A stretch of DNA of 64,000 nucleotides from Elusimicrobiota bacterium. GTDB taxonomy: Bacteria; Elusimicrobiota; Elusimicrobia; UBA1565. A model generated the notes under the pieces. That model did no database searches and was not told the DNA's origin. It saw only the letters and a program-made list of their open reading frames with translations. The stretch covers positions 8,255 to 72,254 of the forward strand of contig JACRDO010000016.1 in NCBI GenBank assembly GCA_016212885.1. The letters run 5' to 3'. Each line of letters begins with the position of its first letter. Within the stretch, counting starts at the first letter, position 1. Below, piece after piece: positions 1 to 64,000 of this stretch. The position numbers and the translations under genes were made by a program.

Positions 1-544
1 CCGCCAGCTTGAGCAGGACCTTGCCCCAGACGACCGGCGCGTCCGGCTTGGGCAGGGCCTCGATATGGACGCTCTCGTATTCGCGCCCCCGCTCGCGGCG
101 CAGGACCCGGTGGGTGTAATCCTTCACGACGGAGTCCGCCTTCACGATGTCCTCATATGTGAAGTCCGAGCCATGCCAGGAGGAATGCATCATGGTGGGT
201 GGAACCTTCATCAGGCGCTCGACGCGCGGCATCCAGGTCCACATCTCGCTCCCCCGCCGCAGGGTGGCCGTGCCCTTCTCCTTCGGGGGTGCGTGGATGA
301 GGATGAGCGCCTTCACGCGGCCCTGGTTCCAGGCTTCGATGTCGAGCTTGCGCGTCCACTCCGGGGTGACGATTGTCATGGCCAGCCGCGCATGGCTCGA
401 GTCCCCGCGCAGGACCTTGTTGGAGCGGTCCACCATCTCGAGGACGCTCAAGGCCCGGCTGGAGACCGCGGCGGAGGGCTGGGGCGGCTCCTGCGCGCAA
501 GCCGCGCCAAGGCAGAGTGAGATGGAGAGCAGGAGTCCCATCAT
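1..544 (-). CDS. LolA-like outer-membrane lipoprotein-sorting family protein, N-terminal part only (gene runs off the window start)
   Basis: Not in the supplied ORF track because there is no in-window stop. My own minus-strand translation from the ATG at 544 reads MMGLLLSISLCLGAACAQEPPQPSAAVSSRALSVLEMVDRSNKVL...SSWHGSDFTYEDIVK. It has a signal peptide, and the WHGSDFTYED stretch is typical of the LolA_like lipoprotein-sorting family. The frame is open to nt 1. Confidence 0.6.
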   Translation of the reverse strand, partial: MMGLLLSISLCLGAACAQEPPQPSAAVSSRALSVLEMVDRSNKVLRGDSSHARLAMTIVTPEWTRKLDIEAWNQGRVKALILIHAPPKEKGTATLRRGSEMWTWMPRVERLMKVPPTMMHSSWHGSDFTYEDIVKADSVVKDYTHRVLRRERGREYESVHIEALPKPDAPVVWGKVLLKLA

Positions 545-607
545 GTCAAGGGATCACGGCCGCTGAAATCTCGCGCAGAACCGGCGAGCGGCCCTCGGGC
601 GAGAGCG

Positions 608-1564
608 TCATGCCTGCCCGCGCGCCGTCCCTGCAACGGGCCCTAACGCCGCCTGGACGGCCCAAAGCGCCGCGGCGATCATTCCCGAAGGATCCGCCTT
701 GCCTCTCCAAGCGATGTCGTAGGCCGTGCCGTGGCCCGGGGAGGCGCGGACGAACGGAAGGCCGAGTGTCCAATTGACCACGGCGTATCCAGCTGCCAGC
801 TTGAGCGGTATGAGCGCCTGGTCATGGTAGAGCGCGACGAGCGCGTCGTAGCGGCCCGCCCGATGGGCCGCCCAAGCCGCGTCGGCCGGCAGGGGCCCGG
901 AAAGCGAGAGTCCTCCGCGGCGCAAGCTGGACGCGGCGGGCTCGAGGGTCTCCTTCTCTTCTTGGCCCAGCAGGCCCCCTTCGCCTCCATGGGGGTTGAA
1001 GGCGCAGAGCGCCAGGCGGGGCCTGCGGATGCCCAAAACTTTGCGCAAGGCGCGTTCAGCCAAAACCGCGGCCTCCCGGATGCGCTCCGCGTTCAGAAGC
1101 CGCGCGACCTTGGCCAGCGGGACATGCCGCGTCGCCAGCACCGCCCTGAGCGGGCCAGCGACGAGCATCATTGCGACCGCTTTGGAGCCTGTCCGCTCCT
1201 TGAGCAATTCCGTGTGGTCCAGATAGGGCGCCCCCGCCATCCGCCAAGCTTCCTTGGAGACCGGCGCGGTGACGATGCCCTCCGCAAGCCCGCGGGCGCA
1301 GAGGCGGACAGCTGCTTCGACAGCCGCATAGGAGAGCCGGCCGCCTTCCATCGAAGGGCGGCGGAGCGGAAACCGGTGGGCCCCCAGGTCCAGGATCGGA
1401 GCCAGACCAGGAGTCCAGCCGGCCCGCTCGAGGACCCTGCGGCTCCCAACGGCTACCGGCTCGCAGGCCCGGCGCACATCCGGGCAGCGCAGGGCTGCGA
1501 CCACGAGCGCGGGGCCGACGCCGGCGGGGTCGCCGATCGTGAAGGCGAGGACAGGACGGCGCAC
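608..1564 (-). CDS. pdxA: 4-hydroxythreonine-4-phosphate dehydrogenase PdxA
   Basis: ORF 608..1831 contains the PdxA motifs LAFTIGDPAGVGP, FNPHGGEGG, YHDQALIPLK and SPGHGTAYDIAW. The track ATG at 1831 overlaps the upstream gene by about 265 nt. A GTG at 1564, 2 nt after the SurA-like stop, gives a normal 319-aa PdxA. The start is approximate. Confidence 0.85.
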   Translation of the reverse strand: MRRPVLAFTIGDPAGVGPALVVAALRCPDVRRACEPVAVGSRRVLERAGWTPGLAPILDLGAHRFPLRRPSMEGGRLSYAAVEAAVRLCARGLAEGIVTAPVSKEAWRMAGAPYLDHTELLKERTGSKAVAMMLVAGPLRAVLATRHVPLAKVARLLNAERIREAAVLAERALRKVLGIRRPRLALCAFNPHGGEGGLLGQEEKETLEPAASSLRRGGLSLSGPLPADAAWAAHRAGRYDALVALYHDQALIPLKLAAGYAVVNWTLGLPFVRASPGHGTAYDIAWRGKADPSGMIAAALWAVQAALGPVAGTARGQA

Positions 1565-1566
1565 CG

Positions 1567-2688
1567 CTACTTCTGCCCTGATTCCGACCGGGTGATCTCG
1601 ATCGTGGCGGCGGAGCGCAGCTTCTTGATGTAGTTCTGAAGCTCGGTGCGCGAGTCCACGCTGGAGAGGAACTTGGCCACATCGTCCTTGATCTTCTCCA
1701 GCGTCAGGGTCTCCTTGATCTTCTTCTCCTGCACCAGGAGGAGGTGATAGCCGAACTTCGTCTCGACGGGCTCGCCGACCACCCCCGGCTGGAGGGAGAA
1801 CGCGGCCTTCTCGAACTCCGGGGGCATCCATCCGCGCAGGATGATCCCGAGGTCTCCGCCCCGGCGCGCGCTCTCGATGTCGTCGGACTCTTTGCCCGCG
1901 GTCTCGCCGAAGTCGGCGCCCCCCTCGATCTTCTTCTTGATTTCCCCGGCCCGCTGGAGGGCCTGGTTGCGCTCGACCATGGTCGGCGAGAGGCCTGATG
2001 AGACGATCTTGACGAGGATATGGGAGACCCGCACCCGCTCGGAGGACATGTCGCGCAGGCGGTAGCCGAAGGCGACGTAGGTCTGGCCGATCTCTTCCGG
2101 CATGCCCTTGACCACGTCCGTGCTGCCGGAGGCGACGGCCTTCAGTTTCTCGAAAGCCTGCTGTATGCGCTTCTCATCGGGGTCCTTGACCAGGGGCCTG
2201 ACCTTCTCGTCAACGACCTTCTGCACGAGAATCTGCCGCCGGATGCGCTCGCGGAACTGCTCGTCGCTGAGGCCTTCCTTGTCCAGCTCGGCCGCCAGGG
2301 CGGCCTTGGCCTCGGAATCCGAGCGGCGCTTCCCGGTCAAATCGTCGACCCGGAAGTTGCGCTCCTGAACCTCCTCGACGCCCTTGTCCAGCTCGCGCTG
2401 GTGGATCTTGAAGCCCAGCTTCTCCCCCTCCTGCGCGAGCAGCTCGTCGTCGACCATCTGGTCGAGCACCTTGGCGCGGATCTCCTTGAGAGCCTCCTCG
2501 TCGCGCACCAGCTGAGGAAGGTTGCGCGAATAGTTCTCCATGACGGAACGGACGTTCTTCCTGTACTCGGAGAGCAGGAGCGGCTTGGAGTTGACGCGGG
2601 CCACGACGTCCTCGACCCTCGCGGCCCAGGCCAAGGAGGCGCCGAAGGCCAGGACGGCTGCCAGAAGGATCCTATTTAAACTGCGCAT
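1567..2688 (-). CDS. SurA-like periplasmic chaperone / parvulin-type peptidyl-prolyl isomerase
   Basis: 373 aa. Signal peptide MRSLNRILLAAVLAFGASLAWA. SurA_N-like start (VVARVNSKPLLLSEY). One PpiC/parvulin domain (SHILVK...GGDLG...KFGYHLLLV). It lies directly upstream of pdxA, as in the classical surA-pdxA arrangement. Confidence 0.8.
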   Translation of the reverse strand: MRSLNRILLAAVLAFGASLAWAARVEDVVARVNSKPLLLSEYRKNVRSVMENYSRNLPQLVRDEEALKEIRAKVLDQMVDDELLAQEGEKLGFKIHQRELDKGVEEVQERNFRVDDLTGKRRSDSEAKAALAAELDKEGLSDEQFRERIRRQILVQKVVDEKVRPLVKDPDEKRIQQAFEKLKAVASGSTDVVKGMPEEIGQTYVAFGYRLRDMSSERVRVSHILVKIVSSGLSPTMVERNQALQRAGEIKKKIEGGADFGETAGKESDDIESARRGGDLGIILRGWMPPEFEKAAFSLQPGVVGEPVETKFGYHLLLVQEKKIKETLTLEKIKDDVAKFLSSVDSRTELQNYIKKLRSAATIEITRSESGQK

Positions 2689-3502
2689 CGATGACCTCCA
2701 CCGGGAAAGAATCCTGCAGGGACTGCAGATGCCTGTCGAGCTTCTGCTTCTGAAGGATGGCCCGGATTCTCGGCTCGGCCTCGGCGAACGGAACCGGCCG
2801 CTCGCCCTCCTTCAGGATCACGTGCCATCCGAGCTTGCTGCGCACCGGGCCGCCGATCTCGCCGTTCTTCATGCGGAAAAGGGCCTCCAGCTCGGGGATG
2901 ACCTCGCCGAACAGGGTCGGCCGCATCAGGCCCCCGCCCGCGGCGGTGTCGGCGTCGAGCGAGACCTTCTGGGCGTAGGCCGCGAACTTCGCCGGGCTAA
3001 AAGCGCCGGCTCGGACGGCTTTTTTCGCGGCCTCGGCCTCCTCGGAGGCGGACAGGAGGATGTGCCGGGCCTGCACCTCGGAGGGATGGGCCTCATGGTA
3101 GGCTTTGACCTCGCCCTCGCCCACGGCCAGCACGCCCTTGCGGCTGAGCTGCTCCATCCAGAGCCGCGTGAGCAGGTAGTCCCCGGCCTCGGCGAGCCTC
3201 TCCTCCTCCTCGCGCCGGATCCCGGAGAGCTGTTCCCGATACTCCGGGGTCAGGTGAACGCCGGCCGCGCGGGCCGCGGAGAGGATCATCTTTTCGCGGA
3301 TGAGCACGTCGAGGAACTGGCGCCGGCCGTAGGGGGTCAGCACGTAGTTCCGGTAGTTCGGAGCGACCTCGGAGAGCTTTCGGCTGAACTCCGCTTCGGT
3401 GATGACCGACTTCCCCACGCGCGCCAGCGCCCGCCCGGAGCTCTTCCGGCAGCCGGCGAGGAACGGGAGGAGGATGAGCAGCGCGGCGAATACTCGGCTC
3501 AT
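2672..3502 (-). CDS. parvulin-type peptidyl-prolyl isomerase lipoprotein
   Basis: 276 aa. Lipobox LPFLAGC. PpiC domain (ARHILL...GGLMRPTLFGEV...KLGWHVILKEG). It overlaps the start of the next gene by 17 nt. Confidence 0.75.
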   Translation of the reverse strand: MSRVFAALLILLPFLAGCRKSSGRALARVGKSVITEAEFSRKLSEVAPNYRNYVLTPYGRRQFLDVLIREKMILSAARAAGVHLTPEYREQLSGIRREEEERLAEAGDYLLTRLWMEQLSRKGVLAVGEGEVKAYHEAHPSEVQARHILLSASEEAEAAKKAVRAGAFSPAKFAAYAQKVSLDADTAAGGGLMRPTLFGEVIPELEALFRMKNGEIGGPVRSKLGWHVILKEGERPVPFAEAEPRIRAILQKQKLDRHLQSLQDSFPVEVIDAQFK

Positions 3503-3539
3503 GTTTTGCGGCGACTACTCTATCATTTCAAAAGGTCCT

Positions 3540-3737
3540 CGTCCAAACTTTCCACACGTCGTAGATTTGGACGTCCCAAACATCCAGACGGCGTTGGTTC
3601 GGGACGTCCCGTCCAAACCTTCCGAACGTCGCAGGTTTGGACGTATCGAACCTGCGCAGTTTGGAAAGTTCGATGCGAAGCTACGTCGTCCGGTTGTTCG
3701 GGACGTATCGAGCCTAGCCGTTTGGAAGGTTCGATGC
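3540..3737. repeat. array of REP-like GC hairpin units
   Basis: Unit type 1 is 34 nt: 3540-3573 and 3610-3643, 29/34 identical (CGTCCAAAC...TTTGGACG). Unit type 2: 3643-3676 and 3705-3737 (GTATCGARCC...GGTTCGATGC). A CGTCCCAAAC/GTTCGGGACG hairpin lies at 3572-3605. A perfect GGGACGTCCC is at 3601-3610. The last unit covers the mfd stop codon. Confidence 0.7.
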
Positions 3738-6700
3738 GGAAAGGAACCGCTCCAGCCAGGAGAGCGCGCCCTCCCGCTGGAGCCTCACCCTCAGCCCGTC
3801 GCCCTCAGCTGAGCGCAGGAACTCGATGCGGCCCTGGTAGGCCCTGAGCCAGCGGCTGAACGCCTGCGGCGGGGGGCTCGCACCCGGATGGAAGTAGATT
3901 TCAATGGCCTGGGCGCGCTCGGCCGCGACCCGCACGCCCAGGCGGGCGGCCGCGCGCCGGGCCCGCAGGAGGCGGAAGAGATTCCGCACGGGCTCGGGCG
4001 GCGGACCCGAAAGATCGCTCAGCTCCTTCTCGAGTTCCGGGAGCTTCTCGGGCCCCGCGGCCAGCAGGCGCTTGTAGAGCTCGATGCGCTCCAGATCCCC
4101 CGGCAGGTAGTCCTCCGGGATGAAGGCCGGGACCCCTATGTCGATGGCCGGGAGCTCGGGGGCTTTCTTCTCCCCCGCCCCCTCCGGGAGAGGAGAAGAG
4201 CCGCCCTTCGAGGACGGCGGCCCCTTGGCCGCCGTTTTCTTCGAGAGCCTCAAGACCTCCTCGTTCAGGAGCTGGCAGTAGAACTCCAGGCCCACGGAGT
4301 TCAAATAGCCGTGCTGGCGCGAGCCCAGCAGGTCCCCCGCCCCGCGTATCTCGAGGTCCCGCAGGGCCAGCTGGAACCCCGAGCCGAGCTGGGTAAACTC
4401 CTTGAGGGCGCCCAGGCGCGCGCGCGCCTCCTCGCTTAAGGCCGCCATCGAAGCCGCATCGCCGGGATAGTAGAGACAGCAGAATGCCTTCTGCCTCTCC
4501 CTTCCGATGCGGCCGCGCAGCTGGTAGAGCTGGGAGAGGCCGAACTCGTGTGCGTTCTCGATGAGCAGGGTGTTGACGGAAGGGATGTCGAGGCCGGACT
4601 CGATGATGGTGGAGGCGGCCAGGACGTCGTATTTGCGGCTGAAGAAATCCCACATGGTTTTCTCCAGCTCGCAAGAGCGCATCTGCCCGTGGGCCATGGC
4701 GATGCGGACCCCCTTGAGCCGGCTGCGCAGGGCCTCGACGCGCTCCGGCAGGGTGCGGACCCGGTTGTGGACGTAGAACGCCTGCCCCCCGCGCGCGAGC
4801 TCCGCGGACAGCGCCTCCACGACGTGCTTTTCGTCGTAGGGGAGCACGGAGGTGGCGATCGGCTGGCGCCCGGCCGGGGCGCTGCGCATCAAGGAGACGG
4901 ACCTCAGCCCCGAGAGCGCCTGGTAGAGGGTCCGCGGGATCGGCGTCGCGGAAAGGGTCAGGCAGTGGATATCCTTGCGCAGCGCCTTGAGCCGCTCCTT
5001 CTCGCGCACGCCGAAGCGGTGCTCCTCGTCGATCACCAGCAGGCCCAGGTCCTTGAAGCGCACGTCCGCCTGCAGGAGGCGGTGCGTGCCGATGACTATG
5101 TCCGCCTGGCCTCCGGCCAGCGCTTGAAGGATCTTGCGCCGCTCGCCTAAAGACGAGAACCGCGAGAGGGTCTCGACCCGCACGGGATACTGCGCGAAGC
5201 GGGCCCGAAACGTCCGCGCGTGCTGGTCCGCCAGGATCGTCGTCGGCACCAGCACGGCGGTCTGCGCGCCGGCTGCCGCGCACTTGAGCGCCGCGCGCAT
5301 GGCGACCTCCGTCTTTCCGAAGCCCACGTCCCCCACCACGACGCGATCCATCGGATGCGGCCGGCCGAGGTCCGCCTTCACCTCTTCGATCGCTTTGCGC
5401 TGGTCCAGGGTCTCCTCGAACGGGAAGGACTCGGCGAACTCCTCCTCCATCTTCGAGTCGGGCTGGAAGGCCCGCCCAGGCAGGGCGTCCCGCGCGGCCT
5501 GGAGCTTGAGCAGCTGCTCCGCCATCTCCCGGACCCCTTCCCGGACCCGCTCCTTGACGTCCTCCCAGCTCCGGGCATCGAGCGAGGCAAGCCTCGGCCG
5601 GCGGCCCTCCGCGCCCGTGAACTTCTGCACCTGCCGGAAGTCCGTCATCGGGATGAAGAGCTTGTCTCCACCGCGGAACTCCAGTTTGAGGCAGTCCATC
5701 GTCGCCGTCGAGACAACCGGCTCGCCGCGGCCGAGCAGCCGGGACCCGGTGGAAGGGGGCGGAGCTTCCGGAACGGGGCCAGGGGCCACGCTCACAGCCT
5801 CCAGGCCCAGGTAGCGCGCGATTCCGTGGGCCTCATGGACCACGTAATCCCCCCTGCGCAGCTCTCCCCCGCGCAGGCGGCCGCCCCCCGCGAAGCGGCC
5901 GGCCCAAGGACGGATGGGGCGGTACGTGCGGGCGAAGATCTCGGCGGAGCTTAGGACCGCGAGCTTCAAGGCTGGGATCACGTACCCCCTGCGCAGAGGG
6001 CCGATGAGGAATTGGACGGCTGCTTCGCCGGGGTCCTGCGGGAGAAGCCCTTCGAGCATCTCCTGGATGCGCTCGTCCTCCCCGCGGTTGAGCGAATAGA
6101 GATATGCTTTCACGCCTGCCTGCCTCCAGGCCGAGCACTGGCGGGCCAGGTCCCTCAGATCGGCCCGGAAGACCGGCGGCGCCGCGGCGCCCAGATCGGG
6201 CCCGCCTGGAGAGCCGAGCCCGATGACCACGGGAGCGCGAGGCGTGCGCAGGCCCTTCTTTCGCACGTCCCCGTACGCGCTCTGGGAAGCGGAAGGTGGC
6301 GGCGCTGTCTGCGCCAGCGCGCGCTCCTCCACCAGCCAGAGCCCCCTCAAGCGCTCCGAAAGCGGGACCCCTCCCAAGCTCTCCGGGCTGGCCGGGACCA
6401 CCGCGGCCTCCTCCAGCAGGGCGCCTTCTCCCGCCTGGGTCTCGACGTCGAAGGCCCTCAGGGACTCGATGCGGTCTCCATCGTAGAGGACCCGCACCGG
6501 GGCCGGCGGCTCCAGGGGAAAGAAGTCAACCACGGCCCCACGCAGAGCGAACTCGCCCGGGCATTCGACAAAGTCCACCCGGCGGTAGCCGAGCCGCGCC
6601 AAGCGGTCGCAGAGGCTCGACCGAGGGACCCCCGGCCCTGCGCGCAGGACGAGCCTCGCCGCGGCGAAGCCCTCTTCCGTTGGGACGAGCGCCTCCAGGG

Positions 6701-7022
6701 CCTTCGGCGTGGCCAGGACCAGGTCCGCGGCCAAGTGCAGCCGCTCGAGCGCCGCGGCCCTCCCGGCGGGATCCTCGCCGAAGAACGCCACGGACGGAGA
6801 TAGGCCGAAGAGCGGTGAAAGCGCGGTCACGGCGTCGGCCAGGTCTTCCAGCTCCTCTTCCTCCTTGAGCACGGCCGTCAAGGGCTTGGACGCCAGGGGG
6901 TTGAGCCGCGCTGCGAGCGGCGCCGGGAGCCTGCTCTTGCCAAGAAGGCCGAGGCAGAGGTGCGCCCAGGCCCCGGGGCCCGGCACCCCGCCCAGGCTTA
7001 GAGGATGCTGGCCGGAAGGCAT
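3714..7022 (-). CDS. mfd: transcription-repair coupling factor Mfd
   Basis: ORF 3714..7298 carries a Walker A ([14 protein letters not shown]) and DEEH box ([11 protein letters not shown]), helicase motifs and a TRCF C-terminal domain. The ATG at 7022 (MPSGQHPL...) lies 9 nt after the hemC stop. The track start at 7298 would overlap hemC. Confidence 0.9.
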
Positions 7023-7030
7023 GGAATACT

Positions 7031-8026
7031 CTAGGCGGCCGCGATCCGGCCGCGGAAACTGTCGATGAGAGAGCCGAGCTCTTCGGCGCCCAGTCCCGAG
7101 CGGCCGCTCAAGCGGACGGCCCGGCTGCGGTCCGCGGCTGCCCAGAAGACGGTCAAGGCCATTGAAGCGCGCTCGCCCCCTCCGGCTTTCGAGAGCGCCT
7201 GCGGGGACGTGCGAGAGGAGGACGAACTGCGCTCGCCTGAGCCGGAAGGCTTTTGAAGGCGCGCAAGCGCTCCGAGCGGCGTCGAGCAGCCGCCGCACAT
7301 GAGGTTCAGGAACGCCCGCTCCAGGGAGACCTCCAGGCGCGAACGCTCGTCATCTGCGGCCGCCAGGATCTCCAGAACGTCCTTGCGGTCCTCGCGGGCT
7401 TCCAGCGCCAAGGCCCCCTGGCCGGGCGCGGGGACCATGAGCTCCAAGGGAAGAATCTCCCGAGGGACAGAGTCCAAGCCCAGCCTCTTGAGGCCCGCCT
7501 CCGCCAGGATCAGCCCGGCCCAGCCGCCTTCCCTCATCTTCCGCAGGCGCGTGTCCACGTTGCCGCGCACCGGCTCAAAGCGCAGGTCAGGCCGCTTGAG
7601 GCGGGCCTGGGCTTGGCGCCGCAAAGAGGAGGCGCCGAGCGCCGCGCCGGCAGGGAGCGCGTCCCAGCACGGGCTCGATCCCGGACCAAAGGCGTCGCGG
7701 GGATCCTCCCTTGGCGGGTAGGCCGCCAGGATCAGCCCGCTTGGAAGGGAACCCGGCAGATCCTTGGCCGAGTGCACGCCGAAGTCGATCTCCTTGCGCA
7801 GGAGCGCTTCCTCTATCTCCTTGACGAACATGGCCTTGACGTTCGGCGCGGCGATTTGGATGTTCGGGACGGGAGATCCGGCGCCGATGAACCCGTCTCC
7901 GCTGGTCTTGATGACGACGAGTTCGACATCGAGGGCGGGATGAGCCTGCTTGAGGCGCTGGGCGGCCCATTCGGCCTGGGCCCGCGCGAGCGGGGAGCCG
8001 CGCGTGCCGAGCCGCAGCCGGCTCAT
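7031..8026 (-). CDS. hemC: porphobilinogen deaminase (hydroxymethylbilane synthase)
   Basis: MSRLRLGTRGSPLARAQAEW..., KTSGD, and the cofactor-Cys region NLMCGGCSTPLGA. The ATG at 8026 forms an ATGA overlap with the hemA stop (8023-8025). The upstream 330 codons of the track ORF are an R/G/P-rich read-through of hemA in another frame. Confidence 0.85.
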   Translation of the reverse strand: MSRLRLGTRGSPLARAQAEWAAQRLKQAHPALDVELVVIKTSGDGFIGAGSPVPNIQIAAPNVKAMFVKEIEEALLRKEIDFGVHSAKDLPGSLPSGLILAAYPPREDPRDAFGPGSSPCWDALPAGAALGASSLRRQAQARLKRPDLRFEPVRGNVDTRLRKMREGGWAGLILAEAGLKRLGLDSVPREILPLELMVPAPGQGALALEAREDRKDVLEILAAADDERSRLEVSLERAFLNLMCGGCSTPLGALARLQKPSGSGERSSSSSRTSPQALSKAGGGERASMALTVFWAAADRSRAVRLSGRSGLGAEELGSLIDSFRGRIAAA

Positions 8027-9162
8027 GGATGCAGGCTGCGTTCGGGGAGAAGGGCCCGGCGCAGGGTGGCTCTCTCGCCGCGGAGCGTCCCATCGAGCCA
8101 GGCTGAGAACCCCTGCGCTTCGAGCCGGACGATCTCGCGGGCCGCTTCCATTTCCCCGCGGCGCTTGGCTATGTTCCCGGCCACGAGCGACTCCAGGTCC
8201 GCGAGGGAATAGAGGTAGACCTCGTCCAAACCCGCGACGTCTTCGGACACGTCCCTCGGCATCGCGATGTCGATGAGGAAGAGCGGACGCCCCTGCCGCT
8301 TGAGCCCGGCCTTCTCCACGGCCGCGCGGTCTAAGACCGGAGCAGGCGAGCCGGTGGAGGCGATGACCACGTCGACTTGCGCGAGCAGGCCGGGGAAATC
8401 CTCCCACCGCACGGGGAAGGCCTCTGAAGAGGTCGAGAGCGCGCAAGCCAGGGCCTGCGACTTCTCCCAGGTGCGGTTGGCGATGTGGATGCGCCGAACC
8501 TTCGCCTCGACGAGATGCCGCGCGGCCTTCTCCGCCATCCGCCCGGCCCCGAGGATGAGGACCTCGCGCCCGCGCAGGCGCCCGAAAATCCGCTGGGCGA
8601 GCTCCACGGCCACGGAAGCGGCCGAAGTCTGGCCCAGGGCGATGCGGGTGCGCTCGCGCACCAGCTTCCCTACGAAGAGCGCCCTCTGGAAGAGTATGTT
8701 GGTGAGCTTGCCGGTGGCCCCGGCGTCCCGGGCCGCTTCGTAAGCCCCTTTGACCTGGCCCAGTATCTCGGTCTCCCCCACGATGAGCGAATCGAGCCCC
8801 GAGGCCACGGTGAAGAGATGGTAGGCCGCATTCGCGCCCCAGCTCCGGTAGGCGGAGGCGGAGGCGGGAAGCCCGGAGAAATCGTCGAAGAGAGCCGTGA
8901 GCCGGCCGAGCGCCGGATGGACGGGCTCTCCAGCGGGGGCGGCCGCGCTTTGGGAAGCGCCGTCCCCGGAGGGAGACGTTCTTCCATTCCCGAAGGGGGC
9001 GGCCGCATAGACCTCGAAGCGGTTGCATGTCCCGAGGATCACGGCTTCCTGGAAGCCGGAGGCGGCCAGGCGCTTGCGGGCCGCGCTCAGGCCCAAGGCG
9101 GCCAAGCGCTCCCGGACCTCGATGGTGGAGCTCTTATGGTTTACACCGGCCAGGATGAGCAT
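8023..9162 (-). CDS. hemA: glutamyl-tRNA reductase
   Basis: MLILAGVNHKSSTIEVRERLA, the catalytic GTCNRFEVY, HLFTVASGLDSLIVGETEILGQVK, and the NADPH site ILGAGRMAEKAARHL. Confidence 0.85.
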   Translation of the reverse strand: MLILAGVNHKSSTIEVRERLAALGLSAARKRLAASGFQEAVILGTCNRFEVYAAAPFGNGRTSPSGDGASQSAAAPAGEPVHPALGRLTALFDDFSGLPASASAYRSWGANAAYHLFTVASGLDSLIVGETEILGQVKGAYEAARDAGATGKLTNILFQRALFVGKLVRERTRIALGQTSAASVAVELAQRIFGRLRGREVLILGAGRMAEKAARHLVEAKVRRIHIANRTWEKSQALACALSTSSEAFPVRWEDFPGLLAQVDVVIASTGSPAPVLDRAAVEKAGLKRQGRPLFLIDIAMPRDVSEDVAGLDEVYLYSLADLESLVAGNIAKRRGEMEAAREIVRLEAQGFSAWLDGTLRGERATLRRALLPERSLHP

Positions 9163-9178
9163 GCGGTGGACGCCGCGC

Positions 9179-9562
9179 CTATTTCTTCCGCGGCTTCGCC
9201 TTTGGAGCCGGCCCGGCTTCGCTCGGCGTGATGACGATGGTCATCAAGCCGTCGCTGGACATGGAGGCGGGAGCCCCGAGCTTGGAGACCACGGAGGGTG
9301 ACCAAAGCGTCTTCTTCTTTCCCTTCTCATCCTTGCCGATGACCTTGACGCTCAGCTTGACGGAATCCTTGCCTTCCTTCCTCGCGGTTATGGCGACGGT
9401 CTTGTCGCCGACTTTGACCTTCGCCGTTTTGCCGCTCTTCACGGTCGCGGAGCCTGTGACCATGTTGGAGTCCTTGGGCGTTATCGTGTACTGCAGCAGG
9501 TAAGCCGCGAACGAATTCCCCGCCAAGAAGACGACCAGCGCCATCGCCAGCGATGTTCTCAT
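9179..9562 (-). CDS. small secreted Lys-rich protein, unknown function
   Basis: 127 aa. Signal peptide MRTSLAMALVVFLAGNSFA, beta-rich K/V/T composition, GGGGG Shine-Dalgarno-like run upstream, and a promoter-like AT island. No recognisable family. Confidence 0.5.
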   Translation of the reverse strand: MRTSLAMALVVFLAGNSFAAYLLQYTITPKDSNMVTGSATVKSGKTAKVKVGDKTVAITARKEGKDSVKLSVKVIGKDEKGKKKTLWSPSVVSKLGAPASMSSDGLMTIVITPSEAGPAPKAKPRKK

Positions 9563-9583
9563 CGAAAGCCCCCTGTCTTGGGG

Positions 9584-9611
9584 ATTATATTCATTCGACG
9601 GCGTCTTTGAA
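9584..9611 (-). promoter_or_regulatory. putative sigma70 promoter of the 9179-9562 gene
   Basis: The minus strand reads TTCAAA, a 16-nt spacer, then TATAAT (-10 at 9584-9589, -35 at 9606-9611), about 20 nt upstream of the ATG, within an AT-rich pocket of a GC-rich genome. Confidence 0.4.
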
Positions 9612-9669
9612 AGGCGTTGACGCCCCCATGGGCGGGCGTTCTCCCGCCCGATGATGTAAAATTACGCCG

Positions 9670-10926
9670 ATGGGAAAGCATGCCCTCTCCCTGATGTTCG
9701 CCGCGGCCCTGGCCCTGCGGATCGGATATGCCCTGACTTTTTCTCCCGCTCCCGCCCCGGGGGACGCGTCCCAATACGACGCCATAGGATGGCGCCTGGC
9801 GTCCGGCGGAGGCTTCTCCATCGAGCCCGGCGTTCCCACGCCGGTAAGAGCGCCCGGCTATCCGTTCTTCCTTGCCGCGCTCTACCGCTTCTTTGGACAC
9901 TCGCCGCTCGCGGCTCTTCTCGCGCAGGCCCTGCTTGGGGGGCTGATATGCCTGCTGATCTACGACATCGCCAAGAGGCTCTTCGATGAAAGGACGGCCC
10001 TGCTTGGGGCCTGGTTTACCGCGCTCTTCCCGGTTTCCGTGGTCTACTCGGGCCTGCTTTTGAGCGAGACCCTGTTCGCTTTCTTGTTCATTTTGAGCAT
10101 AGCGTTTTTCGCGAGAAGCGAAGACGGGGAAAAAAGGGGCGCGCTCATGCTTTCCGGAGCCGCGCTCGGCCTGGCCACGCTGACCAGACCCACCACCCTA
10201 TTGTTCCCGTTTGGGATCGGCCTGGCGCTGTTGGCTTCCGGCGCACGTCATCCGTTCAAGAAGTTGATTCTCGTGGGCCTTGCTTTTGCCGTTCCCATCA
10301 TTCCTTGGACAGCGCGCAACTGGAGCCGGTTCGGCGTTCTTTTGCCGGTGGCCACCGGCGGAGCCACCTGTCTTTACGCCACGGGGCGCATGGCGGCTGG
10401 GGGCACTTATGAGCAGGGGTTCGAGGAAATAACCGTGAAATGGGAAAAATTCAAGGCTTCCGCGGATTTTCCAAAAGGGCTTGATCCCCACATCAGCTTC
10501 GACCGGCGGCTGAAAGAGGAAGGGGTTGCCCTGATAAAAGCGCATCCTGCCGGATATGCCGCAGTCATCCTGAAGCGGATCCCGAAATACTGGCTTTCCA
10601 GCCATTCCTCGATATTCGGCGTGGACAAGCCGCTCGGCGAATATTACGCTCAAAAGGACTACTTCCCCATAGCGGTCCGCGCCGGCCTTATGCTCTTTCA
10701 CGGGCTGATATTCCTGTCGATGCTGCTCGGTCTCTTCTACGCCGGGGGCTCTTTGAGAAAATGGGCCATTCTGCCGGTGATCCTCCTTTATTTCAACATG
10801 CATATCTTTTTCGATCTGTGCCCCAGGTACTTTGTGCCTATCTTTCCCTACATCTTTGTTTTTTGCGCCGTGACGGCGCTCAAACTGCGCGATAAACTGC
10901 CGCCGCCGGGGGGGCGGCGCGTATGA
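9670..10926 (+). CDS. GT39/GT83-type (PMT_2/ArnT-like) membrane glycosyltransferase
   Basis: 418 aa and polytopic. The N-terminal LRIGYAL...GDASQYDAIGWRLASGGGF...RAPGYPFFLAALYRFFG is the typical first-loop signature of dolichyl/undecaprenyl-phosphate-sugar-dependent glycosyltransferases. Confidence 0.7.
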   Translation: MGKHALSLMFAAALALRIGYALTFSPAPAPGDASQYDAIGWRLASGGGFSIEPGVPTPVRAPGYPFFLAALYRFFGHSPLAALLAQALLGGLICLLIYDIAKRLFDERTALLGAWFTALFPVSVVYSGLLLSETLFAFLFILSIAFFARSEDGEKRGALMLSGAALGLATLTRPTTLLFPFGIGLALLASGARHPFKKLILVGLAFAVPIIPWTARNWSRFGVLLPVATGGATCLYATGRMAAGGTYEQGFEEITVKWEKFKASADFPKGLDPHISFDRRLKEEGVALIKAHPAGYAAVILKRIPKYWLSSHSSIFGVDKPLGEYYAQKDYFPIAVRAGLMLFHGLIFLSMLLGLFYAGGSLRKWAILPVILLYFNMHIFFDLCPRYFVPIFPYIFVFCAVTALKLRDKLPPPGGRRV

Positions 10927-12356
10927 AGATACTTTTTCAGGAACCGTTGACAAGCCCGCGGCTGACATACGGCAAGTTTTCGCAAGGGGCCGGCAACAAC
11001 ACTTTTCCTTACGGCCTCGCCTCCGTGGCACGCTACGTCATGGACCGGGGGCACGCCGTCGAGTATCTGGAGCCCGGCATAGCGGGAATGGACATGGAGG
11101 CTTACGGCCGGTATCTCCGCGGGAAGGATTTTGACCTCATAGGCATGAGCTCCACCACTCTGCAGATAAATCAGGCGATCAAGACCTTCGAATTCATAAA
11201 AAAGATCAACCCCCGCATCATCACGGTTCTCGGCGGGGTGCACGCCACCATCATGCCCGGCGAGACCCTCGGGGCCGCGCAAGCCGTTGATTATCTTGTG
11301 CTGGGCGAGGGGGAGGTTCCGTTCTGCAAACTGCTGGCATGCCTTGAAAGCGGCGGGGGCGGAGTGGAAAAAGTGGCCGGCTTGGCCTTCAGAAGCGCCG
11401 CGGGCGCGGCGATAAATCCGCCCTCGGCCGGAAACGCGCTGGAAAGCCGCGACCTTCCGGTTCCCCCCTATCAGCTCTTCCCGATGAGGAAATACATAGC
11501 GCAGATATCCTATACGAAAAGGTTCCCGTCGTATTCCATCGTCGCTTCGCGGGGCTGCCCCTTCAAATGTTCGTTCTGCAACGGAAGCGCGGTGATGGGC
11601 AGCCGGGTGCGCTGCAAGCCGCCGGACAAGCTCATAGAGGAGATCGAGATACTGAAGAACGAATACGGGGCGAAAGGCATATTTTTTCTGGATTCCACTT
11701 TCACCTTGAACAAGAGCTGGGCGGCCGAGTTCTGCCGGAAATACTCCGAAAAGAAGGTCGGCCTTCCCTGGGCCTGCAATTCCAGGGTGGATACGGTCGA
11801 CGAACCGCTGCTCAGGCTGATGAAGGACGCGCTCTGTTGGGAAATACTTTACGGCGTCGAATCCGGCAATCAGAAGTCGCTGGACATGATAAACAAGGGC
11901 ACCACGGTCGAACAGAACACACGGACACTGAAGCTGACGATGAGCCTCGGCTTCTACACCTACGCCAGCTACATCCTCTGTCTCCCGGAGGAAACCGAGG
12001 GCGACGCGCTCAACACCATCCGGTATGCCCGGGAGCTGGCCACCCCCATAGCCATATTCTATCTTCCGGTCCCATTCCCGAAAACGGCGCTTTATGAGGT
12101 CTGCCGGCAAAAAGGGCTGCTCCGCGAGAACGCGGATTGGGAAGATTACAACGCTTGGGATTTCTCCAACCCGGTGTACATCAATCCGCTTATCGGAAAA
12201 GAGAAGATGCAGCGGCTGCTCAAGCGCGCCTATTGCGAGTACTACCGCACCCCCGGGGTCATATTCGCGAATCTGAAGGAGCTGCTTTTCCTGCGGCAGG
12301 ACCTGAGGAAATTCATTTACGCCATCAAGGGCATCAGCGGCCTTTACAGGTCTTAG
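10923..12356 (+). CDS. B12-binding-domain radical SAM protein (class B)
   Basis: 477 aa. N-terminal cobalamin-binding-like Rossmann region (FDLIGMSSTT), then the CxxxCxxC motif in ASRGCPFKCSFCNG. An ATGA overlap joins it to the upstream glycosyltransferase. Confidence 0.8.
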   Translation: MKILFQEPLTSPRLTYGKFSQGAGNNTFPYGLASVARYVMDRGHAVEYLEPGIAGMDMEAYGRYLRGKDFDLIGMSSTTLQINQAIKTFEFIKKINPRIITVLGGVHATIMPGETLGAAQAVDYLVLGEGEVPFCKLLACLESGGGGVEKVAGLAFRSAAGAAINPPSAGNALESRDLPVPPYQLFPMRKYIAQISYTKRFPSYSIVASRGCPFKCSFCNGSAVMGSRVRCKPPDKLIEEIEILKNEYGAKGIFFLDSTFTLNKSWAAEFCRKYSEKKVGLPWACNSRVDTVDEPLLRLMKDALCWEILYGVESGNQKSLDMINKGTTVEQNTRTLKLTMSLGFYTYASYILCLPEETEGDALNTIRYARELATPIAIFYLPVPFPKTALYEVCRQKGLLRENADWEDYNAWDFSNPVYINPLIGKEKMQRLLKRAYCEYYRTPGVIFANLKELLFLRQDLRKFIYAIKGISGLYRS

Positions 12357-12512
12357 GCGGCGGCAATAAATAACCCGTGCGACTATTTGCATGACTGTGG
12401 GCGACCACGGTTGGAGTAACATGTAGAGGTTGTTTATTGACGCGCACTTGGAGCCGAGTCTTAGAGGAGTCTGGAATGCGCAGGCGGGTTTTAGTAGACT
12501 CAGCCGGCTCTC

Positions 12513-13565
12513 ATGCGCCTGAAATGGATCGAGATCGACCTCGCCGCGGTCCGCTCGAACGTCAAGGCCGCGCTTCGTCTCTTGGGCCCCGCAAAGCTGA
12601 TGGCCGTTGTCAAGGCCGACGCTTACGGCCATGGGGCCCAGAGGATCTCGCGCCTCGCCCTGGCCAACGGCGCCTCCTGCCTCGGGGTGCTGACGCTGGA
12701 AGAGGCGGTCTCGCTCCGGGCCAGGGGCGTTTGCGGAAAAATCGTCCTCCTCGCCCCGCCGGCGCCCGCGCAGGCGGAGGAAGTCGCGCGCGCGCGCGTC
12801 GAGACCACGGTGGATTCCCTGGAGCTGGCTTCCGCCTTGGACCGCCGCGCCAGGGGCGCCCCCCTGCCGGTCCATGCGGACCTGGATTACGGCCTGGGCC
12901 GATGGGGCCTGCCTCCTGGAGAGCTCCACTCCTTTCTCAAGGGCCTGCTTAGACGCAGGAGGCTGAGGCTGGCCGGGCTCTCCGCGCACATCGACTACGT
13001 GCCGGGGCAGAACGCGGTCGAGGCCGAGGAGAAGCTGCGCGACTTCCATCGCCGCTGCGCTCTCGCGCGCCGCCTCTTCCCGGGCATCGTCTGCCACGCG
13101 GCGAACACCTCGATCCTGCTGGACTTCCCCCATTGGAAGATGGACATGGTCCGGCTCGGCAACTTCCTCTACGGCATCAATCCGACGTCGAAGGAAGCCC
13201 CGCTCAAGGACCCCTGGGCCTTCTATGCCCGCATCATTTCCATCAAAGAAGCGGCCAAGGGCCGGTCCATCGGCTACGCGAGCGAGTACGTGGCCCCCAG
13301 GCGCATGCGCGTGGCGACCCTGCCGGTCGGCTACTCCGACGGGCTGACCATGGAGCCGGCCGAGCGGCTCATCCGGCTGGGCTCCGGCCTCCAGTATTGG
13401 GGGATGCTTCGCGGCCAGAGCGCCCCCTTCGTGGGGCGCTGCGGCATCTCGCATGTCCTGGTGGACATCACCCGCATCGAAAGCGCCCGCGTCGGGGACC
13501 CGGTCTCCCTGCCCATCCGCCGCACCGCGGCGAGTTCGCGCATCCCGCGGATCTACAAGAACTAA
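12513..13565 (+). CDS. alr: alanine racemase
   Basis: 350 aa. IDLAAVRSNV, the PLP-lysine motif AVVKADAYGHGA, and the C-terminal beta domain (LPVGYSDG). Confidence 0.85.
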   Translation: MRLKWIEIDLAAVRSNVKAALRLLGPAKLMAVVKADAYGHGAQRISRLALANGASCLGVLTLEEAVSLRARGVCGKIVLLAPPAPAQAEEVARARVETTVDSLELASALDRRARGAPLPVHADLDYGLGRWGLPPGELHSFLKGLLRRRRLRLAGLSAHIDYVPGQNAVEAEEKLRDFHRRCALARRLFPGIVCHAANTSILLDFPHWKMDMVRLGNFLYGINPTSKEAPLKDPWAFYARIISIKEAAKGRSIGYASEYVAPRRMRVATLPVGYSDGLTMEPAERLIRLGSGLQYWGMLRGQSAPFVGRCGISHVLVDITRIESARVGDPVSLPIRRTAASSRIPRIYKN

Positions 13566-13680
13566 GCCGGATTCTTCATTTGGCCCGAGATACGGCACGC
13601 TCGGGCGCACCAACGGCGCATGAAGGAAAGCTTCTGGGGAAAGAGCCGACGGCAATTTGTTCGGCGCCTTGGTGCGCCGG

Positions 13681-13713
13681 GGTTTTCATCCTCCCGTTGG
13701 TCGGATGAAAACC
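13681..13713 (+). terminator. hairpin, possible alr terminator
   Basis: GGTTTTCATCC, an 11-nt loop, then GGATGAAAACC (11-bp perfect stem), followed by TTCTTCACGCTTTCGGTTTC. The T-tract is weak and the hairpin lies 116 nt after the alr stop. Confidence 0.35.
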
Positions 13714-14037
13714 TTCTTCACGCTTTCGGTTTCTGCCCACGTCACTTCCGGAAAAGATGGCGACTTTGAAAAGAAATTATGCTGCAAATGACGGGCTTTT
13801 TTCAAAAAACACTTGCAGCGCTGCAAGTAAAAAGCAAAAAGCGCTGATAATAACTGCTCTTTTCTTTCCACAAGTCGCCATCAGGAACGTAAGCATGAGT
13901 GAACCCAAATCCCCCGTCGGGGCAAAGGCGTGTTTCGGGGTTGGGGGGGTCGCTTCCTCAACGAGCGAGCGCGGTTTCACCAAAACCTTTCGGAGTTCCC
14001 TGCGTTTTCTAAAAAATACTGCTGTGATTTCCAGCAC

Positions 14038-14065
14038 AATTCACATCGCCCGGGCGATGTGAATT
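14038..14065. repeat. 28-nt palindrome abutting the IS insertion site
   Basis: AATTCACATCGCC-CG-GGCGATGTGAATT has perfect 13-nt arms. Its right arm contains 7 of the 8 nt of the IS target duplication. Confidence 0.8.
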
Positions 14066-14066
14066 A
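14059..14066. repeat. target-site duplication, left copy (GTGAATTA)
   Basis: The identical 8-mer flanks the other IS end at 16748-16755. An 8-bp duplication is the IS66-family norm. Confidence 0.85.
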
Positions 14067-14088
14067 GTAAACATTCGGTAAACCCCGT
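14067..14088. repeat. IS terminal inverted repeat (left)
   Basis: GTAAACATTCGGTAAACCCCGT, exact reverse complement of 16726-16747. Confidence 0.9.
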
Positions 14089-14099
14089 AGGGGGATGTT

Positions 14100-14981
14100 T
14101 CAGGCGCAGAGTATTTGGCGGGAGTTTGTGCGTAGAGGATAGAGGAATACATGCTTGACGGGAAGTGGGTTGTGATGATGTCGGTCTAGCTTGCCCCTAC
14201 CTTGAGTTTGTCCCACCAATAACCAATTGGCTGCCTTATAGCAGGTACCCGCAAAACGGGTATCCACGAAAGTCTCCAACAGGACCGGCGAATACCTGTA
14301 ACGCATTTGCCAATCTTGAGGCAATTGCTTGGCAACGCCTGCCAGAATGCGGGAGGCGAGATTGCGGGAAGTCACCCAAGGCAGGATGAGGAAGCGGGCG
14401 TTGTTGACGACGAGATGCAGGTTTCTAGCGCGTTGATCAGTGGTCCAACCCACGAAGTGATCGCGCGGCGCCACTTTCCAGGCGGCGGCGCCGAAGCCGA
14501 GAGCAGCCAAGAGATAGGTGTTGCTGAAAACCAAGTAGCGGATTTGCGCCCCGGGCAGCGGCTTGTAGCCCAAGTAATGATAGCGGTCGATCAATTCATT
14601 CCAAAGGGAGCCGTCTTTGGCCGTGGAGACGGGATGAAATTGCAGCGGGCCCAAGTCGCCAGCTGACATCGAAACAGGGAATTGAGGATCAGACGCAGAA
14701 GTCCAAGCAGGGCAGGTTCGACCGTTGCCGTTGCCCTTTTGTGGAGCAGGCAAACAGATCAGATCATCGCGATGCATGCGCAGCATCGCCACCCGGCAGG
14801 ACATTTCCTTGCGACGGCCGTCCGGCTTGATCCAACCAAGAGCGTCGCACACCGCGCGTGAAAGCGCGACGCGATTGTAAGACGGATGATCGACAATGAA
14901 GCGCCCAATCCAAAGGATCTCTTGCGAATTGAACAGGCGTCCGCAGTAGCGGCGCGAGGTTTCCGCCTCAGGGAGGGTCAT
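14100..14981 (-). CDS. DUF4338 (DruA-like) domain protein, IS passenger
   Basis: Motifs WNELIDRYHYLGYKPLPGAQIRYLV, NNARFLILPWV and AGTCYKAANW are typical of DUF4338. The ATG at 14981 forms an ATGA overlap with the transposase stop. The track start at 15110 would overlap the transposase by 133 nt. The stop lies only 11 nt from the IR. Confidence 0.8.
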   Translation of the reverse strand: MTLPEAETSRRYCGRLFNSQEILWIGRFIVDHPSYNRVALSRAVCDALGWIKPDGRRKEMSCRVAMLRMHRDDLICLPAPQKGNGNGRTCPAWTSASDPQFPVSMSAGDLGPLQFHPVSTAKDGSLWNELIDRYHYLGYKPLPGAQIRYLVFSNTYLLAALGFGAAAWKVAPRDHFVGWTTDQRARNLHLVVNNARFLILPWVTSRNLASRILAGVAKQLPQDWQMRYRYSPVLLETFVDTRFAGTCYKAANWLLVGQTQGRGKLDRHHHNPLPVKHVFLYPLRTNSRQILCA

Positions 14982-16651
14982 GGGGGGCGGCACGGCAGGA
15001 GCCAATTGGTTTTCTGCTCTTGCGATAAGTTCCAAGGCAGCCAGGGTTCGATTGATTGTGGAACTCGTCCGCCGTTTTCCGCACAGGCTTTGAAATAGGC
15101 GGAAAACCACTGTTGCGGATCAACGCCGTTTTGCCGCAAGGTTTGAATGATCGTGAAGGCATGGGCGCTGAAATGGCCGCTCCAGAGTGAGCCGCTGCCG
15201 TAGTAGTTCTTGCGGCCCACGGCCAGTATGCGCTGTAGCCGCTCCGATTCGTTATTGTCCATGGGAATTTCGGGATGCTCCACGAAAAGGGTCAGCCCTT
15301 CCCAGTGCCGACTCAGACATTCCAGGACTTGCTTTTGTATCGGATGCAACTGAGCATCGGCGAGTTCCCGATCGCGGATATCCGCCATGTCCGCCATGGC
15401 CTGACGCAGATTCTGATCGTGCGCCTCAAAGGCCGGCGAATGCGCCGGAGCTTCCACCCGTTGGCCATTGATGTGAAACGCCGCGTTGATGCGCGCCACC
15501 CAACCTTCGGCCCACGCACGTAGCCGGGGGTGGCCGTCGCTGATTTCGACAAAGTCCCTGCGCCGATGAGCCCAGCAGAAAGCGATGAGGATTTTGATTC
15601 CCAGCCTGGCGGCCCGGACTTGGTGCGCCTTGTAGGCCGAGTAACAATCCACCAGCAGAAAGCCATCCCAGGGCCCCAGATGTTTTCGTACGACCTCGGC
15701 TGAGCGCGAGGGGTCGAGGATGTAGACGACCGTTTCTTCCGTCACGTCGATCCACATCCACCAGAGGTAGCCCTCTTTGCCTTCTTTGAGGATAAACACA
15801 AACCAGCGCGTTTCGTCCATCTTGCGTAGCCGGGCTTGGTGGCTGTGCGCGACGATGCCGTTATAAACGGGTTCCAACAGCGGGGCAAGGAATCTAAAGC
15901 CCCCGGCGATGGTTCCGGGTGAAATCTCCAGACCTTCCATGGCCAACATGATGAGGACACGATGAACGGGCAACTGGATCAGGAATTTCGCTATCAAGAA
16001 CCGCACCCAAAAGTCGATGGCGAACATACCTTTGGGGATGAGCTTCGCAGGCGGCGGTGCCGTGATGAGGCAGGGCACGGCCCCGCAGGCGCACGTGGGT
16101 TTGTAACGCTTGCGTTTGTGGACACGACGGACGATGCGAACCACCCAATCAATCTCTTCGGAATCCTCAGTGTCGGCGATTGGAGCAAAAGGCAGCCTAC
16201 AGCGAGGGCAAACCTGCTGGTCCGGCGGCAATTCGTGTTCGATCACTTCGGTTGTGAACTTCGGATGGTTTCGGTTTCTCCGGCCATGGCCCTGCGATCC
16301 TGGTTGTTGACCCCGTTTCTGGCGATCAGGAGGTTGAACCATCAAGAGATCGACGTCCGTCGAGTCGTCCAGGCATCCTTTATCGTTCGCTGTCTTGGTC
16401 TGCTCCGACTTTTGGCCGAACAGTTGTTGCTTCAGCCACGCTCGCTGAGCTTTCAGATTTTCGATTTCTTCGGCCTGCTCCGCGATCCGGATCTCTTGCT
16501 GACGGACGGTCTTTTCCAATTCATCCACACGTTCTTTCAAAACGCTTTCGCGTTCAACGGCGCGGGCATGCAGCGCCTGGTAATGGCCCACGCGCCAACG
16601 CAATTCGCCTAACGTGTCGGAAGACTTGACCTCGACGGGGGGAACGATCAC
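14978..16651 (-). CDS. IS66-family transposase (TnpC-type DDE)
   Basis: 557 aa. N-terminal leucine-zipper coiled coil, a zf-IS66-like region (CPRC...CACG), and a DDE core (KMDETRWFV, LLVDCYSAYK, FCWAHRRRDF). Confidence 0.9.
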   Translation of the reverse strand: MIVPPVEVKSSDTLGELRWRVGHYQALHARAVERESVLKERVDELEKTVRQQEIRIAEQAEEIENLKAQRAWLKQQLFGQKSEQTKTANDKGCLDDSTDVDLLMVQPPDRQKRGQQPGSQGHGRRNRNHPKFTTEVIEHELPPDQQVCPRCRLPFAPIADTEDSEEIDWVVRIVRRVHKRKRYKPTCACGAVPCLITAPPPAKLIPKGMFAIDFWVRFLIAKFLIQLPVHRVLIMLAMEGLEISPGTIAGGFRFLAPLLEPVYNGIVAHSHQARLRKMDETRWFVFILKEGKEGYLWWMWIDVTEETVVYILDPSRSAEVVRKHLGPWDGFLLVDCYSAYKAHQVRAARLGIKILIAFCWAHRRRDFVEISDGHPRLRAWAEGWVARINAAFHINGQRVEAPAHSPAFEAHDQNLRQAMADMADIRDRELADAQLHPIQKQVLECLSRHWEGLTLFVEHPEIPMDNNESERLQRILAVGRKNYYGSGSLWSGHFSAHAFTIIQTLRQNGVDPQQWFSAYFKACAENGGRVPQSIEPWLPWNLSQEQKTNWLLPCRPP

Positions 16652-16725
16652 ATCGAGGATTCTACATCAACGGGGGGTGCGTGTCCAGCCCCCCACCCTG
16701 GATGGAGATTTACGTGCTACGAACC

Positions 16726-16747
16726 ACGGGGTTTACCGAATGTTTAC
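16726..16747. repeat. IS terminal inverted repeat (right)
   Basis: ACGGGGTTTACCGAATGTTTAC, reverse complement of 14067-14088. Confidence 0.9.
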
Positions 16748-16755
16748 GTGAATTA
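16748..16755. repeat. target-site duplication, right copy (GTGAATTA)
   Basis: Identical to 14059-14066. Confidence 0.85.
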
Positions 16756-16800
16756 TCTTTATATTCTCGGGATAATTTTTTCAGAAACAAAGGAACATAC

Positions 16801-16819
16801 GTAAACATTCGGTCAACCC
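16801..16819. repeat. solo IS66-type inverted-repeat remnant
   Basis: GTAAACATTCGGTCAACCC matches the first 19 nt of the IS left IR with one mismatch, in the same orientation, 53 nt beyond the intact element. There is no similarity after that. Confidence 0.45.
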
Positions 16820-16970
16820 ATGCGTGCTCGTCGAGGGAATAGAGTCAGCTTTTTGGTTGGTGTGCGTGGTCCGCAACTTGGTCAGCCTGCTGCAAGGGGC
16901 GGGACAAAATAGTCCAGGCCTTCACGTCTACCGGAAGAGGCCAAATGAACTTTTCGCGCTAAGCCGTTGT

Positions 16971-19193
16971 TTATTGGTAAAGGTTGTCGAGGTCCTCTTC
17001 CGAAGGCAGGTCCGTCGGCTCCTCGCCCGCCGGAGCGGCTGTCGAGACCGGAAGCGAAGTCATCTCGCCGGAAGCCGAGAAGCCGGCCCTGAGCTTCAGC
17101 GGCTGGGAGTGGTCGAAGGAGCAGTACTCCTTGGGCTCGCTCCCTTTTAGGAAGGCCTGAAGGACCCTCTTCGGGCAGGTCGGCAGGGCCAGCAGGCCTG
17201 TCTCCGAGTCCACGGCGAGGGTGATGATGTCCTCGGGCACAGGGAAGTCCCTGGGCGGGTAGTCCTTGAGCGCACCCTCCATCACGTTCGTCCACCAGGG
17301 CACCACGGTAGTGCCCCCGGTCCAGTCGGTCCCTCCCAGGGAGGTGAAGTCGTCGTAGCCCATCCAGGCCGCGGCCAGCAGGTCCGGGGTATAGCCGATG
17401 AACCAGAGGTCCCGGTGGTCGTTGGTCGTGCCGGTCTTGCCGGCGAGGGGACGCTTGAGCCGGCTGGCGCCGCTGCCGGTGCCGCCCTGAACGACCGTTT
17501 TCATGAGATGGGTCAGGAGGTAGGCGAGTTGGGGCGAGAGCGCCTCCTCCATCTTCGGCGCGTGCGCCTCGAGTATCTTGCCCTGCGTGTCCTCGACCCG
17601 GACCACCCCCCAGGGCTCGGCGTGGACCCCGCCGTTGGCGAAGGTCGAGAACGCGCCCGCAAGCTCCAGGGGGGTCACCACGGAGGAGCCCAGGCCGAGC
17701 GAGAGCACTGGTTCGAGCGGGGACTGGATTCCGGCCTTCGCGGCCAGCTCCACGACGCTGGGCGGACCGACGTGCTCGATGAGGCGGATGGAGGCGATGT
17801 TCCGCGAGAGGGCCAGGGCTTTGCGCAGGGTGATGACCCCCAGGAACTTCCCGTCGAAATCGCTGGGCACCCAGACCTTGAAGTCCTCGGACCCGGCGAA
17901 GGGCGCGGTGGCGAGCATGATGGCCTGCTGGTCCGTCGCGCCTTCCAGCAGGCGCCAGTCGCGCCCGTCCGAGTAGTAGGCGAGCGGGGTGTCTTCCACG
18001 AGCGTCATGCCGGTCATCCCGGAGTTGAGCGCAGCTGCCCATACGAACGGCTTGAAGGTCGAACCCGGCTGGCGCTTCGCCTGCACGCAGCGGTTGAACT
18101 GGTCCCCGCGGCCGCCGATCATGGCCCGGATGGCCCCGGTCTTGACGTCGAGCAGGATGAAGACCCCCTGGATGGAGGCTGGGGGCGCGGTGGAAACGGT
18201 CGGCGGGTCGATGCCGGCCTCGACCTCGGCGTCCAGCTCCTTCTTCCATTCGGCCAGCGCCTTTTCGTCGTAGGCCTTCAGGGCCTTTTCCATCTCCTCC
18301 TCGGCGATCCGCTGGAAGGAGAGGTCTAGGGTCGTATGGATCTGAAGCCCCCCGCGCCAGAGCATGGCGGTGCCGTACTTCGGCTCAAGCTGGCGCCGGA
18401 CGTATTCGACGAAGTACGGCGCTTGGGCGTTCAGCACGCCTCCGCGCTGGGCCGGCAGGGCCGCGCTCAGGGCCTCCTCCATGTCCTTCCTGGCGATGAA
18501 GCCCTCATTAAGCATGCGCTGGAGCACGATTTTGCGCCGGGCCGCGGCGCGCTCGGGATGCGTGAAGGGGGAGGTGCCGCCGGGGAAGCGGATCAAGCCC
18601 GCGAGCAGGGCGCATTCGCCCAGCTTGAGGCTCTTGACGTCCTTGCCGAAGTAGACGTGCGCGGCAGCCTGGACTCCGTAGGCCCCGTGGCCGAAGTAGA
18701 TCTGGTTGAGGTAGAGTTGGAGTATCTCCTCCTTGCTGAAGTTGCGCTCGAGCTGCAGGGAGAGCAGCATCTCCTTGATCTTGCGGATAATCTTCCGCTC
18801 CGGGGTCAGGAAAATGAGCTTGGCCAGCTGCTGGGTCAGCGTGGACCCCCCCTGCACCACCCGGCCGCGGAGAAAATTCATCGCAGCTGCGCGCAGCATG
18901 CCGCGCGGGGAAATTCCGATGTGGCGGAAGAAGCCGGAGTCCTCGGTGGCGATGACGGCGTTCTGGAGGTCCACCGGGATCTCTGAGAGCGTCAGGAGGG
19001 CCCTCTTTTCGATGGAGAACTCCGCGAGCAGATCCCCCTTGACGTCGAAGGCGCGCGTGGTCAAAGAGGGAGTGTAGTCCTCCAGGGACTGGTAGGAGGG
19101 CAGGCCCTCCAGGAATCTGCGCAGGGTCAGGGCCGAGGCGAGTATGCAAAGAGCGATCGTCAGGACGATCAGGCAGAAGCGGGATCGCGTCAT
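16971..19193 (-). CDS. class A penicillin-binding protein (PBP1A-type transglycosylase/transpeptidase)
   Basis: 740 aa. N-terminal TM anchor, GT51 motifs (ATEDSGFFRHIGI, GGSTLTQQLAK, RKIKE) and transpeptidase motifs (STFKP, SRN, KTGTT). Confidence 0.9.
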   Translation of the reverse strand: MTRSRFCLIVLTIALCILASALTLRRFLEGLPSYQSLEDYTPSLTTRAFDVKGDLLAEFSIEKRALLTLSEIPVDLQNAVIATEDSGFFRHIGISPRGMLRAAAMNFLRGRVVQGGSTLTQQLAKLIFLTPERKIIRKIKEMLLSLQLERNFSKEEILQLYLNQIYFGHGAYGVQAAAHVYFGKDVKSLKLGECALLAGLIRFPGGTSPFTHPERAAARRKIVLQRMLNEGFIARKDMEEALSAALPAQRGGVLNAQAPYFVEYVRRQLEPKYGTAMLWRGGLQIHTTLDLSFQRIAEEEMEKALKAYDEKALAEWKKELDAEVEAGIDPPTVSTAPPASIQGVFILLDVKTGAIRAMIGGRGDQFNRCVQAKRQPGSTFKPFVWAAALNSGMTGMTLVEDTPLAYYSDGRDWRLLEGATDQQAIMLATAPFAGSEDFKVWVPSDFDGKFLGVITLRKALALSRNIASIRLIEHVGPPSVVELAAKAGIQSPLEPVLSLGLGSSVVTPLELAGAFSTFANGGVHAEPWGVVRVEDTQGKILEAHAPKMEEALSPQLAYLLTHLMKTVVQGGTGSGASRLKRPLAGKTGTTNDHRDLWFIGYTPDLLAAAWMGYDDFTSLGGTDWTGGTTVVPWWTNVMEGALKDYPPRDFPVPEDIITLAVDSETGLLALPTCPKRVLQAFLKGSEPKEYCSFDHSQPLKLRAGFSASGEMTSLPVSTAAPAGEEPTDLPSEEDLDNLYQ

Positions 19194-19201
19194 TTAGGGC
19201 T

Positions 19202-20272
19202 CTACTCGCGGGTGATGCTGAGGCGGGAGTGAGCGCGGTGGCGCCGAATGGCGAGCCGCAGGAGCCTGTCTACGAGCTTCGTGAAAGAAAGCCCTGAGGC
19301 GCCCCAGAGCTTGGGGAACATGCTGATTGCGGTGAATCCAGGCATCGTGTTGATCTCGTTGAACCAGAGCCTGCCCGTTTCTTTGTCCAGGAGGAAATCC
19401 ACTCGGGCGAGCCCGTAGCCTCCCAGGGCGCGGAACGCATCCACCGCCATCTTCCGGACCCTCTCAGCGGCGGCCCGCCCCAGCTCCGCCGGCGCCATGA
19501 GCTCCGCCCCGTCGGGCATGAGGTACTTCGCCGCGTAGGAGTAGAACTCCGCCTTGGGGCGGATCTCGCCTACGACCTTCGAGGCGCGGATGTCCTCGCC
19601 TCCGCCCAGCACCGCGCACTCGATCTCCCGCGCCGGCACCCCCTCTTCGACCAGCACGGTCGTGTCGAACCGGAAGGCCCGCCTAACCGCCTTGGCGAGG
19701 CCCTTGGGCTCCTGGACCTTGTAGACCCCGACCGAGGAGCCGAGCCGGCAAGGCTTCACAAAGACCGGGAAGCGCAGCTTGAGGGCCTCCTTGAGGGTCC
19801 AGCGGCCTTCGAGAACCGCGTAGGGCAGGACCGGCAGGCCGGCAACCTCGGCCAGGCGCTTGGTCATGACCTTGTCCATCCCAACGGCCGAGCCGAGGAC
19901 CCCGCAGCCCACGTAAGGCAGTCCCGCGACCTCCAGGAGCCCCTGCACGGTCCCGTCCTCCCCAAAGGGGCCGTGCAGGGCCGGGAAGACGGCGTCCGGC
20001 CTCAAGCGCCTGGCCCTGGACCCTGAGCCGACCACCAGGGCCGGCTCTGCGCCCAACTCGATGCGCGCAGGGATGCGGTCGAAAGGGTACTTGAACGGCT
20101 TCGGGTGCCGCGCGAAAGCCCGGGGCCTCCTCTGGAAATGCCAGCGGCCTTGGGCATCGATGCGCACCAAGAGCGGCCGGTGCGGCCCCAGGTTGCGCAC
20201 GATAGCCGCGGCTGAAACGCAGGAGACGTCGCGTTCAGCTGAACGGCCGCCGAAGAGCACCAGGACGTTCAA
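19202..20272 (-). CDS. ddl: D-alanine--D-alanine ligase
   Basis: 356 aa. VLFGGRSAERDVS, HGPFGEDGTVQGLLE, and an ATP-grasp region ending FNEINTMPGFT. Confidence 0.9.
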   Translation of the reverse strand: MNVLVLFGGRSAERDVSCVSAAAIVRNLGPHRPLLVRIDAQGRWHFQRRPRAFARHPKPFKYPFDRIPARIELGAEPALVVGSGSRARRLRPDAVFPALHGPFGEDGTVQGLLEVAGLPYVGCGVLGSAVGMDKVMTKRLAEVAGLPVLPYAVLEGRWTLKEALKLRFPVFVKPCRLGSSVGVYKVQEPKGLAKAVRRAFRFDTTVLVEEGVPAREIECAVLGGGEDIRASKVVGEIRPKAEFYSYAAKYLMPDGAELMAPAELGRAAAERVRKMAVDAFRALGGYGLARVDFLLDKETGRLWFNEINTMPGFTAISMFPKLWGASGLSFTKLVDRLLRLAIRRHRAHSRLSITRE

Positions 20273-20751
20273 TATACGCCCCGGGCCTGGTACCAGAACC
20301 TGCCGTCCATCGTCTTATGGATGCAGTCGACGAAGATGATGACCCGCTCGCTGTTGTGGACGTAGCCCCAGCCGCCCGAGTCCTTCAGCCGCGCGCCGTT
20401 GATCTGGCCGTCCACGATGATGTCGGGGGGGTAGTACCGGACCGCGCCGGAGTCCTTGTGGCCGGCTGCGCCCAGCTCGACTTCCGGGATCTCGGCGATG
20501 TACTTCGGTATCAGCTCGCTGAGCTTCTCCGGGATCCGGCCCTCCGCTTGGATGAAGTCGTTGAGGCTGCGCTCGATGGCGGAAAGGCGGGAGAACGTGT
20601 GGCTCTCGGAGGTCTGCCTCTCGGAACGCTGGATATCGCTGTTGATCTCCCTGGCCGCGGGGACGCCGGCGTCCCCTTTGCTCAGGCTCCAGGAGCAGCC
20701 GGAGGCGGCCAGGAACGCCGCGAGGAACGCCTGAGACGCAAAGTGTTTCAT
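20269..20751 (-). CDS. lipoprotein, unknown function (pseudopilin-G-like motif)
   Basis: 160 aa. Lipobox LAASGC. 4-nt overlaps with both neighbours (mnmA stop, ddl start). The internal GRIPEKLSELIPKYIAEIPE stretch resembles the GspG-type pseudopilin body. Confidence 0.55.
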   Translation of the reverse strand: MKHFASQAFLAAFLAASGCSWSLSKGDAGVPAAREINSDIQRSERQTSESHTFSRLSAIERSLNDFIQAEGRIPEKLSELIPKYIAEIPEVELGAAGHKDSGAVRYYPPDIIVDGQINGARLKDSGGWGYVHNSERVIIFVDCIHKTMDGRFWYQARGVY

Positions 20752-21836
20752 AACACCTCCTCGATGGTCCCGCCCCCGAGGACCTCGTCGAAACCTTCCG
20801 AACGGCGATAGAAGACGGCCGCCTGCCCGGGGGCGATGCCCATTTCGCCCTCCTGCAGGACGACCCGGAACCGGCCGCCCAAACCTTCCGAACGGAGGGC
20901 CGCGGGGGCCAGACGGCCGCGGTGGCGGACCCGGACCAAGACATCCCCCTGCGTCGGTTCATTCCTCGTCCAGGAAAGGCTTCCAACCGTGAAAGCCGAA
21001 CGCCGCGTCTCTCTTTCGGTTCCGACCACGAGGGTGTTCGTGGCCCCGTCCAGGCGGGAGACGTAGAGCGGCTCGGGCGCCGCGACTCCCAGCCCCTTGC
21101 GCTGGCCCACCGTGTAGCAGGCGAGGCCCTCGTGCCGGCCGAGCAGCTTTCCGGATCTGTCCCGGATGTCTCCGGGTGCGAACGCCGCCGGCGCCTCCCG
21201 AAGGGCGCGCAGGCGCAGAAATTGCCGGTAGTCGTTCTTTGGGACGAAGCAAATCTCCATGCTCTCAGGCTTGTCCGCGGTTGCAAGCCCCAGGGCCCGG
21301 GCCTTCCGGCGCGCCTCGTCCTTCGAGAGCCGGCCCAGCGGGAAGATCGTCCGCGCAAGCTCCCTCTGCGTCAGGCAGTATAGAAAATAGGACTGGTCTT
21401 TGCGCTCATCAGCTGCGCGGAAAAGCCCGCATGTCCCGTCTTCCCTGCGCTCGACGCGGGCATAGTGGCCGGTCGCGACCGCATCGGCCTTCCAGTCCAC
21501 GGCCAGCTTGAGCAGCGCGGCGAACTTGACCTTCCGGTTGCACTCCACGCAGGGGTTCGGCGTGCGCCGGCTCAGGTAGTCCGAAACGAAAGGATCGATG
21601 ACAACTGCCGAGAAGAGGTCGCTGAAGTCCATGAGGCGGTGGGGGATGCCGAGCTTTTCCGCCGCCTGCCGGGCGTCCGCGGCGTCCGGGGAGGCGCCGC
21701 AGCAGCCGCGGCCCGGCCACGCCGCGGGGCGGAGCTTGAAGGTCACCCCCATCGTCTCCCAGCCGTCCTCGACGCACAGCGCGGCCGCAACGGAGGAGTC
21801 CACCCCTCCGCTCATGGCGACGATGACCCGCGCCAT
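20748..21836 (-). CDS. mnmA: tRNA 2-thiouridine(34) synthase MnmA
   Basis: 362 aa. PP-loop VAMSGGVDSSV, PNPCVECNRKVKF and GHYAR. Confidence 0.9.
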   Translation of the reverse strand: MARVIVAMSGGVDSSVAAALCVEDGWETMGVTFKLRPAAWPGRGCCGASPDAADARQAAEKLGIPHRLMDFSDLFSAVVIDPFVSDYLSRRTPNPCVECNRKVKFAALLKLAVDWKADAVATGHYARVERREDGTCGLFRAADERKDQSYFLYCLTQRELARTIFPLGRLSKDEARRKARALGLATADKPESMEICFVPKNDYRQFLRLRALREAPAAFAPGDIRDRSGKLLGRHEGLACYTVGQRKGLGVAAPEPLYVSRLDGATNTLVVGTERETRRSAFTVGSLSWTRNEPTQGDVLVRVRHRGRLAPAALRSEGLGGRFRVVLQEGEMGIAPGQAAVFYRRSEGFDEVLGGGTIEEVL

Positions 21837-22522
21837 TAGGGTTTGGTGCCGAAGAAGCCGTTGAGCAGGTCTTCATCCGGCTTGGCGGCCGGCTGGGCCG
21901 CCTCGGGGGGCTTCGCTCCGGGGAGCTCTTTCTGCTTGGGCGCCCGGGTCCCCGTGACCGGAAGGACGATGGCTTTTCGGACGCCCTCGGCGAAGATGAG
22001 CATGCCCTCTTTCTGGTCGAAATAGAGCCGGAAGGGAGACTCCTTGAGCTGGGGAGCATAGGCCTTGCCGAGGTTGTCGCGCTCCTGCTCCCATTGGGGA
22101 TTGTAGATCAGCTTCCCCCGCACATCGACCTTGCCCTTGAGGATCGGCAGGCTGAAGCGGATCCGGTAGACGCCGTTGGTGTCGCTGACCCCCGCGTCGA
22201 AAGAGGAGGTCTGGAAGGCCGCCTGACTCTTCTCGACGAATTTCTCCTCTCCCTCGGCGACGGCGCGCACCACCACGCCCTGGATGGGGTTGTCTTCGAG
22301 GTCCGTGATGACGCCGACGATGTAGCCCTCCAGGAAATTCGACTTCCTGTCGACCGACACAAACAGGTAGTCCACGGCCCCGGTGAGCCGGTCCACGATG
22401 ACCACCTGGGCCACGCGGCCCTCCGCGAAGTCCTTGAGCACGACCTTCTTGCCGCCCCTCCCCGTGCTCGCGGCGGCGCAGCCGCAGAAGAGGCCGGCCG
22501 AAAGGAGCAGCGCGGCTCTCAT
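21836..22522 (-). CDS. lipoprotein with carboxypeptidase-regulatory-like beta-sandwich, translationally coupled to motB
   Basis: The ATG at 22522 forms an ATGA overlap with the motB stop. MRAALLLSAGLFCGC lipobox. GVITDLEDNPIQGVVVRAV...TNGVYRI resembles CarboxypepD_reg. The track start at 22690 is an upstream out-of-frame extension. Confidence 0.65.
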   Translation of the reverse strand: MRAALLLSAGLFCGCAAASTGRGGKKVVLKDFAEGRVAQVVIVDRLTGAVDYLFVSVDRKSNFLEGYIVGVITDLEDNPIQGVVVRAVAEGEEKFVEKSQAAFQTSSFDAGVSDTNGVYRIRFSLPILKGKVDVRGKLIYNPQWEQERDNLGKAYAPQLKESPFRLYFDQKEGMLIFAEGVRKAIVLPVTGTRAPKQKELPGAKPPEAAQPAAKPDEDLLNGFFGTKP

Positions 22523-23262
22523 GGCGTCCCTCCCGCCGGCGGCGCCGCAGGGGCCGCGCCTTGGGCGGGCGCCTTGACGCCCTCCCCGGGGCCCGCGCTG
22601 GAGGCGGGGGCCGCGCCGGGAGAGGGCGGAGCGCCGTGCGGCGTGACCGTCTTGACGAAGAAGACCACGCGCCGGTTCTTGGCCTTGCACTCGGGGGTGT
22701 CGTTGGCCGGGCAGACCGGGCGATACTGCCCGTAGCCCATGGCCGCCAGGTACTGCGGCGAGAAGTCCTTATCCTTGATGAGGTACTCCACGACGGTCGT
22801 GGCCCGCGCGGAGGAGAGCTCCCAGTTCGAGCCGAAGTACTCGTCGTTGATCGGGACGTTGTCCGTGTGGCCTTCGACCACGATGTCGAAATTCTTCGAA
22901 AGGTTCTTGATCGTCGGAGCGATCTGATCCAGGATCGAGAGCATCCCGGCTGTGACATCGGCCTTGCCGCTCGCGAAGAAAGCCATGTCCCCCTTCTCCT
23001 GGATGCTGATCTTCATGCCTTCCCGGTCGATCTTCACGTCGATCTCGGCGTGGATGTTCTTCTTCGCCTCCTCGACGTCCTTCACCGCCTGCTGGACGTC
23101 CTTGTTCAAGACGGCCGAAAGGGCGTAGAGGATGACGAAGAAGCAGACCATCTCCGTCATGAGGTCCGCGTAGTTGACGAGCCAGGGCGGGGCCGGGTGG
23201 CCGATCTGGCAGACCTTGGGGTCGCTCTCGTCGATGAAGCCCTTGGGGGCGCGCAGGGGCAT
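22519..23262 (-). CDS. motB: flagellar-type stator protein MotB (OmpA-like peptidoglycan-binding)
   Basis: 247 aa. TM segment with the proton-binding Asp (WLVNYADLMTEMVCFFVILYAL). OmpA_C-like region (EGHTDNVP...NWELSSARA...NRRVVFFV). Confidence 0.8.
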   Translation of the reverse strand: MPLRAPKGFIDESDPKVCQIGHPAPPWLVNYADLMTEMVCFFVILYALSAVLNKDVQQAVKDVEEAKKNIHAEIDVKIDREGMKISIQEKGDMAFFASGKADVTAGMLSILDQIAPTIKNLSKNFDIVVEGHTDNVPINDEYFGSNWELSSARATTVVEYLIKDKDFSPQYLAAMGYGQYRPVCPANDTPECKAKNRRVVFFVKTVTPHGAPPSPGAAPASSAGPGEGVKAPAQGAAPAAPPAGGTP

Positions 23263-23265
23263 GGG

Positions 23266-24078
23266 CTATTTCCTCTCCTCTTCCTGCCCCTTCTTCTCCT
23301 CTTCGTGCCCCTTCACCATGACCCGCTGGGAGGGCTCGAGGTAGGCCTTGAGGTTCGCCTCCACCACGCGAGGGGTCGCTCCGCTCTGGAGCAGGAGCAC
23401 GCCGCGGATGACGATCTCCTTGACGAGCAGCTCCTCCTCCGAGCGCCTGCGGAGCTTGCCGCCCATCGGCAGGAAGATGAGGTAGCCGGACCCGAGCCCG
23501 TAGAATGCGGCGGCCAAGGCCAGCGCCATCCGTTTGGGCACCGCCTGGACGTCGCTGATCGAGTTGAGCATCAGCACCATGCCGAGGACCGTCCCGATGA
23601 TGCCGAAGGCCGGGGCGTAGGTGCCCATGGAGTTGAAGATCTCCATCCCGATCTTGTGGCGCTCCCGGATGAAGCCGATCTCCGTCTCGAGCATGTTGCG
23701 GATGAACTCCTGGTCCGAGCCGTCGATGACGTGCTGGATGCCGCGCTTGAGGAAGTCGTCCTTGATGGCGTTTACGTCGGCCTGCAGGGCCAGGAACCCG
23801 TCGCGCTTGGCCTTGTGCGCGAGCGAGACGAAGGTCGCCACGAGGCCGGAAGTGTCCTCGCCGCTCTGGGTGAGGACCTTCCGCAGGATCCTGCCCAGGC
23901 CCACCACCTGTTTGAGCGGGTAGTTGACCAGCGTGGAGCAGAAGGTGCCGCCCATGACCAGCAGGAGGGCCTCAATGTTCGCGAAGGGCACGAAGCCCGC
24001 CGGTCCCTCTTGATAGAGGATGGCGGCCACCGCCAGGCCGATGAACACCAGGATGCCCATTACGGTGGCTATGTCCAT
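23266..24078 (-). CDS. motA: flagellar-type stator protein MotA (MotA/TolQ/ExbB channel family)
   Basis: 270 aa. Four-TM layout, a cytoplasmic loop KAKRDGFLALQ, and the C-terminal channel region GTYAPAFGIIGTVLGMV...AFYGLGSGYLIFLP. Confidence 0.85.
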   Translation of the reverse strand: MDIATVMGILVFIGLAVAAILYQEGPAGFVPFANIEALLLVMGGTFCSTLVNYPLKQVVGLGRILRKVLTQSGEDTSGLVATFVSLAHKAKRDGFLALQADVNAIKDDFLKRGIQHVIDGSDQEFIRNMLETEIGFIRERHKIGMEIFNSMGTYAPAFGIIGTVLGMVLMLNSISDVQAVPKRMALALAAAFYGLGSGYLIFLPMGGKLRRRSEEELLVKEIVIRGVLLLQSGATPRVVEANLKAYLEPSQRVMVKGHEEEKKGQEEERK

Positions 24079-24106
24079 AATCGTTCCTTATAATGACAAG
24101 TCAGGC

Positions 24107-24331
24107 TCACTCTCTTTTGTAGCCTTCTATGGGATTTCTCACGGGCCTTTCGGCGTTGACCCGCTTGCGGTACTCTATCACCTTTCCCACGACCTCGTCC
24201 ACAGTCTCCTTGACGAGGTAGCGGTTGTTGGTGGCCAGCGAGATGACGGTGTTGGGGCACGCCTCTACCGCCTCGATGAGCTCTGCGTTGATCGTGATCT
24301 CCTGGCCGTTGAGGCGCGTAACCTTGATCAT
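24107..24331 (-). CDS. flbD: flagellar protein FlbD
   Basis: 74 aa. MIKVTRLNGQEITINAELIE...NTVISLATNNRYLVKETVDEV is the FlbD signature. It lies immediately upstream of motA, as in spirochaete/Firmicute-type operons. Confidence 0.8.
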   Translation of the reverse strand: MIKVTRLNGQEITINAELIEAVEACPNTVISLATNNRYLVKETVDEVVGKVIEYRKRVNAERPVRNPIEGYKRE

Positions 24332-26112
24332 GCCTTCTCCTCCGGCCCCACCCTGCGCCCCAGGGCGCTGATGCGGGACTTGAGCCTCTCGATCTCCTCG
24401 GCGCTCCTCTTCTGCTGGAGCTCGTAGGCGGCCCGGAGCTTGTTCCAGTTCTCCCGTTCGGCGCTGAGCGCGGCGAAGCGCCGCTCCTCAGCCGCGGCCT
24501 GTGCCAGGGCCCCGCCTACGGCGCCTTCGAGCTGGCTGAGCCTCTCGCGCAGGGCCGCGGCCGTCTTCTCCTGCTCGGCCCGATCCCGGGCAGCGGCGGC
24601 TTTCCATTCCTCCTCCACCGCGAGGCGCGAGCGCAGCTCTTCATACTCCTGCCGGAGCCGCTCAAGCTCCTGGGCCCGCTTGCGGGCCTCCTCCTCCGCG
24701 GCCCTGCGGGCCTCCTCCAAGCGGCGCAGCTCCTGCCGGCCGCCTTCGATGGACGCGGCGAGGCGCTTTATGAGTTCCTCCTCCAGGCTTGCGCGCACAA
24801 GCCGCATCTGCTCGGCCTGCTCGCGCCGGCAGTCGGCCCGGACAACCTGCGCGGCGGCGAGGAGCCGGCTCTGCAGCTGCTCCTGCGCGCAGGCCTTGAT
24901 GCGCGCCTTCTCGGCTGCGAAGCGCTTCTCGGCGTCCGCCGCCGTCTTGGCGCGGATCTCGGCTTCCCGGTCCTGCCACTTGCGCTGCAGGACGATGAAC
25001 TCGGCCTGGTACTTCTCGTTGATCCTCTGCATCTCATCCTTGGCCTTCTTCGCCTCGTCGGCCTGCGCGCGCAGGGCGGCACTCTGCTTCTCGAGCGCGC
25101 CTCCCACGGCCCGCATCCTCTGCAGGGCTGCGCCCGCGAGCTCCGCCTGGGCGCGCGTCTTCTTCAGCTCGGCCTCGTGCTCGACGTTCAGGCGCCGGAT
25201 TTCCTCCTCGCGCTCGGCCGCCAGGCGGCTCGCGACGCTCATCAGCTCGCCCTGCAGCCTCTCGTTGTCGGCCAGAAGCCGCTCCTCGCGCTCCCGCGAG
25301 CCCGTCCTGAGCGAGTGCAGCTCCCGCTCGAGCCGCTCCTGCGCGGCCCGAAGCCGCTCCTGCGTCATCGCGAGCTCGGCTTTGACCTGGGTGAGCTCCC
25401 GTTCGCGCTCGGCCGATGCGGCCGCCTGCGCTTGAAGCCGGCCGTTGGCCTCGGCGAGCTGCGCGGCGCGCTCCTCGACGGCCTGCTTCTCCAGGAGCGC
25501 CTTGCGATGCTCCAGGTCGATCCCCTTGAGGCTTTCAGCCAAGGCCTTGGCCTGGCGGCTCTCGTCTTCCTTGGCGCGGATGAGCCGCTGCCAGTGGGCC
25601 TTCTCCTCGAGCCAGCGCCGCTCGATGTCCTGCAGGCGCAGGGAGAACTGCGCCTCGACCTCCCGGTCCCTCGCGTCGCGGATCTGCAGCTTCTGCTGGA
25701 GGGTCCCAAGCAGGGTCTCGCGCTCCTGGACTAAGCGCTCCTCGAGCTCCCGGACGCGGGCTTCGAGCTTGAGCTTCGTCTCCTCCATCTCCGCCTCGCG
25801 CCGCTCCCGGCGCAGCTTGTCCTGCACATCCTTGATGGAGAGCTCGACGCGGCCGGCGATTTCGGCCTCCTCCTTGGCCTTCAGGCTTGCGAGTAGGACC
25901 TTCTCCCGCTCCTCCATCAGGCGCTTCTCGAGCAGGGCGATCTTCCTTTGCTGGTCTAAAGTCGGCGCCGCGGAGCCCGGCGCGGGCGGCGCGCTTGGAA
26001 GCGCCGTCCTCTCCGGCGCTTGCGGTTCTCCGCTCGCCGGAGAGGGCCTAACCAGGGTGTACGCGCCCGGAGGCAATGGAGGACTAGGATTGCGCCTGGA
26101 TTCCTCAGCCAT
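24328..26112 (-). CDS. 594-aa coiled-coil protein with Pro-rich N-terminus, unknown function
   Basis: After about 55 Pro/Ala-rich residues it is almost continuous E/R/A/L/Q heptad-like sequence. A 4-nt overlap joins it to flbD. It sits where fliH/fliJ lie in flagellar operons. Confidence 0.7.
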   Translation of the reverse strand: MAEESRRNPSPPLPPGAYTLVRPSPASGEPQAPERTALPSAPPAPGSAAPTLDQQRKIALLEKRLMEEREKVLLASLKAKEEAEIAGRVELSIKDVQDKLRRERREAEMEETKLKLEARVRELEERLVQERETLLGTLQQKLQIRDARDREVEAQFSLRLQDIERRWLEEKAHWQRLIRAKEDESRQAKALAESLKGIDLEHRKALLEKQAVEERAAQLAEANGRLQAQAAASAERERELTQVKAELAMTQERLRAAQERLERELHSLRTGSREREERLLADNERLQGELMSVASRLAAEREEEIRRLNVEHEAELKKTRAQAELAGAALQRMRAVGGALEKQSAALRAQADEAKKAKDEMQRINEKYQAEFIVLQRKWQDREAEIRAKTAADAEKRFAAEKARIKACAQEQLQSRLLAAAQVVRADCRREQAEQMRLVRASLEEELIKRLAASIEGGRQELRRLEEARRAAEEEARKRAQELERLRQEYEELRSRLAVEEEWKAAAARDRAEQEKTAAALRERLSQLEGAVGGALAQAAAEERRFAALSAERENWNKLRAAYELQQKRSAEEIERLKSRISALGRRVGPEEKA

Positions 26113-26137
26113 GGTGTCTCCTCATGATCGAACCTTC

Positions 26138-28123
26138 CTAGGTCGCGGGACTCTCCTTCATTTGCGCCTTATAGCTGTCCAGCCAAGACCTCAGGCTCGG
26201 GTCCGGATTGTAGGAAAGGGCCTTCTCATAGTACATCAGGGCCTCGGGGATGCGGCCCATCTGGAAAAGCTCGGACCCGAGGTATTGGCAGGCCTGCCAG
26301 AGGTCCGGATCGTGCTCGATGGCCTGGCGGAAGCACCGGACCGCCTCGTCGAGGTTGCCGGCCTCGTGCTGCTCGAGGCCCGCGTCGAAGCAGCGGCGGG
26401 CCTCGGCGGCATCGATCCGCGCCGTCTCCTCGGACTTGCTCGGCGCAGCCGGCTCGGCCGCAGATTCCTCCTTGCGGCCCGCCGGACGGCGGGACGACGT
26501 CGCAAGGACGTCTTGGAAGCCCTCGTCCTCAACCTTCGGCCGCACCGCGACCTTGCCGTCCTTCTCCATGGCCTTGATCTTGTCCAGGATCTTCGTGCGC
26601 TCGTCCTCGGCTTGCGCCGGCGTGACGCCCTGGGAGTACTCCATGGACTCCTTGAGCAGAGAACCGGCGCCCTCCGACATGTTGGCGAAGAACTTGCTGG
26701 CCACGTCCGGCGGCGCTCCCATCAGCGCGCGGGCCATATCGTCCGGCTGGAGCTCCCGGATGATGGTCTGCATGTCGCGGTCCGGGAAGTTCGCGATATC
26801 CTCGAAGAGCAGGACCCTCTTGCGGACGCGCTCGTAGACGGCGGGTTTCTCGTTCTTCAGGTATTCCAGGATGTTCGCCCGCGTCGGCGTATCGGCTTCT
26901 TCCAGCATCTGCGTCAGGCGCTCTATGCCGCCGACCAAGAAATTAACGCTCTCCTTGATGTCGGAATCGATGGCCGCCACCTGCTCGCGCGTGCACTGGC
27001 GGACCATCAAGGCCTCCATCGCCACCTTGGCCTGCATCCCGACCGGCAAGGCCATGAGAACCTGCCGGGCGTACTCGGGCCGGAGATAGCTCAGAACGAC
27101 CGCGATGAGCCACGGCTCCTCGCGGCGAAGCAGGAACAAAATGACCAGGCGCTTGAGGTTCGTCTCGTTGATGTAGGAGAACCATTGCGACATATCTTCC
27201 TCCTCGGAAGCCGGCGGCTTCTGGCCGAACATGACATCCAGCTTCCCCTCCCCCGGCCCTCCCGCTCCTCCCGCTCCTCCCGCGCCGCCTTTGCCTTCCC
27301 CCTCCGGAGGCTCGATGTTCGACTCCACGTTGATCTGGGCGGCGGGCTTCTGGGCGATGGCCTCCACGTACCTGCGCATGAAGCCCGCGAACGGGAAGAA
27401 AAGGAATAGGAGCAGGAGAAGCAGGAGGGCCGCGTAGAGCAGGGGCAGGTAGACTTTGGGCTCCTTGAGGTCGTCCATCCAGTTCTTGTCCGCGGCCGCG
27501 GAGGACTGATGGTACTTCATCTTCTTGAAGGCGACGTCGTCGGGCACGAGCTTGGCGGCGCCGCCGGCGTCCTTGTACTTGGCCATGGCCTCGACGATGA
27601 AATCCCGAACGTCCTTGATCTTTTTGTCGTCCACCCGGCTGTCGTGGAAGACCGTCACCTTGAGCTTCCTGAACACCAGGTCCTGGGCGTAGTACTCCTC
27701 CTGCTCGGACTTCGTCTGCGACGCGGACTGCCCCACAGCCGCCTCGGGCCTGGGCTTGGCGGTGATGTTGGTGATGTTCTTGGGAGTCGGGACCCCCGGC
27801 AGGGCCCATTCTCTCCCCATCCCCTGCCCCTTCTCGCCCTTCTCTTTGTACTTCTCGGCGATGCCGGCGCCTTCCTTGGCGTTTTCGCGGCGCTGGGCTT
27901 TGACCTCGATCTCCACGTCGGCGAAGACCGTTCCCTTGTCCTTGCCGAGCATGGGGTCGAGGATGTCCTTCTGGATTCGCGCCTCCGCGTCCTTGATGAT
28001 GTTCTCGCGCCACTCGATGAGGGTCAGCTTGGGGGTCTCCAGGACATCCAGGGATGCGCCGCGGCGCGCCGGAGCGGCAAGGGCGAGCGCGGCCAGCGCG
28101 GATATAACAAGTCTTTTTGTCAT
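26138..28123 (-). CDS. mini-FliF / FliG(middle+C-terminal) / TPR fusion protein (rotor-like)
   Basis: 661 aa.
- Signal/TM1.
- A periplasmic region of about 200 aa with ring-building-like beta strands (GTVFADVEIEV, FRKLKVTVFHD).
- TM2 (aa 224-248).
- A Gly-rich linker.
- FliG_M-like REEPWLIAVVLSYLRPEYARQVLMALP.
- FliG_C-like VLLFEDIANFPDRDMQTIIREL...FFANMSEGAGSLLKESME...ILDKIKAMEKDGKV.
- C-terminal TPRs (LDEAVRCFRQAIEHDPD, ALMYYEKALSYNPD). Confidence 0.75.
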   Translation of the reverse strand: MTKRLVISALAALALAAPARRGASLDVLETPKLTLIEWRENIIKDAEARIQKDILDPMLGKDKGTVFADVEIEVKAQRRENAKEGAGIAEKYKEKGEKGQGMGREWALPGVPTPKNITNITAKPRPEAAVGQSASQTKSEQEEYYAQDLVFRKLKVTVFHDSRVDDKKIKDVRDFIVEAMAKYKDAGGAAKLVPDDVAFKKMKYHQSSAAADKNWMDDLKEPKVYLPLLYAALLLLLLLFLFFPFAGFMRRYVEAIAQKPAAQINVESNIEPPEGEGKGGAGGAGGAGGPGEGKLDVMFGQKPPASEEEDMSQWFSYINETNLKRLVILFLLRREEPWLIAVVLSYLRPEYARQVLMALPVGMQAKVAMEALMVRQCTREQVAAIDSDIKESVNFLVGGIERLTQMLEEADTPTRANILEYLKNEKPAVYERVRKRVLLFEDIANFPDRDMQTIIRELQPDDMARALMGAPPDVASKFFANMSEGAGSLLKESMEYSQGVTPAQAEDERTKILDKIKAMEKDGKVAVRPKVEDEGFQDVLATSSRRPAGRKEESAAEPAAPSKSEETARIDAAEARRCFDAGLEQHEAGNLDEAVRCFRQAIEHDPDLWQACQYLGSELFQMGRIPEALMYYEKALSYNPDPSLRSWLDSYKAQMKESPAT

Positions 28124-28133
28124 GCGCGACTAA

Positions 28134-28162
28134 AGTGTAAAGCTAATATGTTACGTTTTCAA
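28134..28162 (-). promoter_or_regulatory. putative sigma70 promoter of the rotor-stator cassette
   Basis: The minus strand reads TTGAAA (28157-28162), a 17-nt spacer, then TACACT (28134-28139), in the only AT-rich pocket upstream of the ATG at 28123. The -10 ends only 10 nt before the ATG, so the mRNA would be nearly leaderless. Confidence 0.3.
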
Positions 28163-28166
28163 TACA

Positions 28167-28252
28167 AGCCGCCGAGACGGGCGAAGCCCGTCGAGTGCTC
28201 TTTTGGAAACATGAGACAGAAGCTGAGGCGGCATATGGGAGCCTTCTCGACG
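28167..28252 (+). repeat. intergenic repeat A, copy 1 (GC hairpin + TTTTGGAAACATGAGACAGAAGCTGAGGCGG tail)
   Basis: About 86 nt, identical to 28300-28385 except for one base. Hairpin GACGGGC-GAA-GCCCGTC at 28176-28192. Confidence 0.85.
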
Positions 28253-28299
28253 GAATGTTTCCAAAATACCCGCGATTCGCTGCGCTCATCGCGGGGGAC
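28251..28299 (-). repeat. intergenic repeat B, copy 1 (hairpin CCCGCGAT/ATCGCGGG + TATTTTGGAAACAT on the minus strand)
   Basis: 49 nt, identical to 28450-28498. Confidence 0.85.
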
Positions 28300-28385
28300 A
28301 GCCGCCGAGACGGGCGCAGCCCGTCGAGTGCTCTTTTGGAAACATGAGACAGAAGCTGAGGCGGCATATGGGAGCCTTCTCGACG
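28300..28385 (+). repeat. intergenic repeat A, copy 2
   Basis: See copy 1. There is a single A/C difference in the hairpin loop region. Confidence 0.85.
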
Positions 28386-28451
28386 TCCCAAACATCAAAG
28401 ATACGTTCGTTTGGGACGTCCCGAACCTAAGCCGTTTGGGTGTTCGGGACG
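28384..28451. repeat. twin 10-bp-stem hairpins sharing a central GGGACGTCCC
   Basis: CGTCCCAAAC (28384-28393) pairs with GTTTGGGACG (28409-28418). CGTCCCGAAC (28417-28426) pairs with GTTCGGGACG (28442-28451). Each has a 15-nt loop. Same motif family as 3540-3737. Confidence 0.75.
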
Positions 28452-28458
28452 GAATGTT

Positions 28459-28494
28459 TCCAAAATACCCGCGATTCGCTGCGCTCATCGCGGG
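28459..28494 (-). terminator. rho-independent-type terminator of the PorV-like gene (repeat B, copy 2)
   Basis: 8-bp GC stem (28468-28475 with 28487-28494) and an 11-nt loop, starting 3 nt after the TAG at 28498-28500. On the minus strand it is followed by TATTTTGG. Confidence 0.6.
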
Positions 28495-28497
28495 GGA

Positions 28498-30084
28498 CTA
28501 GAGCCGCTTGAGGAACTCGGCGACGACCTTGTCGGTCGGGTCGATCTCCAGGACACGCTTCCAGACGGCCTTGGCCTTGGCCTTCTCCTCCATCATGAAG
28601 AAGGCCGAGCCCATGATCTCCAAGGCCGTGATGTTGTTCGGCTCCAGATCGAGGACGTCCTGGGTCCGGCGGATGGCGAGGTCGTACTTGCCGTCGTAGA
28701 TGGCCTGGCGGGCGTCGTAGAGCTTCTGGTCCACAAAGGTGAACTGCTCGGGGCCCTCGACGCGGCGCGTCATCTCGCTCACGCCGGCCTCCTTCTCCAC
28801 CAGGTTCAAGAGCCCCAGGACATTCTCCTCTTTGGAATTCTTGTTGTAGGCGTAGCGCAGGGCGTTGACCGAGCCGCGCAGGTCCCGGCCATCCACGTAG
28901 GATATGACGCCCTTGCGCACGTAGGTCTGGAACTCCTCCCCGCCCAGGGCCTGGGGGACGCGGCTGACGATGATCTGGAGCCGGCTGACCATCGCCTTGA
29001 CCTGCTTGTTGTTCGGGGAGGCGTCGAGGGCCTGGTTGAGGCGCAGCGCCGCGAGCTGGAAGTCCCCCTCCTTGAAGGCTTCATAGCCCTGCTCGATGAG
29101 CAGCTTCACCTGGCCGGCCGAGCGGTCCTCGCGCGAGCGGCCGAAGCGGTACCCCACCGAGACGCGCATGCTGGCCGGGTTATCGCTGATCCCGAGCACG
29201 TGGATCCCCTCCGCGATGTCGAGCTGGAGGCGCTGGAAGCGGAAGCCGATGCCGAAATCCGTCTCCTGTATCTCCGGCGCCGCCAGGACTCCGAACCGGA
29301 AGGCGAACCACCGCGCGACCCAATACTCGCCGCCGAAGCGCCAGTTGATCTCGGCTGCCTGGGATTTCGCGATATCCATGCCCAGCAGCAGGCGCTCCTT
29401 GAAGAGGCGCAGGCTGTTGCCGATCTTTATGACGACCGGGTACTTGTCGTCCGTGTCGCCGCTCGTCATGCTGAACACGTTCTGCATCCCGACCGCAAGC
29501 CGGTAGTAGGGGCCTATGATCCGCATGACCGCGACGTCCAGGGCGTTGGTGCTGTCCGTGGAGGCGTCGAGCTGGCGGGTGACCCGCTTGAGCGAGATGC
29601 CGAACGCCGTGGTCTCCGTCGCCTCCTTGCCCCAGGAGAGGATATGGGCGCTCTGCTGGTCGCTGAATGAGTTATTCAGCGATTTGTTGAACTCGTCGAC
29701 CTTCTCGAAGCCCTTGGATGTGAGCATCGTCATTCCATATGCGAAGGTGCCTGCCATGGCCGTCGGGTGGGCGTAACCCAAGCAGTTCAGTGTGGTCTGC
29801 TCCCACAGCATCGCCGACATAAACGAGGCTTCCTTGCGCTGAAGGTAGGCTAAGCCCGCAGGGTTCCAGTACGCGGCCGTCGCGTCGTCGGCGATGGCGT
29901 AGAAGGCCCCGCCCATGCCGAGGGCTCGGGCCCCGACTCCATATTGGAGGAACTGGCCCGGCTGGCCGCCCGACTCGCCCTGGGCGAAGCGCGGGAGCGC
30001 CATTATGAAAACAAAAAGCCCGCAAGCGGCGGCGCGCGCCGCCCCCATGGGCTTGCCTGCGACTGCGTATCTATCGGCCTTCAT
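28498..30084 (-). CDS. PorV/PorQ-like outer-membrane beta-barrel protein fused to C-terminal TPR repeats
   Basis: 528 aa. Signal peptide (…GLFVFIMALPRFAQG). The hallmark GARALGMGGAFYAIADDATAAYWNPAGLAYL is that of the PorV/PorQ/UPF0164-type barrels, followed by alternating beta-strand sequence. The last 200 aa or so are TPR (FQLAALRLNQALDASPNN, YDLAIRRTQDVLDLEPNN, AVWKRVLEIDPTD). The start could instead be the Met at 30048. Confidence 0.75.
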   Translation of the reverse strand: MKADRYAVAGKPMGAARAAACGLFVFIMALPRFAQGESGGQPGQFLQYGVGARALGMGGAFYAIADDATAAYWNPAGLAYLQRKEASFMSAMLWEQTTLNCLGYAHPTAMAGTFAYGMTMLTSKGFEKVDEFNKSLNNSFSDQQSAHILSWGKEATETTAFGISLKRVTRQLDASTDSTNALDVAVMRIIGPYYRLAVGMQNVFSMTSGDTDDKYPVVIKIGNSLRLFKERLLLGMDIAKSQAAEINWRFGGEYWVARWFAFRFGVLAAPEIQETDFGIGFRFQRLQLDIAEGIHVLGISDNPASMRVSVGYRFGRSREDRSAGQVKLLIEQGYEAFKEGDFQLAALRLNQALDASPNNKQVKAMVSRLQIIVSRVPQALGGEEFQTYVRKGVISYVDGRDLRGSVNALRYAYNKNSKEENVLGLLNLVEKEAGVSEMTRRVEGPEQFTFVDQKLYDARQAIYDGKYDLAIRRTQDVLDLEPNNITALEIMGSAFFMMEEKAKAKAVWKRVLEIDPTDKVVAEFLKRL

Positions 30085-30246
30085 GTTCGGCAGCCTGACC
30101 TCCCCGCCGCGGCGGGAATCTTGGCTTTGCGCCCCCGGCTTGCGCCGGGTTTGCCGTTATCGCCCGATGAACGGAACGCTCTCGGCGCGCGTCATCACAG
30201 CCCCGGTCCAGCGCGCCGCATCCGACATCGGGATCCTGCTATTCCA

Positions 30247-30275
30247 ATTATAACAGGCGCATCTTGACTTGTCAA
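30247..30275 (-). promoter_or_regulatory. perfect-consensus sigma70 promoter upstream of the PorV-like gene
   Basis: The minus strand reads TTGACA (30270-30275), exactly 17 nt, then TATAAT (30247-30252). This predicts a 5' UTR of about 155 nt before the ATG at 30084. Confidence 0.6.
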
Positions 30276-30276
30276 G
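30263..30276. promoter_or_regulatory. 14-nt palindrome overlapping the -35 box (operator-like)
   Basis: CTTGAC-TT-GTCAAG has perfect 6-nt arms and covers the -35 hexamer. Confidence 0.4.
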
Positions 30277-30298
30277 GCCTACGAGCAGGCTTGCATGT

Positions 30299-30362
30299 CC
30301 CGCCTCAGCTTCTGCCTCATGTTTCCAAAAGACCCGCGATTCGCTGCGCTCATCGCGGGGGG
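30299..30362 (-). repeat. chimeric repeat: B-type hairpin joined to A-type tail
   Basis: The minus strand reads CCCGCGAT-loop-ATCGCGGG, then TCTTTTGGAAACATGAGGCAGAAGCTGAGGCGG. The hairpin is identical to repeat B. The tail matches repeat A with 2 mismatches. Confidence 0.8.
30323..30359 (-). terminator. rho-independent-type terminator of the giant gene
   Basis: Stem 30333-30340 with 30352-30359, starting 3 nt after the TAG at 30363-30365, followed on the minus strand by TCTTTTGG. Confidence 0.6.
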
Positions 30363-33300
30363 CTAATGTATAACCCCGATCTTCCTGATCGCGGTCTTGG
30401 AGCCGGCCTTGATGCGCGCGATGTAGCCGCCCTTCGACACCAGGCGGCCCATCCCGTTGCGGCCGTCCCACGGGACTTCGTTCTTGCCGACCCTGCCGCC
30501 AGGCGTCCCCTTAGGGCATGATATCGAGCGGACCACGTAGCCGAGCAGGTCGTAGATCGTGATGGTCACGTCGGAGTCCTCGCCGAGGACGTAGACGATC
30601 TTGGTCCCGCCGCTGCGTGAATCGAAGGGGTTGGGGTAGTTCGACACCTGGGTGATGCCCGGTTCCGGCAACGTCATCACCGAGATCGACTCAGTTTCAG
30701 CGGACCACGAGGAAGCGACGCCCGCGTAGTTGAACGCCCGCACGCGGTAGCTGAGCAACTGGCCCGACTGGCGCGGCTGCTCGGCCGGGTTGCTTGCCGG
30801 GTTGCCGACGTGGTAGGCGTTGTTGGCCACCCCGCCGGTCTTCACGGCCGTGATCGCGCCGAGGGAATGCCAGACCGGGTCGGTGCCGCTCAGCTCCTGG
30901 ATCTCGTAGAGCATCACGTTGGATTCGTCGTCGCGCGAGGCGTTCCAGGTCACGACGAAGCTCGCGCCGGAGGCCTGCCCCGGCGGCACCAGCGACCGCA
31001 CCGCGGCCGGAGAGGTGGGCGGCGTGGTGTCGATCCGGTAGATGATGAGGGGCCGGCCGGACTCCGACGGGATGTAGCCTGTCGGCGCGCTGACGGGGCC
31101 CGTAAAGGCGCGCACCGAGACGAGGGCCATGCCGTCCGAGACGAGCTCTCCGGCCAGGTGCTGCTGCGGCAGTGTGCCCAAGCACCCGCGGCCGGTGGCG
31201 CCCGGGCACCCGATCTGGCCCGGCAGGACCTGGAACTCCGTGTTGCTCACGCGCAGCGCGCCCACGATCTCCGAGCCGATGACGAGCTTGCCCTGGTTGA
31301 AGAAAATCGAGGTATCCTCGACCTTGATCGAAGCGTCGCTCGGCCCGAAGGGCTGCGCCAGGCGGGTGATCTTCGGCACCGGCAGGGCCAGGCCGGTCAG
31401 GGTCCCCGAGGTCACCGAGCCGACGTTCCTCCAGCCGAAGGTGAAGGACTCGTACTTCTCGAAGCTCTCCCCCACCGCGATCTGATAGCCCGTTATGCCC
31501 TGCGTGGAGGAGGGGATCGGCCACGAAAGCCCGAGGCTCGTGCTGTTCGAGTTCCAAGCGGACATCGCCAGGCCCTGGTCCGAGATCGGCATGGCTTTGC
31601 CGTCCTTGTCAACGATGAAGTACACCGGGTTGCCCTTGCCGTCGTCGACCACCTTGTCCGGGATGTTGTCGTTATTGATGTCCAAATCCAGCAGGCCGTC
31701 GCCGTCCACGTCCACCGAGGGCTTGTCCGAGCCGATGAGGCTGATGAACTGCCGGCGCCCGGTGTTCAGGAAGTCGAAGTTGTCCGGCGAGCCGTCATTG
31801 TTGATGTCCACGAGCGGCTCATTCACCGCGGGCTGGCCCGGCGCCGCGGCCAAGGCGGAGGCGCCCGAGGACTTCCACGGCTTGCCGTCCTTGCCGATCC
31901 ACTTCAACGAGTCGCAGACCGGGCGGCCGGTTTCCGTGGAAATCTTGACGCGGCCGGCTCCATCGCGCTTGACGATGCAGGGGTAGCCGAAGCACGGCGA
32001 GCCGGAGCCCTTGCAGGGATGGGTTCCGTCTTCGCCGACGTCCGCGATGGTGATGGTCGGCAGGATCGAGGAGAGCGGGATGATCGCCGTCGAGATGCGC
32101 ACCAGGCTCGATCGGGCCGGGAACTGCTTCTCGTTGGATGAATGGGAGGCCGCGGTCAGCTCGGAGGAGTTGGGCCCGAACATGTCCTCGAAGCGCTCGA
32201 TCGAGAAGCCGATCTGGTCCCCGATCGTGGCGCGGCCCGCCAGGTCCACCGTCGAGACGTCGCAGGCGAAGAAGACGTTGACCGGCGTCGTCGTCACCAT
32301 GAGGAAGGGGACGCTGGAGACGCTCAGGTCCACGAGGGCGGTCCCGCCGCTGAACTGCCCAGAACCGCCCGGGAAGCCGAAGTGCGTCAGGGCGCCGATC
32401 AGCTTGTCGCTGTTGGGCGTGAAGGCGCTGTCCCCGTTGTCAAGCCAGACGCTCAAAGATCGGGCGTCGCCCTGCCCGACGGCCGTGACCGGATACCTCT
32501 CCTGGACCGTGCCCAATTGGGTCAGCTTGAGCTGGGCGATGCGCACGAAGTCCGAGTTGACGCTCATCGTCACCTGCCCCAGCGCCACGTTGGTCTGGCC
32601 GCCCATCGCAGCGGAGGGCGCGAGGTTGCGCGACTCGAACCTCAGCGTCAGCGGGGTGATGTGGACCTTCGAGCCCCTGAACGGGAACTCGCCGGTCATA
32701 GTCCCCCTGGCCTGGAGCTTCGAGACGTTCAGGCGGATGCCGGGGGAAACGTCCTTGGGCGCGAGGACCCCGACCCAGGACTTGTCGATGATATCGACGG
32801 AGAGCTCGTCGTTCTTGACGGCCGTGGCGCCGACGTCGTAAGTCAGGAAGAAGACGCCGGCCGTCGGCGAGATCGTCTGCTGGACCGAGAGCTCGACGAC
32901 CAGCTGGAGGTCCTGGTCGTTGAGCTGGTTGAAGACGTCCACCTTGCGCACGCCCGCGCCGGCCGCGTGGGCGAGCGTGGGCGTGGGCCCGCCGCCCAGG
33001 ACGTCGCCGCGCGATAAGATCGCCAGGGTCGGGTAGAGCGCGCCGCCGATCTGCGTCGTGCCGTAGCCGCCGCCGAAGGTCATCAGCTCGGTGTTCCCCA
33101 CGTAGATGCGGCCCTGGCCGTTTACGGGGAATCCCAGCGTGGAAGCGACGACCAGTGTGAAGGGCGCCGTCTGGTTGGAGGAGACGGCGCCGTAGGGGGG
33201 CAGGGTGGAGCCGGAGATGACCAGGGTGTTCGCCTCCGAGACGTTGAGGTCGTTCTCGTCTAAGACGTCGTTCTGGTTGATATCCTTCCAGAGGCGCACG

Positions 33301-36300
33301 AAGCTTACGTCCGTGTTGCGCCCGAAGAGCTTGTCCTTGTCCTGGCTGCCGCCGCCGCGGGAGATGCGCAGGTTCTGCCAGGACGCGAGCCCGACGTCGG
33401 TCGCCATGTTGAACCTGAGGAACGTCACGTTCGATTCCGCCTGCCCGACCTGGCTGATGTTGTTGCCGAAGATCCAGTCGTAGACCCCGAGCGTGACCCA
33501 GGAGGGAACCTCCTGGATGAGGACCTTGGGGGTCGTCTCGAAGGGCGCGGGGTCCAGCAGAACCCGGTGCGGCACTTCGATCTCGACGTAGGAGGTGTCG
33601 TTGACCGACAGCCCCTCGAGTGTCCCGACCCCGGCGAACTGGTTGAAGCTGAAGGTGATGAAGTAGCTCTTCGGCGTCGTGCTGACGACGATGGGCTGGC
33701 GGAACTGCACGCTGACCGTGCCCGTCGAGAAGGTCTCGTTGCCGAAGGAGAGCAGATGGAGGTAGGCGCCGTGGCTGTCCGTGGCGGTGTCGGTGGAGGT
33801 GAATTGGCCGTCGTTGTCCGCGTCCTCCCACAAGCGCACGACCGTCACGTCGGTGTCCAGCGTCTCCTTGGGGACGTGGTTGAAGCGTAGCTTCGACCAG
33901 CGCACGGTGTTGCGGTCCGTCTTGGCCGTGATCTTCGCGAGCGAGACATCCGAAGCGTTCTGCATGGCCGTGTTGGGGGCGAAGCGGGAGAAGGTCAGCG
34001 AGAGCGTGTTGATCGTAGGCACGATCGGGAAGGCCGGGCTGAAGGGGCTGTTCACGAGGAAGATCTTGTGCCCCGCGCCCGGGGGCCCGAGCTGGAAGTC
34101 CGTCTCCAGAGGCTTGCAGCGCCCGACGGCCTCGTTGCGCTGGTTCACGGGCAGGTCCTTGTGCGTGAAGCGCGCGGCCTGGTCGATGTCGACCGAGATA
34201 AAGTAGGTCTGGGTGGAGGCCGGCACCAGGGTGTAGGCCGCGTTGATCTTCGAGTCCGTGATGTCGAAGATGACCACGCCGTTGACGATATTCCCCTGTG
34301 CGAGGACGCGGTCTTCCCCGTTCACGCCGGTCAAATTGTTGCGATGGAAGACGGGCGCCTCCGGCGGCTCCACGGACTTCCAGAGCTTGGCTATGGAGGT
34401 GTCGCTGTCGCGCACGTTCAAGCCCGGCGGGATCTCGAACTGCAGGCGCATGCGGTTCCACTGCACCTGGAAGCCGCCGGCCCAGCCCTGGAGCTTGACG
34501 ACCGCGTTGTTGTTGGCGCCCTGCTCCAGGCTCGGAGCCAGGACAGCTCCGGCGCCGTGCGCAGCGGCCGAGGTGTCCAGCAGGCCGCGGTGGACCCCGA
34601 TGAGCGCCGACACCCACGTTCCGGAGCCCGCGGGGTACTCCACCTGGCCCAGGGCGTCGTAGGAGACGAGCTCGTTGTCAATGGTCATGTAGGTCGTGGC
34701 CCCGCCGGGCGCAAGCCCGGTGGAGGAGGAGATCAGCCAGTAGGCGTCCGGCTGGCCGGGGTCCGGCGGGACCGCGGCCGGGGAGCTCAAGGTCGGCGCT
34801 TCGAAGGTGCCCTTGGAGGAGGAGAACATGGGCGTGGTCTTCAAGTAGAGGATCTGGGCCGAGGGGATCATCTCGCGCAGCTTGCTCGTAAACGGCAGGG
34901 GCGAGCCCCTGTCGTATTCGTTCGGGTTGGAGAAGGCGTTCGCCGCCGGATCGTCGACCTGCGGGCTGGGCCGCGGGAACGCGTCGGCCTTCAGCACCGC
35001 GCCCAGGGTGCGCGGGGCCTGCGTGCCCGGATCGTTCGTCTGGGCCTCCGGGGAGAGGTGGTAGGCGATGAAGTACCGCTGGGAAGCCTGCGCCTTCGAC
35101 AGGGTCCTGATCGTCTCGGGCGTGAAGAGGATCACTTTCGCCTGCAGGGGAGTGCCGGCGTTCCCGAACGTCCCCGTGCCGATCAGGATGTCGCCGGGCA
35201 TGGAGCCCGACGGCAGCTGGAAGACGCCGTCGCCGTTTGAGTCCGCCCAGGCGGAGACGAGGTCCACGTCCGACTGGTTCCTGCCGGCCGCGGCCGAGCT
35301 GCCGGTCGCCGTGACGACCACGAAGCGCCAGAGCGAGTCGCCGATATCGGCCTGCAACAAAAACGAGAAGACGGCGCCGGTGGACCTCTGCTGGAAATAG
35401 GGGCCGATCTGCGGGTCATCGACGGTGTTCGTCGCGATGACCAGCAGCTTGTCCGCGTATTCGGACACGTTGCCGACCAGCGAGCGCGTCTTGCCGGCCG
35501 GCGGCAGGCCGATGTTGAGGGTGTCCATCTGCTTGGGCTCCTTGATGATGAAGTAGTGCGTGTTCGGGATGATGAGCCCCAGGTTCGCCTCTTCGCTGAC
35601 CGTGGCCAGCGGTGAGACGTCGAAGGTGACGAAGAAGTTGCGCGACCCTCCCGTGATCGACTGCCCGCCGCCCAGGCCGATGATCGGGATGCGCGCGGGC
35701 CCCGAGATCGGGGTCCCGGTCGAGAAGCTCAGCTGGGTTGTGCCCTCCATGGCCCGGGTGCAGTTGCGCCAGACGTTGGCGGAGAAGTCGACGTCCGGGC
35801 AGTTCATGATCTCCTTCTGGTCCTCGTCGGTCTGGCCGTCGTTTAAGACGAGGCGCTGGGGGGTCGGCGGGAAGGGGTCGTCGCTCGGGAAGAAGTCCGA
35901 GAGCCTTGTCACGTAGACGTCGATCGGCGAGGGGGTCGTCGAGCTGATCTCGACCTTCAGGGTGCCGACCGGGAACTTGTGGACGATGCCGGAGAGCGGC
36001 GAGACGATCTGGTCGGTTGTGTTGCCGGCCAGGTCGGGGATCGCGTCCAGCAGTCCGTTGCTGTTCTGGTCCGGCCAGACCTTCTGGTCCGACCAGACCT
36101 TGATGTCGTCGACGTCCATGGCTTTGTTGGTCAGCTTGATGAACCCGCCCAGGGCCCTGGAATGGATCCACCTATCGAGCTTCAAGCCCGACCAGACCGC
36201 TGAGCCGTTGGATTTTATGGTCAGCTTCGAGACCGGGGCGTTCTTGTCGTTCTGCGTGACGGAGGTGCGCACCGAGGGCGCTCTTCCCGCGCCTTCCGCG

Positions 36301-39300
36301 TCCACGGCCTCGACGTACGCGACGTCGGGCGTCGCGTGAACCGACACGTTCGCCGACACGTACGGCATGAAGGGCAGGACGTCGCCGTTGCCCGCCAGCG
36401 GGATGACGTCGGCGGGCCCGCTGATCTGCATCCCGTGGGTCTTGTCCCGCGTTGCGTCGGAGGCGAAGTCGAAGACGACGAAGTAGGTGATCGTGGAGGG
36501 CGAGACGGTGCGCTGGGCCGTGTTGCGGGCCACGGCGTCCTGATAGGCCGGGGCGTCGCTCTTCGTCGGGTCCAGGATGCAGAGGCTCAGGACCGCGGCC
36601 CTCTGGCTGAACGCGGTCTTGTCCGCGGGCTTGGCGCCGGGCGGGTCGTTGACGCAGAGGCTCTCCTCGGGCCTGCGCCAGGCCGTGGGGGTGATCTCCG
36701 TGTCGATGGAGACCTCGAAGATCCCGTTGCCGCGGGAGGGATCCCCGTCGGCGCCGGAGTCCACGAAAAGGCGGATGTGCTTGACGTCCTGGTCTAAGCC
36801 CGTGCCGTTGTGCGTCAGGCGGATGCGGTCGATGGTGCCGTTGTAGGCCTCTGTCCAGAGCTTCAGCTTCATCATGCCCACCGAGCCGGCGCCCTGGTTG
36901 ACGTACTCATAGGTGGAGAGCGGCAGGCGGGTGGTCGTATCGATGGAGGGGGCCCACCAGGCGGAGATGCTCTCCCCGAGGATGTTGATGCGGGCGGCCT
37001 CGCGCTCCACCGGAGAGGTGGCGGTCTTGATCGCGAAGTTGTTGCCCGCGACGCCGACCTGGCTCGCGGTCGTGAGCATGACGAAGAACGGCCCCGAAAT
37101 TTCCAGGCCGAGGTCAGAGGGGAGCTCCACCTCGGCGTAGCCCGTGGGCTTCAGGCGCAGCGCGAGGAAGAAGTTCCTGGGGGCCACGGTCACGATCGTG
37201 CGGGTCGCGTCGGCCGCTTCAAGCGGGACCTGGCCGCGGGTCTTGTCCCCGAAGTACCAATAGCCGTTGTCGTAGACCCCGGTCGCGATCCTCACGTCGC
37301 CGGCGGCGCCGCCTGTATACCGGAAATTGCCGTCGTCGTCCGCATCGGCGTAGAGCGCGATCTCCTCGACGTGCTCGGCTGCGAGCCTGCCGGTTTTCCT
37401 GACCTGCAGGCCGGAGAGCTGGCCGCTCAGGAAATTGGCGGTGGACGGGGCGACGGAGAGCGTCAGGCGCAGCATCTGGACAGGGTCTGGCGAAGCGGGG
37501 GTCATCCCGTCGCCCTGCCGGAGGACGGGGCGCATCTGCCCGAGGCGGGACTTCGCCTCCTTGACGGTCCCGTCCTCGTTCTTTTCCGGCGCGAGGTCCG
37601 TCGGGAAGAAGACCACGCCCGCTGTGAAGACGTTGTCGTCGGAGCGCTGGTCCGCCTTGATCGGCGGGCACTCGGGATCCGGTCCCGGCACGTCGCAGTT
37701 GAAGGCCCGGCCGAAGTCCTTGGTTTTGCCCCAGATCTGCGTCTGCGCCTGGGCGGTCGCGGAGACGACCAGATCCTCGACGAGGAAGTCGGTCACCTGC
37801 AGGCCGGTGAAGACGCCGGGGGTCGGGTCCGCCGCGCCCTGGAAGACGTGAGCGTTCTGGAGGGTCGCGCCCGCGGTGAGGTCCAGCAGGGTCACCTGGG
37901 AGCCCGAGGTCCCGAAGAGGACGTTGCCCGCGAAATACTGCTTGTTGATCGGGTGGCCCGCGGCGATGTTGCCGAACGTGTCGCGCAGGGCCACGCCGAG
38001 CGTCCGTCCGCCCACGGTCCTGGCCAGCACGCCCGGCGCGCCCGTGTGCAGGGGGTTGTACTGGGTGAACGGATGGTGGAAAGTGATGTAGTCCGCCCGG
38101 TTGGGCGTGATGAAGTTGTCCTGCATGACGATCGGCATAATGAAGCCGTCCTGGCCGCGCGTCACCAAGACTGAAAGGGTGATGGTGCCGACCACCGTGT
38201 CCCAGACGTAGAAGCGGGCGCCCGTCTGGTTGATGTCGATGTTGACCGGGAACGCGGATTGGCCCGGGCCAATGCGCTGCCAGTCGCTGGTCTCCCCCAT
38301 GATGGCCTTGCTCGGCGTCCGCCCGGCGCGCGTAGTCGTGGAGTTCAAGGACCTCACCTGCAGGGTGTGGTACGCCCAGCTCGAGGCCGAGATGTTGCCG
38401 AACTGGTCGTAGAGGTCGATCTGGATGAACGGGTCGATGGGCAGCTGGGTGGCGGTGCTCAGCTGAACGGTCGTGCCGGCGATCAGGTAGCGCTTGGGGC
38501 TGGTGAACTGCGCGGTGAGCGGCGGGCCCGGGTTCACGGTGTAGGTCCCGGCGGCGACCGTCCAGAAGCGGTTCTGGACCGTGTTCACCCTCAACTCCCA
38601 CGGCGTGTTCGTGCTCGGCGTGACCCTCGTGTCGATCAGGTAGAAGCTCGTGGCAGCCAACCCGATCTCCAGCCGGGCCGTGCCGGTGGAGGCGATGAAG
38701 CTTCCGGGGTCCGGGCTCGAGTACTGGGTGTCGCCGATCGAGTTGGACCGGATGGTGAACTCGATGTAGGGCTTGCTGCCCCCTCCGTCCCCCCCACCCA
38801 ACTTGACCGGCGACGGGTTGCCGAATTTATCCTCCACCTCGAAGACGATCATCTCGCTGGTGGCCCCGGCGAAGAGGGTCGGGTGGGCGAGCGGCGGGAC
38901 CGCGATACGGCTGACCAAGTCCGGGAGCACGTTCACGAACTGCGCCGAGGAGAGCAGCACCCCGGCCGGGTCCGAGACCCCGACGACCGGCCGGCTCGAC
39001 TCCTCCGGCGGATAGGAGGAGCTCGCCGTGGTGTCAAGGTAGTAGAAGGTCGTCTCGAACTTGAGGGCCGGGATCGTGACCGAAGATATGGGCGCCTCGA
39101 ACGCGGGCAGGGCCCCGGCGGAGATGATGCTGGAGGCCGAGAAGGAGAACGAATCATCCACGGTCGAGGGGCGGCGCGCGGCCGTGGACAGCGCCACCGT
39201 GATCGGCGCCGTCGCCACCACCGGGTTGTTGAAGATGTCCTGGACCTGGACCTGGAAGGAGCGCCGGCTCTCGCCGTCCACGTCGTAGATCTGGCCCGCG

Positions 39301-42300
39301 ACCATCCGGTTGACCGGGTTGCCGAACCCGAGAGTCTTCGGGTCCCGCGGCCGGATGGCCATCTTGAAGGTCACGGAAGACACGTCCATGGCCAACGGAA
39401 CCATCTGCAGGGTCCATCTCCCGGGCCGCCCGCCGTTGCCGAGGTTCTGCTCCGGGCTCGCCCCGGCGTAGGAGGACATGGAGTCGCGGTAGCGGAACCG
39501 GATCTGGGTCAGCGTTTCCTGGATGGTGACCCGGTCGATGTATTTATAAGGCTGGTTCGGCTGGGCGAAGCCGTAGTCCCCGCTCATCGTGTTCGGCATC
39601 CCCGGGGCGAAGCCGGCGCGGGAGCGCACGGCCACCTCGTCGGAGGGCAGGGTCAGCATGATCTCCGTGCTCAGCCAGTCGGTCGGATTGCCGAAGTCGT
39701 CGAGGCGCCCCACCGTGAACTCCCCGCCGCTCAGGCCGTCGGCCCCAGCCAGGGCCGCGTCGGCTGTGGAGACGAAGACCAGATGCTTGGGGTAGCCGCC
39801 CGTGGTCAGCAGGGCGCCGGAGAGGTTGCGCTGCTCGCCGAGGAACGGCCCGAGGTCCGCGGGCGCCGTCATGGTGCCGATCCAGATGCGCGCGTAATCG
39901 CCGGCTTTGCTGGAGACGATATAGCCCCATTTGATGTTGACGTTGTCGGGCTCGCCGTTGTTGCCGATGCGCCCCTTCATGTCCGTATAGGTGTAAGTGG
40001 CGCCGGACGCGACCCAGCCGGCCCCCTCGTTGTAGACGAGGGAGCCTGAGGAGCCGTACACCCCTACGATCTGGATGTAGACCGGAGCGCTCGATATCAG
40101 GGGGTTGTTGTAGACGTCCGAGAGCTGGCCCGTGAACTCGGACATGCCCGGCGAGAGCTGGGACCCCGCCCGGACGCTGACGATCTGGCTGGTCGGCCCG
40201 GGCAGGACCGTCACGGAGCCGGCGTCGCTGGGGGCCACGAAAATCGAGGGCCGCTGCGAGTAGCCGATCACCTCGCTGGTCACAATCGGGTTGTCGTCCA
40301 GCGCGGCCCTGATCCAGCGCGAGCCCGCCTTCTTCAGCGTCAGCCCCCTTTCGTTGATGAACGTCTTCACCCCGCCGTCCGAGACATAGAAGGGCGCGAG
40401 CGTCGGGCTGAAGGAGGGGGTCTGGGGAGTCTGGAAGTACTCGGCCGAGAGCGTCAGCGTGCTCAGGCAGAGGTTGGGCCCAGTCGAGAGCAGGTTGCTG
40501 AAGATGTCGTGGGCGATGATTGAGAAATGGATCATCTGGCCGGCCGTGGCCGAGGAGGGGACCCCGGAGAAATGCAGGTGGTGGGCCGGGCCCGGGTTGA
40601 CTGGGAAGAGGGCCGAGGCCGCGGAGGATATGTCGAGGGCCGAGTCCGGCGTGGTCGAGGCGACCACGCTGTAGGTCGAGACCGCGGCCACCGGGATGAT
40701 GGGGAAGGACCAGCTTCCGAGCTGGAGCGCGGCGGGCGGGGGCTGGGCGGCCCTTGTGTCCGAGGGCAGGCTCAGGGCCACCTTCGGCATGAGGGAGGGC
40801 GGGTTCGTGTCCCAGTTGACGCTCGTAGATGAGATCTCCGTCGCCAGGTTGAAGAAATCGTCGATGAGATTCACCGTGACCTGGAAAGCGCTCTGCGGCA
40901 TGGTCATCGTGACCGCGTTCGGCGCGCCCGTCTTGCCGGGCGTGTCCCCCGGCTCGAGGCTCCGGCAGTATGGCGAGGCGCCGCCGCCGCACTTGCCGGG
41001 CGCCCCCTTCTCCCCGGGCAGGAGCACCTGCAGGCGAGCGGCCGAGGAGGCGAAGACCTTGAACCGCTCCGAGCGGGCGGCCGGGTTCGCCTGGCTCTCA
41101 GCGGCGGACCGGCAGACCTGGTTCGGCAGGAGGTTCACCGTGCAGACCTTGTCGACGTCCTGGGCGCGCGGATAGACCGCGACGAGCGCGGAGGTGGTCT
41201 TGCTCACCAGGGCCAGCTGGACCTGGCGCGAGCCGGAGGCCGTCATGGGGACCGAGGAGGGCTCCACGTCGTAGGCGTCCGAAGTCCAAAGGTTGAAGGA
41301 CGGCAGGTAGTCGGCTCCGACCTTCGGGGCGGGATTGACGATGTTGTTGTATTGATCCACCAGGTTCACCGTCGCGTTGAACGGCGCGCCCGCTGTCTGG
41401 GTGGAGACGGCCCCGACCTTCCCCCCGTCCGGATAGGTTCCAAGCCCGCCGATGCTGATCTGCCCCGGCATCACGAGCTGCAGCCCGTAGGGCTCGCCGG
41501 CGGAGACGGTGAAGGTGGAGGAATACGGCGAATCCTGCAGGCCGGAGCCGCCGTAGTCCTCGGCCAGGAGCTGGTGCCAGGTCGCAGCCGCCAGGAGCGC
41601 GGCCGGCAGGGCCGTGGGGTCCGTCTTCCCGTAAGCCGTGTTGATTGGCGCAGTCGGGCAGGAGACGATGAACGGGAAGCCGGCCGGGGTCTTGATCCGG
41701 ATGTCGGCGGCGCGGTTGGCCACCACGTTGTAGAACCTGTCCACGATGCCGACCCGGACGTACACCGGGTCCCCGGCCTTGTTGGCCGTGTTCGGGACCC
41801 CGGACTTGCCGGTCTCGGAGCCCGGGTCGAAGTCCTCGCCCGGCAGGACCACGACCAGGTTCTTCGGCAGGCCCGCGGTCACGTTCACCACCGTGCTCGT
41901 GTCGGAGGCGAGGCGGTCGCCCCAGGGCTGCGGGTCGTAGAGCATCTCGGCCCTCAGCTGGTTCGGCATGGACTTCTTGAACACGACGTCCACGAGCCCC
42001 ACCCCGGTGACGGTGAGGGTGGAGGGCAGAATGATGGCGTGCGGGTCCGTCGGCACGATGCGGATCTGCTGGCTCGCCCCGAGGGTGAGGTTCCAGAAGG
42101 CGTCCGTGATCTCCACGGTGATGGTCATCGTGGACCCAGCTGGCTGGCCGATGACCGTGCCGCCGCGGCCCCCGTAGGGCTGGGGCGGGATGACGGTCGA
42201 GCCGGGCACGGCGTACTGGTTCGGGACGCGCACGCGCAGGCGCATGGGATTGCTCGGGGTCAGGGTGAACGTGCTCGACACGATCCCGGCCAGCAGGGGA

Positions 42301-45300
42301 TCCATGCCGCTCTGGTCCAGGACGCTGAAGGAGCGGGTTCCGGCCGTGCGCAGGGTCACGGTCCCCACCGCGACGCCGTTCATCATCGTCAGGGTCCAGG
42401 AGCTCTGCGCGAAGGAATCATCGGACGTCAGCCGGATGCCCGTCTTGTTGATGTAGTCCGTCAGGTTGAAGCCCTTGTCCGTCGCGTACACCGTGACGTG
42501 GATGTCCTCTCCCGCTATTTGGCTCGCCGGCGCCGAGGACACGCCCACGCCGTCCCTGCGGACCTGGCCCGAAAGGACGACCACGAGCTTCGCCGGGGTC
42601 GAGGGATAGACGAGGAAGCGGGTGGAGTCGCCGGCCAGGACGTTGTCGCCCGTGGCCGTGGAGGCGGTGATGCGCCAGCCCGTGACCGTGCTTTCCGTCA
42701 CGAGGTAGGTGTGCGTCGTGACCCACTGCCCGTTGTTCGTCGTGAAGTCGCCGAAGGAGGCCAGCTGGTGGTTCGGGTCGTCGGAGAAGAGCCTGAAGGT
42801 GCTGTCGAAGCCGGGCTTGACCCGGTTGTAGAACTGGTCTACGAGGTTGACGGTGATCGTGAACGTCGAGGCGGCCAGCTGGCCCAGCGCGGAATAGGTC
42901 GATCTTCCGAGCAGATTCAGGCTGCCCGGCCGGGCGGTCTCCGTCGGAACGAGGACCTGGAACCGGTAGGGCGGGCCGGGATTGACGGTGATGCCGGCGA
43001 CGGTGAAGGAGGAGAGGGTGTCGTCCGCCTTGGAGACCTTGAGGGTCCACGGCCCGCCGACCGGGTCAACCACCGTGTTGGTGCGCAAGGAGATGTGGAG
43101 CGTCGTGGACCCGTTCGTCACGGTCTGGTCAGGGATGGCCGGGACGTTGGGGTCGCTGAGGGCGACGCGGACCACCGGCGAGATCGAGGTCACCGGGTTG
43201 TAGTAGGCGTCCGTCACCAAGACGTCGACCGGGTAGTCGCTGCCGGCCGTGACCGCTGAGGCCGCGCCCGCAAAGCCCGTCTGGGAGCCCTTCATCAGGC
43301 TCATGCCGGAAGCCAGGGCGATGAGCCGGGCCGGGACGTTCGGGTCCACATAAAGCGCGGAGGAGGTCGACGGGGTGATGTCCGGATTGCCTGCGACCAC
43401 CCAGATCCTCGCCCCGGCCGCGGTCGCGGAGGCCAGCTTGACCCCGGTGAAGGCGGACTCCCCGCTGTCATTGAGCGTGGTGGACGCGGGCAGCACGGCG
43501 TTCGGGTCGTCGGAGTAGAACGTCAGGGTGAGCGGGGAGCCGGAAGGCAGCGGGAAGAAGTTCCAGGTGACGAGGCGGACCGTCAGGTTGAAGGGCGCGC
43601 CGGCCGTGAAGTTCTGAACTCCCACCAGGCCGAGGTTCCCGTCCGGGCTCCCCTGCCGGCCCAATGCCGCGATGTCCCCGGGCTTGGGCGTCTCGCCCTG
43701 GATGAGCAGGGAGAGCCGGGCCCCCATGGCGTTGAACACGTTCGAGGTGCTGGAATAGACTCCCGGCAAGGTGGCCGACACGGTGTGCGTGCCGACGCGC
43801 ACCGGCGTGTAGGTGAAGGTCGTCGCGCCGTTGACCAGGGTCAATGTCCGGGTGGGGATGGCGGCCTGCGGGTCCGACGCCGTCATCGTGACGTTCGAGG
43901 ACACGTCCACGGTGTTCCAGTAGGGGTCTGTGCCGCGCACCGTGAAGGTGAAGGGAGTCCCGACCGGCACGGCCGTCGAAGGCAGGATGTGGATCCTTCC
44001 GCCGGAGGCGGATTGGTCGTAGGGCGGATTGCCGGGAATATATTTCTCGTCGGGGACCAGGACCATGAGCTTGTTGAAGGGCTTGGGCAGGACCGTGAGC
44101 CCGGAGATGGTCTGGGTCGTCAGCGTGAACAGGTCCGCGTCCACAGCGGAGACCTCCAGGGCGTTCGTTGCGGAGATCGGGCTGAAGCCGGATGCCACCA
44201 ACTGGCCGTTCGAGAGGGGCTGGGTCGCCGGCACGACGGCGAAGGGGTCGTTCGTAATCAGGGCCACCTTTCGGAGGTCGCTGGTGCGGTTCCAGTAGTT
44301 GTCGGTCGCCCGGATGGTAACCGCGTAGTTGTTGCCGGCGATGAAGGGCCCCGGAATGCCGGTCTTGCCGCTGAGCGAGCCCTCGGAGGGCTTCTCACCG
44401 ACAGGGTCCTGACCACAGAGCAGGAACTGGACATGGGTCACAGGGCCCGGGTTGACCTGGATGTGCTGGGCCGGAGCCGAGGAGTAGGCGGTCAGGTTGT
44501 CGCCGCTGTCAGCCGCCCCGATGTCGAGAGAGATCTGGGCGCAGGTCGGACATGTCCGGGTCACTGCGATGAATTTGAACAAGCTCGACCCGGCGACCAA
44601 GCCCTGTTTGTACTGGTCGCCGAGCGGGATGAAGCCGCGGGCGCTCATGTTCGGGTCCGAGACATCCAGCCTCACTATGGGATAGGGGATATTGTCGTAG
44701 AACACCGTGGTTGCCGTCACCACGTTGTACTGTTGGTCCGTGAGATTCACCGTCGCGTAATAGGTCACCCCGGCCGTGAGCGCGCTGAGCGAGCCGGAGG
44801 AGCCGGCCATTGAGCCGGGCAAGGGCGTCTGGCCCGGAAGCAGAAGCTGCAGGATCCACGCCTGCCCCGTTTGGCTGTGCGGCTGGATGACCGCGCGGGT
44901 GGAGGATTCGACGTAGTTCGCCGTGTCCGTATACGCGGTGACCCGGGTCGAGGACGAGGCGGCCCGGAGGTAGAGGCTGTAGTCGGTCGAGCCGAGCGTC
45001 AGGGTCTTGGTGGAATCCACCGAGGCGAAGGGCGTGTTGACGCCCAGCCAGACCTGCGGGCTCATGTGAGCCTGCCACGGCTCGTAGGGGTTGAAGAAGC
45101 CGTCGCACGCGTAGACGGTGGCCGTAAATGTCGAGGCGGCCTGCTGTTCGTCCGGGAAGGCGGTCTTCCCCATCGCTGAGCCGGGCACGAGCTGTTCGCC
45201 GGGCAGGCGCAGGAGCAGGTTCTTCATCGGCGAAGCGGTGTTGGCGCCCACGGCCAGCGACGCCGAGTTCCAGGCGCCCGGCGCGCCGGCGCCGGAGACG

Positions 45301-48300
45301 CTCAGTTGGGTCTCGAGCGTCACGCCCGGCACGGTCCAATTGCCGCGCTTCGACTTCATCGCGACCGAGACCTGCATCATGCCGCTGTTCCAGGAGGTCG
45401 AGGCGATGGGCCCGGCGTAGGGATCGTTGTGGGTGAGGGCGATGTTGGGCGGCGCGCTCGCGGGCGTCACGTTGAAGTTCTTGTCCGTCACGTACACCGA
45501 GGCGAAGAAGCCGACTCCGGCCGTGCTGATGGAGACGCTGCCGGTGCGGCCGCTCCCTGTTCCGGGCGCGAGGGTCTGGCCGGGCATCCTCAGCAGGAGG
45601 CTGTAGGGAACATCGGGGTCCACGATGATGCCGCTGACCAGGCCGTTGACGCCCGGCTTGCCCGACTGCTCAACCCGGAGCGAGCGGGCGCCGGCTTTGC
45701 GCAGGGCCAGGCCCGTGTAGTTGCTCAGCACGCCGTTGTCTCCGGGCTGGAACGTGTAGTTCACCGGCAATCCGTTGCCTGGGGTCTCCGGGGCCCCGGA
45801 ATCCGGGGAGGAGAAGACGAGGGTGCCGGTGAAGTTGTTGGCCGTCTGGCCCTGGTCGTCGAGCGCGGTTACCGTGACGTTCTGCGCCGTGCCGGCCGTG
45901 TAGGGCCCCTGCGCGGTCTGGACCAGGAAGCTGGCGGCCGGCGCCGCGACCTTGAAGTAGTAGCCGGGCGTGGGCACGTCGGGGTCCGCGGGGGGCCGGA
46001 GGTTGCCGGCGCGGTCCCGGGCGCGCGTGCGCACGAAGTAGGCCTTGCCGCGCGGCCAGGGGGTAGCGCCGCTGCCCAGGCCCGTGTAGATCCAGCCGTG
46101 CGAAGCCGTGTCGTAGGTGGATGCGAGGACCCACCGGCAGTCGGTCGGCACGCCCGGCGCGGTGCAGACGGGGCCGTTGTCGTTGGGCTGGGCAATGCTC
46201 GAGCTGAAGGCCACCCCGTTCCAATAGTAGTCCGAGGGGCCGGGCGCCGTGTTGGAGAAGGCGATGGTCTGCCGGATGGAGATGAGCACGTCGGTCGGCG
46301 CGGCGATGGAGGACTGGGCGAGCCCCCCGCCGCCAGGAGGGGTCACGTCCTGGGCCGAGCCCAGCAGGGTCACCGCGTCGGTCTCCGTGTTGCTGATGCC
46401 AAGCGGGGTCCACGCGCTCGCCTGCGGGAAGGTGTTGTCTATCAAAAACGAGGTCATCGGCTTGGTCGCCTGGTTCTCCGCGTTGCCGACGTTGTCGCGC
46501 GAGAGCACCTTGAGCTTGTAGGTGTGCCCGTCCGTGAAGACGGTGCTCGGCGAGCCGATCGTCTTGAACCAGTTCCCCCCGTTGTTCCACCCGGACTCGC
46601 TGGCGCGCAGAGCCTGCCCCTCGCTGCCCAGTGTGAAGCCGGACCCGTTGAACCACAGGCCGGTGATCTGGTCCTGCATGGAGTAGCGGACGCCCCAGGT
46701 GGACTCGTCGACGTCGGGCGCGACGCCCGAAGGGCTGTCCGAGATGGAGCCAGCGAGCTGGTTCAGCACCGTGCCCTTGCCGGTCTCGCTGGCGAAGGCG
46801 CTGCCGGGGCCCGGCGTCAACACCGAGATCACCGGCGGGATGCTGTCGAAGACGAACGATACCGTGGTGAGCGCCGCCTCGAAGTTGAGTGCGCTGTCCC
46901 TGGCCCGCGTGGTCACGTAATAGGTCACGCCGGTCTGCAGCCCGTTGACGGTGTTGTTCGGCGGCGGCAGGTCGGCGTTCTGGACCCAGGACTCATCCGT
47001 CCCCGCGGAGCCGGCCGGCACGATCTGTGCGAAGAAGCTGCAGTCGCCGGCGAATATCCCGTTGGACTGCCAGTTCCAGCATAGATGATCGCTCGCGCGC
47101 TCGATCTTGGGAGAGACGGCCGTGACGCCGTTGCCGTCGTACGCCGTGCCGTAGATCGCGGTCAGCGAATTGATGATCCGCCCGTCCGCGACGCTGGAGG
47201 ACTTCGAGATCGGCGGGACGTCGTCGAAGGTGAACGAGGCGGTCGAGTAAGACAGGACGTTGCCGGCCGAGTCGAAGGCGCGCACGTTGACTTTGTAGCG
47301 GCCGGGTTTGGTTGCGAAAGACGGGATCCCCGTCGAGGCCCACAGCAGGGAGGAGAGCGGCGAGGAGTCGCTGGAGGTCTGCCAAGAATCCTCCGGGTCG
47401 GTGTTCAGCGAGCTGAAGCCCGGGTTCGGCTGGGTCGGATTGTGCCACCACTGCCCGACCTCCCAGTAGAACCGGAACTCGACCCGGGAGATGTTGTTGT
47501 TGTCGCCGGCGGTGCCCGCGATCTTCGTAAGCGCATTGAGGTACTTGGGCGGCGTGGAGGAGACCTGCACGTCGTCGATGGGCCCGGGGTTCTCCCCGGC
47601 TTTCACGGCCAGCACCCGGGCGTCGATCAGGACGTTCGGGGCCTGCAGATCGAAGGTGAAGGTGGCGCCCTGCGCGAGGCTCGTCTGCACGTTGCCGGCG
47701 TTGTCCAAGCCGCGCGCCTTGATCTCGTAGACGTGGCCCGTTTGGAAGCTGTTCGCCCCCGATGTGGGCGGGAAGCCGCCCGAACGGCAGAAGTGCTTGG
47801 TTCCGCAGGGCCCCTCCCAGGTCGTGGACAGCCAGGAGGCATCCGCGTTATAGGGGTTCCAGTCGCTGCCGTCCCAGTACTTGTCGCCCGGAGGGTAGGT
47901 GTCGCGGATCGAGATCTGCCCGCCCATGGCGCCCGAGCCCAGGGGGGTGGTCGGGTCGTCAGCGGTCCCGGCCACGACGACGAGCTTGTTGAGGTAGAGG
48001 CCGGAAGGGCTGGCGTTGACCGCGTTGCTCAAGCGGGTCGGAGCCTCGATGTCGGAGTTCGGCGGCGTCGTGTCGAACGTGAACTCGATGGGGTCCCCTT
48101 CCTTGACGAGGCTCGATTTCGCCAGCACGCGGCAGCGGATGATGTACTTGCGGCCGTCCTGGAAGTTGAAGGTGGCGGAGGAGTAGCTCCAGTTGAAGTT
48201 CGGCGCCGTGCCGGTGGGAGGCATGGAGGAGAACCAGACCGCGGTGGGCGAGGTGAAGGTCGAGCCGGTCCAGTAGGCCCCGTTCTGCTCCTGGATCGCG

Positions 48301-51300
48301 ATGGAGGCGGCGCTCACGCCGAAGATGTCCGCGGCGGTCCCGACGATGGCCGTCACCAGGTTCCGGCTTAAGTTTTTGGCCGGCGAGACCACGGCGATCG
48401 AGGCCAGGCTCGTCTCATAAGCGAAGGTCCTCGATGCGACCAGGACCTGCACGTTCTGATCCGGCCGGGAGTCGTCCACGGCGAATACCCGGAGGTGGTA
48501 CATCTTCCCGGAGGTAAAGGCCGGGAGGTTGCCCGTGATCGACCAGTTGTAGGCGTTGCCCCCCGTCGGGGTCAGCAGATCGACCGGGAAGAAGCGCTCG
48601 TAGGAGAGAGTGAAGCCCGATCCGCCGTTCCAATAGTTCCCGGCGATGGGCCAGATCTCCCGCATCGAGACCGTCACGCTGGAGGGGCCGGAGATGCCGG
48701 CGCCAGGGTTGTTGTCCGCTGCGGTCCCATTGATCGAGGCGATGGCGCTCAGGACCGCGTTGGTCGAGGGGTAGACCACGCCGGAGTTCGGGGGAGTTTG
48801 GTCGAAGACGATGGTGCGGTCCCGGCCGGTCCCCCAGTAGTTGCCCCAGTCGTTGCCGTGCGCGTCGTACATCTCCTCCCATTTGCCGGCCGTGTTGGAG
48901 GACTTGGTCACGATGTGGTATTCGAGCCCGTTCTCGAGCTTGGCTTGCGCCAGCCCGACGTAATTCCACAGGTACGGAGGGGTCGCCTGTATCGCCACCG
49001 CGATCCAGGAGGGGTTCGCCTGCTGGATGCTGAAGACTTTGGTGTTGTCGTCGTACCACTTCCCGTCCCAGATGCGCTGGATGCCGATGTAGAAGCGCGC
49101 GGTGTCCACCGTGGAGACAACGTCCGAAGCCGTGCCGGTGATGGTGGTGAAGGCCGAGACCGCGTAGGTGCTCGGCTGGGCCACATAGGAGAACGGCAGC
49201 TCGGTGGTGAAGGTGAAGGTCGAAGCGGAGTAGAGGGCCGCGTTGCCGGCCTTGTCGATGGAGCGGGCGTGGATCGAGTAGTTCACCGCGTTGGAGAAGA
49301 AGTTCGCGGGCCAGGTCCCGCTCGACCAGTTGAGGGTCCCGGCCGCGGGGCACCAGGCCGTGTTGGAAAGCGCCTCGATGATGCTGAAATTGGGCGGGAA
49401 GGTGCCGGGGGCCCAATAGTTGCCGGTGTCGTTGCGGCGGATGCGCAGCTCCACGCGGTCGAGCGCTACGTTGTCGCCCGCCGCGCCGAGGATCTGCGGC
49501 AGGGAGCTGAGGGTCAGGTTCGCCTGCACCGGCGGCCGCTCGAAGCTGACGGTCGGAAGGGTGTTGTCGAAGGTGAAGGTGATCGAGCTGACCGGCGTGG
49601 TCATGTTGTTCGCCCAGTCCACGGCGCGCGCTTCCACGCGGTAGCTCTTTCCGGTGAGGTAGCCGACGGTCGAGGTGGGCAGGGAGAACGAGGCGCCCGC
49701 TGGGAAGACCTCGGTGGTCGTGGAGGCGTCGATCCAGCCGAGCCCGCCGTTGTGGTCCAAGTCGCTGATGTTGAAGCCGACCCCGTCCCACCAAGACATG
49801 ACGGCCGGAGCATTGTCGCGGATGGCCGCCTGCACGCGCCGGATGCCCGAGCCTTTGCCCTGTCCGGCGATCACGGAGAAGGGGTCCGAAGCCGTGCCGC
49901 TGATGGGCACGTAGGAGTTGATGTAGAGCGAGCCGGGGGTCACGATGGCGGCCGAAGGCGTGCTTATGTCCCAGGTGAGGTACTGCGTCGTCATCGCGGA
50001 GAGGTTGCCGACGCGGTCGCTCGCGCGGGTGTTGGCGATGAACATGCAGTTGTCATCGAAGCTCGGCAGGGCCGCTCCCGCGCCGAGGTAGTTCCAGCTG
50101 TCTGTCCCGTTCACCACGGCCCAGCTGGTCTCATTCGAGCTCCACGCGGCGCCGTTCCAATAAATCTGGCCGCCGCCGATGCACGGCCCGGAGTAGCGCT
50201 TGATTCGGACCTCGACCTTGGAGGCCTTGGCCAGTGGGTAGAGCGGCGGGTAGACGGGCTGGTCCGAAGAGTTCCCGAGGATGTCCATGAGCGGATTCTG
50301 CGGCCCGTAGAAATTGTTGCCGTATGAGACGTTCGCCCCGGCCGGGGGCCTCGAGGAGTCGCCGGAAGGCGGCGTATTGTCCAGGATGAAGGTCACGGTC
50401 GAGGCGGTCAGGGTCTGGGTGTTGCTGGAGCGGTCCGTCGCGAAGGCATAGACGCGGTACTCCCGGTTCGTGATGCCCCCGCTCGCCCAGTCGCCCGCCC
50501 CGCTCGTGAGGCCGGCATGGGAATAGCTCCAGGCGGTGCCCAGCGAGCCCGGGGCGGCCACCACGGCCGGGGCCGCGGAATAGGTCGTCGTGAAGGTGGA
50601 GGAGACGTGGTTCCAGTAGTAGGTGGCCCCGGCCTGGACGTAGGAGATGAGGACCGACACGCTGTTGACCCCGTCGTAATTGTCGCTCACGGTTCCGCTC
50701 GCGACGCTCACCATCTTATAGGGGAGATAATTGCCGGGGCCGGCCGTTTGGGCGTTGGGCGCCGTGTTGTCGTAGACGATGTTGGTCAGAGTGTACGAGC
50801 TGGAGAGGTTGCGGCCCGGGTAGGCGTGGTCCCGGGCCCGGGCGGAGATTGTGTAGGTCTTGGCCGGCAGCCAACTGTTCGAAAGCGACATATTGGAATA
50901 CGTCCATGTGCCCGATGAGGGGCCCTGGGCCACGTAGCCGAAGGGCGAGAACCAGGAGTTGGCGTCGCTCAAGCCCGCGTTCCAGCTTCCGGCCGTGTCG
51001 AAATAGTAGGTCGTCCCGCCCGCGACGTACTTGATCTGGACCAGGACGTTGTCTGAATCGCTGGGGTTGCTGACGCGCGTCACTCCGGCGCAGACCGGGG
51101 CGTAGGGGTCATTCACCAAGCCGCTCACGTTGCCGAGGCTGTTGCTGAAGTAGTCGCTGTTGGGCGGATTGGAGAAGGCGATGGTCGGCGCCTGCGTATC
51201 CGCGAAGAAACTGAAGGACGACTTGGTGACGACCAGGTTCGCCTGGGGCTCCGTGTTGCCGGCCTTGTCCACCGCGCTGGACATGATCGTATAGTAGTGA

Positions 51301-54300
51301 TAGTTGGCGAAGGCGGGCAGGTCCGCGAGGCTCCAGTTGCTGCCGGCGATGGCCGCGGTGGAGGCGTAGAGGCTGGGCTTCCAGACCTTGTTGACGGCGT
51401 CCCAGTAGGTCGGCGGGTTGTTCGGGTTGGCCGGGGTGCCGTGGTCCTTGATCTGGATCCAGACCGAGTCGATGATGCCGGGCGCGGAATCGAAGACCGT
51501 GCCGGTGGTCAGGACCGAGGAGTAGGTGGTCCCTGCGGCCAGCGAGAGGACGGCTGCCGTGGGGTAGGAGACGTCGAAGATGAAGTACTTAAACAATGTC
51601 GGCTCGGAAGTGTTCGGCTCCACGCCGCCCAGGGCCAGGTCGATGCCCCGCGTCTGCACCCCGTACTGCTTGCCGTCGATCCAGACAGAGGTGGAAGGCG
51701 AGGCCGTGAAGGTCCAGGACGAGCCCAATGGATGGTAGAGGGCCGAGTTGAAGAATGTCCCTCCCCACACCTGCTGGATCTGATCCCAGTACAGGTTGTT
51801 GTCCAGCCGCTTGATGAGCACCTTGATGCCGTTGGGGTCCTTCATGCCAGCTGCCACCCCGCCTCCCGGCGGGTTGAGCTGGGCCCCGGCGTAGAGCGGG
51901 TCCACGACGGACCCGTTTAAGACCGGGAAGACGTTGACGAAGGCCCCGTCCGCGGGATAGGCGAGGGATGTCGTCGGCGAGGTCTGGTCCACGGCGAAGT
52001 CCGAGGTGTGGGGAGGGTCCTCGGCGATGTTGGCGTAGTTGTAGCCCTTGACCGTGAGGGTGAAGCTGGTGTTGTTGAGGTCGTGCCAGGAGGGAAGTAT
52101 CTCGTCGCTGGGCGGATAGCCCCAGGAGAGGGCGAACGGATAGAGGACCCGTGTGGCGGTGGCCACGTCCACAGCGCAGTTCACCCAGCCCTGGACCCCG
52201 AGCGTGGTCTTGCCGGCCCAGCAGGTCCCCATGTCCCGGCGCTGGAGCTGCATCTCCACGCGGACGGTCTTCTCGTCGGCGAGCCCCTGGAACGATTTCA
52301 GGTCGTTGTAGACCGCGGAGAGCACGGGCACGGAGATGCCGGTCAGGGCCGGGGGCGGCTGATAGCGCAGGCGCCGGTACGACGGCCTGTCCGCGGGCGG
52401 GGGCGCGGCGACCCGCTCCCAGTTGCCCGCGTTGTCCAAGGCGCTCGAGATGAAGATATAGAAGCAGTTGGGCCGCATCGTGGATTCGATGCTGCCGGAG
52501 GTGAAGTTCCAGATCCCGGTGACCGGGTCGAAGGCGGTCGCATTGAGAACCGGGGCGCCCACTGACCAGGAGCCGCCCGCCTGGTTCCAGTAGTTGCCGT
52601 TGTTGCAGTTGTTTTTCGCGTCGTTGGTCGGGTCGCTCCAGATCGTGAGGCCCACGGCCCGCACGCCCGAGGAGGAAGCGTTGATCTTCGGGTCAAAGGC
52701 CGTGCCTGTGATGGTCGCCAAAGTCGAGGTGGTGTCGTTGTCAGCCGTGGAGGGGTAGACCACGAAGGACTGGGGCCTGGTCCCATCGAAGGTGAGCGTC
52801 ACCGCGGAGGTCAGCGTGCCCGGGAAGGTCCCCTGGTTGTTCGTGTTGTCCACGGCCCGGATCCGGAGCTGGTAGAGGCGGCCGTCCGGGCTGCAGGCGT
52901 CGGCCGCGCGTATCCAGTCCTGCGGGAGGCTCGCGAAGGTCCAGGAGCTCGCATGGAGCGTCGCGGTCGACTCCTGCGGAGTGCTCTTCCAGCCGCTCCC
53001 CTGCTCCCAGTAGTTGTTGCCGCTCGGTATCGTGTGGCACCCCGCGGACTGGTCCTGGAGCTGCACCGCCACCTTGTTGACGCTGCTGATGATGAGGCCG
53101 CCCACAGCCGGATCGATGAACGTCCCCGAGGAGAAGGCGAAGTTGGACGTGCTGATGTAGAGCGACGCGCCCGTGGGCCCGGGGGAGGAGAAGGCGGTCA
53201 GGGGAGTGGACCTGTCGACCGTGAACGTGATCGTCGTCACGTTGGCCTCAATGGTGCCCAGGAGGTCCTCCGCGCGGGACGCGATCTGATAGCGGTAGCC
53301 GTCCGCAAAGGCGTTCTCCGCCAGGGAGAAGGCCTGGCTCTGCCAGGAGCCGATATTCCCCACGCCGCCGGCGAGCGTCGTCATCAGGTTGAAGCCGGGA
53401 TCGCCGGGGAGGTTCCAGCCTCCGCCGTCCCAATAACGGAGGGTCCCCGCGCTGTCGATGCGGATGGCTTTCAAGTAGACCGCGGACGCGCCGGCTCCCA
53501 TCGGGTTGATCAAGGATTGGTCGTCGGCCGTGCCGCGGATCGGGGTGACGCCGCCGGTGATGTAGCTGTTGTTGACGGGGAACGTGGCGACGGAGACCGG
53601 CGGGAAGAAGTCGACCTGCATCTCCGAGGGGCCCGACGCCGGAGGGGCGGCTTTCGAGCGGTTCTGGTTGCCGGCGTTGTCCTTGCTGTAGAGGTACACT
53701 TTGTAGCCCTTGGTGACAGTGAGCGCCTTGATGAGGTTCGTCAGCGCGGCATCGGTGAAGGTGAATTTGGGAGCGGTCACGACCACCGGCCGCCAAGACG
53801 TCGCCGCGTTGTACGCGCTGAAGCCCACGCCGTTCCAGAACGTGCCCCCCTGTTCCTGGATGGCGATCTCAACGATATCCACGCCGGATTCCGTCGGCGG
53901 CACAGGCTCGACAAAGCTGCCGGTCACGGAGGAGAAAGCCGTGATATACTGCAGATGATAGGGCGAAGCGACCGCTGTGACCGGCGCCTGGCTGTCGTAG
54001 GTGAAGTTGCTCAGCGTCTCCTCCGCGCCCGTGGCCATGTTGCCGCTCAGGTCAACTGTCCTGGCCCTCACGGTGTAGGCGAGGCCGTGCTGCCAGTTCG
54101 GAATCTGGTCCCCGGCCGGGGGATAGGTCCAGTTCATGACCCCCATCCCGAGCGCATCTCCCGTCATCGAGGTGGGGCGATAGTTGATCGAACCCGTAAA
54201 TCCCCCCGCCTGTGTGCCTTGATAGTAATTGCCGCCCTGCATGATGGCGATTTCCACCTTCTTCACGCCGGCCATCGCCTCCGTAACGGTTGTGGCTGGG

Positions 54301-57300
54301 ACCCAGTCGAAGGCCGTGCCGCTCAAGCCCGCGGGCTGGCCCGCCGGATAGAACTTCCCGGCTTCCGGCACGGAGATGACCGCTGTGGGCTTGACCACGT
54401 CGTAGACCACATCCCTGGTCAAGCCCTCCACCCAGTTGCCGGCCGTGTCGTAGGCCCGGACATAGAGGGTGTAGGCCTTGTTGTTCACCCAGGTCATGCT
54501 GCTGCCCGGCGGGCCCACGAAGCTCCAGTTGTTGCCGCCGTCGGCCACATGGTAGCTCGACACGTCGACCTTCCAGCCCGTTGCGTACCAGGTTTTGCCG
54601 TCCCCCCCGCTGCCCGAAGCCTTCTGGACCAGCTGGAGCTCCACCCTCCCGGTGCCGGCCGGGAAGTCGTAAGAGGTGCCGGAGATGACGGGCAGGGTCT
54701 GCTGGGCGCTCGCGTAGAACTTCTCCGTGGGCATGGTGATGGCCACGCTGGGGCCGATGCTGTCCATGGTGACCTGGGTCGTGGCCCCCGGCTCAACGTT
54801 GCCCGCCTTGTCTATGGACTGGATCGATATGCCGAACTTGGTGTTCTCCGCTATTGCGGCCATGGTCGGCGGGGTATTGTAGCCGGCGATGTCGGTCGGA
54901 TATTCCCATAAGACCGTGCCGGTGCTGCCCGTGATCTTCACCGGCAGGTCCTTGGGCGTGTTGGTCCACGCGGTCCCGTTCCAGAACGCCCAATTGGGCT
55001 CGGCGCCGGCGACGCCCGAGGTGATGCGCAGATAGTAGGTCGCGGCGAGCGAGAGGTCCGCGTTCGAGGTGCCTGAGATGACCGCGAGGGTCTTGACAAA
55101 GGCGCCTGCAGCCGGCCTGAGCACCCTCGAGGACGGAGGGGTCCCGTCCACGATGAAGTCCACATACTCGATGCCGTTGAGCGTATTGGAGGGGATGGAC
55201 TGGTTGCCTACGATGGGGCCGGTCGCGGTGCGGGCCTTGTCGCGCGCGCGCACCTTCCCATAGTATTGCTTGTCCGATATGAACTTCGTGTAGTCGGGGA
55301 TGTTGAAGGTCCAGCCCCCGCTGACAGCGGCCTGGAACCACTGCGCGCCCTCGAAAGTCGTTGAGGAGAACCATGTCCCGTTGATGGTGGACCCGTTGAC
55401 CCAGTAGTAGCTTGTCTGGCCCTGCAGGTACCAGAAGACGACTTCCGCCTTGTAGATGGCGTCGCCGCCCGGATAGAGCTGGGCCTGCGGGTCCACGGCC
55501 GTCCCGTTGAGCGTGTCCAGGTCGCTCGGCTTGTAGGACTTCCCGCCGCCCGCGGGCTTGACGTACCCGGCGGCAGGAGGATTGAAGTCCACCTTGATCG
55601 TGCGGCTCGATGCAGGCGAGAGGAAGTTGGCCTGGGCGTTGCCGGCCGCGTCCTGGGCGATCACCGTGATGACGTAAGTCGTGTTCGAGAGGAGCTGGCC
55701 CGTCAGAGTGGGATCCGTAAAGCCCCAGGGGTCTATGCCCGTAACCGGCAGGATGGCGGCCGGGTCGTTGCAGAGTATGTTGAAGGCGGTCCCCGAATAG
55801 CATTTATTGTTGTCATACCGCTTGATCATGAGCTTGACCGAGGCTACGCCGGACTTGCGGTTCGGCGCGTTCGAGCCAGGCGGGTCAAAGGAGGTGCCGC
55901 TGATGGTGTTCATATCCAGGTAGACCTCCCCGGAGGACGGGTAGAGCAGGAAGGCGGTGGGCGGATTCTTGTCGTAGACGAACTTAAACGAGGTCATCGC
56001 GCTTTCCGAGGTCTCGCGGTTGCCCGCCTTGTCCTGGACCCACGTGTAGACGGCGTAATTGACCCCGTCGATGAGCGCGGGAGCCGCCAGTGTCCCGGTG
56101 CTCCACTCGGTGGTGGCGGCGATCGTGGAAGAGGTCACCATGTCTACGGGCGTGAGCGGGTTGAAGCCGGTCCCGTCCCAGTATTTGCCGTCGGCAATCC
56201 CGCCCTCGCACTTGAGGCGGGCGCGCACGAGGGCGATGGAAGGCGGGTTGACATTTCCCGGGTCCACGGCCGTGCCGGAGATGGTCGGCAGGGCGGTGAT
56301 GCAGCCGTCCGCAAAGCCCACGGGGCAGGGCGGGGCCGCGGGGGACAGTATCTGGACGGTCGGGTTGACCTCGTCAATCACGTAGGTGCGGTCTACTGAC
56401 ACCGATGGCAGGTTCGCCCCGTTGTAGCCGGTGACCGTCAGGGTGTAGGAGGAGTTCGTCATGCTGTAGACGGCGCCGGAGAGATTGTAGGACCACTGCA
56501 TCGGGTCGGTCGTGGTGGTCACATTGACCGCGGTGTAGGTGCCCTGCTCGGCGGTCCAGGCCTGCGACGGGTCGTACCAGTAGCGCACCGGCTCCGCCAG
56601 GCGCTTGATCTGCAGGCGGACCCCGCCGTACTTCTTCAAGTTGTGGCCGATCCCCGTGATGACGTTGACCTGCCCGGCGGTGTTGTGGTTGTAATGCAGC
56701 CAGTTCGGCGCAGGCGGCTGGTTCAGGGTGACGTCCGCTGCCGGGGTCTCGAGGTAGAAGGTGATGTCGGGGCCCCCCGGCTCGACCTTGGTGTTGCCCG
56801 CCTTGTCCATGGCCAAAGCCACCACGGTGTAGGTCGAGCGGTTGTCCCAGGCGACCTGGCCGGGGTCGAAGCTCCATTGGCAGATCGCCCCTATGGCGCA
56901 GCCTCCTTCGACGGTTCCGGAGGCCAGGTAGACCTTCGCGTCCTGCCAATCGACGCCATTCCAGTACTTGTTCTTGTGGCAGGGGTTGCTGCCGCAGTCG
57001 ATCTCCTGGATGGCCAGCTTGACTTTGTCCAGCTGTCCCGGGGTCGCGTCCTGCGCGGTCCCGGTGATCGTGTTGACCTGCCCGGTGGCGCCCATCGGCA
57101 GGGTGGCGAAGGAAGTCGGCGGCGAGATGTCGTAGGTGAAGGTTGTGGAGGTGACCGAGACCCCCTGCTGCTGGTTGCCCCCGCGGTCCCTCGCACGCGC
57201 CGCCACCTTGTACGTTCTTGGGCTTTGAAGTGCGCTGGCATTGAAGGCGAATGTCCAGGTGCCGCTGGAGTCCCCCGCGAACGCGGCCGTGGACCAGATC

Positions 57301-60300
57301 GGGGTGTAGGTGTCGGACCAGGCTGTGCCGGTCCACCAGCATCCCATGATCGTGGGCAGGATCGGGCAGAAGCCGCTCATGTCCTGCACCGCCACGCTGA
57401 CGCTGGAGACGTCCAGGCCGGCCTGGAACTCGCGGCTGCCCGGCACGCAGAGGCCGCTCAGGAGGCAGAAGCGGTCCTCCGCGGTGCCCGATATATGGGT
57501 CAGCGAGGCGTTCGCGAAGCCGCCGTCCGCGGGGCCGGTGGTCTTGGCCACGGGCGTGGTCAGGTCCACCACAAAGGCAAAGGTGTGGTAGGGGGTTTCG
57601 ATATTCTGGGCGTTGTCCTGCCCCCTCGAGTGGACCTCGTAGCGGTAGCCGTCCTCCAGAGCCCCGAGCAGCAGGGTCTTTGTCCAGGGGTTGACGGGTC
57701 CGCCGTCCACGTTCTGAAGGCCCGGGTCCACGGAGCTCCAGCCGCCGAGCACCTGCCAGTACCAGTTGTCCGAGCGCTTGAGCCGGTACTTCACGTTGTT
57801 CAGGAGGCTCGGCGAGCGGACGCCCTCGTAGGCGTCCACGGACGTGCCCGTGATGGCACTCAGGCTCGGCGAGCTGGTGTACACGGGAGGGAACCTCACT
57901 CCCGACATCGGCGGGGTGTCGTCGTAGGTGAACTGCAGGGCCGGCGAATCGTCGGCGTTCTTGAGAGCGTCGCACTGCGACGGGCTCGGCCAGGCCGAGG
58001 TGTTCTGGGCGTAGTCCGTGGCCCGCGCCCAGAGCGTAAACTTCGTGGAGTCCAGGAAGCTGAGGGGCGCAAATGAGAGGGCCCAGGTCTTCAAGGTCGG
58101 ATTCGGCGCGACCGTGCGCCACTGGTTGTATTTCGTCGCCGGATCCGTATCCCAGTCCGAGAGGCCGTTCGAGGCGCCTCCGTTCCAATAGCCCTTCGTG
58201 CCTATCTGCTGGGACTGCAGAAGGATCTGGACGCTCTGCAAGCCGGAGGCGCCGCTCGTTTCGTCGCTCGCGGTTCCGGCGATCGATGCGAGGGCCGCGA
58301 GGTTCAAGTTGGCGTTCACCGCCGGCCATGTGGAGCGCAGCAGCGGAGCTTCCACGTCGTAGCGGAAGGCGGCGCCGATCGCTGGATCGGTCGGCGTGAG
58401 CTGCTTGTTGCTCGCCTGGTCCATGGCCAGGGTCGTGACGCGGTAGGTGTTGCTGGACTTGAATATCCCCGCGGGGACGGGGGTGGACCAGTTGACGTTG
58501 AGGGTTAGATCCGTGATGGGGGCGGATGAGACCATGGCCCAGCCGTTGCTCGTCTGGTTGCTGCCCGGGTCAAGGGTCGGTTGGAACTCGCCGGTGGCCC
58601 AGTTGTACCAGCCCAGCGGCTGGTAATTCCCCCCGCTGGTCGGGCCGTCCGTGTGCTTGACCGCGACGTAGAGCCTGGCGATCCCCGAGCCGGTCGTGTC
58701 CCACTCCTTGGCCGTGCCGGAAAGGACCATGGAAGCGAGAGGCGTGTTGACGTTGCTGCCGCTGGCCGGGACGCTCACCGCCGCGGTCGGGCGGTTGAGG
58801 TCGTACTTGAAGGGCTGGGTCTGCCCCGGAGCCGAGCCACCGGGCGTGAGCGCGTTGTTGACCCAGTTGCCTGCCGCGTCCTGGGCCTTGACGTAGACGG
58901 TGTAGCTGATCGCGTCGCTGAAGCCGTTGACCAGGGACCAAGCCGCGGGCTTATATTCCCAGGAAGCCCCTAAGACGTTGACCCAGGTGGACCAGTAGAT
59001 GTTGGGGTCCGGGCCGTGGTCGAACTTCCCCGTGGCGTTGTCCCACCACATGTTCTCCGCCGAGCCGGAGGAAACGGCCACCCATACCTTGCTGACTCCC
59101 GTCGGGTTCGTGCCCGGGTCCGTGATCGTGCCCGCGGTCATAGTCGAGATGCGGGCGGACTCCACGTTGTTGGAGTAGGGCGGCATTGTCGGCGGGCTGA
59201 GGGGGAAGGTGATGGCGAGCGCGGGAGGCGCCTGGTCGTAGGTGAACTCGATATCGCCTCCGCCCGGCGGGGTGCGGACGTTGCCCGCCAGGTCCGTCGC
59301 GCGGATGAAGATCTTGTATTTCCTGTCCGCCTCGAACGCGCTCGCTCCTCCTGCGACCACCTTCAGGTCGTCGTAATCCCAGGTAATGTTGCCATTGACC
59401 CCGGTCAAGGCGGCCGTGGAGTAGAGGTTCGAAGAGTTGGTCCAGGCGGATCCCGTCCACTCCCAGTTGTCCGCGGACCGGACGATCCGCACCTCCACTT
59501 TGCTCACGCCCGCAAGGTCCCCGTTGGCCGTGCCCGAGATGTTGGTCAGGGCGTTGACCGCGTTTGCGGCCGGCTTCTGGAGCAGGGGCGTCGGCGCAGT
59601 GTCGTCAATGACGAAATCCGCGATGTCCGCGCCGAGCGCGGCGGGGGTCCCCTTGTTGCCAACGGGCGTGCCGTCGCCCTGGTAGGATGCGTCCTCGCCC
59701 CGGGCCTGGATTTCATACTGGGTATCCACCCCCGGCCGCCAGGCGACCGCGGCGATGGACTGCCAGGCGTTCGGGTCCGTCACGGAGAAATAGCCGTTGT
59801 TCGACACCCCTGTGCCCGAGGAGAACCGCACCTGGGTGGGCTGCCAGTACCAGGTGTCGTTGGGCGCGAGCCAGTAGGATATGCGTATCTCGACGTTGCG
59901 AATCCCCGAGTTCCATGGACCGTTGGGGTCCGTCACCCCGCCCGTGAACGAATAGATCGAGCCGCCCACCTGGCTGCTCTTGTACCTGCCCTGGTGGGCC
60001 GGGTAGGTGATCGTCGCCGCGGGCGGGATGTTGTCGAAGATGAATGTCCGGGACGAAACGGCGCCCGTGAAATCGATCTGATGGTTGCCCGCGGTGTCGA
60101 TGGCGCGGGAGAGGAGGGTGTAGTAGGTGTTGAACGCGCCCAGGTCCGTGTTCAATTGGGCGTTGGCGTACCACCAGTTGTAGCTCGAGTCCGAGGATGT
60201 CCCGATCCAGTAGGGACTGCTCTCAATGAAGAAGGCCCCCGGCTTGTACCATTTGCCGTTGCGAAGCGACTTGATTGCAAAGCTCGTGAAGTACACGGAG

Positions 60301-63300
60301 TAATTGTCCGAGGCCGAGCCGGACGACGTGGCCAGGGAGTTGACGGGCTGAAGGAGGGTGGGCCAGACGATGCCGGACTCCGGCTTGGTGAAATCCCAGG
60401 TGAACGGTTTCGGTGTGAGGCTGCTGTTGCCGGCCGCGTCCTTGGCGATCAGCTGGGCGGTGTACTGCCGGTTGGTCTCGAAGGCGGAGCCGTCAACGAA
60501 CTTCGCGTGGGTGTAGCTGTACGTGTTGAGGCCCGCGGGGGAGGCCGGAAGGCAGGTGATGTCCTGGAAGCTCACGCAGTCCACCGCGGAGACCGTGAAG
60601 GTCGAGGCGTTGTCCCAGAACTGCTCGGTGGCGCCCTGCATCCTCTTGACCCGGAAATAGGCCGTCTTTGGGGCGCTATAGGGCGGGTCCTGCGCGTCGT
60701 CGGTGACGGTCCCCGAGAGGGCGGGAAGATAGTTCTTGTAGTTCACATCGGGCATGAAGATGCCGGCCACAGGAGCGGCATTGTCGATCCAGAACTCCCT
60801 TGGGCCCATCGGTGGGTTCTCCGTGGGACTGCCCTGGGCCTGGGACCACATCCTGTATTTGTGCAGGCTGGCCCATTTGCCCGCGGGGATCGTGAACACC
60901 CAGTCCGGAGGCGCGGAGTAGTCCGCGGGCACGAAGCTGTCGAAGCCGGCGCCCGGCACCGGGTAGGTGGACTTCCACAATTGCACGGAGGGGTCGTAGC
61001 AGAGGTAGCTGTCGTTGGGCTGGCCTTGGCCGATGTCGTAGAGCTTGACCCACACACCGGTGGCATAGGGGACGTTCGCGGTCCCGCGCAGGGCCGCGGC
61101 CGCGGGTCTGTAGAACGGGGTCCCGGCGATCGGCTGGCTGATCGTAGACGCCGGGCCCGGGGAGGTGAAGGAGAAGCTGACCCGGTTCGTGTTCGCCAGC
61201 GCGCTCCCCGGCCGGGCTTCCATGTTCGCGGCCTTGTCCGCGGCCGCGGCCAGGATCTCGTAAATGTTGCCGTTTTTCCAGTCCGGGGTGGAGACCCCTG
61301 TCGTCAGCCAGTTCACGGGGATGGAGGTGTCCGTGGTCGCCTCGACCCAGTAGGCCGAGCCCGCGCTGGGCGCATCAGGAGGCTGGGCCCCGTCGGTCCC
61401 GGAGAATAGCTTGGTGGTCTTGTCCCACCAGCCTGGGCCGTTGGTGGTCCTGCGGTAGGCCACGAGCACGGTTGAGACCCCCGAGGGACCGTTGTCCACG
61501 GACGTGCCCCGGACCGCGGGGAGGGTTGAAACCGGGAACCCGTGGGGCGGGACCGTGATAATGGAGGTCGGGGCCTGGAAATCCGCGGCAAAGGTGACCG
61601 TGGAATACTTCAAGTCCATGTTCGATGCCTTGTCCACGGCCCGGGCGTTGGCCGTATAATTGACCGCGGTGGTCCATGCGGCTGTGGACAGGAACCACGT
61701 CCATGGCCCGGGCGCGCTTCCTGAAAGAACGGCCGCGCTCCAGGTCTCACTGGTCGCATCCACAACCCAGTCCCCGGTGGGCCCTTGGCTCATTTTCAGG
61801 TACTTGTTGTCTGAGTCCCGCTTGATCCGTACCTCGACCTGCCCCACCTCGCCCTTGGCCTTGTCCGTGGCGTTGCCGGACACGTTGGCGCTCTGCGCGA
61901 TGAAGCCGCCGCCCAGCGGGAAAGTGATGGTGGCGGTGGGCCTGGTGATGTCATAGACAAAGGTTGTCCCGGCGTTGCCCGCGCCGCCGCCCTCCCGATT
62001 TATTGCCTGGTCCTCCGCGCGCGAGATGATCTTGTAGTTGCGGCCGTCCACATAGGTCGGGTTGGTCAAAGTGTAGGTCCAAGGGGCGATGCCGGTGACC
62101 GGCATCCAGAAGGAGGTCTCCTGCCAGGCGACCGTGTTCCAATACGTGGACGCGCAGGTGAGGTCCTGGACCATGATCTTGACGTCGCTCACCCCGGAGC
62201 CGGCCGGCGTGTCCCAGGCTGTCCCGGTGAGGGTTAGCAATCCGGGGGTGGCGTTATAGAAGCCGGGGGAGGCCGGCGGCGAGTTGACCATGGACTGGGG
62301 CGCCGAGACGTCGTACTTCCAGGTGCTGGAGGTGAACACCGTTTGGACGTTGCCCGCCACGTCTACGGCCCGTGCGATCACGTCGTAGGTGAAATCCGCG
62401 TTGAAGGGGACCAGCGCGGAGCTCCACGTCCAGGTTCCGCTCGTGATGCTCGGCAAGGCCAGTGTGAAGTTGGCGTTGAGCCAGATCGCGGTCGGATCCG
62501 CGGGTGTCTTGTAGGTCCAGCTCGAGGGCAGGGCCGGGTTGAAGTCGTTTGAGTCGTTTACGCGGCGCAGGCGGACCTGGATCGTGGCAGCGCCGGAGTT
62601 GAGCTTCAAATTGTCCGAGGCCGTGCCTGTCATCGTGGCCAGGCCGTTGTAGGCCATGCCGTTCTGTGGGATGCTGGTCCAAGCGGTCGGCTTCGCCGTG
62701 TCGAAATAGATGCCGACCTGGGCGGCCGCCCCCTGGTTGTTGCCGGAGGCCGTGTTGTCCTGGGCCCTGGCCTTGATGGTGTAGGCCCTGCCGGTCCCCC
62801 AGATGCTGCTTGCGAAGGAATAACTCCACGTGGCGGAGGTCCCGCTCAGCGAGAAGTTCGAGTCCGCAAACCACTGGTCTAAGCCCGCGGCCCAGCCGTC
62901 GCCCGGGTTGGTCGGGGTCCAGCCCCAATTGTCGTCGCGGTTTATGGCAACCTGCCCGTTTGCGGGCGTGCTGTAGTAGTCCATCGCGGTCCCGCTGATG
63001 GCCGGCAGGGAGTTATAGGTGTTGCCGTCAATCGGCACGGTGATCACCGTCAAGGGACCCAAGGTGTCATAGCGGAAGGTGTGGCTGTTGTTTAAGGCCG
63101 GGTCCGAGTAGTTCAGGCGAGCCGGCGCGTCCTCCGGATTGCCGGCCTTGTCTATGCCCTTGGCGCGGACGTTGTAGACCTTGCCGTTGGCCCAGGGAGG
63201 CACGTTGGAGAATGTCCAGGTGTAAGTGGAGGGCATGGCCGCGGGGTTGAAGTACTCCGTGGTCACCCAGGTGCCCGAGGTGATCCACCAGCGCCAGTAG

Positions 63301-63974
63301 GTGGTGGCCGCCTGGTTGATGTCCGCGATGTTGACCCCTACGCTGTCCGCGCCGGAGAGATTGTCCGGGGCCTGGCCCGAGAGCGTGCCCAGGCTGTTGT
63401 AGCTGACCCCGTGAACAGGAACTTGGACCACGGACTGCGGGGGCGTGTTGTCGAAGATCACGAGGGTCCCGTCGTCGCTGTCCGAGCCGGGCAGGGTCTC
63501 GATGCGGGTTCCCGTGTCGTAGGCCGCGCGGGTCCTCAGACGATAGATCTTGTTGGGCAGCCAGGCGAAGCCCACGGTATAGGTCGCGTAGTACACGTCG
63601 TACTGTCCGGCGATGTTCTCGTAATTGCTTATCGCGCCGTCGATCCAGTCCCGGAGGACGCTGCCATCGGTGACGTTCTCCACCCTGAAGCGTATCCAGG
63701 CGGGATTCACGCTGCTGCCCCAACTCATGCGCGCGTTGATCTGGGAGAGGCCGCTCAGGTAGGCGCCGTGCGCCGGCTGGGACACGTAGGAGTAGGGCCA
63801 GGCTGCCCTCTTGACGTAGATCGTCCTGCCCGAGCCCACGGTCTCGGTCTTTGTCCCGGTCTTGGCGCGCGTCCTCACCACGCACCAGGAGTCCGCGCTG
63901 CCGTCCTTCCAGACGACCGGGACATTGGCGTAGGTGAAGTATTCGGCGCCCTGCGCAAGGTTCCACTTGCTCAT
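30363..63974 (-). CDS. giant repetitive cell-surface protein (at least 11,203 aa) with a FlgD-Ig/T9SS-type C-terminal domain; probably 5'-truncated by the window
   Basis: A single open frame of 33.6 kb with protein-like T/S/G/A/N/Y/W-rich beta-sandwich composition, whereas all overlapping frames are R/G/P/A junk. The frame stays open from 63975 to 64000 (...GAWVPGLD-MSKW). There is no signal peptide at the listed Met. Confidence 0.9.
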   Translation of the reverse strand: MSKWNLAQGAEYFTYANVPVVWKDGSADSWCVVRTRAKTGTKTETVGSGRTIYVKRAAWPYSYVSQPAHGAYLSGLSQINARMSWGSSVNPAWIRFRVENVTDGSVLRDWIDGAISNYENIAGQYDVYYATYTVGFAWLPNKIYRLRTRAAYDTGTRIETLPGSDSDDGTLVIFDNTPPQSVVQVPVHGVSYNSLGTLSGQAPDNLSGADSVGVNIADINQAATTYWRWWITSGTWVTTEYFNPAAMPSTYTWTFSNVPPWANGKVYNVRAKGIDKAGNPEDAPARLNYSDPALNNSHTFRYDTLGPLTVITVPIDGNTYNSLPAISGTAMDYYSTPANGQVAINRDDNWGWTPTNPGDGWAAGLDQWFADSNFSLSGTSATWSYSFASSIWGTGRAYTIKARAQDNTASGNNQGAAAQVGIYFDTAKPTAWTSIPQNGMAYNGLATMTGTASDNLKLNSGAATIQVRLRRVNDSNDFNPALPSSWTYKTPADPTAIWLNANFTLALPSITSGTWTWSSALVPFNADFTYDVIARAVDVAGNVQTVFTSSTWKYDVSAPQSMVNSPPASPGFYNATPGLLTLTGTAWDTPAGSGVSDVKIMVQDLTCASTYWNTVAWQETSFWMPVTGIAPWTYTLTNPTYVDGRNYKIISRAEDQAINREGGGAGNAGTTFVYDITRPTATITFPLGGGFIAQSANVSGNATDKAKGEVGQVEVRIKRDSDNKYLKMSQGPTGDWVVDATSETWSAAVLSGSAPGPWTWFLSTAAWTTAVNYTANARAVDKASNMDLKYSTVTFAADFQAPTSIITVPPHGFPVSTLPAVRGTSVDNGPSGVSTVLVAYRRTTNGPGWWDKTTKLFSGTDGAQPPDAPSAGSAYWVEATTDTSIPVNWLTTGVSTPDWKNGNIYEILAAAADKAANMEARPGSALANTNRVSFSFTSPGPASTISQPIAGTPFYRPAAAALRGTANVPYATGVWVKLYDIGQGQPNDSYLCYDPSVQLWKSTYPVPGAGFDSFVPADYSAPPDWVFTIPAGKWASLHKYRMWSQAQGSPTENPPMGPREFWIDNAAPVAGIFMPDVNYKNYLPALSGTVTDDAQDPPYSAPKTAYFRVKRMQGATEQFWDNASTFTVSAVDCVSFQDITCLPASPAGLNTYSYTHAKFVDGSAFETNRQYTAQLIAKDAAGNSSLTPKPFTWDFTKPESGIVWPTLLQPVNSLATSSGSASDNYSVYFTSFAIKSLRNGKWYKPGAFFIESSPYWIGTSSDSSYNWWYANAQLNTDLGAFNTYYTLLSRAIDTAGNHQIDFTGAVSSRTFIFDNIPPAATITYPAHQGRYKSSQVGGSIYSFTGGVTDPNGPWNSGIRNVEIRISYWLAPNDTWYWQPTQVRFSSGTGVSNNGYFSVTDPNAWQSIAAVAWRPGVDTQYEIQARGEDASYQGDGTPVGNKGTPAALGADIADFVIDDTAPTPLLQKPAANAVNALTNISGTANGDLAGVSKVEVRIVRSADNWEWTGSAWTNSSNLYSTAALTGVNGNITWDYDDLKVVAGGASAFEADRKYKIFIRATDLAGNVRTPPGGGDIEFTYDQAPPALAITFPLSPPTMPPYSNNVESARISTMTAGTITDPGTNPTGVSKVWVAVSSGSAENMWWDNATGKFDHGPDPNIYWSTWVNVLGASWEYKPAAWSLVNGFSDAISYTVYVKAQDAAGNWVNNALTPGGSAPGQTQPFKYDLNRPTAAVSVPASGSNVNTPLASMVLSGTAKEWDTTGSGIARLYVAVKHTDGPTSGGNYQPLGWYNWATGEFQPTLDPGSNQTSNGWAMVSSAPITDLTLNVNWSTPVPAGIFKSSNTYRVTTLAMDQASNKQLTPTDPAIGAAFRYDVEAPLLRSTWPAVNANLNLAALASIAGTASDETSGASGLQSVQILLQSQQIGTKGYWNGGASNGLSDWDTDPATKYNQWRTVAPNPTLKTWALSFAPLSFLDSTKFTLWARATDYAQNTSAWPSPSQCDALKNADDSPALQFTYDDTPPMSGVRFPPVYTSSPSLSAITGTSVDAYEGVRSPSLLNNVKYRLKRSDNWYWQVLGGWSSVDPGLQNVDGGPVNPWTKTLLLGALEDGYRYEVHSRGQDNAQNIETPYHTFAFVVDLTTPVAKTTGPADGGFANASLTHISGTAEDRFCLLSGLCVPGSREFQAGLDVSSVSVAVQDMSGFCPILPTIMGCWWTGTAWSDTYTPIWSTAAFAGDSSGTWTFAFNASALQSPRTYKVAARARDRGGNQQQGVSVTSTTFTYDISPPTSFATLPMGATGQVNTITGTAQDATPGQLDKVKLAIQEIDCGSNPCHKNKYWNGVDWQDAKVYLASGTVEGGCAIGAICQWSFDPGQVAWDNRSTYTVVALAMDKAGNTKVEPGGPDITFYLETPAADVTLNQPPAPNWLHYNHNTAGQVNVITGIGHNLKKYGGVRLQIKRLAEPVRYWYDPSQAWTAEQGTYTAVNVTTTTDPMQWSYNLSGAVYSMTNSSYTLTVTGYNGANLPSVSVDRTYVIDEVNPTVQILSPAAPPCPVGFADGCITALPTISGTAVDPGNVNPPSIALVRARLKCEGGIADGKYWDGTGFNPLTPVDMVTSSTIAATTEWSTGTLAAPALIDGVNYAVYTWVQDKAGNRETSESAMTSFKFVYDKNPPTAFLLYPSSGEVYLDMNTISGTSFDPPGSNAPNRKSGVASVKLMIKRYDNNKCYSGTAFNILCNDPAAILPVTGIDPWGFTDPTLTGQLLSNTTYVITVIAQDAAGNAQANFLSPASSRTIKVDFNPPAAGYVKPAGGGKSYKPSDLDTLNGTAVDPQAQLYPGGDAIYKAEVVFWYLQGQTSYYWVNGSTINGTWFSSTTFEGAQWFQAAVSGGWTFNIPDYTKFISDKQYYGKVRARDKARTATGPIVGNQSIPSNTLNGIEYVDFIVDGTPPSSRVLRPAAGAFVKTLAVISGTSNADLSLAATYYLRITSGVAGAEPNWAFWNGTAWTNTPKDLPVKITGSTGTVLWEYPTDIAGYNTPPTMAAIAENTKFGISIQSIDKAGNVEPGATTQVTMDSIGPSVAITMPTEKFYASAQQTLPVISGTSYDFPAGTGRVELQLVQKASGSGGDGKTWYATGWKVDVSSYHVADGGNNWSFVGPPGSSMTWVNNKAYTLYVRAYDTAGNWVEGLTRDVVYDVVKPTAVISVPEAGKFYPAGQPAGLSGTAFDWVPATTVTEAMAGVKKVEIAIMQGGNYYQGTQAGGFTGSINYRPTSMTGDALGMGVMNWTYPPAGDQIPNWQHGLAYTVRARTVDLSGNMATGAEETLSNFTYDSQAPVTAVASPYHLQYITAFSSVTGSFVEPVPPTESGVDIVEIAIQEQGGTFWNGVGFSAYNAATSWRPVVVTAPKFTFTDAALTNLIKALTVTKGYKVYLYSKDNAGNQNRSKAAPPASGPSEMQVDFFPPVSVATFPVNNSYITGGVTPIRGTADDQSLINPMGAGASAVYLKAIRIDSAGTLRYWDGGGWNLPGDPGFNLMTTLAGGVGNIGSWQSQAFSLAENAFADGYRYQIASRAEDLLGTIEANVTTITFTVDRSTPLTAFSSPGPTGASLYISTSNFAFSSGTFIDPAVGGLIISSVNKVAVQLQDQSAGCHTIPSGNNYWEQGSGWKSTPQESTATLHASSWTFASLPQDWIRAADACSPDGRLYQLRIRAVDNTNNQGTFPGTLTSAVTLTFDGTRPQSFVVYPSTADNDTTSTLATITGTAFDPKINASSSGVRAVGLTIWSDPTNDAKNNCNNGNYWNQAGGSWSVGAPVLNATAFDPVTGIWNFTSGSIESTMRPNCFYIFISSALDNAGNWERVAAPPPADRPSYRRLRYQPPPALTGISVPVLSAVYNDLKSFQGLADEKTVRVEMQLQRRDMGTCWAGKTTLGVQGWVNCAVDVATATRVLYPFALSWGYPPSDEILPSWHDLNNTSFTLTVKGYNYANIAEDPPHTSDFAVDQTSPTTSLAYPADGAFVNVFPVLNGSVVDPLYAGAQLNPPGGGVAAGMKDPNGIKVLIKRLDNNLYWDQIQQVWGGTFFNSALYHPLGSSWTFTASPSTSVWIDGKQYGVQTRGIDLALGGVEPNTSEPTLFKYFIFDVSYPTAAVLSLAAGTTYSSVLTTGTVFDSAPGIIDSVWIQIKDHGTPANPNNPPTYWDAVNKVWKPSLYASTAAIAGSNWSLADLPAFANYHYYTIMSSAVDKAGNTEPQANLVVTKSSFSFFADTQAPTIAFSNPPNSDYFSNSLGNVSGLVNDPYAPVCAGVTRVSNPSDSDNVLVQIKYVAGGTTYYFDTAGSWNAGLSDANSWFSPFGYVAQGPSSGTWTYSNMSLSNSWLPAKTYTISARARDHAYPGRNLSSSYTLTNIVYDNTAPNAQTAGPGNYLPYKMVSVASGTVSDNYDGVNSVSVLISYVQAGATYYWNHVSSTFTTTYSAAPAVVAAPGSLGTAWSYSHAGLTSGAGDWASGGITNREYRVYAFATDRSSNTQTLTASTVTFILDNTPPSGDSSRPPAGANVSYGNNFYGPQNPLMDILGNSSDQPVYPPLYPLAKASKVEVRIKRYSGPCIGGGQIYWNGAAWSSNETSWAVVNGTDSWNYLGAGAALPSFDDNCMFIANTRASDRVGNLSAMTTQYLTWDISTPSAAIVTPGSLYINSYVPISGTASDPFSVIAGQGKGSGIRRVQAAIRDNAPAVMSWWDGVGFNISDLDHNGGLGWIDASTTTEVFPAGASFSLPTSTVGYLTGKSYRVEARAVDWANNMTTPVSSITFTFDNTLPTVSFERPPVQANLTLSSLPQILGAAGDNVALDRVELRIRRNDTGNYWAPGTFPPNFSIIEALSNTAWCPAAGTLNWSSGTWPANFFSNAVNYSIHARSIDKAGNAALYSASTFTFTTELPFSYVAQPSTYAVSAFTTITGTASDVVSTVDTARFYIGIQRIWDGKWYDDNTKVFSIQQANPSWIAVAIQATPPYLWNYVGLAQAKLENGLEYHIVTKSSNTAGKWEEMYDAHGNDWGNYWGTGRDRTIVFDQTPPNSGVVYPSTNAVLSAIASINGTAADNNPGAGISGPSSVTVSMREIWPIAGNYWNGGSGFTLSYERFFPVDLLTPTGGNAYNWSITGNLPAFTSGKMYHLRVFAVDDSRPDQNVQVLVASRTFAYETSLASIAVVSPAKNLSRNLVTAIVGTAADIFGVSAASIAIQEQNGAYWTGSTFTSPTAVWFSSMPPTGTAPNFNWSYSSATFNFQDGRKYIIRCRVLAKSSLVKEGDPIEFTFDTTPPNSDIEAPTRLSNAVNASPSGLYLNKLVVVAGTADDPTTPLGSGAMGGQISIRDTYPPGDKYWDGSDWNPYNADASWLSTTWEGPCGTKHFCRSGGFPPTSGANSFQTGHVYEIKARGLDNAGNVQTSLAQGATFTFDLQAPNVLIDARVLAVKAGENPGPIDDVQVSSTPPKYLNALTKIAGTAGDNNNISRVEFRFYWEVGQWWHNPTQPNPGFSSLNTDPEDSWQTSSDSSPLSSLLWASTGIPSFATKPGRYKVNVRAFDSAGNVLSYSTASFTFDDVPPISKSSSVADGRIINSLTAIYGTAYDGNGVTAVSPKIERASDHLCWNWQSNGIFAGDCSFFAQIVPAGSAGTDESWVQNADLPPPNNTVNGLQTGVTYYVTTRARDSALNFEAALTTVSFVFDSIPPVISVLTPGPGSAFASETGKGTVLNQLAGSISDSPSGVAPDVDESTWGVRYSMQDQITGLWFNGSGFTLGSEGQALRASESGWNNGGNWFKTIGSPSTVFTDGHTYKLKVLSRDNVGNAENQATKPMTSFLIDNTFPQASAWTPLGISNTETDAVTLLGSAQDVTPPGGGGLAQSSIAAPTDVLISIRQTIAFSNTAPGPSDYYWNGVAFSSSIAQPNDNGPVCTAPGVPTDCRWVLASTYDTASHGWIYTGLGSGATPWPRGKAYFVRTRARDRAGNLRPPADPDVPTPGYYFKVAAPAASFLVQTAQGPYTAGTAQNVTVTALDDQGQTANNFTGTLVFSSPDSGAPETPGNGLPVNYTFQPGDNGVLSNYTGLALRKAGARSLRVEQSGKPGVNGLVSGIIVDPDVPYSLLLRMPGQTLAPGTGSGRTGSVSISTAGVGFFASVYVTDKNFNVTPASAPPNIALTHNDPYAGPIASTSWNSGMMQVSVAMKSKRGNWTVPGVTLETQLSVSGAGAPGAWNSASLAVGANTASPMKNLLLRLPGEQLVPGSAMGKTAFPDEQQAASTFTATVYACDGFFNPYEPWQAHMSPQVWLGVNTPFASVDSTKTLTLGSTDYSLYLRAASSSTRVTAYTDTANYVESSTRAVIQPHSQTGQAWILQLLLPGQTPLPGSMAGSSGSLSALTAGVTYYATVNLTDQQYNVVTATTVFYDNIPYPIVRLDVSDPNMSARGFIPLGDQYKQGLVAGSSLFKFIAVTRTCPTCAQISLDIGAADSGDNLTAYSSAPAQHIQVNPGPVTHVQFLLCGQDPVGEKPSEGSLSGKTGIPGPFIAGNNYAVTIRATDNYWNRTSDLRKVALITNDPFAVVPATQPLSNGQLVASGFSPISATNALEVSAVDADLFTLTTQTISGLTVLPKPFNKLMVLVPDEKYIPGNPPYDQSASGGRIHILPSTAVPVGTPFTFTVRGTDPYWNTVDVSSNVTMTASDPQAAIPTRTLTLVNGATTFTYTPVRVGTHTVSATLPGVYSSTSNVFNAMGARLSLLIQGETPKPGDIAALGRQGSPDGNLGLVGVQNFTAGAPFNLTVRLVTWNFFPLPSGSPLTLTFYSDDPNAVLPASTTLNDSGESAFTGVKLASATAAGARIWVVAGNPDITPSTSSALYVDPNVPARLIALASGMSLMKGSQTGFAGAASAVTAGSDYPVDVLVTDAYYNPVTSISPVVRVALSDPNVPAIPDQTVTNGSTTLHISLRTNTVVDPVGGPWTLKVSKADDTLSSFTVAGITVNPGPPYRFQVLVPTETARPGSLNLLGRSTYSALGQLAASTFTITVNLVDQFYNRVKPGFDSTFRLFSDDPNHQLASFGDFTTNNGQWVTTHTYLVTESTVTGWRITASTATGDNVLAGDSTRFLVYPSTPAKLVVVLSGQVRRDGVGVSSAPASQIAGEDIHVTVYATDKGFNLTDYINKTGIRLTSDDSFAQSSWTLTMMNGVAVGTVTLRTAGTRSFSVLDQSGMDPLLAGIVSSTFTLTPSNPMRLRVRVPNQYAVPGSTVIPPQPYGGRGGTVIGQPAGSTMTITVEITDAFWNLTLGASQQIRIVPTDPHAIILPSTLTVTGVGLVDVVFKKSMPNQLRAEMLYDPQPWGDRLASDTSTVVNVTAGLPKNLVVVLPGEDFDPGSETGKSGVPNTANKAGDPVYVRVGIVDRFYNVVANRAADIRIKTPAGFPFIVSCPTAPINTAYGKTDPTALPAALLAAATWHQLLAEDYGGSGLQDSPYSSTFTVSAGEPYGLQLVMPGQISIGGLGTYPDGGKVGAVSTQTAGAPFNATVNLVDQYNNIVNPAPKVGADYLPSFNLWTSDAYDVEPSSVPMTASGSRQVQLALVSKTTSALVAVYPRAQDVDKVCTVNLLPNQVCRSAAESQANPAARSERFKVFASSAARLQVLLPGEKGAPGKCGGGASPYCRSLEPGDTPGKTGAPNAVTMTMPQSAFQVTVNLIDDFFNLATEISSTSVNWDTNPPSLMPKVALSLPSDTRAAQPPPAALQLGSWSFPIIPVAAVSTYSVVASTTPDSALDISSAASALFPVNPGPAHHLHFSGVPSSATAGQMIHFSIIAHDIFSNLLSTGPNLCLSTLTLSAEYFQTPQTPSFSPTLAPFYVSDGGVKTFINERGLTLKKAGSRWIRAALDDNPIVTSEVIGYSQRPSIFVAPSDAGSVTVLPGPTSQIVSVRAGSQLSPGMSEFTGQLSDVYNNPLISSAPVYIQIVGVYGSSGSLVYNEGAGWVASGATYTYTDMKGRIGNNGEPDNVNIKWGYIVSSKAGDYARIWIGTMTAPADLGPFLGEQRNLSGALLTTGGYPKHLVFVSTADAALAGADGLSGGEFTVGRLDDFGNPTDWLSTEIMLTLPSDEVAVRSRAGFAPGMPNTMSGDYGFAQPNQPYKYIDRVTIQETLTQIRFRYRDSMSSYAGASPEQNLGNGGRPGRWTLQMVPLAMDVSSVTFKMAIRPRDPKTLGFGNPVNRMVAGQIYDVDGESRRSFQVQVQDIFNNPVVATAPITVALSTAARRPSTVDDSFSFSASSIISAGALPAFEAPISSVTIPALKFETTFYYLDTTASSSYPPEESSRPVVGVSDPAGVLLSSAQFVNVLPDLVSRIAVPPLAHPTLFAGATSEMIVFEVEDKFGNPSPVKLGGGDGGGSKPYIEFTIRSNSIGDTQYSSPDPGSFIASTGTARLEIGLAATSFYLIDTRVTPSTNTPWELRVNTVQNRFWTVAAGTYTVNPGPPLTAQFTSPKRYLIAGTTVQLSTATQLPIDPFIQIDLYDQFGNISASSWAYHTLQVRSLNSTTTRAGRTPSKAIMGETSDWQRIGPGQSAFPVNIDINQTGARFYVWDTVVGTITLSVLVTRGQDGFIMPIVMQDNFITPNRADYITFHHPFTQYNPLHTGAPGVLARTVGGRTLGVALRDTFGNIAAGHPINKQYFAGNVLFGTSGSQVTLLDLTAGATLQNAHVFQGAADPTPGVFTGLQVTDFLVEDLVVSATAQAQTQIWGKTKDFGRAFNCDVPGPDPECPPIKADQRSDDNVFTAGVVFFPTDLAPEKNEDGTVKEAKSRLGQMRPVLRQGDGMTPASPDPVQMLRLTLSVAPSTANFLSGQLSGLQVRKTGRLAAEHVEEIALYADADDDGNFRYTGGAAGDVRIATGVYDNGYWYFGDKTRGQVPLEAADATRTIVTVAPRNFFLALRLKPTGYAEVELPSDLGLEISGPFFVMLTTASQVGVAGNNFAIKTATSPVEREAARINILGESISAWWAPSIDTTTRLPLSTYEYVNQGAGSVGMMKLKLWTEAYNGTIDRIRLTHNGTGLDQDVKHIRLFVDSGADGDPSRGNGIFEVSIDTEITPTAWRRPEESLCVNDPPGAKPADKTAFSQRAAVLSLCILDPTKSDAPAYQDAVARNTAQRTVSPSTITYFVVFDFASDATRDKTHGMQISGPADVIPLAGNGDVLPFMPYVSANVSVHATPDVAYVEAVDAEGAGRAPSVRTSVTQNDKNAPVSKLTIKSNGSAVWSGLKLDRWIHSRALGGFIKLTNKAMDVDDIKVWSDQKVWPDQNSNGLLDAIPDLAGNTTDQIVSPLSGIVHKFPVGTLKVEISSTTPSPIDVYVTRLSDFFPSDDPFPPTPQRLVLNDGQTDEDQKEIMNCPDVDFSANVWRNCTRAMEGTTQLSFSTGTPISGPARIPIIGLGGGQSITGGSRNFFVTFDVSPLATVSEEANLGLIIPNTHYFIIKEPKQMDTLNIGLPPAGKTRSLVGNVSEYADKLLVIATNTVDDPQIGPYFQQRSTGAVFSFLLQADIGDSLWRFVVVTATGSSAAAGRNQSDVDLVSAWADSNGDGVFQLPSGSMPGDILIGTGTFGNAGTPLQAKVILFTPETIRTLSKAQASQRYFIAYHLSPEAQTNDPGTQAPRTLGAVLKADAFPRPSPQVDDPAANAFSNPNEYDRGSPLPFTSKLREMIPSAQILYLKTTPMFSSSKGTFEAPTLSSPAAVPPDPGQPDAYWLISSSTGLAPGGATTYMTIDNELVSYDALGQVEYPAGSGTWVSALIGVHRGLLDTSAAAHGAGAVLAPSLEQGANNNAVVKLQGWAGGFQVQWNRMRLQFEIPPGLNVRDSDTSIAKLWKSVEPPEAPVFHRNNLTGVNGEDRVLAQGNIVNGVVIFDITDSKINAAYTLVPASTQTYFISVDIDQAARFTHKDLPVNQRNEAVGRCKPLETDFQLGPPGAGHKIFLVNSPFSPAFPIVPTINTLSLTFSRFAPNTAMQNASDVSLAKITAKTDRNTVRWSKLRFNHVPKETLDTDVTVVRLWEDADNDGQFTSTDTATDSHGAYLHLLSFGNETFSTGTVSVQFRQPIVVSTTPKSYFITFSFNQFAGVGTLEGLSVNDTSYVEIEVPHRVLLDPAPFETTPKVLIQEVPSWVTLGVYDWIFGNNISQVGQAESNVTFLRFNMATDVGLASWQNLRISRGGGSQDKDKLFGRNTDVSFVRLWKDINQNDVLDENDLNVSEANTLVISGSTLPPYGAVSSNQTAPFTLVVASTLGFPVNGQGRIYVGNTELMTFGGGYGTTQIGGALYPTLAILSRGDVLGGGPTPTLAHAAGAGVRKVDVFNQLNDQDLQLVVELSVQQTISPTAGVFFLTYDVGATAVKNDELSVDIIDKSWVGVLAPKDVSPGIRLNVSKLQARGTMTGEFPFRGSKVHITPLTLRFESRNLAPSAAMGGQTNVALGQVTMSVNSDFVRIAQLKLTQLGTVQERYPVTAVGQGDARSLSVWLDNGDSAFTPNSDKLIGALTHFGFPGGSGQFSGGTALVDLSVSSVPFLMVTTTPVNVFFACDVSTVDLAGRATIGDQIGFSIERFEDMFGPNSSELTAASHSSNEKQFPARSSLVRISTAIIPLSSILPTITIADVGEDGTHPCKGSGSPCFGYPCIVKRDGAGRVKISTETGRPVCDSLKWIGKDGKPWKSSGASALAAAPGQPAVNEPLVDINNDGSPDNFDFLNTGRRQFISLIGSDKPSVDVDGDGLLDLDINNDNIPDKVVDDGKGNPVYFIVDKDGKAMPISDQGLAMSAWNSNSTSLGLSWPIPSSTQGITGYQIAVGESFEKYESFTFGWRNVGSVTSGTLTGLALPVPKITRLAQPFGPSDASIKVEDTSIFFNQGKLVIGSEIVGALRVSNTEFQVLPGQIGCPGATGRGCLGTLPQQHLAGELVSDGMALVSVRAFTGPVSAPTGYIPSESGRPLIIYRIDTTPPTSPAAVRSLVPPGQASGASFVVTWNASRDDESNVMLYEIQELSGTDPVWHSLGAITAVKTGGVANNAYHVGNPASNPAEQPRQSGQLLSYRVRAFNYAGVASSWSAETESISVMTLPEPGITQVSNYPNPFDSRSGGTKIVYVLGEDSDVTITIYDLLGYVVRSISCPKGTPGGRVGKNEVPWDGRNGMGRLVSKGGYIARIKAGSKTAIRKIGVIH
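30366..30656 (-). other. giant protein: C-terminal sorting domain (FlgD_ig / Por_Secre_tail-like)
   Basis: The last 97 aa or so read ITQVSNYPNPFDSRSGGTKIVYVLGEDSDVTITIYDLLGYVVRSI...NEVPWDGRNGMGRLVSKGGYIARIKAG...IGVIH. The YPNPF...IYDL.G..V...V.WDG.N..G..V..G.Y pattern is the classic T9SS type-A CTD / FlgD Ig-like fold. Confidence 0.75.
30657..31019 (-). other. giant protein: fibronectin type III domain
   Basis: PTSPAAV...FVVTWNASRDDESNVMLYEIQ...LSYRVRAFNYAGVASSWS. Confidence 0.7.
31020..31535 (-). other. giant protein: FN3-like domain split by an insert of about 80 aa
   Basis: LGLSWPIPSSTQGITGYQIAV...(insert IKVEDTSIFFNQGKLVIGSEIVGALRV...GRGCLGTLPQQHLAGELV, about 31131-31370)...VSVRAFTGPVSAPTGY. 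Confidence 0.55.
31536..31811 (-). other. giant protein: cluster of DxDxDG-type (thrombospondin-3/dockerin-like) calcium-binding loops
   Basis: VDINNDGSPDNFDF...VDVDGDGLLDLDINNDNIPDKVVDDGKGNPVYFIVDKDGK. Confidence 0.6.
31812..32045 (-). other. giant protein: small four-Cys module
   Basis: GEDGTHPCKGSGSPCFGYPCIVKRDGAGRVKISTETGRPVCDSLKW. Four Cys fall within 33 residues of an otherwise Cys-poor protein. Confidence 0.5.
32050..37500 (-). repeat. giant protein: repeat family 4, about eight modules of about 235 aa with a (L/V)(W/Y/F)xDx(D/N)x(D/N)G loop
   Basis: Motifs seen: LYADADDDGNF, LFVDSGADGD, VWSDQ..NSNGLLD, AWADSNGDGVF, LWEDADNDGQF, LWKDINQNDVLD and VWLDNGDSAF. The spacing estimated from DNA positions 37360 and 32440 is about 234 aa. 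Boundaries are approximate. Confidence 0.55.
37500..40600 (-). repeat. giant protein: repeat family 3, about seven invasin/Big_1-like modules ending Dx(F/Y)(G/S/N)N
   Basis: AHDIFSNLL, SDVYNNPL, LDDFGNPT, VQDIFNNPV, VEDKFGNPS, LYDQFGNIS, LRDTFGNIA. Boundaries are approximate. Confidence 0.5.
40600..45960 (-). repeat. giant protein: repeat family 2, about 13 units of about 135 aa with an LLLPG(E/Q)...PG...GKxG...AGxxFxVTVxxxDxx(F/Y/W)N signature
   Basis: Examples: LLLRLPGEQLVPGSAMGKTAF, LVVVLPGEDFDPGSETGKSGVP...VRVGIVDRFYNVV, LQVLLPGEKGAPG...FQVTVNLIDDFFNLA. The upper boundary is fixed at the codons for GYYFKV (45948-45965). Confidence 0.6.
45960..63974 (-). repeat. giant protein: repeat family 1, about 45 tandem Ig-like modules of about 133 aa
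   Basis: Recurring frame: (F/Y)x(Y/F)DxxxPxS...(I/L)SGTAxD...SG(V/I)xxVxVxI...YW(N)...W...W..A...WxY...G..Yx(V/I)xxRAxDxAGN. I counted about 45 module ends by eye in aa 1 to about 6005. Confidence 0.65.
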
Positions 63975-64000
63975 GTCCAGGCCGGGGACCCAGGCGCCGT

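Follow-up and report, generated by a model that had tools for sequence, protein, structure and literature searches.

The main finding of the present study is an operon, spread phylum-wide through the Elusimicrobiota, that appears to encode an envelope machine working independently of any flagellum, with the flagellar motor as its ancestor or relative, and to this reading we assign a probability of roughly 0.6. The window, i.e., the whole stretch of 64,000 nt that was analysed, comes from an Elusimicrobiota bacterium (GCA_016212885.1, contig JACRDO010000016.1, positions 8,255-72,254), and every gene of the cassette, together with the giant surface-protein gene beside it, lies on its minus strand. 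The operon runs from a promoter and a c-di-GMP-I riboswitch through the genes for a PorV-like barrel with TPR, a FliF(RBM3)-TM-FliG(MC)-TPR fusion, a coiled-coil protein, FlbD, MotA, MotB and a lipoprotein. The features are as follows, by window position:

21836..22522, minus strand: all-beta lipoprotein, with a lipobox in the sequence; its start overlaps the MotB stop
22519..23262, minus strand: MotB stator subunit, plug plus OmpA-like peptidoglycan-binding domain (MotB_plug 47.7 bits, OmpA 56.5 bits)
23266..24078, minus strand: MotA stator subunit (MotA_ExbB 98.5 bits; C. sporogenes MotA 6YSF, E 6e-50)
24107..24331, minus strand: FlbD (PF06289, 87.6 bits); its first codon overlaps the coiled-coil gene's stop codon
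24328..26112, minus strand: coiled-coil protein, 594 aa (most relatives ~480-890 aa)
26138..28123, minus strand: rotor-like fusion, 661 aa (Pfam FliG_M, FliG_C, TPR)
26540..27193, minus strand: FliG middle and C-terminal domains of the fusion (aa ~311-528), FliM site and torque helix altered
27458..28054, minus strand: periplasmic domain of the fusion (aa 24-222), alpha-beta-(~65-aa insertion)-beta-alpha-beta
28167..28498, no strand assigned: inserted repeat element, two tandem copies of ~133 bp (repeat families D3, D5)
28498..30084, minus strand: PorV/PorQ-family (UPF0164, FadL-like) barrel with a C-terminal TPR part of ~200 aa, first gene of the operon
30086..30165, minus strand: c-di-GMP-I-class riboswitch aptamer (RF01051, 60.5 bits, gathering 35, E 2.4e-9)
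30247..30275, minus strand: sigma-70-type promoter, TTGACA-17-TATAAT, extended TG
30366..30640, minus strand: C-terminal T9SS type-A/FlgD-Ig-like sorting domain of the giant protein (TIGR04183, 26.9 bits, cut-off 23)
30363..64000, minus strand: giant repetitive surface-protein gene, 11,211 codons or more, with the open frame reaching the edge of the window

The seven-gene cassette, PorV-like gene included, was found collinear in ~70 Elusimicrobiota species, and among the species-representative loci carrying the fusion (n = 71) the order of the seven genes was kept at every locus with enough DNA, with many columns invariant in every component. Carriers of the cassette include two long assemblies, the complete genome CP096137.1 and the 3.1-Mb contig CBDIQC010000001.1. 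Domain calls and coordinates bore out the whole parts list of an earlier, sequence-only reading of this DNA, including its coiled-coil protein, FlbD, MotA, MotB and lipoprotein; export, rod, hook and switch genes are missing from the cassette. What did not survive was the division into three separate transcription units, for in ~70 species the motor operon begins with the gene of the PorV-like barrel, which has a promoter and a riboswitch of its own. In relatives, a spacing of ~60 nt between the PorV-like gene and the fusion gene marks a single operon, and the 374-nt gap at this place in the window is the inserted repeat element, which has an inverted copy at 30282-30363 (inverted pairs I1 and I2) and does not belong to the machine. 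In two places, between the coiled-coil gene and FlbD and between MotB and the lipoprotein gene, stop and start overlap in an ATGA. The operon continues into the housekeeping genes mnmA, ddl and PBP1A, so that conserved gene order alone is weak evidence of function.

Elsewhere in the window, at 14.1-15.1 kb, DruA gave a Pfam match and was recognised by PADLOC only weakly (E 6e-4); a Druantia defence system at this place was considered and rejected in view of that score and the lack of partner genes. A minus-strand ORF of 935 aa at 10.8-13.7 kb was likewise discarded as a gene, since the plus-strand ORFs there bear the real domains, namely a PMT_2 glycosyltransferase, a B12-binding radical-SAM enzyme and an alanine racemase.

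The rotor-like fusion consists of a signal or anchor segment, a periplasmic domain of ~200 aa, a TM helix, FliG_M plus FliG_C, and TPR. The FliG assignment is given by FliG_M (PF14841, 42.6 bits, cut-off 25) and FliG_C (PF01706, 87.6 bits, cut-off 23.3), and by the match to T. maritima FliG_MC (1LKV) at E 3e-32. Homologues of the fusion numbered 314 at E<=0.001; the 120 of them that were listed are mostly full-length and 45-73% identical, and all organism-level names among these 120 are Elusimicrobia/Elusimicrobiota or 'bacterium'. For the periplasmic domain, an AF2 model (mean pLDDT 65, core blocks 82-90) was compared with the PDB by Foldseek, and the top 11 matches were all FliF MS-ring structures, mostly RBM3/collar/S-ring (best E 7e-5, the others 0.012-0.1; TM-scores up to 0.47), which for a monomer model amounts to medium confidence. 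A profile search of the same domain against PDB sequences returned zero matches even at E<=10, and the FliF link is therefore one of fold only. The fold matches suggest that this domain is FliF RBM3/collar-like, a single domain standing between the N-terminal anchor and the TM helix instead of the RBM1-RBM2-RBM3 series of FliF. The earlier description of a mini-FliF/FliG fusion looks correct, in light of the FliG_M and FliG_C matches and the FliF MS-ring folds found with the predicted model.

In flagella, the N-terminal domain of FliG binds the C-terminus of FliF, and the EHPQR motif is the docking site for FliM. In the fusion, FliG_N scored 23.8 bits, under its 25-bit cut-off and only over the M-domain region, and the alignment to full-length FliG (3HJL) begins at residue 119, with the TM helix and a linker replacing FliG_N. 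The EHPQ(R) motif has turned into E/D-E-P-W, the H position being E in 69/73 sequences and the Q position W in 73/73. These features bear directly on the idea that the cassette is simply the fliF/fliG-motAB portion of an ordinary flagellum whose remaining genes lie elsewhere in the genome. True homologues of FliG_MC, FlbD, MotA and MotB are what such an idea predicts, and a few Elusimicrobiota have indeed been reported with complete flagellar gene sets (published survey); however, the fusion offers a single RBM3-like domain instead of FliF RBM1-3, lacks FliG_N, carries an invariant W within the former FliM-binding motif and places a TPR tail where FliM/FliN would dock, the cassette always travels with the PorV-like barrel, and most carriers are without flagellar structural genes in published surveys. 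We give this explanation hardly any credence.

Genes for the type III export gate, rod, hook, filament and FliM/FliN were looked for and none was found within the 64-kb window, nor were flagellar structural, export or FliM/FliN genes present within 10 kb on either side of the cassette in two relatives. The same holds for SprA/Sov, PorK/L/M/N (GldK-N) and PorU, none of which occurred in the window or in the inspected flanks of the two relatives. Domain searches thus agree with the earlier remark that no T9SS core or flagellar export, rod or hook genes are visible within 64 kb. The phylum has been reported to be without flagellar machinery, with non-motile isolates (published survey), and free-living Elusimicrobiota have been noted to possess motAB, flbD and fliG without flagellar structural genes, in a role described as enigmatic (Uzun et al., bioRxiv 10.1101/2022.07.08.499144). 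That work concerns the same genes, likewise without flagellar structural genes, but it listed KEGG hits, and the operon, the FliF-FliG fusion, the PorV-like partner, the riboswitch and the altered interface are not described there. Apart from this passing mention of orphan genes, our literature searches returned no description of a system with such a composition, in accordance with the sequence-only reading, which knew of no precedent.

On the stator side, MotA is 58-87% identical across loci (70-87% for full-length matches). The equivalents of MotA P173 and P222 are kept in 59/59 and 58/58 sequences and that of MotB D32 in 58/58, so that, as far as the alignments tell, the ion-path residues of MotA and MotB are shown to be intact. 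The facing charges tell a different story. In the torque helix of FliG, the positions K264, R281, D288, D289 and R297 (E. coli numbering) have become Q, G, E, S/A/T and T, respectively, with R281 replaced by G in 68/70 and D288 by E in 70/70, the sole position to stay acidic. With most of the canonical torque-helix charges gone, the stator-rotor interaction could differ or be absent. On MotA, the R90 equivalent is K in 61/61 (charge kept) and the E98 equivalent is Q in 59/61. One charge pair has therefore been lost on both partners (E98 to Q in MotA, R281 to G in FliG), and one has been kept on both (MotA K at R90 with FliG E at D288); such reciprocal losses point to co-evolution rather than decay. 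The loss of MotA E98 and of four of the five classical torque-helix charges would be compatible with a non-rotary relic, whose proteins now serve as a scaffold or as an ion-channel-based sensor. Against a relic stand the very high conservation (the MotA identities just given, and invariant columns in every component), the intact ion-path residues, the charge pair retained on both partners and the reciprocity of the losses, and we regard it as very improbable.

The remaining proteins of the cassette are less familiar. The coiled-coil gene keeps the same position in all loci; its product has a conserved N-terminal part of ~200 aa and no TM helix, and found no match in Pfam or NCBIfam. The lipoprotein gene is present in all loci, and its homologues amount to only 55 clusters among 1.84 billion representatives. 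With an AF2 model of mean pLDDT 83, Foldseek against the PDB yielded only generic beta-sandwiches, none of them below E 0.04, and the profile search against the PDB gave chance matches only.

As for the barrel, the family models NF033709 (93.3 bits, cut-off 90) and UPF0164 (22.7 bits, cut-off 21.4) were both exceeded, and the tail matched TPR_2 and TPR_19, in support of the PorV/PorQ-like barrel with a TPR tail that had been proposed next to the giant gene. Both equivalog models stayed below threshold (PorV 32.9 bits, cut-off 250; PorQ 50.9 bits, cut-off 220), and a weak FadL-type match was seen. Among the NCBIfam matches at E<=0.01 there was no PorP/SprF model, and the proposed analogy with the SprB/SprF pair accordingly fails at the family level, the barrel being PorV/PorQ-like. 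The UPF0164 match and the weak FadL-type match also open the way to another thought, that the cassette might energise outer-membrane transport or envelope maintenance as an analogue of Ton or Tol-Pal, serving uptake, lipid or hydrophobic handling via the barrel, or tethering linked to wall growth. Its position amid mnmA, ddl, PBP1A and alr, with stop and start codons that overlap, would suit such a role, as would TPR domains on both membrane partners, in the manner of CpoB/Tol. However, the known force transducers combine ExbBD/TolQR with TonB/TolA and do not use MotAB, FlbD or a FliG domain, no TonB/TolA-like protein is encoded in the cassette, and housekeeping functions of the envelope are not typically governed by a c-di-GMP riboswitch. 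This analogy seems to us distinctly improbable.

The promoter and the riboswitch, which the sequence-only reading had missed, sit between the giant gene and the PorV-like gene. The promoter agrees with the consensus at 12/12 positions, against 0.8 weak matches expected in shuffles, and lies ~80 nt 5' of the aptamer. With RF03167, the c-di-GMP-I-GGC variant model, the window aptamer scored 58.2 bits (gathering 59). The other loci scored with covariance models were above gathering in 7/7 cases, five with RF01051 and two with RF03167 (clan CL00126). Compared with class I c-di-GMP riboswitches in general, some Elusimicrobiota copies score best with the variant model. One copy stands directly 5' of the PorV-like gene in 64/64 loci holding upstream DNA, and no second copy was found in the 1.26 Mb scanned. 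The secondary structure accounts for 96.7% of cells as paired (at most 48% in slid controls), changes on both sides were seen in 14/21 pairs, and the GCAAAGCC core is kept in all eight aligned aptamer copies.

In the window, the 3' end of the aptamer abuts the ATG of the PorV-like gene; the start codon follows the conserved CCGAA by 1-7 nt in 55/56 loci, the ribosome-binding region falls inside the 3' half of the aptamer, and no room for a terminator is left between aptamer and ATG at the examined loci. This direct contact with the start codon suggests that control acts on translation and not through a terminator, and c-di-GMP would directly control translation of the first, PorV-like gene. 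With low confidence, we predict from the arrangement of the leader that the switch would be OFF at high c-di-GMP. A class I c-di-GMP riboswitch also precedes the flgB operon of Clostridioides difficile; both leaders place a class I aptamer ahead of motor-type genes, whereas in Elusimicrobiota the aptamer abuts the start codon and the operon is not flagellar.

The giant gene deserves separate consideration. It runs for 11,211 codons without an in-frame stop up to position 64000, hence the earlier figure of at least 11,203 aa holds, and its orthologues in a 73%-identical relative measure 13,962-14,004 aa. Residues ~100-5,700 form divergent repeat modules with weak Ig-like Pfam matches, residues ~5,700-7,600 a second repeat type, and the last ~3,500 aa are non-repetitive at the BLAST level; tandem repeats were absent from the gene at the DNA level, the repetition being confined to the protein. 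The proposed T9SS/FlgD-Ig-type sorting domain at its C-terminus was recovered above the cut-off by TIGR04183 and weakly by FlgD_ig (23.3 bits, cut-off 27), and a motif ...YIARIKxGS...IRKIGVIH is conserved in the orthologues. The search with this C-terminal domain (CTD) returned mainly short proteins and fragments, and two small stand-alone FlgD-Ig proteins on long contigs had unrelated neighbourhoods; with so many small, unlinked Elusimicrobiota proteins carrying it, the CTD type is not specific to the giant protein or to the locus.

The giant gene adjoins the cassette in one clade only, at 13/14 loci, and at 0 of ~46 loci elsewhere, where the genes upstream of the cassette are often those of succinyl-CoA synthetase. 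The check on neighbourhood conservation that the sequence-only reading had proposed thus came out positive for the seven-gene set (~70 species) and, for the giant gene, positive in the one clade only. The giant gene is a separate transcription unit outside the riboswitch-controlled unit, and a facultative link between cassette and adhesin is plausible.

This distribution weighs on the more ambitious proposal that the motor secretes or propels the giant CTD adhesin, i.e., a SprB-like gliding or adhesion system made up of flagellar components, in which the PorV-like barrel would serve the adhesin as dedicated partner. A gene with a T9SS type-A domain does lie directly upstream of a PorV-family gene, the clade with this adjacency is deep (FliG identity down to 42%), PorV binds CTD cargo in T9SS, and c-di-GMP control fits a motility or adhesion device. 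Nevertheless, ~46 species elsewhere keep the complete riboswitch and cassette with no giant gene adjacent, the giant gene stays outside the riboswitch-controlled unit, its CTD type is shared with many small, unlinked proteins, the barrel is not PorP/SprF-like and cultured Elusimicrobiota are non-motile. We consider the proposal unlikely.

Returning to the flagellum-independent envelope machine, one may picture its operation as follows. Units of the MotA5B2 type, which MotB would tether to peptidoglycan and FlbD would assist, would use ion flow to push on the FliG_C of the fusion. Contacts between its RBM3-like periplasmic domains would let the fusion oligomerise into a small inner-membrane rotor resembling an MS ring; we infer both ring formation and rotation. 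Force or movement might then reach the TPR tail of the PorV-like outer-membrane barrel by way of the periplasmic ring or collar and the lipoprotein, a coupling of inner-membrane parts to barrel suggested by gene order alone. The output would be a cell-surface process, most likely the handling, display or movement of proteins with a T9SS-type C-terminal domain, among them, in one clade, the giant adhesin of the neighbouring gene. Taken as a whole, a free-standing rotary machine of Elusimicrobiota, in which MotAB/FlbD turns a FliF-FliG ring without export or axial structure, under a c-di-GMP-switched RNA and coupled across the periplasm to a PorV-like outer-membrane barrel, moving or displaying CTD proteins including adhesins of ~14,000 aa, is a tentative picture to which we give somewhat less than even odds.

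Comparison with known systems places this machine between several of them. With the flagellar basal body it shares the FliG middle and C-terminal domains, the predicted FliF RBM3/collar-type fold and, as in Firmicutes and spirochaetes with FlbD/SwrD, the flbD-motA-motB order; with the flagellar stator it shares the equivalents of MotB Asp32 and MotA Pro173/Pro222 and a peptidoglycan-binding MotB, and with the flagellar motor one conserved stator-rotor charge pair. In contrast to the flagellum, FliF and FliG form one polypeptide with a single RBM and neither FliG_N nor a FliM-binding motif, a TPR tail replaces the C-ring, export-gate, rod, hook, filament and switch genes are absent from the operon, and a PorV-like outer-membrane barrel accompanies the motor, as does a unique lipoprotein. 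T9SS and Bacteroidota gliding likewise encode an ion-driven inner-membrane motor with a PorV-family barrel, and T9SS resembles the present case in its type-A CTD proteins (including the giant repetitive adhesin next door in one clade) and in its logic of motor, outer-membrane partner and surface cargo. Unlike T9SS, however, the Elusimicrobiota motor is MotAB/FliG-type instead of GldLM/PorLM, SprA/Sov, PorK/N and PorU are absent from the window and flanks, and the barrel, which has a TPR tail, fails the PorV/PorQ equivalog thresholds and is not PorP/SprF-like. ExbBD-TonB, TolQR-TolA, AglRQS-Glt and ZorAB also put a stator-type 5:2 ion motor to a non-swimming envelope task, but they belong to other stator subfamilies and have no FliG-domain rotor, whereas Elusimicrobiota have kept the torque domain of FliG together with a true MotAB/FlbD stator.

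To our knowledge, no case of MotAB exerting torque on FliG has been described outside flagella. The present rotor-stator pair is encoded by a conserved and regulated operon whose phylum reportedly has no flagella, with the rotor cut down to one fused polypeptide and tied to an outer-membrane barrel of a T9SS family. We conclude that this conserved operon is real and previously undescribed, and that it probably encodes a flagellar-derived or flagellar-related machine. It offers a concrete answer for the 'enigmatic' orphan mot and fliG genes of Elusimicrobiota and a minimal natural system for what a flagellar rotor-stator can do without export apparatus or filament, while the universal c-di-GMP riboswitch provides an experimental handle and ties the machine to surface-lifestyle decisions. 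The finding also bears on the evolutionary assembly or dismantling of the flagellar motor. If the free-standing rotary machine proves true, it would constitute a further class of ion-driven envelope machine, and would represent either a radically reduced flagellum or a surviving example of the rotor-stator modules that were once built into flagellar motors.

Over most of its length the window has a G+C content of 64-70%, with 57-62% at 10-18 kb, and an Elusimicrobiota origin is indicated by the names of its homologues. All of the relevant genes are carried on the minus strand, and the cassette parts and giant gene observed in the sequence-only reading are confirmed: family matches account for the FliG-type, FlbD, MotA and MotB genes, and the PorV-like barrel with its TPR tail indeed lies downstream of the giant gene.

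Cassette genes of the window, in order after the giant gene
First, 30084..28498, minus strand: PorV/PorQ-family barrel (NF033709, 93.3 bits, cut-off 90; also UPF0164) with TPR tail
Second, 28123..26138, minus strand: 661-aa fusion protein, FliG_M + FliG_C + TPR
Third, minus strand: 594-aa coiled-coil protein without a family match
Fourth, minus strand: FlbD
Fifth, minus strand: MotA
Sixth, minus strand: MotB, with plug and OmpA-like domain
Seventh, minus strand: lipoprotein

From the gene coordinates, the coiled-coil gene/FlbD and MotB/lipoprotein junctions are ATGA overlaps, and the lipoprotein stop overlaps the start of mnmA. For the FliG/TPR protein, 314 homologues were found at E<=0.001; among the 120 listed, most are full-length, identities are 45-73%, and the organism-level names are all Elusimicrobia/Elusimicrobiota or "bacterium". 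Scanning one genome per GTDB species, we found 71 loci, titled mostly Elusimicrobia/Elusimicrobiota and in a few cases only "bacterium". When the window's proteins were compared with these species loci by tblastn, the order barrel/TPR, FliG/TPR, coiled-coil, FlbD, MotA, MotB, lipoprotein was collinear, without a change of strand, wherever a locus had enough DNA (MotA identity 58-87%, and 70-87% in full-length matches), often followed by mnmA and then a second small lipoprotein. The gene calls of two relatives agree with this order, and the barrel and FliG genes are only ~60 nt apart there. The PorV-like gene, which had earlier been read as a unit apart from the motor genes, belongs with the rest of the cassette to one conserved operon of seven genes. 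The second small lipoprotein (window 20269-20751, 160 aa, no Pfam match) lies just after mnmA and keeps its position downstream of the cassette in ~45 loci, covering most species, either as a possible eighth component inherited with the cassette or simply through conserved gene order.

In the window, a duplicated ~133-bp repeat element takes up the 374-nt gap between the barrel and FliG genes; the element includes a hairpin resembling a terminator and a weak promoter-like site.

Repeat-element features of the window
28167-28498: MITE-like repeat element, two tandem ~133-bp copies, 99% identical, between the barrel and fusion genes
30282-30363: inverted copy, starting at the giant gene's stop codon
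3570-3611: related palindromic hairpin GACGTCCCAAAC...GTTTGGGACGTC, a recurrence of the repeat-element motif

Elsewhere, PBP1A and alanine racemase are separated by a stretch of lower GC (57%) at 14100-16651 with an IS66-family transposase and a gene for a DruA/DUF4338-domain protein; in the nearest relative the two flanking genes are close neighbours, and the stretch looks like an insertion. Druantia partner genes were not found beside this DruA gene, for which PADLOC support is weak. One relative carries a group II intron catalytic domain downstream of its cassette (locus L009, 18588-18668; RF00029, 51.9 bits). Two other ORFs of the window, hemC (7031-9028, 665 aa, deaminase domain only from residue 338) and pdxA (608-1831, 407 aa, domain from residue 147), have long N-terminal extensions without a family match; either the starts were set wrongly in this GC-rich DNA or the extensions are fused domains.

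Directly before the operon, a c-di-GMP-I aptamer lies at 30165..30086 on the minus strand (Rfam 60.5 bits, gathering 35), its 3' end reaching the ATG of the barrel gene, and a same-clan aptamer occupies the same place in all seven other loci tested, with or without an upstream giant gene. A covariance model built from eight copies and run on 73 sources matched once, and only once, per locus in 64 of them, each time immediately 5' of the barrel gene; the remaining nine are those without that upstream DNA, and no further match occurred anywhere in 1.26 Mb. The predicted secondary structure is well supported, with 96.7% of cells paired (at most 48% when partners are slid) and compensatory changes in 14 of 21 pairs. 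The canonical GCAAAGCC core is kept in the eight aligned copies, and on the window aptamer the GGC-variant model scores just under threshold. Since an in-frame barrel start codon stands 1-7 nt past the conserved CCGAA in 55/56 loci, the ribosome-binding region must fall in the aptamer's 3' half, which points to direct translational control of the barrel gene by the predicted aptamer, tentatively predicted to be OFF at high c-di-GMP. A perfect TTGACA-17-TATAAT promoter with extended TG (30275..30247, minus strand) is located between the giant-gene stop and the aptamer, which places the giant gene in a transcription unit of its own, apart from the one under the riboswitch. Within the first ~60 nt of the barrel ORF, many loci conserve a GGGG(C)-loop-(G)CCCC hairpin ~15-25 nt past the ATG (e.g., 8289-8350 and 8378-8440 in the relatives' loci L051 and L066), and GCCC/CCC is conserved directly after the ATG while the encoded peptide varies, which suggests that an expression platform acting at the RNA level lies within the coding sequence.

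In an alignment of 19 family members, the fusion protein opens with a signal/anchor, after which come a conserved domain of ~200 aa and a TM helix that is invariant and followed by basic residues at its C-terminal end; a linker rich in Pro and acidic residues then leads to FliG_M and FliG_C, and a second linker to the TPR. Its FliG part matches T. maritima FliG_MC (1LKV, E 3e-32), and FliG_N is absent, as alignment with A. aeolicus FliG begins only at residue 119. For the periplasmic domain, the AF2 model (mean pLDDT 65, core blocks 82-90) has the topology alpha-beta-insertion-beta-alpha-beta, where the low-confidence insertion of ~65 aa occupies the place of the FliF beta-collar. The top 11 Foldseek matches in the PDB were all FliF MS-ring entries, mostly of the RBM3/collar/S-ring region (best E 7e-5, others 0.012-0.1). 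No match to the PDB was obtained with a sequence profile of this domain, so the proposed mini-FliF/FliG fusion is supported by sequence for FliG_MC and, with moderate confidence, by fold for FliF.

The stator looks functional. MotA is nearest to Clostridium and Bacillus MotA (6YSF, E 6e-50), MotB has its plug and peptidoglycan-binding domain, and across 58-73 family members the equivalents of MotB Asp32 and MotA Pro173/Pro222 are invariant. At the predicted interface, one charge pair is retained (MotA R90 position Lys in 61/61, FliG D288 position Glu in 70/70) and the other is gone from both partners (MotA E98 position Gln in 59/61, FliG R281 position Gly in 68/70); the FliG D289, R297 and K264 positions are uncharged too, and the FliM-docking EHPQ motif has become E/D-E-P-W with invariant Trp. 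Loss of one pair on both sides with retention of the other disfavours decay and argues for a working, specialised interface without a switch complex, in which stator and rotor appear to have co-evolved. The lipoprotein family is very small (55 clusters among 1.84 billion representatives), and its confident all-beta model (mean pLDDT 83) has no significant PDB match. The coiled-coil protein conserves its N-terminal ~200 residues, varies in length (mostly ~480-890 aa) and lacks a TM helix.

The giant frame runs without a stop from the window edge to 30363 (11,211 codons), and in a relative with 73% identity in the fusion protein the orthologue has 13,962-14,004 aa; the gene is thus truncated by the window, and the earlier figure of at least 11,203 aa holds. 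Divergent repeat modules, weakly matched by Ig-like Pfam families, make up residues ~100-5,700, a second repeat type occupies ~5,700-7,600, and the final ~3,500 are non-repetitive at BLAST level. The C-terminus passes the threshold of TIGR04183 (T9SS type-A sorting domain) and matches FlgD_ig weakly, in line with the sorting domain proposed. In 12 species loci and the window, the DNA directly upstream of the riboswitch is the end of a gene longer than the available ~8 kb flank (>2,300 aa read); on shorter contigs only the last 190-530 aa are visible. All copies share a highly conserved CTD (...YIARIKxGS...IRKIGVIH). Other proteins carry this CTD type too: searching with the giant protein's domain returned many short FlgD-Ig proteins, two of which, on long contigs, lie in a conserved neighbourhood unrelated to the cassette.

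Stand-alone FlgD-Ig/CTD-like proteins
L076 (locus in a relative) 10001-10507, and equivalent JGI contig: 146-168 aa, with HNH, ACT-domain, def and histidine kinase neighbours

Neighbour joining on the fusion protein groups the giant-gene loci in one clade (13/14 informative members positive), and in other clades, where succinyl-CoA synthetase or other genes lie upstream, the giant gene is adjacent in 0 of ~46 loci. Of the neighbourhood first proposed, the barrel/fusion/motAB set is collinear across species, but the giant gene adjoins it in one clade only. A gliding adhesin driven by this motor is possible in that clade but, since most carriers have no such neighbour, cannot serve as the general function.

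Uzun et al. (bioRxiv 10.1101/2022.07.08.499144) reported complete flagellar gene sets in only a few Elusimicrobiota, and motAB, flbD and fliG, in a role called "enigmatic", in most free-living members even though structural flagellar genes are missing there; another report describes the phylum as lacking flagellar machinery and its isolates as non-motile (PMC11257099). The Elusimicrobiota case is absent from a 2025 survey of MotAB evolution, and literature searches combining Elusimicrobia with T9SS or c-di-GMP riboswitches yielded no description of the operon, in keeping with the earlier view that no system of such composition had been described. That the cassette serves an ordinary flagellum is very unlikely given its architecture, and a role in envelope maintenance or uptake is a weaker rival. 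Best supported is a flagellum-independent, c-di-GMP-controlled envelope machine of flagellar-type stator and minimal fused rotor, which, by gene order, would be wired to a barrel of the PorV family and to a lipoprotein of its own, and for which we infer ring formation, rotation and an output.

Follow-up and report, generated by a model that had tools for sequence, protein, structure and literature searches.

The core of the flagellar motor, as encoded in the flgB-type operons of spirochaetes and Clostridia, has parts homologous to those of the locus described here, in the same order (FliF, FliG, ..., FlbD, MotA, MotB), and the flagellar operons of spirochaetes and Firmicutes resemble it in arrangement. 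In the E. coli motor, two main charge pairs join stator and rotor, namely MotA R90 with FliG D288 and MotA E98 with FliG R281. In Bacteroidota, type IX secretion (T9SS) and gliding use the GldLM/PorLM motor, the GldKN ring, the SprA translocon, the PorV shuttle and SprB-type CTD cargo. Stator-type channels also energise non-flagellar envelope processes in the ExbBD-TonB, TolQR-TolA, Myxococcus AglRQS-Glt and ZorAB systems, in which Tol/Exb-type A subunits push a TonB/TolA/GltG-like rod or tail; in contrast to the present cluster, none of them includes a rotor of FliG type, or FlbD alongside a MotA of flagellar type. Furthermore, non-swimmers are known that keep a flagellar subset for another use, such as Buchnera with its basal bodies and Chlamydia and Lysobacter with their orphan flagellar genes. 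In these cases, as far as is known, the export apparatus or basal body was kept and the motor lost, whereas the cluster studied here keeps the motor and lacks the export apparatus.

In the present study, we analysed 64,000 nt (the window) from Elusimicrobiota bacterium GCA_016212885.1, contig JACRDO010000016.1, positions 8,255-72,254 of the forward strand. The open reading frames listed in the initial annotation were all found at their positions on the minus strand. The features of the locus are as follows.

30363-63974, minus strand: giant surface protein of 11,203 aa with a T9SS type A sorting domain at its end
30247-30275, minus strand: sigma-70-type promoter, TTGACA-17-TATAAT with extended TG
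30085-30164, minus strand: riboswitch aptamer of the GEMM-I / c-di-GMP-I clan, in the 5' leader of the PorV-like gene
28498-30084, minus strand: PorV/PorQ-family (FadL-like) outer-membrane barrel with C-terminal TPR
28244-28498, strand not assigned: local repeat in two copies, with units of 56 nt and 86 nt
28134-28162, minus strand: weak promoter-like site before the rotor gene
26138-28123, minus strand: rotor, a FliF(RBM3)-TM-FliG(M,C)-TPR fusion of 661 aa; its domains are a helix (signal or anchor), a FliF-RBM3-like periplasmic domain (about 34-201), a TM segment (222-258), a disordered linker, FliG middle and C domains (about 320-527) and TPR (572-657)
24328-26112, minus strand: coiled-coil protein, 594 aa
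24107-24331, minus strand: FlbD (SwrD family), a small stator-associated protein (Pfam FlbD, 87.6 bits)
23266-24078, minus strand: MotA, flagellar-type stator A subunit (MotA_ExbB, 98.5 bits)
22519-23262, minus strand: MotB, stator B subunit (MotB_plug, 47.7 bits; OmpA, 56.5 bits)
21836-22522, minus strand: conserved lipoprotein, 228 aa
20748-21836, minus strand: mnmA (381 bits)

From the rotor gene to mnmA, neighbouring genes are separated by gaps of 25, 28 and 3 nt or overlap by 4 nt (twice) and 1 nt (once), in agreement with the tight packing described earlier. The extent of the unit had to be revised. The genes given in the initial annotation belong to it, but its start lies further upstream, with the promoter, the riboswitch and the PorV-like gene (28498-30275). 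The order riboswitch, PorV-like gene, rotor, coiled coil, FlbD, MotA, MotB was kept with short intergenic gaps in every long-enough locus among about 85 Elusimicrobiota loci from at least 80 species-level genomes, so the arrangement is not due to chance. This comparison of synteny in relatives had been proposed with the initial annotation. The unit always includes the PorV/PorQ-family barrel with TPR, the lipoprotein and the cytoplasmic coiled-coil protein, behind a GEMM-I riboswitch. Matches to the cluster occur in 153 species-level genomes of the phylum and form hundreds of protein clusters; the gene set is conserved across Elusimicrobiota.

The claim that genes for the rod, hook, FliM/N and export are missing held for the 64-kb window. 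We also searched 1.52 Mb around the related clusters (within 10 kb, about 85 loci) and no other flagellar genes were found there; the search thus covers 64 kb of this organism's genome together with the surroundings of its relatives' clusters. According to a preprint, structural flagellar genes are missing from most free-living Elusimicrobiota, in which motAB, flbD and fliG are nonetheless present, and a few members have complete flagellar gene sets. The term "skeletonised", used for this operon earlier, implies reductive descent from a flagellum, which is plausible from the sequences, and MotA lies near the orthodox stators.

The rotor protein had been labelled "FliF/FliG-like", and we can add that its N-terminal part appears to be a FliF-related RBM3. 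One polypeptide joins a FliF-RBM3-like periplasmic domain, a TM helix and the middle and C domains of FliG; because this single fusion replaces separate FliF and FliG proteins, the FliF_C-FliG_N joint is unnecessary. In Pfam, the rotor matched FliG_C (87.6 bits), FliG_M (42.6 bits) and TPRs, and its best non-TPR match in the PDB was T. maritima FliG_MC (E 3e-32 by sequence, E 1.3e-12 by Foldseek). The AF2 model of the N-terminal domain has the order alpha-beta-[insert]-beta-alpha-beta, and its best 13 Foldseek matches were all FliF RBM3 (E 0.014). The window's rotor gave no FliF match in Pfam at E <0.01 and a probability of 40% with E. coli FliF in hhalign. Divergent relatives exceed the cut-off of Pfam YscJ_FliF_C, and hhalign aligned these relatives with the N-domain of the present family at a probability of 99.6% (E 6e-25). 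The FliF identity of the window's own N-domain is indicated by this transitive route and, weakly, by the direct resemblance.

The FliG features that couple the protein to a flagellum are lost: no FliG_N was found in the rotor in the Pfam search, and the FliM-binding EHPQ motif is altered. This motif is EEPW in the window and [E/D][E/D]PW across the family, with the Trp in 80/80. The fold of FliG_M and FliG_C is common to the flagellar motor and the cluster, but in the cluster FliF is reduced to the RBM3-like domain and TM segment, and TPR is added at the C-terminus. On the rotor side, the equivalent of D288 is Glu in all 80 rotors and that of R281 is Gly in 79 of 80; on the stator side, the equivalent of R90 is Lys in 68/68 MotA proteins and that of E98 is Gln in 54/68. 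Thus, the R90/D288 pair is kept as Lys/Glu, and D288 (as Glu) is the only one of the five MotA-facing charged residues of E. coli FliG that persists. Since the other four are not conserved, the contact between rotor and stator may have another mode of action or none.

The stator had been described as functional-looking, and its sequences agree: as in its flagellar counterpart, MotB retains the channel Asp, the plug and the peptidoglycan anchor, and MotA retains both prolines. MotA (270 aa) has flagellar MotP, MotA and PomA as its best NCBIfam matches and flagellar MotA and PomA as its best PDB matches (C. sporogenes, 173 bits), and no match to ExbB, TolQ, GldL or ZorA was obtained in the PDB and PADLOC searches. 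Its identity across full-length loci is 69-87%, the equivalents of P173 and P222 are invariant (68/68), and its distance from the stator proteins of Firmicutes and Vibrio is about the same as the distance between those two. MotB, whose best PDB matches are flagellar MotB and PomB, carries the plug and an OmpA-like peptidoglycan-binding domain in Pfam, and its channel Asp (YADLMT) is invariant in the 66 readable sequences. FlbD was found in 76 loci together with MotA and MotB. By sequence, the two are orthodox stator proteins of the flagellar type, and all their tested ion-flow and anchoring residues are intact.

Three partners of this motor are new with respect to the flagellum, namely the PorV-like barrel, the lipoprotein and the coiled-coil protein. 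The barrel scored 93.3 bits against NCBIfam PorV_fam (cut-off 90), and its sole non-TPR match in the PDB was F. johnsoniae PorV (6h3i_F, E 0.034). In Pfam it matched TPRs and UPF0164, which we take to be a Treponema family. PorV/PorQ-family barrels occur also outside type IX secretion. In 81 loci the barrel gene immediately precedes the rotor gene; its translation in the window probably starts at the second Met, at 30048. The coiled-coil protein, found in 80 loci and mostly 425-999 aa long, has a Pro-rich N-terminus, a conserved N-terminal block of about 170 aa and a coiled coil of variable length; in the window's protein, 74% of the residues are A, E, R, L, Q or K, and only a single proline occurs beyond residue 60. 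No signal peptide or TM segment was predicted, and its location would be cytoplasmic. No family was found for it in Pfam or NCBIfam, and no link to FliH was established. The lipoprotein likely starts at MRAALLL...GC rather than at the upstream GTG, and its lipobox is followed by KKVVL.DFAEGRV...; in most relatives MotB is likewise followed by an ORF that has a lipobox and this motif. Searches of Pfam, NCBIfam, PADLOC and the PDB assigned the lipoprotein to no family.

The giant CTD-bearing neighbour had been overlooked earlier. It scored 26.9 bits against TIGR04183 Por_Secre_tail (cut-off 23) and in Pfam gave only faint Ig-like, filamin and FlgD_ig matches. A homologue adjoins the cluster in 23 of 58 loci, and no giant gene does so in the other 35; in 21 loci the homologue's end lies 150-550 nt upstream of the PorV-like gene, and in two further ones the distance is 1.2 and 2.1 kb. 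The gene calls in two relatives reach 12,492 aa (L003) and 11,884 aa (L005). The 11,203-aa protein of the window is a cluster neighbour and a candidate client of the machine.

Upstream of the PorV-like gene, the riboswitch was present in all 76 loci with enough upstream DNA, and a purpose-built covariance model found one per locus except in the divergent locus L088, where the second copy precedes a CTD-protease and PorV pair. The window's copy scored 58.2 bits (E 4e-13) against Rfam RF03167, just under the gathering score of 59. Covariation strongly supports the fold: 97.2% of cells were paired, against at most 44% with the partners slid, 16 of 23 pairs were changed on both sides, and 0 of 500 shuffles reached the observed values. 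The riboswitch shares its fold and the type of function it regulates (motility or surface) with GEMM-I riboswitches such as V. cholerae Vc2 and Cd1, which precedes the flgB operon in C. difficile. It differs from them in fitting the GGC-variant Rfam model best, with A replacing the consensus G in 66/66 aligned sequences, and its ligand is a prediction. In one subgroup, A stands instead of G at the putative ligand-discriminating position, which presumably separates cGAMP-sensing from c-di-GMP-sensing members.

The promoter about 83 nt upstream of the riboswitch has 12/12 consensus matches, and the site before the rotor gene has 9/12 and is a pattern match only; scanning the 10-kb region gave two promoter-like sites, where shuffled sequences predict 0.6. 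The local repeat has a third copy at 30308-30363, directly after the giant gene, giving three copies in the window where none is expected by chance. On the minus strand, each repeat at 28244-28498 carries a GC-rich hairpin (folding z-score -5.5) and then a U-run, a terminator-like arrangement. The repeats widen the distance between the PorV-like and rotor genes to 374 nt in the window, against a median of 75 nt in relatives. The position of these terminator-like repeats, between the riboswitch and PorV-like gene and the rotor genes, is a point against the reading that we prefer below.

The locus looks like a proton-driven rotary machine with a non-swimming use, because it holds the turning parts only, together with an outer-membrane barrel and a cyclic-dinucleotide riboswitch. 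We believe, with a probability of about one half, that it encodes a non-flagellar, ion-driven rotary machine made from the torque-generating core of the flagellar motor. Such a machine would span the envelope, be under cyclic-dinucleotide control and probably act on behalf of CTD surface proteins. The ring, its rotation and its output are predictions from genes and models. The fusion protein would assemble via its RBM into an inner-membrane ring displaying FliG_C, which peptidoglycan-anchored MotA5B2 units would turn through the retained Lys(R90)-Glu(D288) contact. c-di-GMP, the predicted ligand, would set expression via the riboswitch, raising or lowering it. The work would cross the periplasm via the ring's conserved insertion, the lipoprotein and the barrel TPR, and surface proteins with a CTD, the adjacent giant protein among them, may be what the machine exports, anchors or moves. 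In this way, a flagellar rotor and stator would fill the role that GldLM/PorLM has in Bacteroidota. Both systems link an inner-membrane ion-driven motor genetically to a PorV-family barrel and giant type A CTD proteins; they differ in phylum, in the motor (MotAB and a FliG rotor, not GldLM), in the extra TPR domain of the PorV-like protein, and in that no GldK/N, SprA or PorU gene was seen in the cluster loci.

An envelope-maintenance energiser of the Tol-Pal or Ton kind, passing pmf to the outer membrane and confined to housekeeping (its tethering, constriction, lipid homeostasis and the like), with no role for surface adhesins or motility, would suit the very wide spread in the phylum, the conserved synteny with mnmA, ddl and PBP1A, and the peptidoglycan-binding domain of MotB. 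TPR proteins are typical Tol partners (JGI calls some homologues "TolA-binding protein"), and most loci lack the adjacent giant gene. We consider it unlikely, as the MotA and MotB are not of the TolQR/ExbBD type, the FliG torque domain implies a rotor that Tol and Ton do not have, the cluster contains no TolA, TolB or TonB-like gene, the outer-membrane partner is of the PorV/PorQ family, and riboswitches of the cyclic-dinucleotide kind typically govern surface and motility genes, not housekeeping ones. A strict engine for gliding or surface motility, in which the rotor drives adhesins along the surface, as proposed for Flavobacterium SprB, and has no part in secretion, draws equally on all the evidence for our preferred reading. 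The giant CTD neighbour is Ig-repeat-like and comparable to SprB, locus L088 has a Roadblock/LC7 (MglB-like) gene near the rotor gene, and the preprint speculates on gliding in these bacteria. The evidence fits secretion and propulsion alike, however, no motility has been observed in cluster-bearing organisms, and the loci showed neither a track gene nor one resembling GldJ/K/N; propulsion alone appears improbable.

It is very doubtful that the cluster is a fragment of an ordinary flagellar system whose remaining genes lie elsewhere in the genome, with MotAB-FliG powering a real flagellum. For it speak MotA and MotB, which resemble orthodox stator proteins as much as those resemble each other, the gene order like that of spirochaete and Firmicute flagellar operons, and the few members of the phylum with complete flagellar gene sets; against it stand the replacement of FliG_N, which docks FliG onto FliF, by a covalent FliF-RBM3 and TM module, the altered EHPQ motif, the lack of other flagellar genes within 10 kb in about 85 loci, the preprint's statement on free-living members, and the barrel and lipoprotein as conserved partners. 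Hardly any weight can be given to a Zorya-like or other defence or signalling module with the MotAB-type channel as sensor, not motor. MotB has generic ZorB matches in PADLOC (up to 67.6 bits) and a DruA-like gene lies elsewhere in the window, but PADLOC gave no ZorA match for the flagellar-type MotA and no ZorC/D or other defence partner, and the cluster belongs to the core of the phylum, in conserved synteny, and is not patchy like a defence island.

The proposal in the initial annotation of a torque- or pmf-transducing device kept for a non-flagellar purpose is thus supported in part, by the rotor and stator set, the intact-looking stator and the lack of flagellar neighbours. That set was correctly recognised, but the content of the unit goes beyond it, and the riboswitch, the PorV/PorQ-family barrel and the frequent giant T9SS-CTD neighbour together point to a specific use.

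In the present analysis, the skeletonised flagellar operon described in the initial annotation was re-examined together with its surroundings. Its reading frames were all recovered on the minus strand at the coordinates listed here, and their family assignments were upheld. The tight packing of the genes was confirmed (gaps of 25, 28 and 3 nt; overlaps of 4, 4 and 1 nt), and beyond the cluster the window carries no further flagellar gene, in agreement with the gene losses proposed earlier. Upstream of these frames, a PorV-like gene, a promoter and a riboswitch had been overlooked.

Features of the cluster in the window
30275-30247, minus strand: perfect promoter, TTGACA-17-TATAAT, upstream of the PorV-like gene
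30164-30085, minus strand: aptamer of the c-di-GMP-I clan, 80 nt (RF03167, 58.2 bits against a gathering score of 59, E 4e-13)
28498-30084, minus strand: PorV-like protein, 528 aa, directly 5' of the rotor gene (NCBIfam NF033709 PorV/PorQ, 93.3 bits, cut-off 90)
26138-28123, minus strand: rotor protein, 661 aa (FliG_C 87.6 bits, FliG_M 42.6 bits, C-terminal TPRs)
24328-26112, minus strand: coiled-coil protein, 594 aa, without family (A, E, R, L, Q and K make up 74%; a single proline beyond residue 60)
24107-24331, minus strand: FlbD (87.6 bits)
23266-24078, minus strand: MotA (top NCBIfam models MotP, MotA and PomA)
22519-23262, minus strand: MotB (plug, Asp of YADLMT, OmpA domain)
21836-22522, minus strand: lipoprotein with lipobox, without family
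20748-21836, minus strand: mnmA (381 bits)
28244-28299, 28443-28498 and 30308-30363, with 86-nt units at 28167-28252 and 28300-28385: local repeat, hairpin CCCGCGAT...ATCGCGGG followed by a minus-strand U-run

The coiled-coil protein matched neither FliH nor any other family, its identification as FliH being dropped, and the lipoprotein was without a match in family and structure searches. The remaining genes of the window are housekeeping genes (PdxA, SurA, Mfd, HemC, PBP1A, Ddl), a DruA-like gene beside an IS66 transposase, and an ORF of 11,203 aa. The DruA-like gene (Pfam PF14236, 163 bits) adjoins the IS66-family transposase at 14100-16651 (-), where the G+C content is 0.57 vs about 0.66; this stretch is probably a mobile insertion and is perhaps related to defence. 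A putative 160-aa lipoprotein is encoded 3' of mnmA (20269-20751 (-) and 19202-20272 (-)) and is syntenic in about 38 related loci, often with ddl following it. In relatives, a cysteine desulfurase gene, missing in the window, lies between the cluster lipoprotein gene and mnmA. Long ORFs without a family match at 10848-13655 (-) and 2540-3847 (+) run antisense to the well-supported genes for a radical SAM/B12-binding protein, SurA and Mfd, and probably reflect the high G+C content rather than real genes.

The FliG part of the rotor protein was recognised both by sequence, T. maritima FliG_MC being the top non-TPR match in the PDB (E 3e-32), and by fold, the same structure being the best match of the AF2 model (pLDDT 74; Foldseek E 1.3e-12). 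The alignment covers the M and C domains only (E. coli residues 121-323), FliG_N being absent. N-terminal to this part, a signal/anchor helix is followed by a ~170-aa periplasmic domain and then by a strong TM helix (222-258). In the AF2 model, the periplasmic domain has the topology alpha-beta-(disordered insert)-beta-alpha-beta, which is the ring-building-motif (RBM) pattern seen in FliF RBM3, collar insertion included. When this domain was modelled alone, its 13 best Foldseek matches were all RBM3 of the FliF MS-ring, at weak E values of 0.014-0.1. A profile search of the domain against PDB sequences gave nothing meaningful, and hhalign against E. coli FliF reached a probability of 40%, with an alignment confined to the final helix and strand of RBM3; direct sequence search was therefore dropped as a route to FliF. 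Divergent relatives of like architecture pass Pfam YscJ_FliF_C over the full profile at residues ~50-200 (33-37 bits, cut-off 23.8), and their N-domains align with those of the close rotor family over 214 columns (hhalign probability 99.6%, E 6e-25). The link to FliF is drawn from the Foldseek ranking, the Pfam matches in divergent relatives and this profile-profile transitivity, and on these grounds the label 'FliF/FliG-like' given earlier to the gene was accepted. In place of the RBM1, RBM2, RBM3 and two TM helices of a full-length FliF, the protein has a single RBM-like domain, flanked by the N-terminal helix on one side and the TM helix on the other. By sequence and model, the rotor protein is a FliF(RBM3+TM2)-FliG(M,C)-TPR fusion, in which a covalent link replaces the co-folding FliF_C/FliG_N joint.

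The top PDB matches of the stator proteins are flagellar MotA, PomA and MotB, with Asp, plug, prolines and OmpA domain all retained. A MotA_ExbB-family A subunit is paired with a single-TM B subunit carrying a conserved Asp, which places the pair in the MotAB superfamily of ion-driven rotary motors, with a presumed 5:2 stoichiometry. The residues of the ion channel and of the rotor-stator interface were surveyed across the family.

Stator and rotor-stator contact residues (RefSeq E. coli numbering; alignments of 66-80 family members)
MotB D32, channel Asp: invariant, 66/66
MotA P173 and P222, channel prolines: invariant, 68/68
MotA R90, rotor contact: Lys in 68/68
MotA E98, rotor contact: Gln 54, Glu 13, Asp 1
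FliG D288, stator contact: Glu in 80/80
FliG R281, stator contact: Gly in 79/80
FliG D289, K264 and R297, stator contact: unconserved

The main rotor-stator pairs described for E. coli are R90 with D288/D289 and E98 with R281. In these alignments, the R90-D288 pair survives and the E98/R281 pair is largely neutralised on both sides. The latter coupling is not strict; a strict co-loss was rejected, since 14 of 68 MotA sequences keep Glu or Asp, against Gly in 79 of 80 FliG sequences. The FliM-binding EHPQ has become [E/D][E/D]PW (EEPW in the window), with Trp in all 80 sequences. The Arg of EHPQR is absent from the aligned position, and an invariant R375 sits 2-5 residues off. The stator had been thought to look functional, and it does: channel Asp, both MotA prolines, plug and OmpA anchor are all kept. 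Taken with the altered EHPQ and the absent FliG_N, the residue survey suggests that the stator is fully competent, that the stator contact of the rotor is reduced yet plausible, and that the FliG features which plug into the flagellar C-ring and MS-ring have gone.

The MotA of the window is 32-34% identical to MotA of Clostridium, Bacillus and Paenibacillus and to Vibrio PomA, these orthodox stator proteins being 33-39% identical among themselves, and the pattern of similarity of MotB is like that of MotA. By similarity the stator is at home among orthodox flagellar stators, and this fits descent from a flagellar motor. When 23 flagellar and chemotaxis proteins of E. coli were searched by tblastn against the window and 88 homologous loci (1.52 Mb), only FliG, MotA, MotB and one CheY-like protein were found; the gate and ATPase of the flagellar type III export system (fT3SS), rod, hook, filament and FliM/FliN were not found in these sequences. 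Likewise, no flagellar neighbours were seen in the Pfam-annotated gene calls of seven loci. A preprint on magnetotactic Elusimicrobiota reports a complete flagellar set in only a few genomes of the phylum, and most free-living members without structural flagellar genes yet with motAB, flbD and fliG, whose role it calls 'unclear' and 'enigmatic'. The bare observation of these genes without a flagellum has thus already been made, in passing; in the literature we found no account of the fusion architecture, the gene context or a type IX link in Elusimicrobiota. The tblastn search, the gene calls and the preprint speak indirectly against a hidden flagellum.

More than 300 full-length homologues share 45-73% identity with the rotor protein, the named ones nearly all from metagenome-assembled genomes of Elusimicrobia/Elusimicrobiota. 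A second family search, started from a low-GC member, added 433 clusters, and no cultured species was among the matches listed in either search. Among GTDB contigs (one genome per species), 153 stretches encode a relative, and the best 80 of these are labelled Elusimicrobia/-ota (75), Endomicrobium (1) or 'bacterium' only (4). Complete or near-complete genomes with the cluster include CP096137.1, CBDIQC010000001.1 and GCA_016194745.1. Synteny in relatives, which the initial annotation had put forward as a check, was compared by tblastn and ORF mapping, and the order PorV-like, rotor, coiled coil, FlbD, MotA, MotB was invariant wherever the contig was long enough, with median intergenic gaps of 75, 24, -4, 16 and 7 nt. 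In most loci, MotB is followed 3' by a lipobox-bearing lipoprotein that has the motif KKVV.EDFAEGRVVDL. MotA is the best conserved member (69-87% identity across full-length loci). The cluster is a maintained, selected unit and no decaying remnant. An exhaustive search with the FliG_MC segment returned 4,967 representatives at E <= 0.001, and most of the best ~100 share one layout of 450-750 aa with a signal-like N-terminal helix, a TM helix at ~170-240 and FliG_MC at ~280-510. Canonical FliGs (~335 aa) first turn up at about 120 bits and 35% identity, so that the fusion architecture spans much more diversity than the close Elusimicrobiota set does. Signal helix, TM helix and FliG_MC are likewise combined in hundreds of distant proteins (450-750 aa; P0244-P0385 in our numbering), many from low-GC organisms; the fusion family may extend past the named Elusimicrobiota.

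The PorV-like protein belongs by NF033709 to the PorV/PorQ family of outer-membrane proteins, a family represented in the type IX secretion/gliding system, and its sole non-TPR PDB match is PorV of Flavobacterium (F. johnsoniae), at a weak E of 0.034. It ends in a C-terminal TPR domain, which should be periplasmic provided that the barrel is FadL-like. The aptamer lies 5' of its gene in 76 of 76 loci having enough upstream DNA, and a covariance model built from 66 copies found a single copy per locus, the exception being L088, the most divergent locus examined, with two. Two hairpins, a GNRA loop, covariation and a 5' leader identify the GEMM-I fold. Pairing by the Rfam structure holds in 97.2% of cells, against at most 44% when the partners are slid, and changes on both sides occur in 16 of 23 pairs; none of 500 shuffles reached the observed values. 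The copy in L087, a locus of a divergent lineage, scores 69.5 bits, above the Rfam threshold. The GCAAAG of the aptamer is invariant. All sequences have A where the consensus of the 'GGC' model has G, so the designation 'GGC variant' was rejected as probably an artefact of the best-scoring model. Two flavours of the aptamer differ at column 13 of alignment A3 (window position 12), which we take to be the equivalent of G20 in the Vc2 riboswitch, the window type having G and the Elusimicrobiales type A (e.g. L062:8048-8130 and L079:8030-8112 in two related loci). An A at this position converts c-di-GMP-I riboswitches to cGAMP sensing, and cGAMP-sensing relatives have A. The window copy has G, and from this and the invariant GCAAAG we infer that it would bind c-di-GMP and switch gene expression. 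The terminator-like local repeat occurs in three copies in the whole window, flanking the PorV-like gene on both sides, and could represent a small terminator element that is mobile or has been duplicated. In the window, two of the copies part the PorV-like and rotor genes within a gap of 374 nt, with a weak promoter-like site ahead of the rotor gene; the gap measures 100 nt or less in most relatives. Co-transcription is thus likely in general and uncertain in the window.

The 11,203-aa ORF (30363-63974 (-)) carries at its C-terminus a sorting domain (CTD) of the type IX system (TIGR04183, T9SS type A, 26.9 bits, cut-off 23), as expected of cargo, and otherwise only faint Ig-like Pfam signals. 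It is among the largest bacterial proteins and, as delimited, has no recognisable N-terminal signal peptide; since its start is 26 nt from the window end, the true 5' end may fall beyond the window or in a different frame. Of 58 loci with sufficient upstream DNA, 23 carry a homologue of its last 1,000 residues upstream of the PorV-like gene, ending 150-550 nt from that gene in 21 loci and 1.2 and 2.1 kb away in two. Gene calls in two relatives (L003 and L005) give homologues of 12,492 and 11,884 aa. Metabolic genes precede the promoter in loci without the giant gene. In L088, one of the two riboswitches (L088:5483-5570 (-) and L088:7378-7464 (+), both of the same class) stands 5' of a response regulator, a TPR protein and the rotor operon, and the other 5' of a CTD-bearing subtilase and PorV. 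In the same locus, a Roadblock/LC7 (MglB-like) gene lies 3' of the rotor gene beyond an 830-aa ORF, and motAB are non-adjacent. No cluster protein had a family match to GldL/GldM (PorL/PorM) or GldK/GldN, the motor genes of the cluster being MotA and MotB only. SprA/Sov and PorU are absent from the window and loci, a lone PorU match spanning the shared CTD only.

Overall, the cluster reads as an ion-driven rotor and stator, probably descended from a flagellar motor, whose architecture and context are both new. Compared with the flagellum, the export gate, rod, hook and switch have been lost within the loci searched, and a PorV-like partner and a second-messenger riboswitch have been gained. 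The non-flagellar device proposed in the initial annotation is partly supported, by the lack of flagellar neighbours, the retained stator residues and the altered FliG couplings, and the PorV-like/CTD context makes it more specific. We tentatively propose, with a probability of about 0.3, an undescribed envelope machine of Elusimicrobiota, in which a one-protein FliF-FliG rotor, driven by MotAB and FlbD and controlled by a cyclic-dinucleotide riboswitch, replaces GldLM in a type IX-like system for the export or propulsion of giant CTD adhesins. In the most likely mode of action, the fusion protein would form an inner-membrane ring via its RBM, which peptidoglycan-anchored MotA5B2 units, together with FlbD, would turn, with expression set by the cyclic dinucleotide. 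The C-ring is missing, and its part may be taken by the cytoplasmic TPR together with the coiled-coil protein, whose N-terminus is Pro-rich; alternatively, these two may act as a tether. The mechanical output would be relayed across the periplasm by way of the conserved ring insertion (AEKYKEK...LPG[IV]PKPK), the lipoprotein and the TPR of the barrel, reaching the PorV-like barrel and surface proteins that bear a CTD, and may serve either the secretion or anchoring of adhesins or their propulsion.

A Tol-like housekeeping role is possible, and the wide occurrence of the cluster and its neighbourhood of cell-wall genes would suit it, but no TolQ or ExbB model or structure was among the MotA matches, and genes for TolA, TolB and TonB are absent from the cluster, both of which argue against a Tol-Pal or Ton system. 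A defence role is unlikely: Zorya combines a long-tailed ZorA with ZorB and ZorC/D (or ZorE), and PADLOC returned only generic ZorB matches for MotB and nothing for MotA or the neighbouring genes, so that Zorya and other defence systems were rejected.

To our knowledge, the flagellar rotor-stator, the textbook rotary motor, has been described only within the flagellum, and the interest of the cluster lies in flagellar torque generation detached from that organelle. If the proposed envelope machine is real, it would be the first case of such torque generation without a type III export apparatus or axial structure, and an independent way of powering surface-protein transport or gliding with the pmf. 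If this copy is functional, the torque-generating core would form a module that evolution can detach and redeploy, and the cluster would offer a minimal natural system for MotAB-FliG engagement, with one rotor protein in place of FliF, FliG, FliM and FliN. The finding would inform models of how flagella arose and decayed, and would carry type IX-like surface-protein biology past Bacteroidota. It also gives a concrete hypothesis for the orphan motAB, flbD and fliG genes termed enigmatic in the preprint, and may bear on how uncultured Elusimicrobiota, the magnetotactic ones included, attach and move.

Follow-up and report, generated by a model that had tools for sequence, protein, structure and literature searches.

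The flagellar motor is normally inseparable from a type III export core. In the Chlamydiaceae, bacteria that are not known as flagellated, a natural FliF-FliG fusion has been described, in which a shortened FliF (signal, two transmembrane (TM) helices and a reduced periplasmic region) is joined to a FliG-like domain (Bergeron 2016, PMC4768692). This protein of ~330 aa contains RBM2, one further RBM-like unit and, of FliG, only FliG_M, and is thought to work with the injectisome, no MotAB being involved (PMC4768692). Covalent FliF-FliG fusions have also been engineered in Salmonella and Vibrio and are reported to form rings (PMC6079021). As for the Elusimicrobiota, a preprint states that most free-living members lack flagellar structural genes, yet possess motAB, flbD and fliG. 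Our search of the literature found no description of a FliF/FliG/TPR fusion or of its operon, only one preprint that notes the orphan genes.

Here we describe a 661-aa fusion protein encoded in a 64-kb window (the whole stretch of DNA that was analysed). Its domain order is signal/TM1, ~200 periplasmic residues, TM2, Gly/Pro linker, FliG_M, Gly-Gly hinge, FliG_C, acidic linker and two to three TPRs (Table 1). On balance, we judge it probable, though by no means settled, that this protein serves as rotor subunit in an ion-driven motor which is of the flagellar type but non-flagellar and present throughout the Elusimicrobiota; the assembly, rotation and partner contacts of such a motor are inferred from homology and gene order. 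It is the operon context, with its riboswitch, PorV-like gene and stator genes, that makes the protein interpretable, and the initial annotation had not included it.

The protein resembles the chlamydial fusion in joining a shortened FliF to a FliG-like cytoplasmic part. However, it combines a putative RBM3-like domain with FliG_M, FliG_C and TPRs and is accompanied by a full stator. The model NF004606, which is probably that of the chlamydial FliF-FliG family, matches only weakly on the FliG_M part (17.1 bits against a cut-off of 297), and the protein is therefore not a member of that family. The engineered fusions (8Z4D; PMC6079021) consist of full-length FliF and full-length FliG, in contrast to this natural protein, in which RBM1/2 and FliG_N are missing and TPRs have been added. 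A chain of 8Z4D is among its PDB matches, and since the engineered fusions are reported to assemble into rings, a fused rotor is physically plausible. With the canonical flagellar rotor the protein shares FliG_M, the Gly-Gly hinge and FliG_C; a module between its two predicted TM helices resembles FliF RBM3, though only remotely. In addition, the locus shares with the canonical flagellum an adjacent flagellar-type stator (plug, channel Asp and peptidoglycan-binding domain), the order flbD-motA-motB, and the MotA basic and FliG acidic residues of one torque pair. In contrast to the canonical rotor, the protein is a single polypeptide without RBM1/RBM2, FliG_N and EHPQR, has four of the five torque-helix charges changed and bears an added TPR tail; nearby there are a PorV-like partner and a c-di-GMP riboswitch, but no gene for FliM/FliN or for an export gate, rod, hook or filament.

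Table 1. Positions of the features of the fusion gene and of its neighbourhood in the window (residue numbers, where given, are those of the fusion protein).
Feature	Position	Strand	Basis
Conserved lipoprotein, 228 aa, C-terminal tail DDLFKGFGFG kept	21836..22522	-	synteny in 50 loci; model
MotB-type stator B subunit: plug, Asp33, OmpA-like peptidoglycan-binding domain	22519..23262	-	Pfam PF13677, PF00691
MotA/PomA-type stator A subunit, 270 aa	23266..24078	-	Pfam PF01618; PDB MotA 6YSF, E = 6e-50
FlbD/SwrD-family protein, 74 aa	24107..24331	-	Pfam PF06289, 87.6 bits; start overlapping with the coiled-coil gene's stop
Coiled-coil protein, 594 aa	24328..26112	-	ORF; relatives
FliF/FliG/TPR fusion gene	26138..28123	-	ORF, 661 aa; Pfam FliG_M, FliG_C, TPR; full-length relatives 45-73% identical
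Two to three tetratricopeptide repeats, residues 571-653	26165..26413	-	Pfam TPR_1, TPR_2, TPR_8; PDB consensus-TPR matches
Gly-Gly hinge (G398, G399) and FliG C-terminal domain, residues 396-527, torque helix NMSEGAGSLLKESMEY	26543..26938	-	PF01706; alignment; conservation
FliG middle domain, residues 315-395	26939..27181	-	Pfam PF14841; alignment to 1LKV
EEPW, residues 335-338, at EHPQ of the FliM-binding EHPQR motif; E370 at Arg	27110..27121	-	alignment to Thermotoga FliG; family conservation
Cytoplasmic Gly/Pro/acidic linker, residues 250-314, where the FliF tail and FliG_N would be	27182..27376	-	sequence; no Pfam domain match
TM2, residues 225-249	27377..27451	-	Kyte-Doolittle mean up to 2.7, then RR
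Periplasmic FliF RBM3-like domain (putative), residues 25-224, with a ~65-residue insert (80-143)	27452..28051	-	AlphaFold2 topology; Foldseek; PF08345 in relatives
Signal peptide or TM1, residues 1-24	28052..28123	-	hydropathy, basic N-terminus (MTKR); AlphaFold2 helix 3-15
PorV/PorQ-family outer-membrane barrel with C-terminal TPR region, 528 aa	28498..30084	-	NCBIfam NF033709; TPR matches
c-di-GMP-I riboswitch aptamer, with its end 2 nt ahead of the PorV-like ATG	30086..30165	-	Rfam RF01051
Sigma-70 promoter-like site TTGACA-17-TATAAT, 12/12, with TG	30247..30275	-	sequence
Giant surface protein, >=11,203 aa, Ig-like repeats, T9SS type A C-terminal sorting domain	30363..63974	-	ORF still open at the window end

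The cytoplasmic domains are supported by sequence matches. Of the families that the initial annotation had named, three scored above their Pfam cut-offs: FliG_M (PF14841, ARM_M) at residues 328-391 with 42.6 bits against 25, FliG_C (PF01706) at residues 421-525 with 87.6 bits against 23.3, and two TPRs at residues 577-641 (TPR_1, 50.1 bits against 27.8). Thermotoga FliG (1LKV) aligns with residues 315-527 (phmmer, E = 3e-32), and each hinge glycine is present in all 76 relatives compared. The protein does not reach the FliG equivalog model TIGR00207 (101.1 bits against 226.7). The sole Pfam signal for FliG_N remains below threshold (23.8 bits against 25) and falls at residues 340-417 on top of FliG_M; therefore, in agreement with the initial annotation, there is no separate FliG_N domain, and only ~65 residues link TM2 to FliG_M. 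Both linkers that had been described are likewise present, the Gly-rich one at about residues 266-295 and the acidic/Ser/Pro one at residues 528-570.

Hydropathy recognizes two hydrophobic segments, residues 1-19 and 225-249, in agreement with the earlier assignment of a signal/TM1 and a TM2 on either side of ~200 periplasmic residues. TM2 is directly followed by basic residues (R250, R251 and K259), and P222, V224, L228 and P244, in or near TM2, are invariant in the relatives. Hydropathy and charge bias thus predict a cytoplasmic location of FliG_M and FliG_C, a placement that has not been measured. The initial annotation would have been refuted by a lack of FliG_M/FliG_C matches or by a FliG part outside the cytoplasm; the Pfam matches are significant and the predicted topology is cytoplasmic, so that neither is the case.

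The assignment of the periplasmic part is more remote. In an AlphaFold2 model of residues 1-262 (mean pLDDT 76, core above 90), this part consists of a helix (34-59), a strand (64-79), a low-confidence insert (80-143), a strand (144-161), a helix (166-184) and a strand (197-202), and this predicted helix-strand-insert-strand-helix-strand order is the ring-building-motif topology with an insertion. When the model was compared with 350,542 PDB chains by Foldseek, the best 18 matches were all FliF MS-ring entries, mostly RBM3/collar, with E values from 9e-5 to 0.2 and low TM-scores (0.24-0.42). In sequence searches at E <= 10, 26 of 30 relatives gave a match to PF08345, the FliF C-terminal region (best E = 8e-6). 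Only the distant relative P0228, which also has a FliF-like 'RGDxVxV...F' stretch ahead of TM2, exceeds the cut-off of this family (33.7 bits against 23.8). The N-terminal part of the window's own protein gave no FliF sequence match in the PF08345 search, and PF01514 (SctJ-like, RBM1/RBM2) matched none of the 30 relatives at E <= 10. No FliF was retrieved when PDB sequences were searched with a periplasmic-domain profile, the best matches (E ~1-2) being chance or TM-helix matches, and the matches of P0228 to PDB sequences are confined to its FliG part. The 'mini-FliF' with RBM-like strands that the initial annotation put forward is thus supported as a remote homology by two independent lines, the Foldseek folds and PF08345 in the relatives; however, the sequence support is weak, and the window's own copy has no PF08345 match.

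In place of EHPQR the family has [DE][ED]PW...E, with W338 in 76/76, P337 in 74/76 and E370 in 75/76 relatives. The motif had been read as a degenerate EHPQ; its position was given exactly and the site is indeed lost, but a near-invariant replacement does not agree with decay. Judged from the alignment, the loss of the FliM site is real, and it fits the missing fliM in the window. The near-invariant columns of the protein include W338, E370, G398, G399, K491 and E492, and G485 of FliG_C is found in 74/76. E492 lies at the position of E. coli D288 and is invariant (76/76). It represents the only torque-helix charge kept, since the other four (E. coli numbering) are gone: K264 is M/Q, R281 is G (74/76), D289 is S and R297 is T. 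On the stator side, the MotA basic pair that faces FliG is kept (K91 in 66/66, K/R92 in 63/66). One rotor-stator charge pair, MotA K91 and K/R92 with FliG_C E492, therefore appears to be retained, its contact being inferred from the aligned residues. The second canonical pair, that of MotA E98 and FliG R281, is precluded by the Gly at the R281 position. The equivalent of MotA E98 is Q in 52/66; one clade (12/66) retains Glu, without a compensating basic residue in FliG. The notion that E98 and R281 were lost together was therefore found to be only partly true, as R281 is Gly everywhere. Because four of the five torque-helix charges are gone, the interface may work differently, or not as a torque interface.

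Relatives of the fusion protein are present in at least 137 species-level genomes, which answers the call of the initial annotation for a search for homologous fusions in public genomes. Among the matches listed, 80 of 80 belong to Elusimicrobiota or unclassified MAGs. A cultured carrier was sought with an Elusimicrobiaceae-like query, and the best 120 matches were all from uncultured genomes. Neither fliM, fliN nor other flagellar structural genes were found among the major ORFs scanned in the window, consistent, for the window only, with the earlier statement that fliM is absent, and the gene tables of six related loci contain no other flagellar families.

The operon has a fixed order: sigma-70 promoter, c-di-GMP-I riboswitch, PorV-like/TPR gene, fusion gene, coiled-coil gene, and the genes for FlbD, MotA, MotB and the lipoprotein. 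The order fliF, fliG ... flbD, motA, motB is that of spirochaete and clostridial flagellar operons, which would fit descent from a flagellar gene cluster. The riboswitch scores 60.5 bits with the RF01051 covariance model (gathering score 35) and occupies the same position, with the PorV-like gene first behind it, in 72/84 sources. Compensatory changes were seen in 17 of its 22 pairs, and 95% of cells are paired, compared with 34-46% when the structure is slid. The PorV-like protein just exceeds the NF033709 cut-off (93.3 bits against 90), and PDB PorV 6H3I matches it only at E = 0.034; its gene is conserved immediately upstream of the fusion gene and is linked to it as tightly as the coiled-coil gene is. 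The coiled-coil protein belongs to no family in Pfam, NCBIfam or PADLOC, and its relatives vary from 401 to 1080 aa around ~200 conserved N-terminal residues. Two variant loci whose fusion protein lacks the TPRs also lack the coiled-coil and flbD genes, which is the only hint as to a partner of the TPR tail. Beside each of the TPR-less variant clusters there are proteins that have CHU_C/FlgD_ig tails, together with a TPR protein.

Across the loci of the phylum, MotA shows 67-87% identity; in the PDB, it comes closest to structures of flagellar MotA/PomA (E = 1e-42 to 6e-50). The channel residue D33 of MotB is present in 64/64. Relatives of the lipoprotein were found only in Elusimicrobiota; its model is a beta-sandwich (pLDDT 75), and there is no functional lead because the PDB fold search gave just generic Ig/pilin-like matches (E >= 0.018). 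Past the lipoprotein gene, mnmA and ddl continue the operon with overlapping stop/start codons, and PBP1 is located just downstream on the same strand. At the other end, the giant ORF carries TIGR04183 at its C-terminus (27.7 bits against a cut-off of 23). Since it lies upstream of the promoter and riboswitch in the window, it is outside that transcription unit; the tail of the giant protein is directly upstream of the PorV-like gene in 22/57 loci (~40%).

If these parts act together, the fusion protein would be expected to assemble as an inner-membrane ring, as FliF RBM3 does in a ring of about 34 subunits, and the ring would be turned by peptidoglycan-anchored MotA5B2 units pushing the FliG_C torque helix, with c-di-GMP gating the amount of machine. 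We infer that such a machine is not steered by CheY, because no FliM/FliN switch complex was found in the window. As the neighbourhood encodes neither a rod nor a hook nor an export gate, the torque or force may be passed to the envelope or to the cytoplasm, which is speculative, as are the routes. The force could run from the periplasmic face of the ring through the lipoprotein to the TPR domain of the PorV-like protein, so that giant sorting-domain adhesins are moved or exported; alternatively, TPR 'teeth' could engage the long coiled-coil protein. We favour the envelope/adhesin output over the cytoplasmic one, and the output is possibly adhesin movement or secretion. The fullest form of this proposal is put forward only tentatively: an undescribed envelope-spanning rotary machine in which a c-di-GMP-gated fused FliF/FliG ring with MotAB, without export gate, rod or filament, acts via the PorV-like protein to move (gliding) or export giant adhesins.

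This adhesin output has a parallel in the T9SS and gliding machinery of Bacteroidota (GldLM, the PorV shuttle and SprB-like adhesins), where an inner-membrane 5:2-type ion motor is likewise encoded with a PorV-family protein, adjacent giant surface proteins have the type A sorting domain, and there are periplasmic TPR and lipoprotein partners. However, the motor here is MotAB with a FliF/G rotor, not GldL/GldM, and the Elusimicrobiota stand outside the group in which T9SS has been described. Neither the window nor the locus gene tables showed SprA, PorK/N, PorL/M or PorU, for which no targeted or whole-genome search was made. The resemblance to T9SS is an analogy, concerning a possible working mode and not membership.

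Other readings of the locus have to be considered. The MotAB-like unit might energise an anchored FliF/G-like ring that does not rotate, a pmf-driven transducer or scaffold in the style of Tol-Pal or ExbBD-TonB serving envelope integrity, division or outer-membrane protein handling. We regard this as unlikely without dismissing it, for the parts list (a 5:2-type motor, a peptidoglycan-binding subunit, a lipoprotein and a TPR outer-membrane protein) resembles Tol-Pal/CpoB, the continuation of the operon into mnmA and ddl, with PBP1 next, could indicate envelope maintenance, and most torque-helix charges are lost. However, MotA is of the flagellar MotA/PomA type (TolQ gives E = 0.014, compared with 1e-50 to 1e-68 for MotA/MotP/PomA), and strong selection maintains the torque-receiving rotor domains, the hinge and the invariant K491-E492 among them. 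In addition, c-di-GMP riboswitches typically control motility, adhesion and biofilm genes, and Elusimicrobia are reported to have a Tol-Pal system of their own (PMC12204202). An output confined to the cytoplasm, in which the C-terminal TPR ring engages the coiled-coil protein (and FlbD) to move, position or signal along a cytoplasmic filament and the outer-membrane neighbours are only loosely related, seems improbable to us. In its favour, adjacent genes encode the TPR tail and the coiled-coil protein, each of them cytoplasmic, a conserved N-terminal region followed by a rod of variable length would suit such a role, and coiled-coil and flbD genes are missing where the TPRs are; yet this co-occurrence rests on two variant loci only, the coiled-coil protein has neither a family match nor an assigned fold, and the equally tight linkage of the PorV-like gene, first behind the riboswitch, would be left aside.

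That the gene merely encodes an ordinary flagellar FliG paralogue, or a functionless, decaying remnant of a lost flagellum, is very doubtful and largely refuted. Some database records do call relatives 'flagellar motor switch protein FliG', and the preprint literature reports complete flagellar gene sets in a few Elusimicrobiota, but no other flagellar structural gene was found among the ORFs scanned in the window or within ±10 kb of the related loci examined, and the protein, a membrane-anchored fusion with neither FliG_N nor the FliM site, falls far short of the TIGR00207 cut-off. Over at least 137 species, a remnant would not have stayed at full length, nor would it retain dozens of invariant residues, a fixed synteny and a covarying riboswitch. 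A MotAB-like motor next to a long coiled coil also recalls the Zorya anti-phage systems, and MotB does match ZorB models (PADLOC, E = 2.5e-19), the coiled-coil gene adjoining the MotAB pair. This identification was rejected, and its chance of being correct is negligible: the PADLOC scan gave only this match, which reflects generic MotB homology, MotA, the coiled-coil protein and all other members had none, and the locus holds a fixed chromosomal place beside housekeeping genes across the phylum, unlike defence islands.

Under the reading we prefer, that of a rotor subunit of a non-flagellar motor, strong selection preserves, phylum-wide, a stator of the flagellar type together with the parts that receive the torque (the putative FliF RBM3, FliG_M and FliG_C), in cells reported to lack flagellar structural genes. 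Their retention alongside T9SS-like outer-membrane and surface proteins bears on how the rotor-stator pair arose or is re-used. Should the tentative proposal of an envelope-spanning rotary machine be true, the rotor-stator module of the flagellum would be able to exist and to work apart from the type III export apparatus, and the machine would be either a radically reduced flagellum or a pre-flagellar rotor surviving as a living model. The fusion protein would also offer structural and biophysical studies a much simpler rotor, made of one protein and without a switch complex. The conserved c-di-GMP riboswitch ties the machine to the decision between motile and sessile life and provides a direct experimental handle. 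Finally, it has been a published puzzle that non-flagellated Elusimicrobiota, including magnetotactic ones that need movement, keep motAB, flbD and fliG, and the operon offers a concrete and testable answer.

The ORF encoding the fusion protein lies at 26138-28123 on the minus strand, exactly where the initial annotation had placed it, and its product has 661 aa. According to hydropathy, the protein carries a hydrophobic segment at residues 1-19, preceded by a basic MTKR, and a second, very strong one (TM2) at residues 225-249, followed by RR and K. After a linker of 65 Gly/Pro/acidic residues, Pfam finds FliG_M on residues 328-391 (42.6 bits; cut-off, 25), FliG_C on residues 421-525 (87.6 bits; cut-off, 23.3) and two TPRs within residues 577-641. 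Both FliG domains claimed from the raw sequence are thus significant matches, and the claimed lack of FliG_N also holds, as no separate FliG_N was detected and the sole Pfam signal for it is below the cut-off and overlaps FliG_M. In addition, residues 315-527 align with FliG of Thermotoga maritima (1LKV; phmmer, E = 3e-32). In this alignment, EEPW (residues 335-338, coordinates 27110-27121, the position predicted for the substitution) takes the place of EHPQ and E370 that of the Arg of the EHPQR motif, and the torque helix MSKRAAALLKDELEYMGPVR becomes MSEGAGSLLKESMEYSQGVT. In E. coli numbering, the changes in the torque helix are R281 to G, D288 to E, D289 to S, R297 to T and K264 to M. The original observation is therefore confirmed, and the reading of the protein that came with it is supported.

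The N-terminal part had been described as a "mini-FliF". None of the Pfam FliF models matches the fusion protein of this window at E <= 10, and PDB sequences searched with a profile of the periplasmic domain yielded no FliF either. Residues 1-262 were modelled with AlphaFold2 from an alignment of 30 relatives (mean pLDDT 76; core >90); the model comprises a helix (34-59), two strands (64-79 and 144-161), a second helix (166-184), a third strand (197-202) and then the TM helix, with a poorly predicted insert at 80-143. The predicted topology is that of a ring-building-motif (RBM) fold with an insertion between the first two strands, the same layout as in FliF RBM3 with its collar. When the model was compared with 350,542 PDB chains by Foldseek, the best 18 matches were all FliF MS-ring chains, the matched part being mostly RBM3/collar or S-ring. 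Statistically, these matches are modest (best E = 9e-5, others 0.01-0.2; TM-scores 0.24-0.42). Meanwhile, PF08345 (FliF C-terminal region) matches 26 of the 30 relatives at E <= 10 (best, 8e-6), and the distant relative P0228 passes its cut-off (33.7 versus 23.8 bits). The stretch ahead of TM2 in P0228, DPSRGDTVTVKRQSF, is typical of FliF. Based on the model, the fold search and PF08345, "mini-FliF" is well supported as a statement of remote homology, not of family membership; what speaks against the stronger form is the lack of any FliF model match in the window's own sequence.

The fusion is widespread. A first protein search, of the kind proposed along with the initial annotation, returned over 300 relatives, of which the 120 listed show 45-73% identity and, in all but one, a query coverage of 92-100%; every organism-named one among these 120 belongs to Elusimicrobiota or to an unclassified bacterium. 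With one genome per species scanned, the gene was found in at least 137 genomes; the best 80 of these are all Elusimicrobiota or unclassified MAGs, including two megabase-scale assemblies, CP096137.1 of 3.8 Mb and CBDIQC010000001.1 of 3.1 Mb. A profile of the N-terminal part retrieved only 187 clusters among 1.84 billion proteins. The EHPQR motif had been called degenerate, but its substitute is itself conserved (W338 in 76/76, P337 in 74/76 and E370 in 75/76 sequences, residues 335 and 336 being always D or E). As judged from the alignment, the FliM-binding site has been re-specified, not lost. A Gly-Gly hinge (76/76), F440, D442, K477, K491 and E492 (76/76) are also fixed, and the family is under selection.

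The operon order is invariant in a tblastn survey covering 85 loci and in the gene tables drawn up for four relatives: a PorV-like/TPR outer-membrane protein, the fusion protein, a long coiled-coil protein, FlbD, MotA, MotB and a 230-aa lipoprotein, usually followed by mnmA. MotA is the best-conserved member (67-87% identity across the phylum), and its nearest solved relatives are flagellar MotA/PomA (E = 1e-42 to 6e-50). MotB has a plug, an OmpA-like domain and an invariant Asp33 (64/64). The FliG-touching positions of MotA, K91 (66/66) and K/R92 (63/66), which correspond to E. coli R90 or Vibrio R88/K89, are kept, and E492, their acidic partner in FliG_C, is invariant. The second canonical MotA-FliG charge pair cannot form, because the R281 position is Gly in 74 of 76 fusion-protein sequences; the equivalent of MotA E98 is Q in 52/66, and one clade retains E without a compensating change. 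The operon FlbD belongs to the SwrD family, for which interaction with MotA has been predicted in silico and biochemical confirmation failed (PMC13232269). The coiled-coil protein (401-1080 aa in total) matched no known family; its N-terminal ~200 residues are conserved, and its rod differs in length among relatives.

Stop and start codons overlap from the lipoprotein gene through mnmA and a 160-aa lipoprotein gene to ddl (19202-22522, -), so the motor operon may be co-transcribed with tRNA-modification and cell-wall genes. A PBP1-type gene follows ddl on the same strand, and the order of the lipoprotein-mnmA-ddl-PBP1 region is kept in many relatives. The lipoprotein (21836-22522, -) and its relatives end in a nearly invariant acidic-aromatic tail, E/D-D-L-F-K-G-F-G-F-G. 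Acidic-aromatic C-terminal peptides are classic TPR ligands; by analogy, and without binding data, the tail might bind the PorV-like protein at its periplasmic TPR region.

Neither the scanned major ORFs of the 64-kb window nor the gene tables of related loci contain any other flagellar family. The claimed absence of fliM therefore holds for these ORFs of the window, and its absence genome-wide is not shown. According to a preprint on magnetotactic Elusimicrobiota (10.1101/2022.07.08.499144), complete flagellar sets are confined to a few genomes of the phylum, and most free-living members carry motAB, flbD and fliG, in a role called unclear; that paper mentions no fusion, operon or riboswitch. 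By its sequence, the fusion protein is neither a strict FliG, since it lacks the N domain and EHPQR, scores 101 bits on TIGR00207 against a cut-off of 227 and has most torque charges changed, nor a FliF, since it lacks RBM1/2 and a match to FliF models. Its modules are those at the core of FliF and FliG, and it probably functions as these proteins do. The closest precedent is the chlamydial FliF-FliG_M fusion, a protein of half the size without FliG_C or a stator (PMC4768692). Engineered FliF-FliG fusions form rings (PMC6079021; PDB 8Z4D).

The 3' end of a c-di-GMP-I riboswitch lies 2 nt ahead of the ATG of the PorV-like gene, and about 80 nt further upstream is a perfect promoter, in a genome of ~65% G+C. 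Given the position of the promoter, the giant gene further upstream belongs to another transcription unit. With Rfam models, the riboswitch was found at the same place in 6/6 other loci tested, the top-scoring model at the related locus L003 being the c-di-GMP-I-GGC variant (RF03167). In 72 of 84 sources, a covariance model built from the Rfam hits detected exactly one copy, always at this place and in this orientation. The variant locus L086 is one of the 12 sources without a hit; in the other 11, the PorV-like gene is missing or is preceded by too short a flank. In 66 copies, base pairing holds for 95% of cells and compensatory changes occur in 17 of 22 pairs, versus 34-46% pairing in slid-structure controls. 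Flagella, pili and adhesins are under second-messenger control in other bacteria. The conserved riboswitch thus places the whole machine under second-messenger control.

Nucleotide-level features and probable insertions in the window and in related locus L010
Feature	Position	Strand	Evidence
c-di-GMP-I riboswitch aptamer	30086-30165	-	RF01051, 60.5 bits (gathering score 35)
Sigma-70 consensus promoter, perfect	30247-30275	-	TTGACA-17-TATAAT, with TG
IS66-family transposase (557 aa) beside DruA-like protein (Druantia)	14100-16651	-	DruA-like: PF14236, E = 1e-47
Group II intron catalytic domain, downstream of operon	L010 18588-18668	+	RF00029, 51.9 bits

A repeat element of ~130 nt occupies the gap between the fusion gene and the PorV-like gene (28167-28498; two tandem copies 99% identical and a partial copy), which accounts for the unusually long 374 nt ahead of the fusion gene. 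One more copy, partly inverted, lies between the PorV-like and giant genes (30282-30363). Three instances of the hairpin core ACCCGCGATTCGCTGCGCTCATCGCGGGGG are present, with none elsewhere in the window, and the element is possibly REP- or MITE-like. Elsewhere, the IS66/DruA-like genes, with a G+C of 0.57, below the rest of the window, are probably a mobile or defence insertion, and a 935-aa ORF (10848-13655, -) matches no Pfam family at E <= 0.001.

The giant ORF upstream of the operon (30363-64000, -) runs for at least 11,203 aa without an in-frame stop before the window end, so that the true N-terminus is probably outside; its relatives have 12,492-14,004 aa. It shows a marked positive GC skew on the plus strand. 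The protein consists mostly of Ig-like repeats that are unassigned and has a C-terminal T9SS type A sorting domain (TIGR04183, 27.7 bits; cut-off, 23). In 22 of 57 loci, counting only those with enough flank, the PorV-like gene is likewise immediately preceded by a very large ORF ending in this tail (KGGYIARIK...RKIGVIH). The PorV-like protein itself scores 93.3 bits (NCBIfam PorV/PorQ; cut-off, 90), and in T9SS, PorV binds type A sorting domains. Two related loci, L086 and L087, have simpler, variant clusters of a TPR protein, a distantly related TPR-less FliF/G fusion, MotA and MotB, adjoining proteins with fn3 and CHU_C/FlgD_ig sorting-type tails. In L086, the TPR protein has a LysM domain, MotB is duplicated, and a covariance-model search found no riboswitch. 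The coiled-coil gene and flbD are missing from both clusters, which hints, on the basis of just two loci, that their products work with the C-terminal TPR of the fusion protein.

Directly observed are the parts and how conserved they are, the interface residues that are retained, the regulation and the linkage of the genes; the mechanism is inferred. The fusion protein would form an inner-membrane ring through its RBM3-like module, and the ring would be turned through the FliG_C helix by peptidoglycan-anchored MotA5B2 units, with FlbD helping. In the inferred absence of a FliM/FliN switch, abundance, set via c-di-GMP, would replace CheY as the means of control. Both the conservation and the context contradict the reading as an ordinary or decaying flagellar gene. 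Zorya-like defence was considered and rejected.

Where the motion would go is speculative. In a periplasmic route, the ring face would act through the lipoprotein and the PorV-like TPR region on giant adhesins, in movement or export, analogous, not homologous, to the GldLM/T9SS gliding machine. The rival of a purely cytoplasmic output would have TPR teeth acting on the coiled-coil rod. The system might also not rotate at all and be a Tol/Ton-like force transducer for envelope maintenance, which the adjacency of the operon to mnmA, ddl and PBP1 favours. We favour, speculatively, the periplasmic/adhesin output over the cytoplasmic one, since both types of cluster show the link to sorting-domain proteins. 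The system around the fusion protein may thus be a new kind of machine made from known parts.
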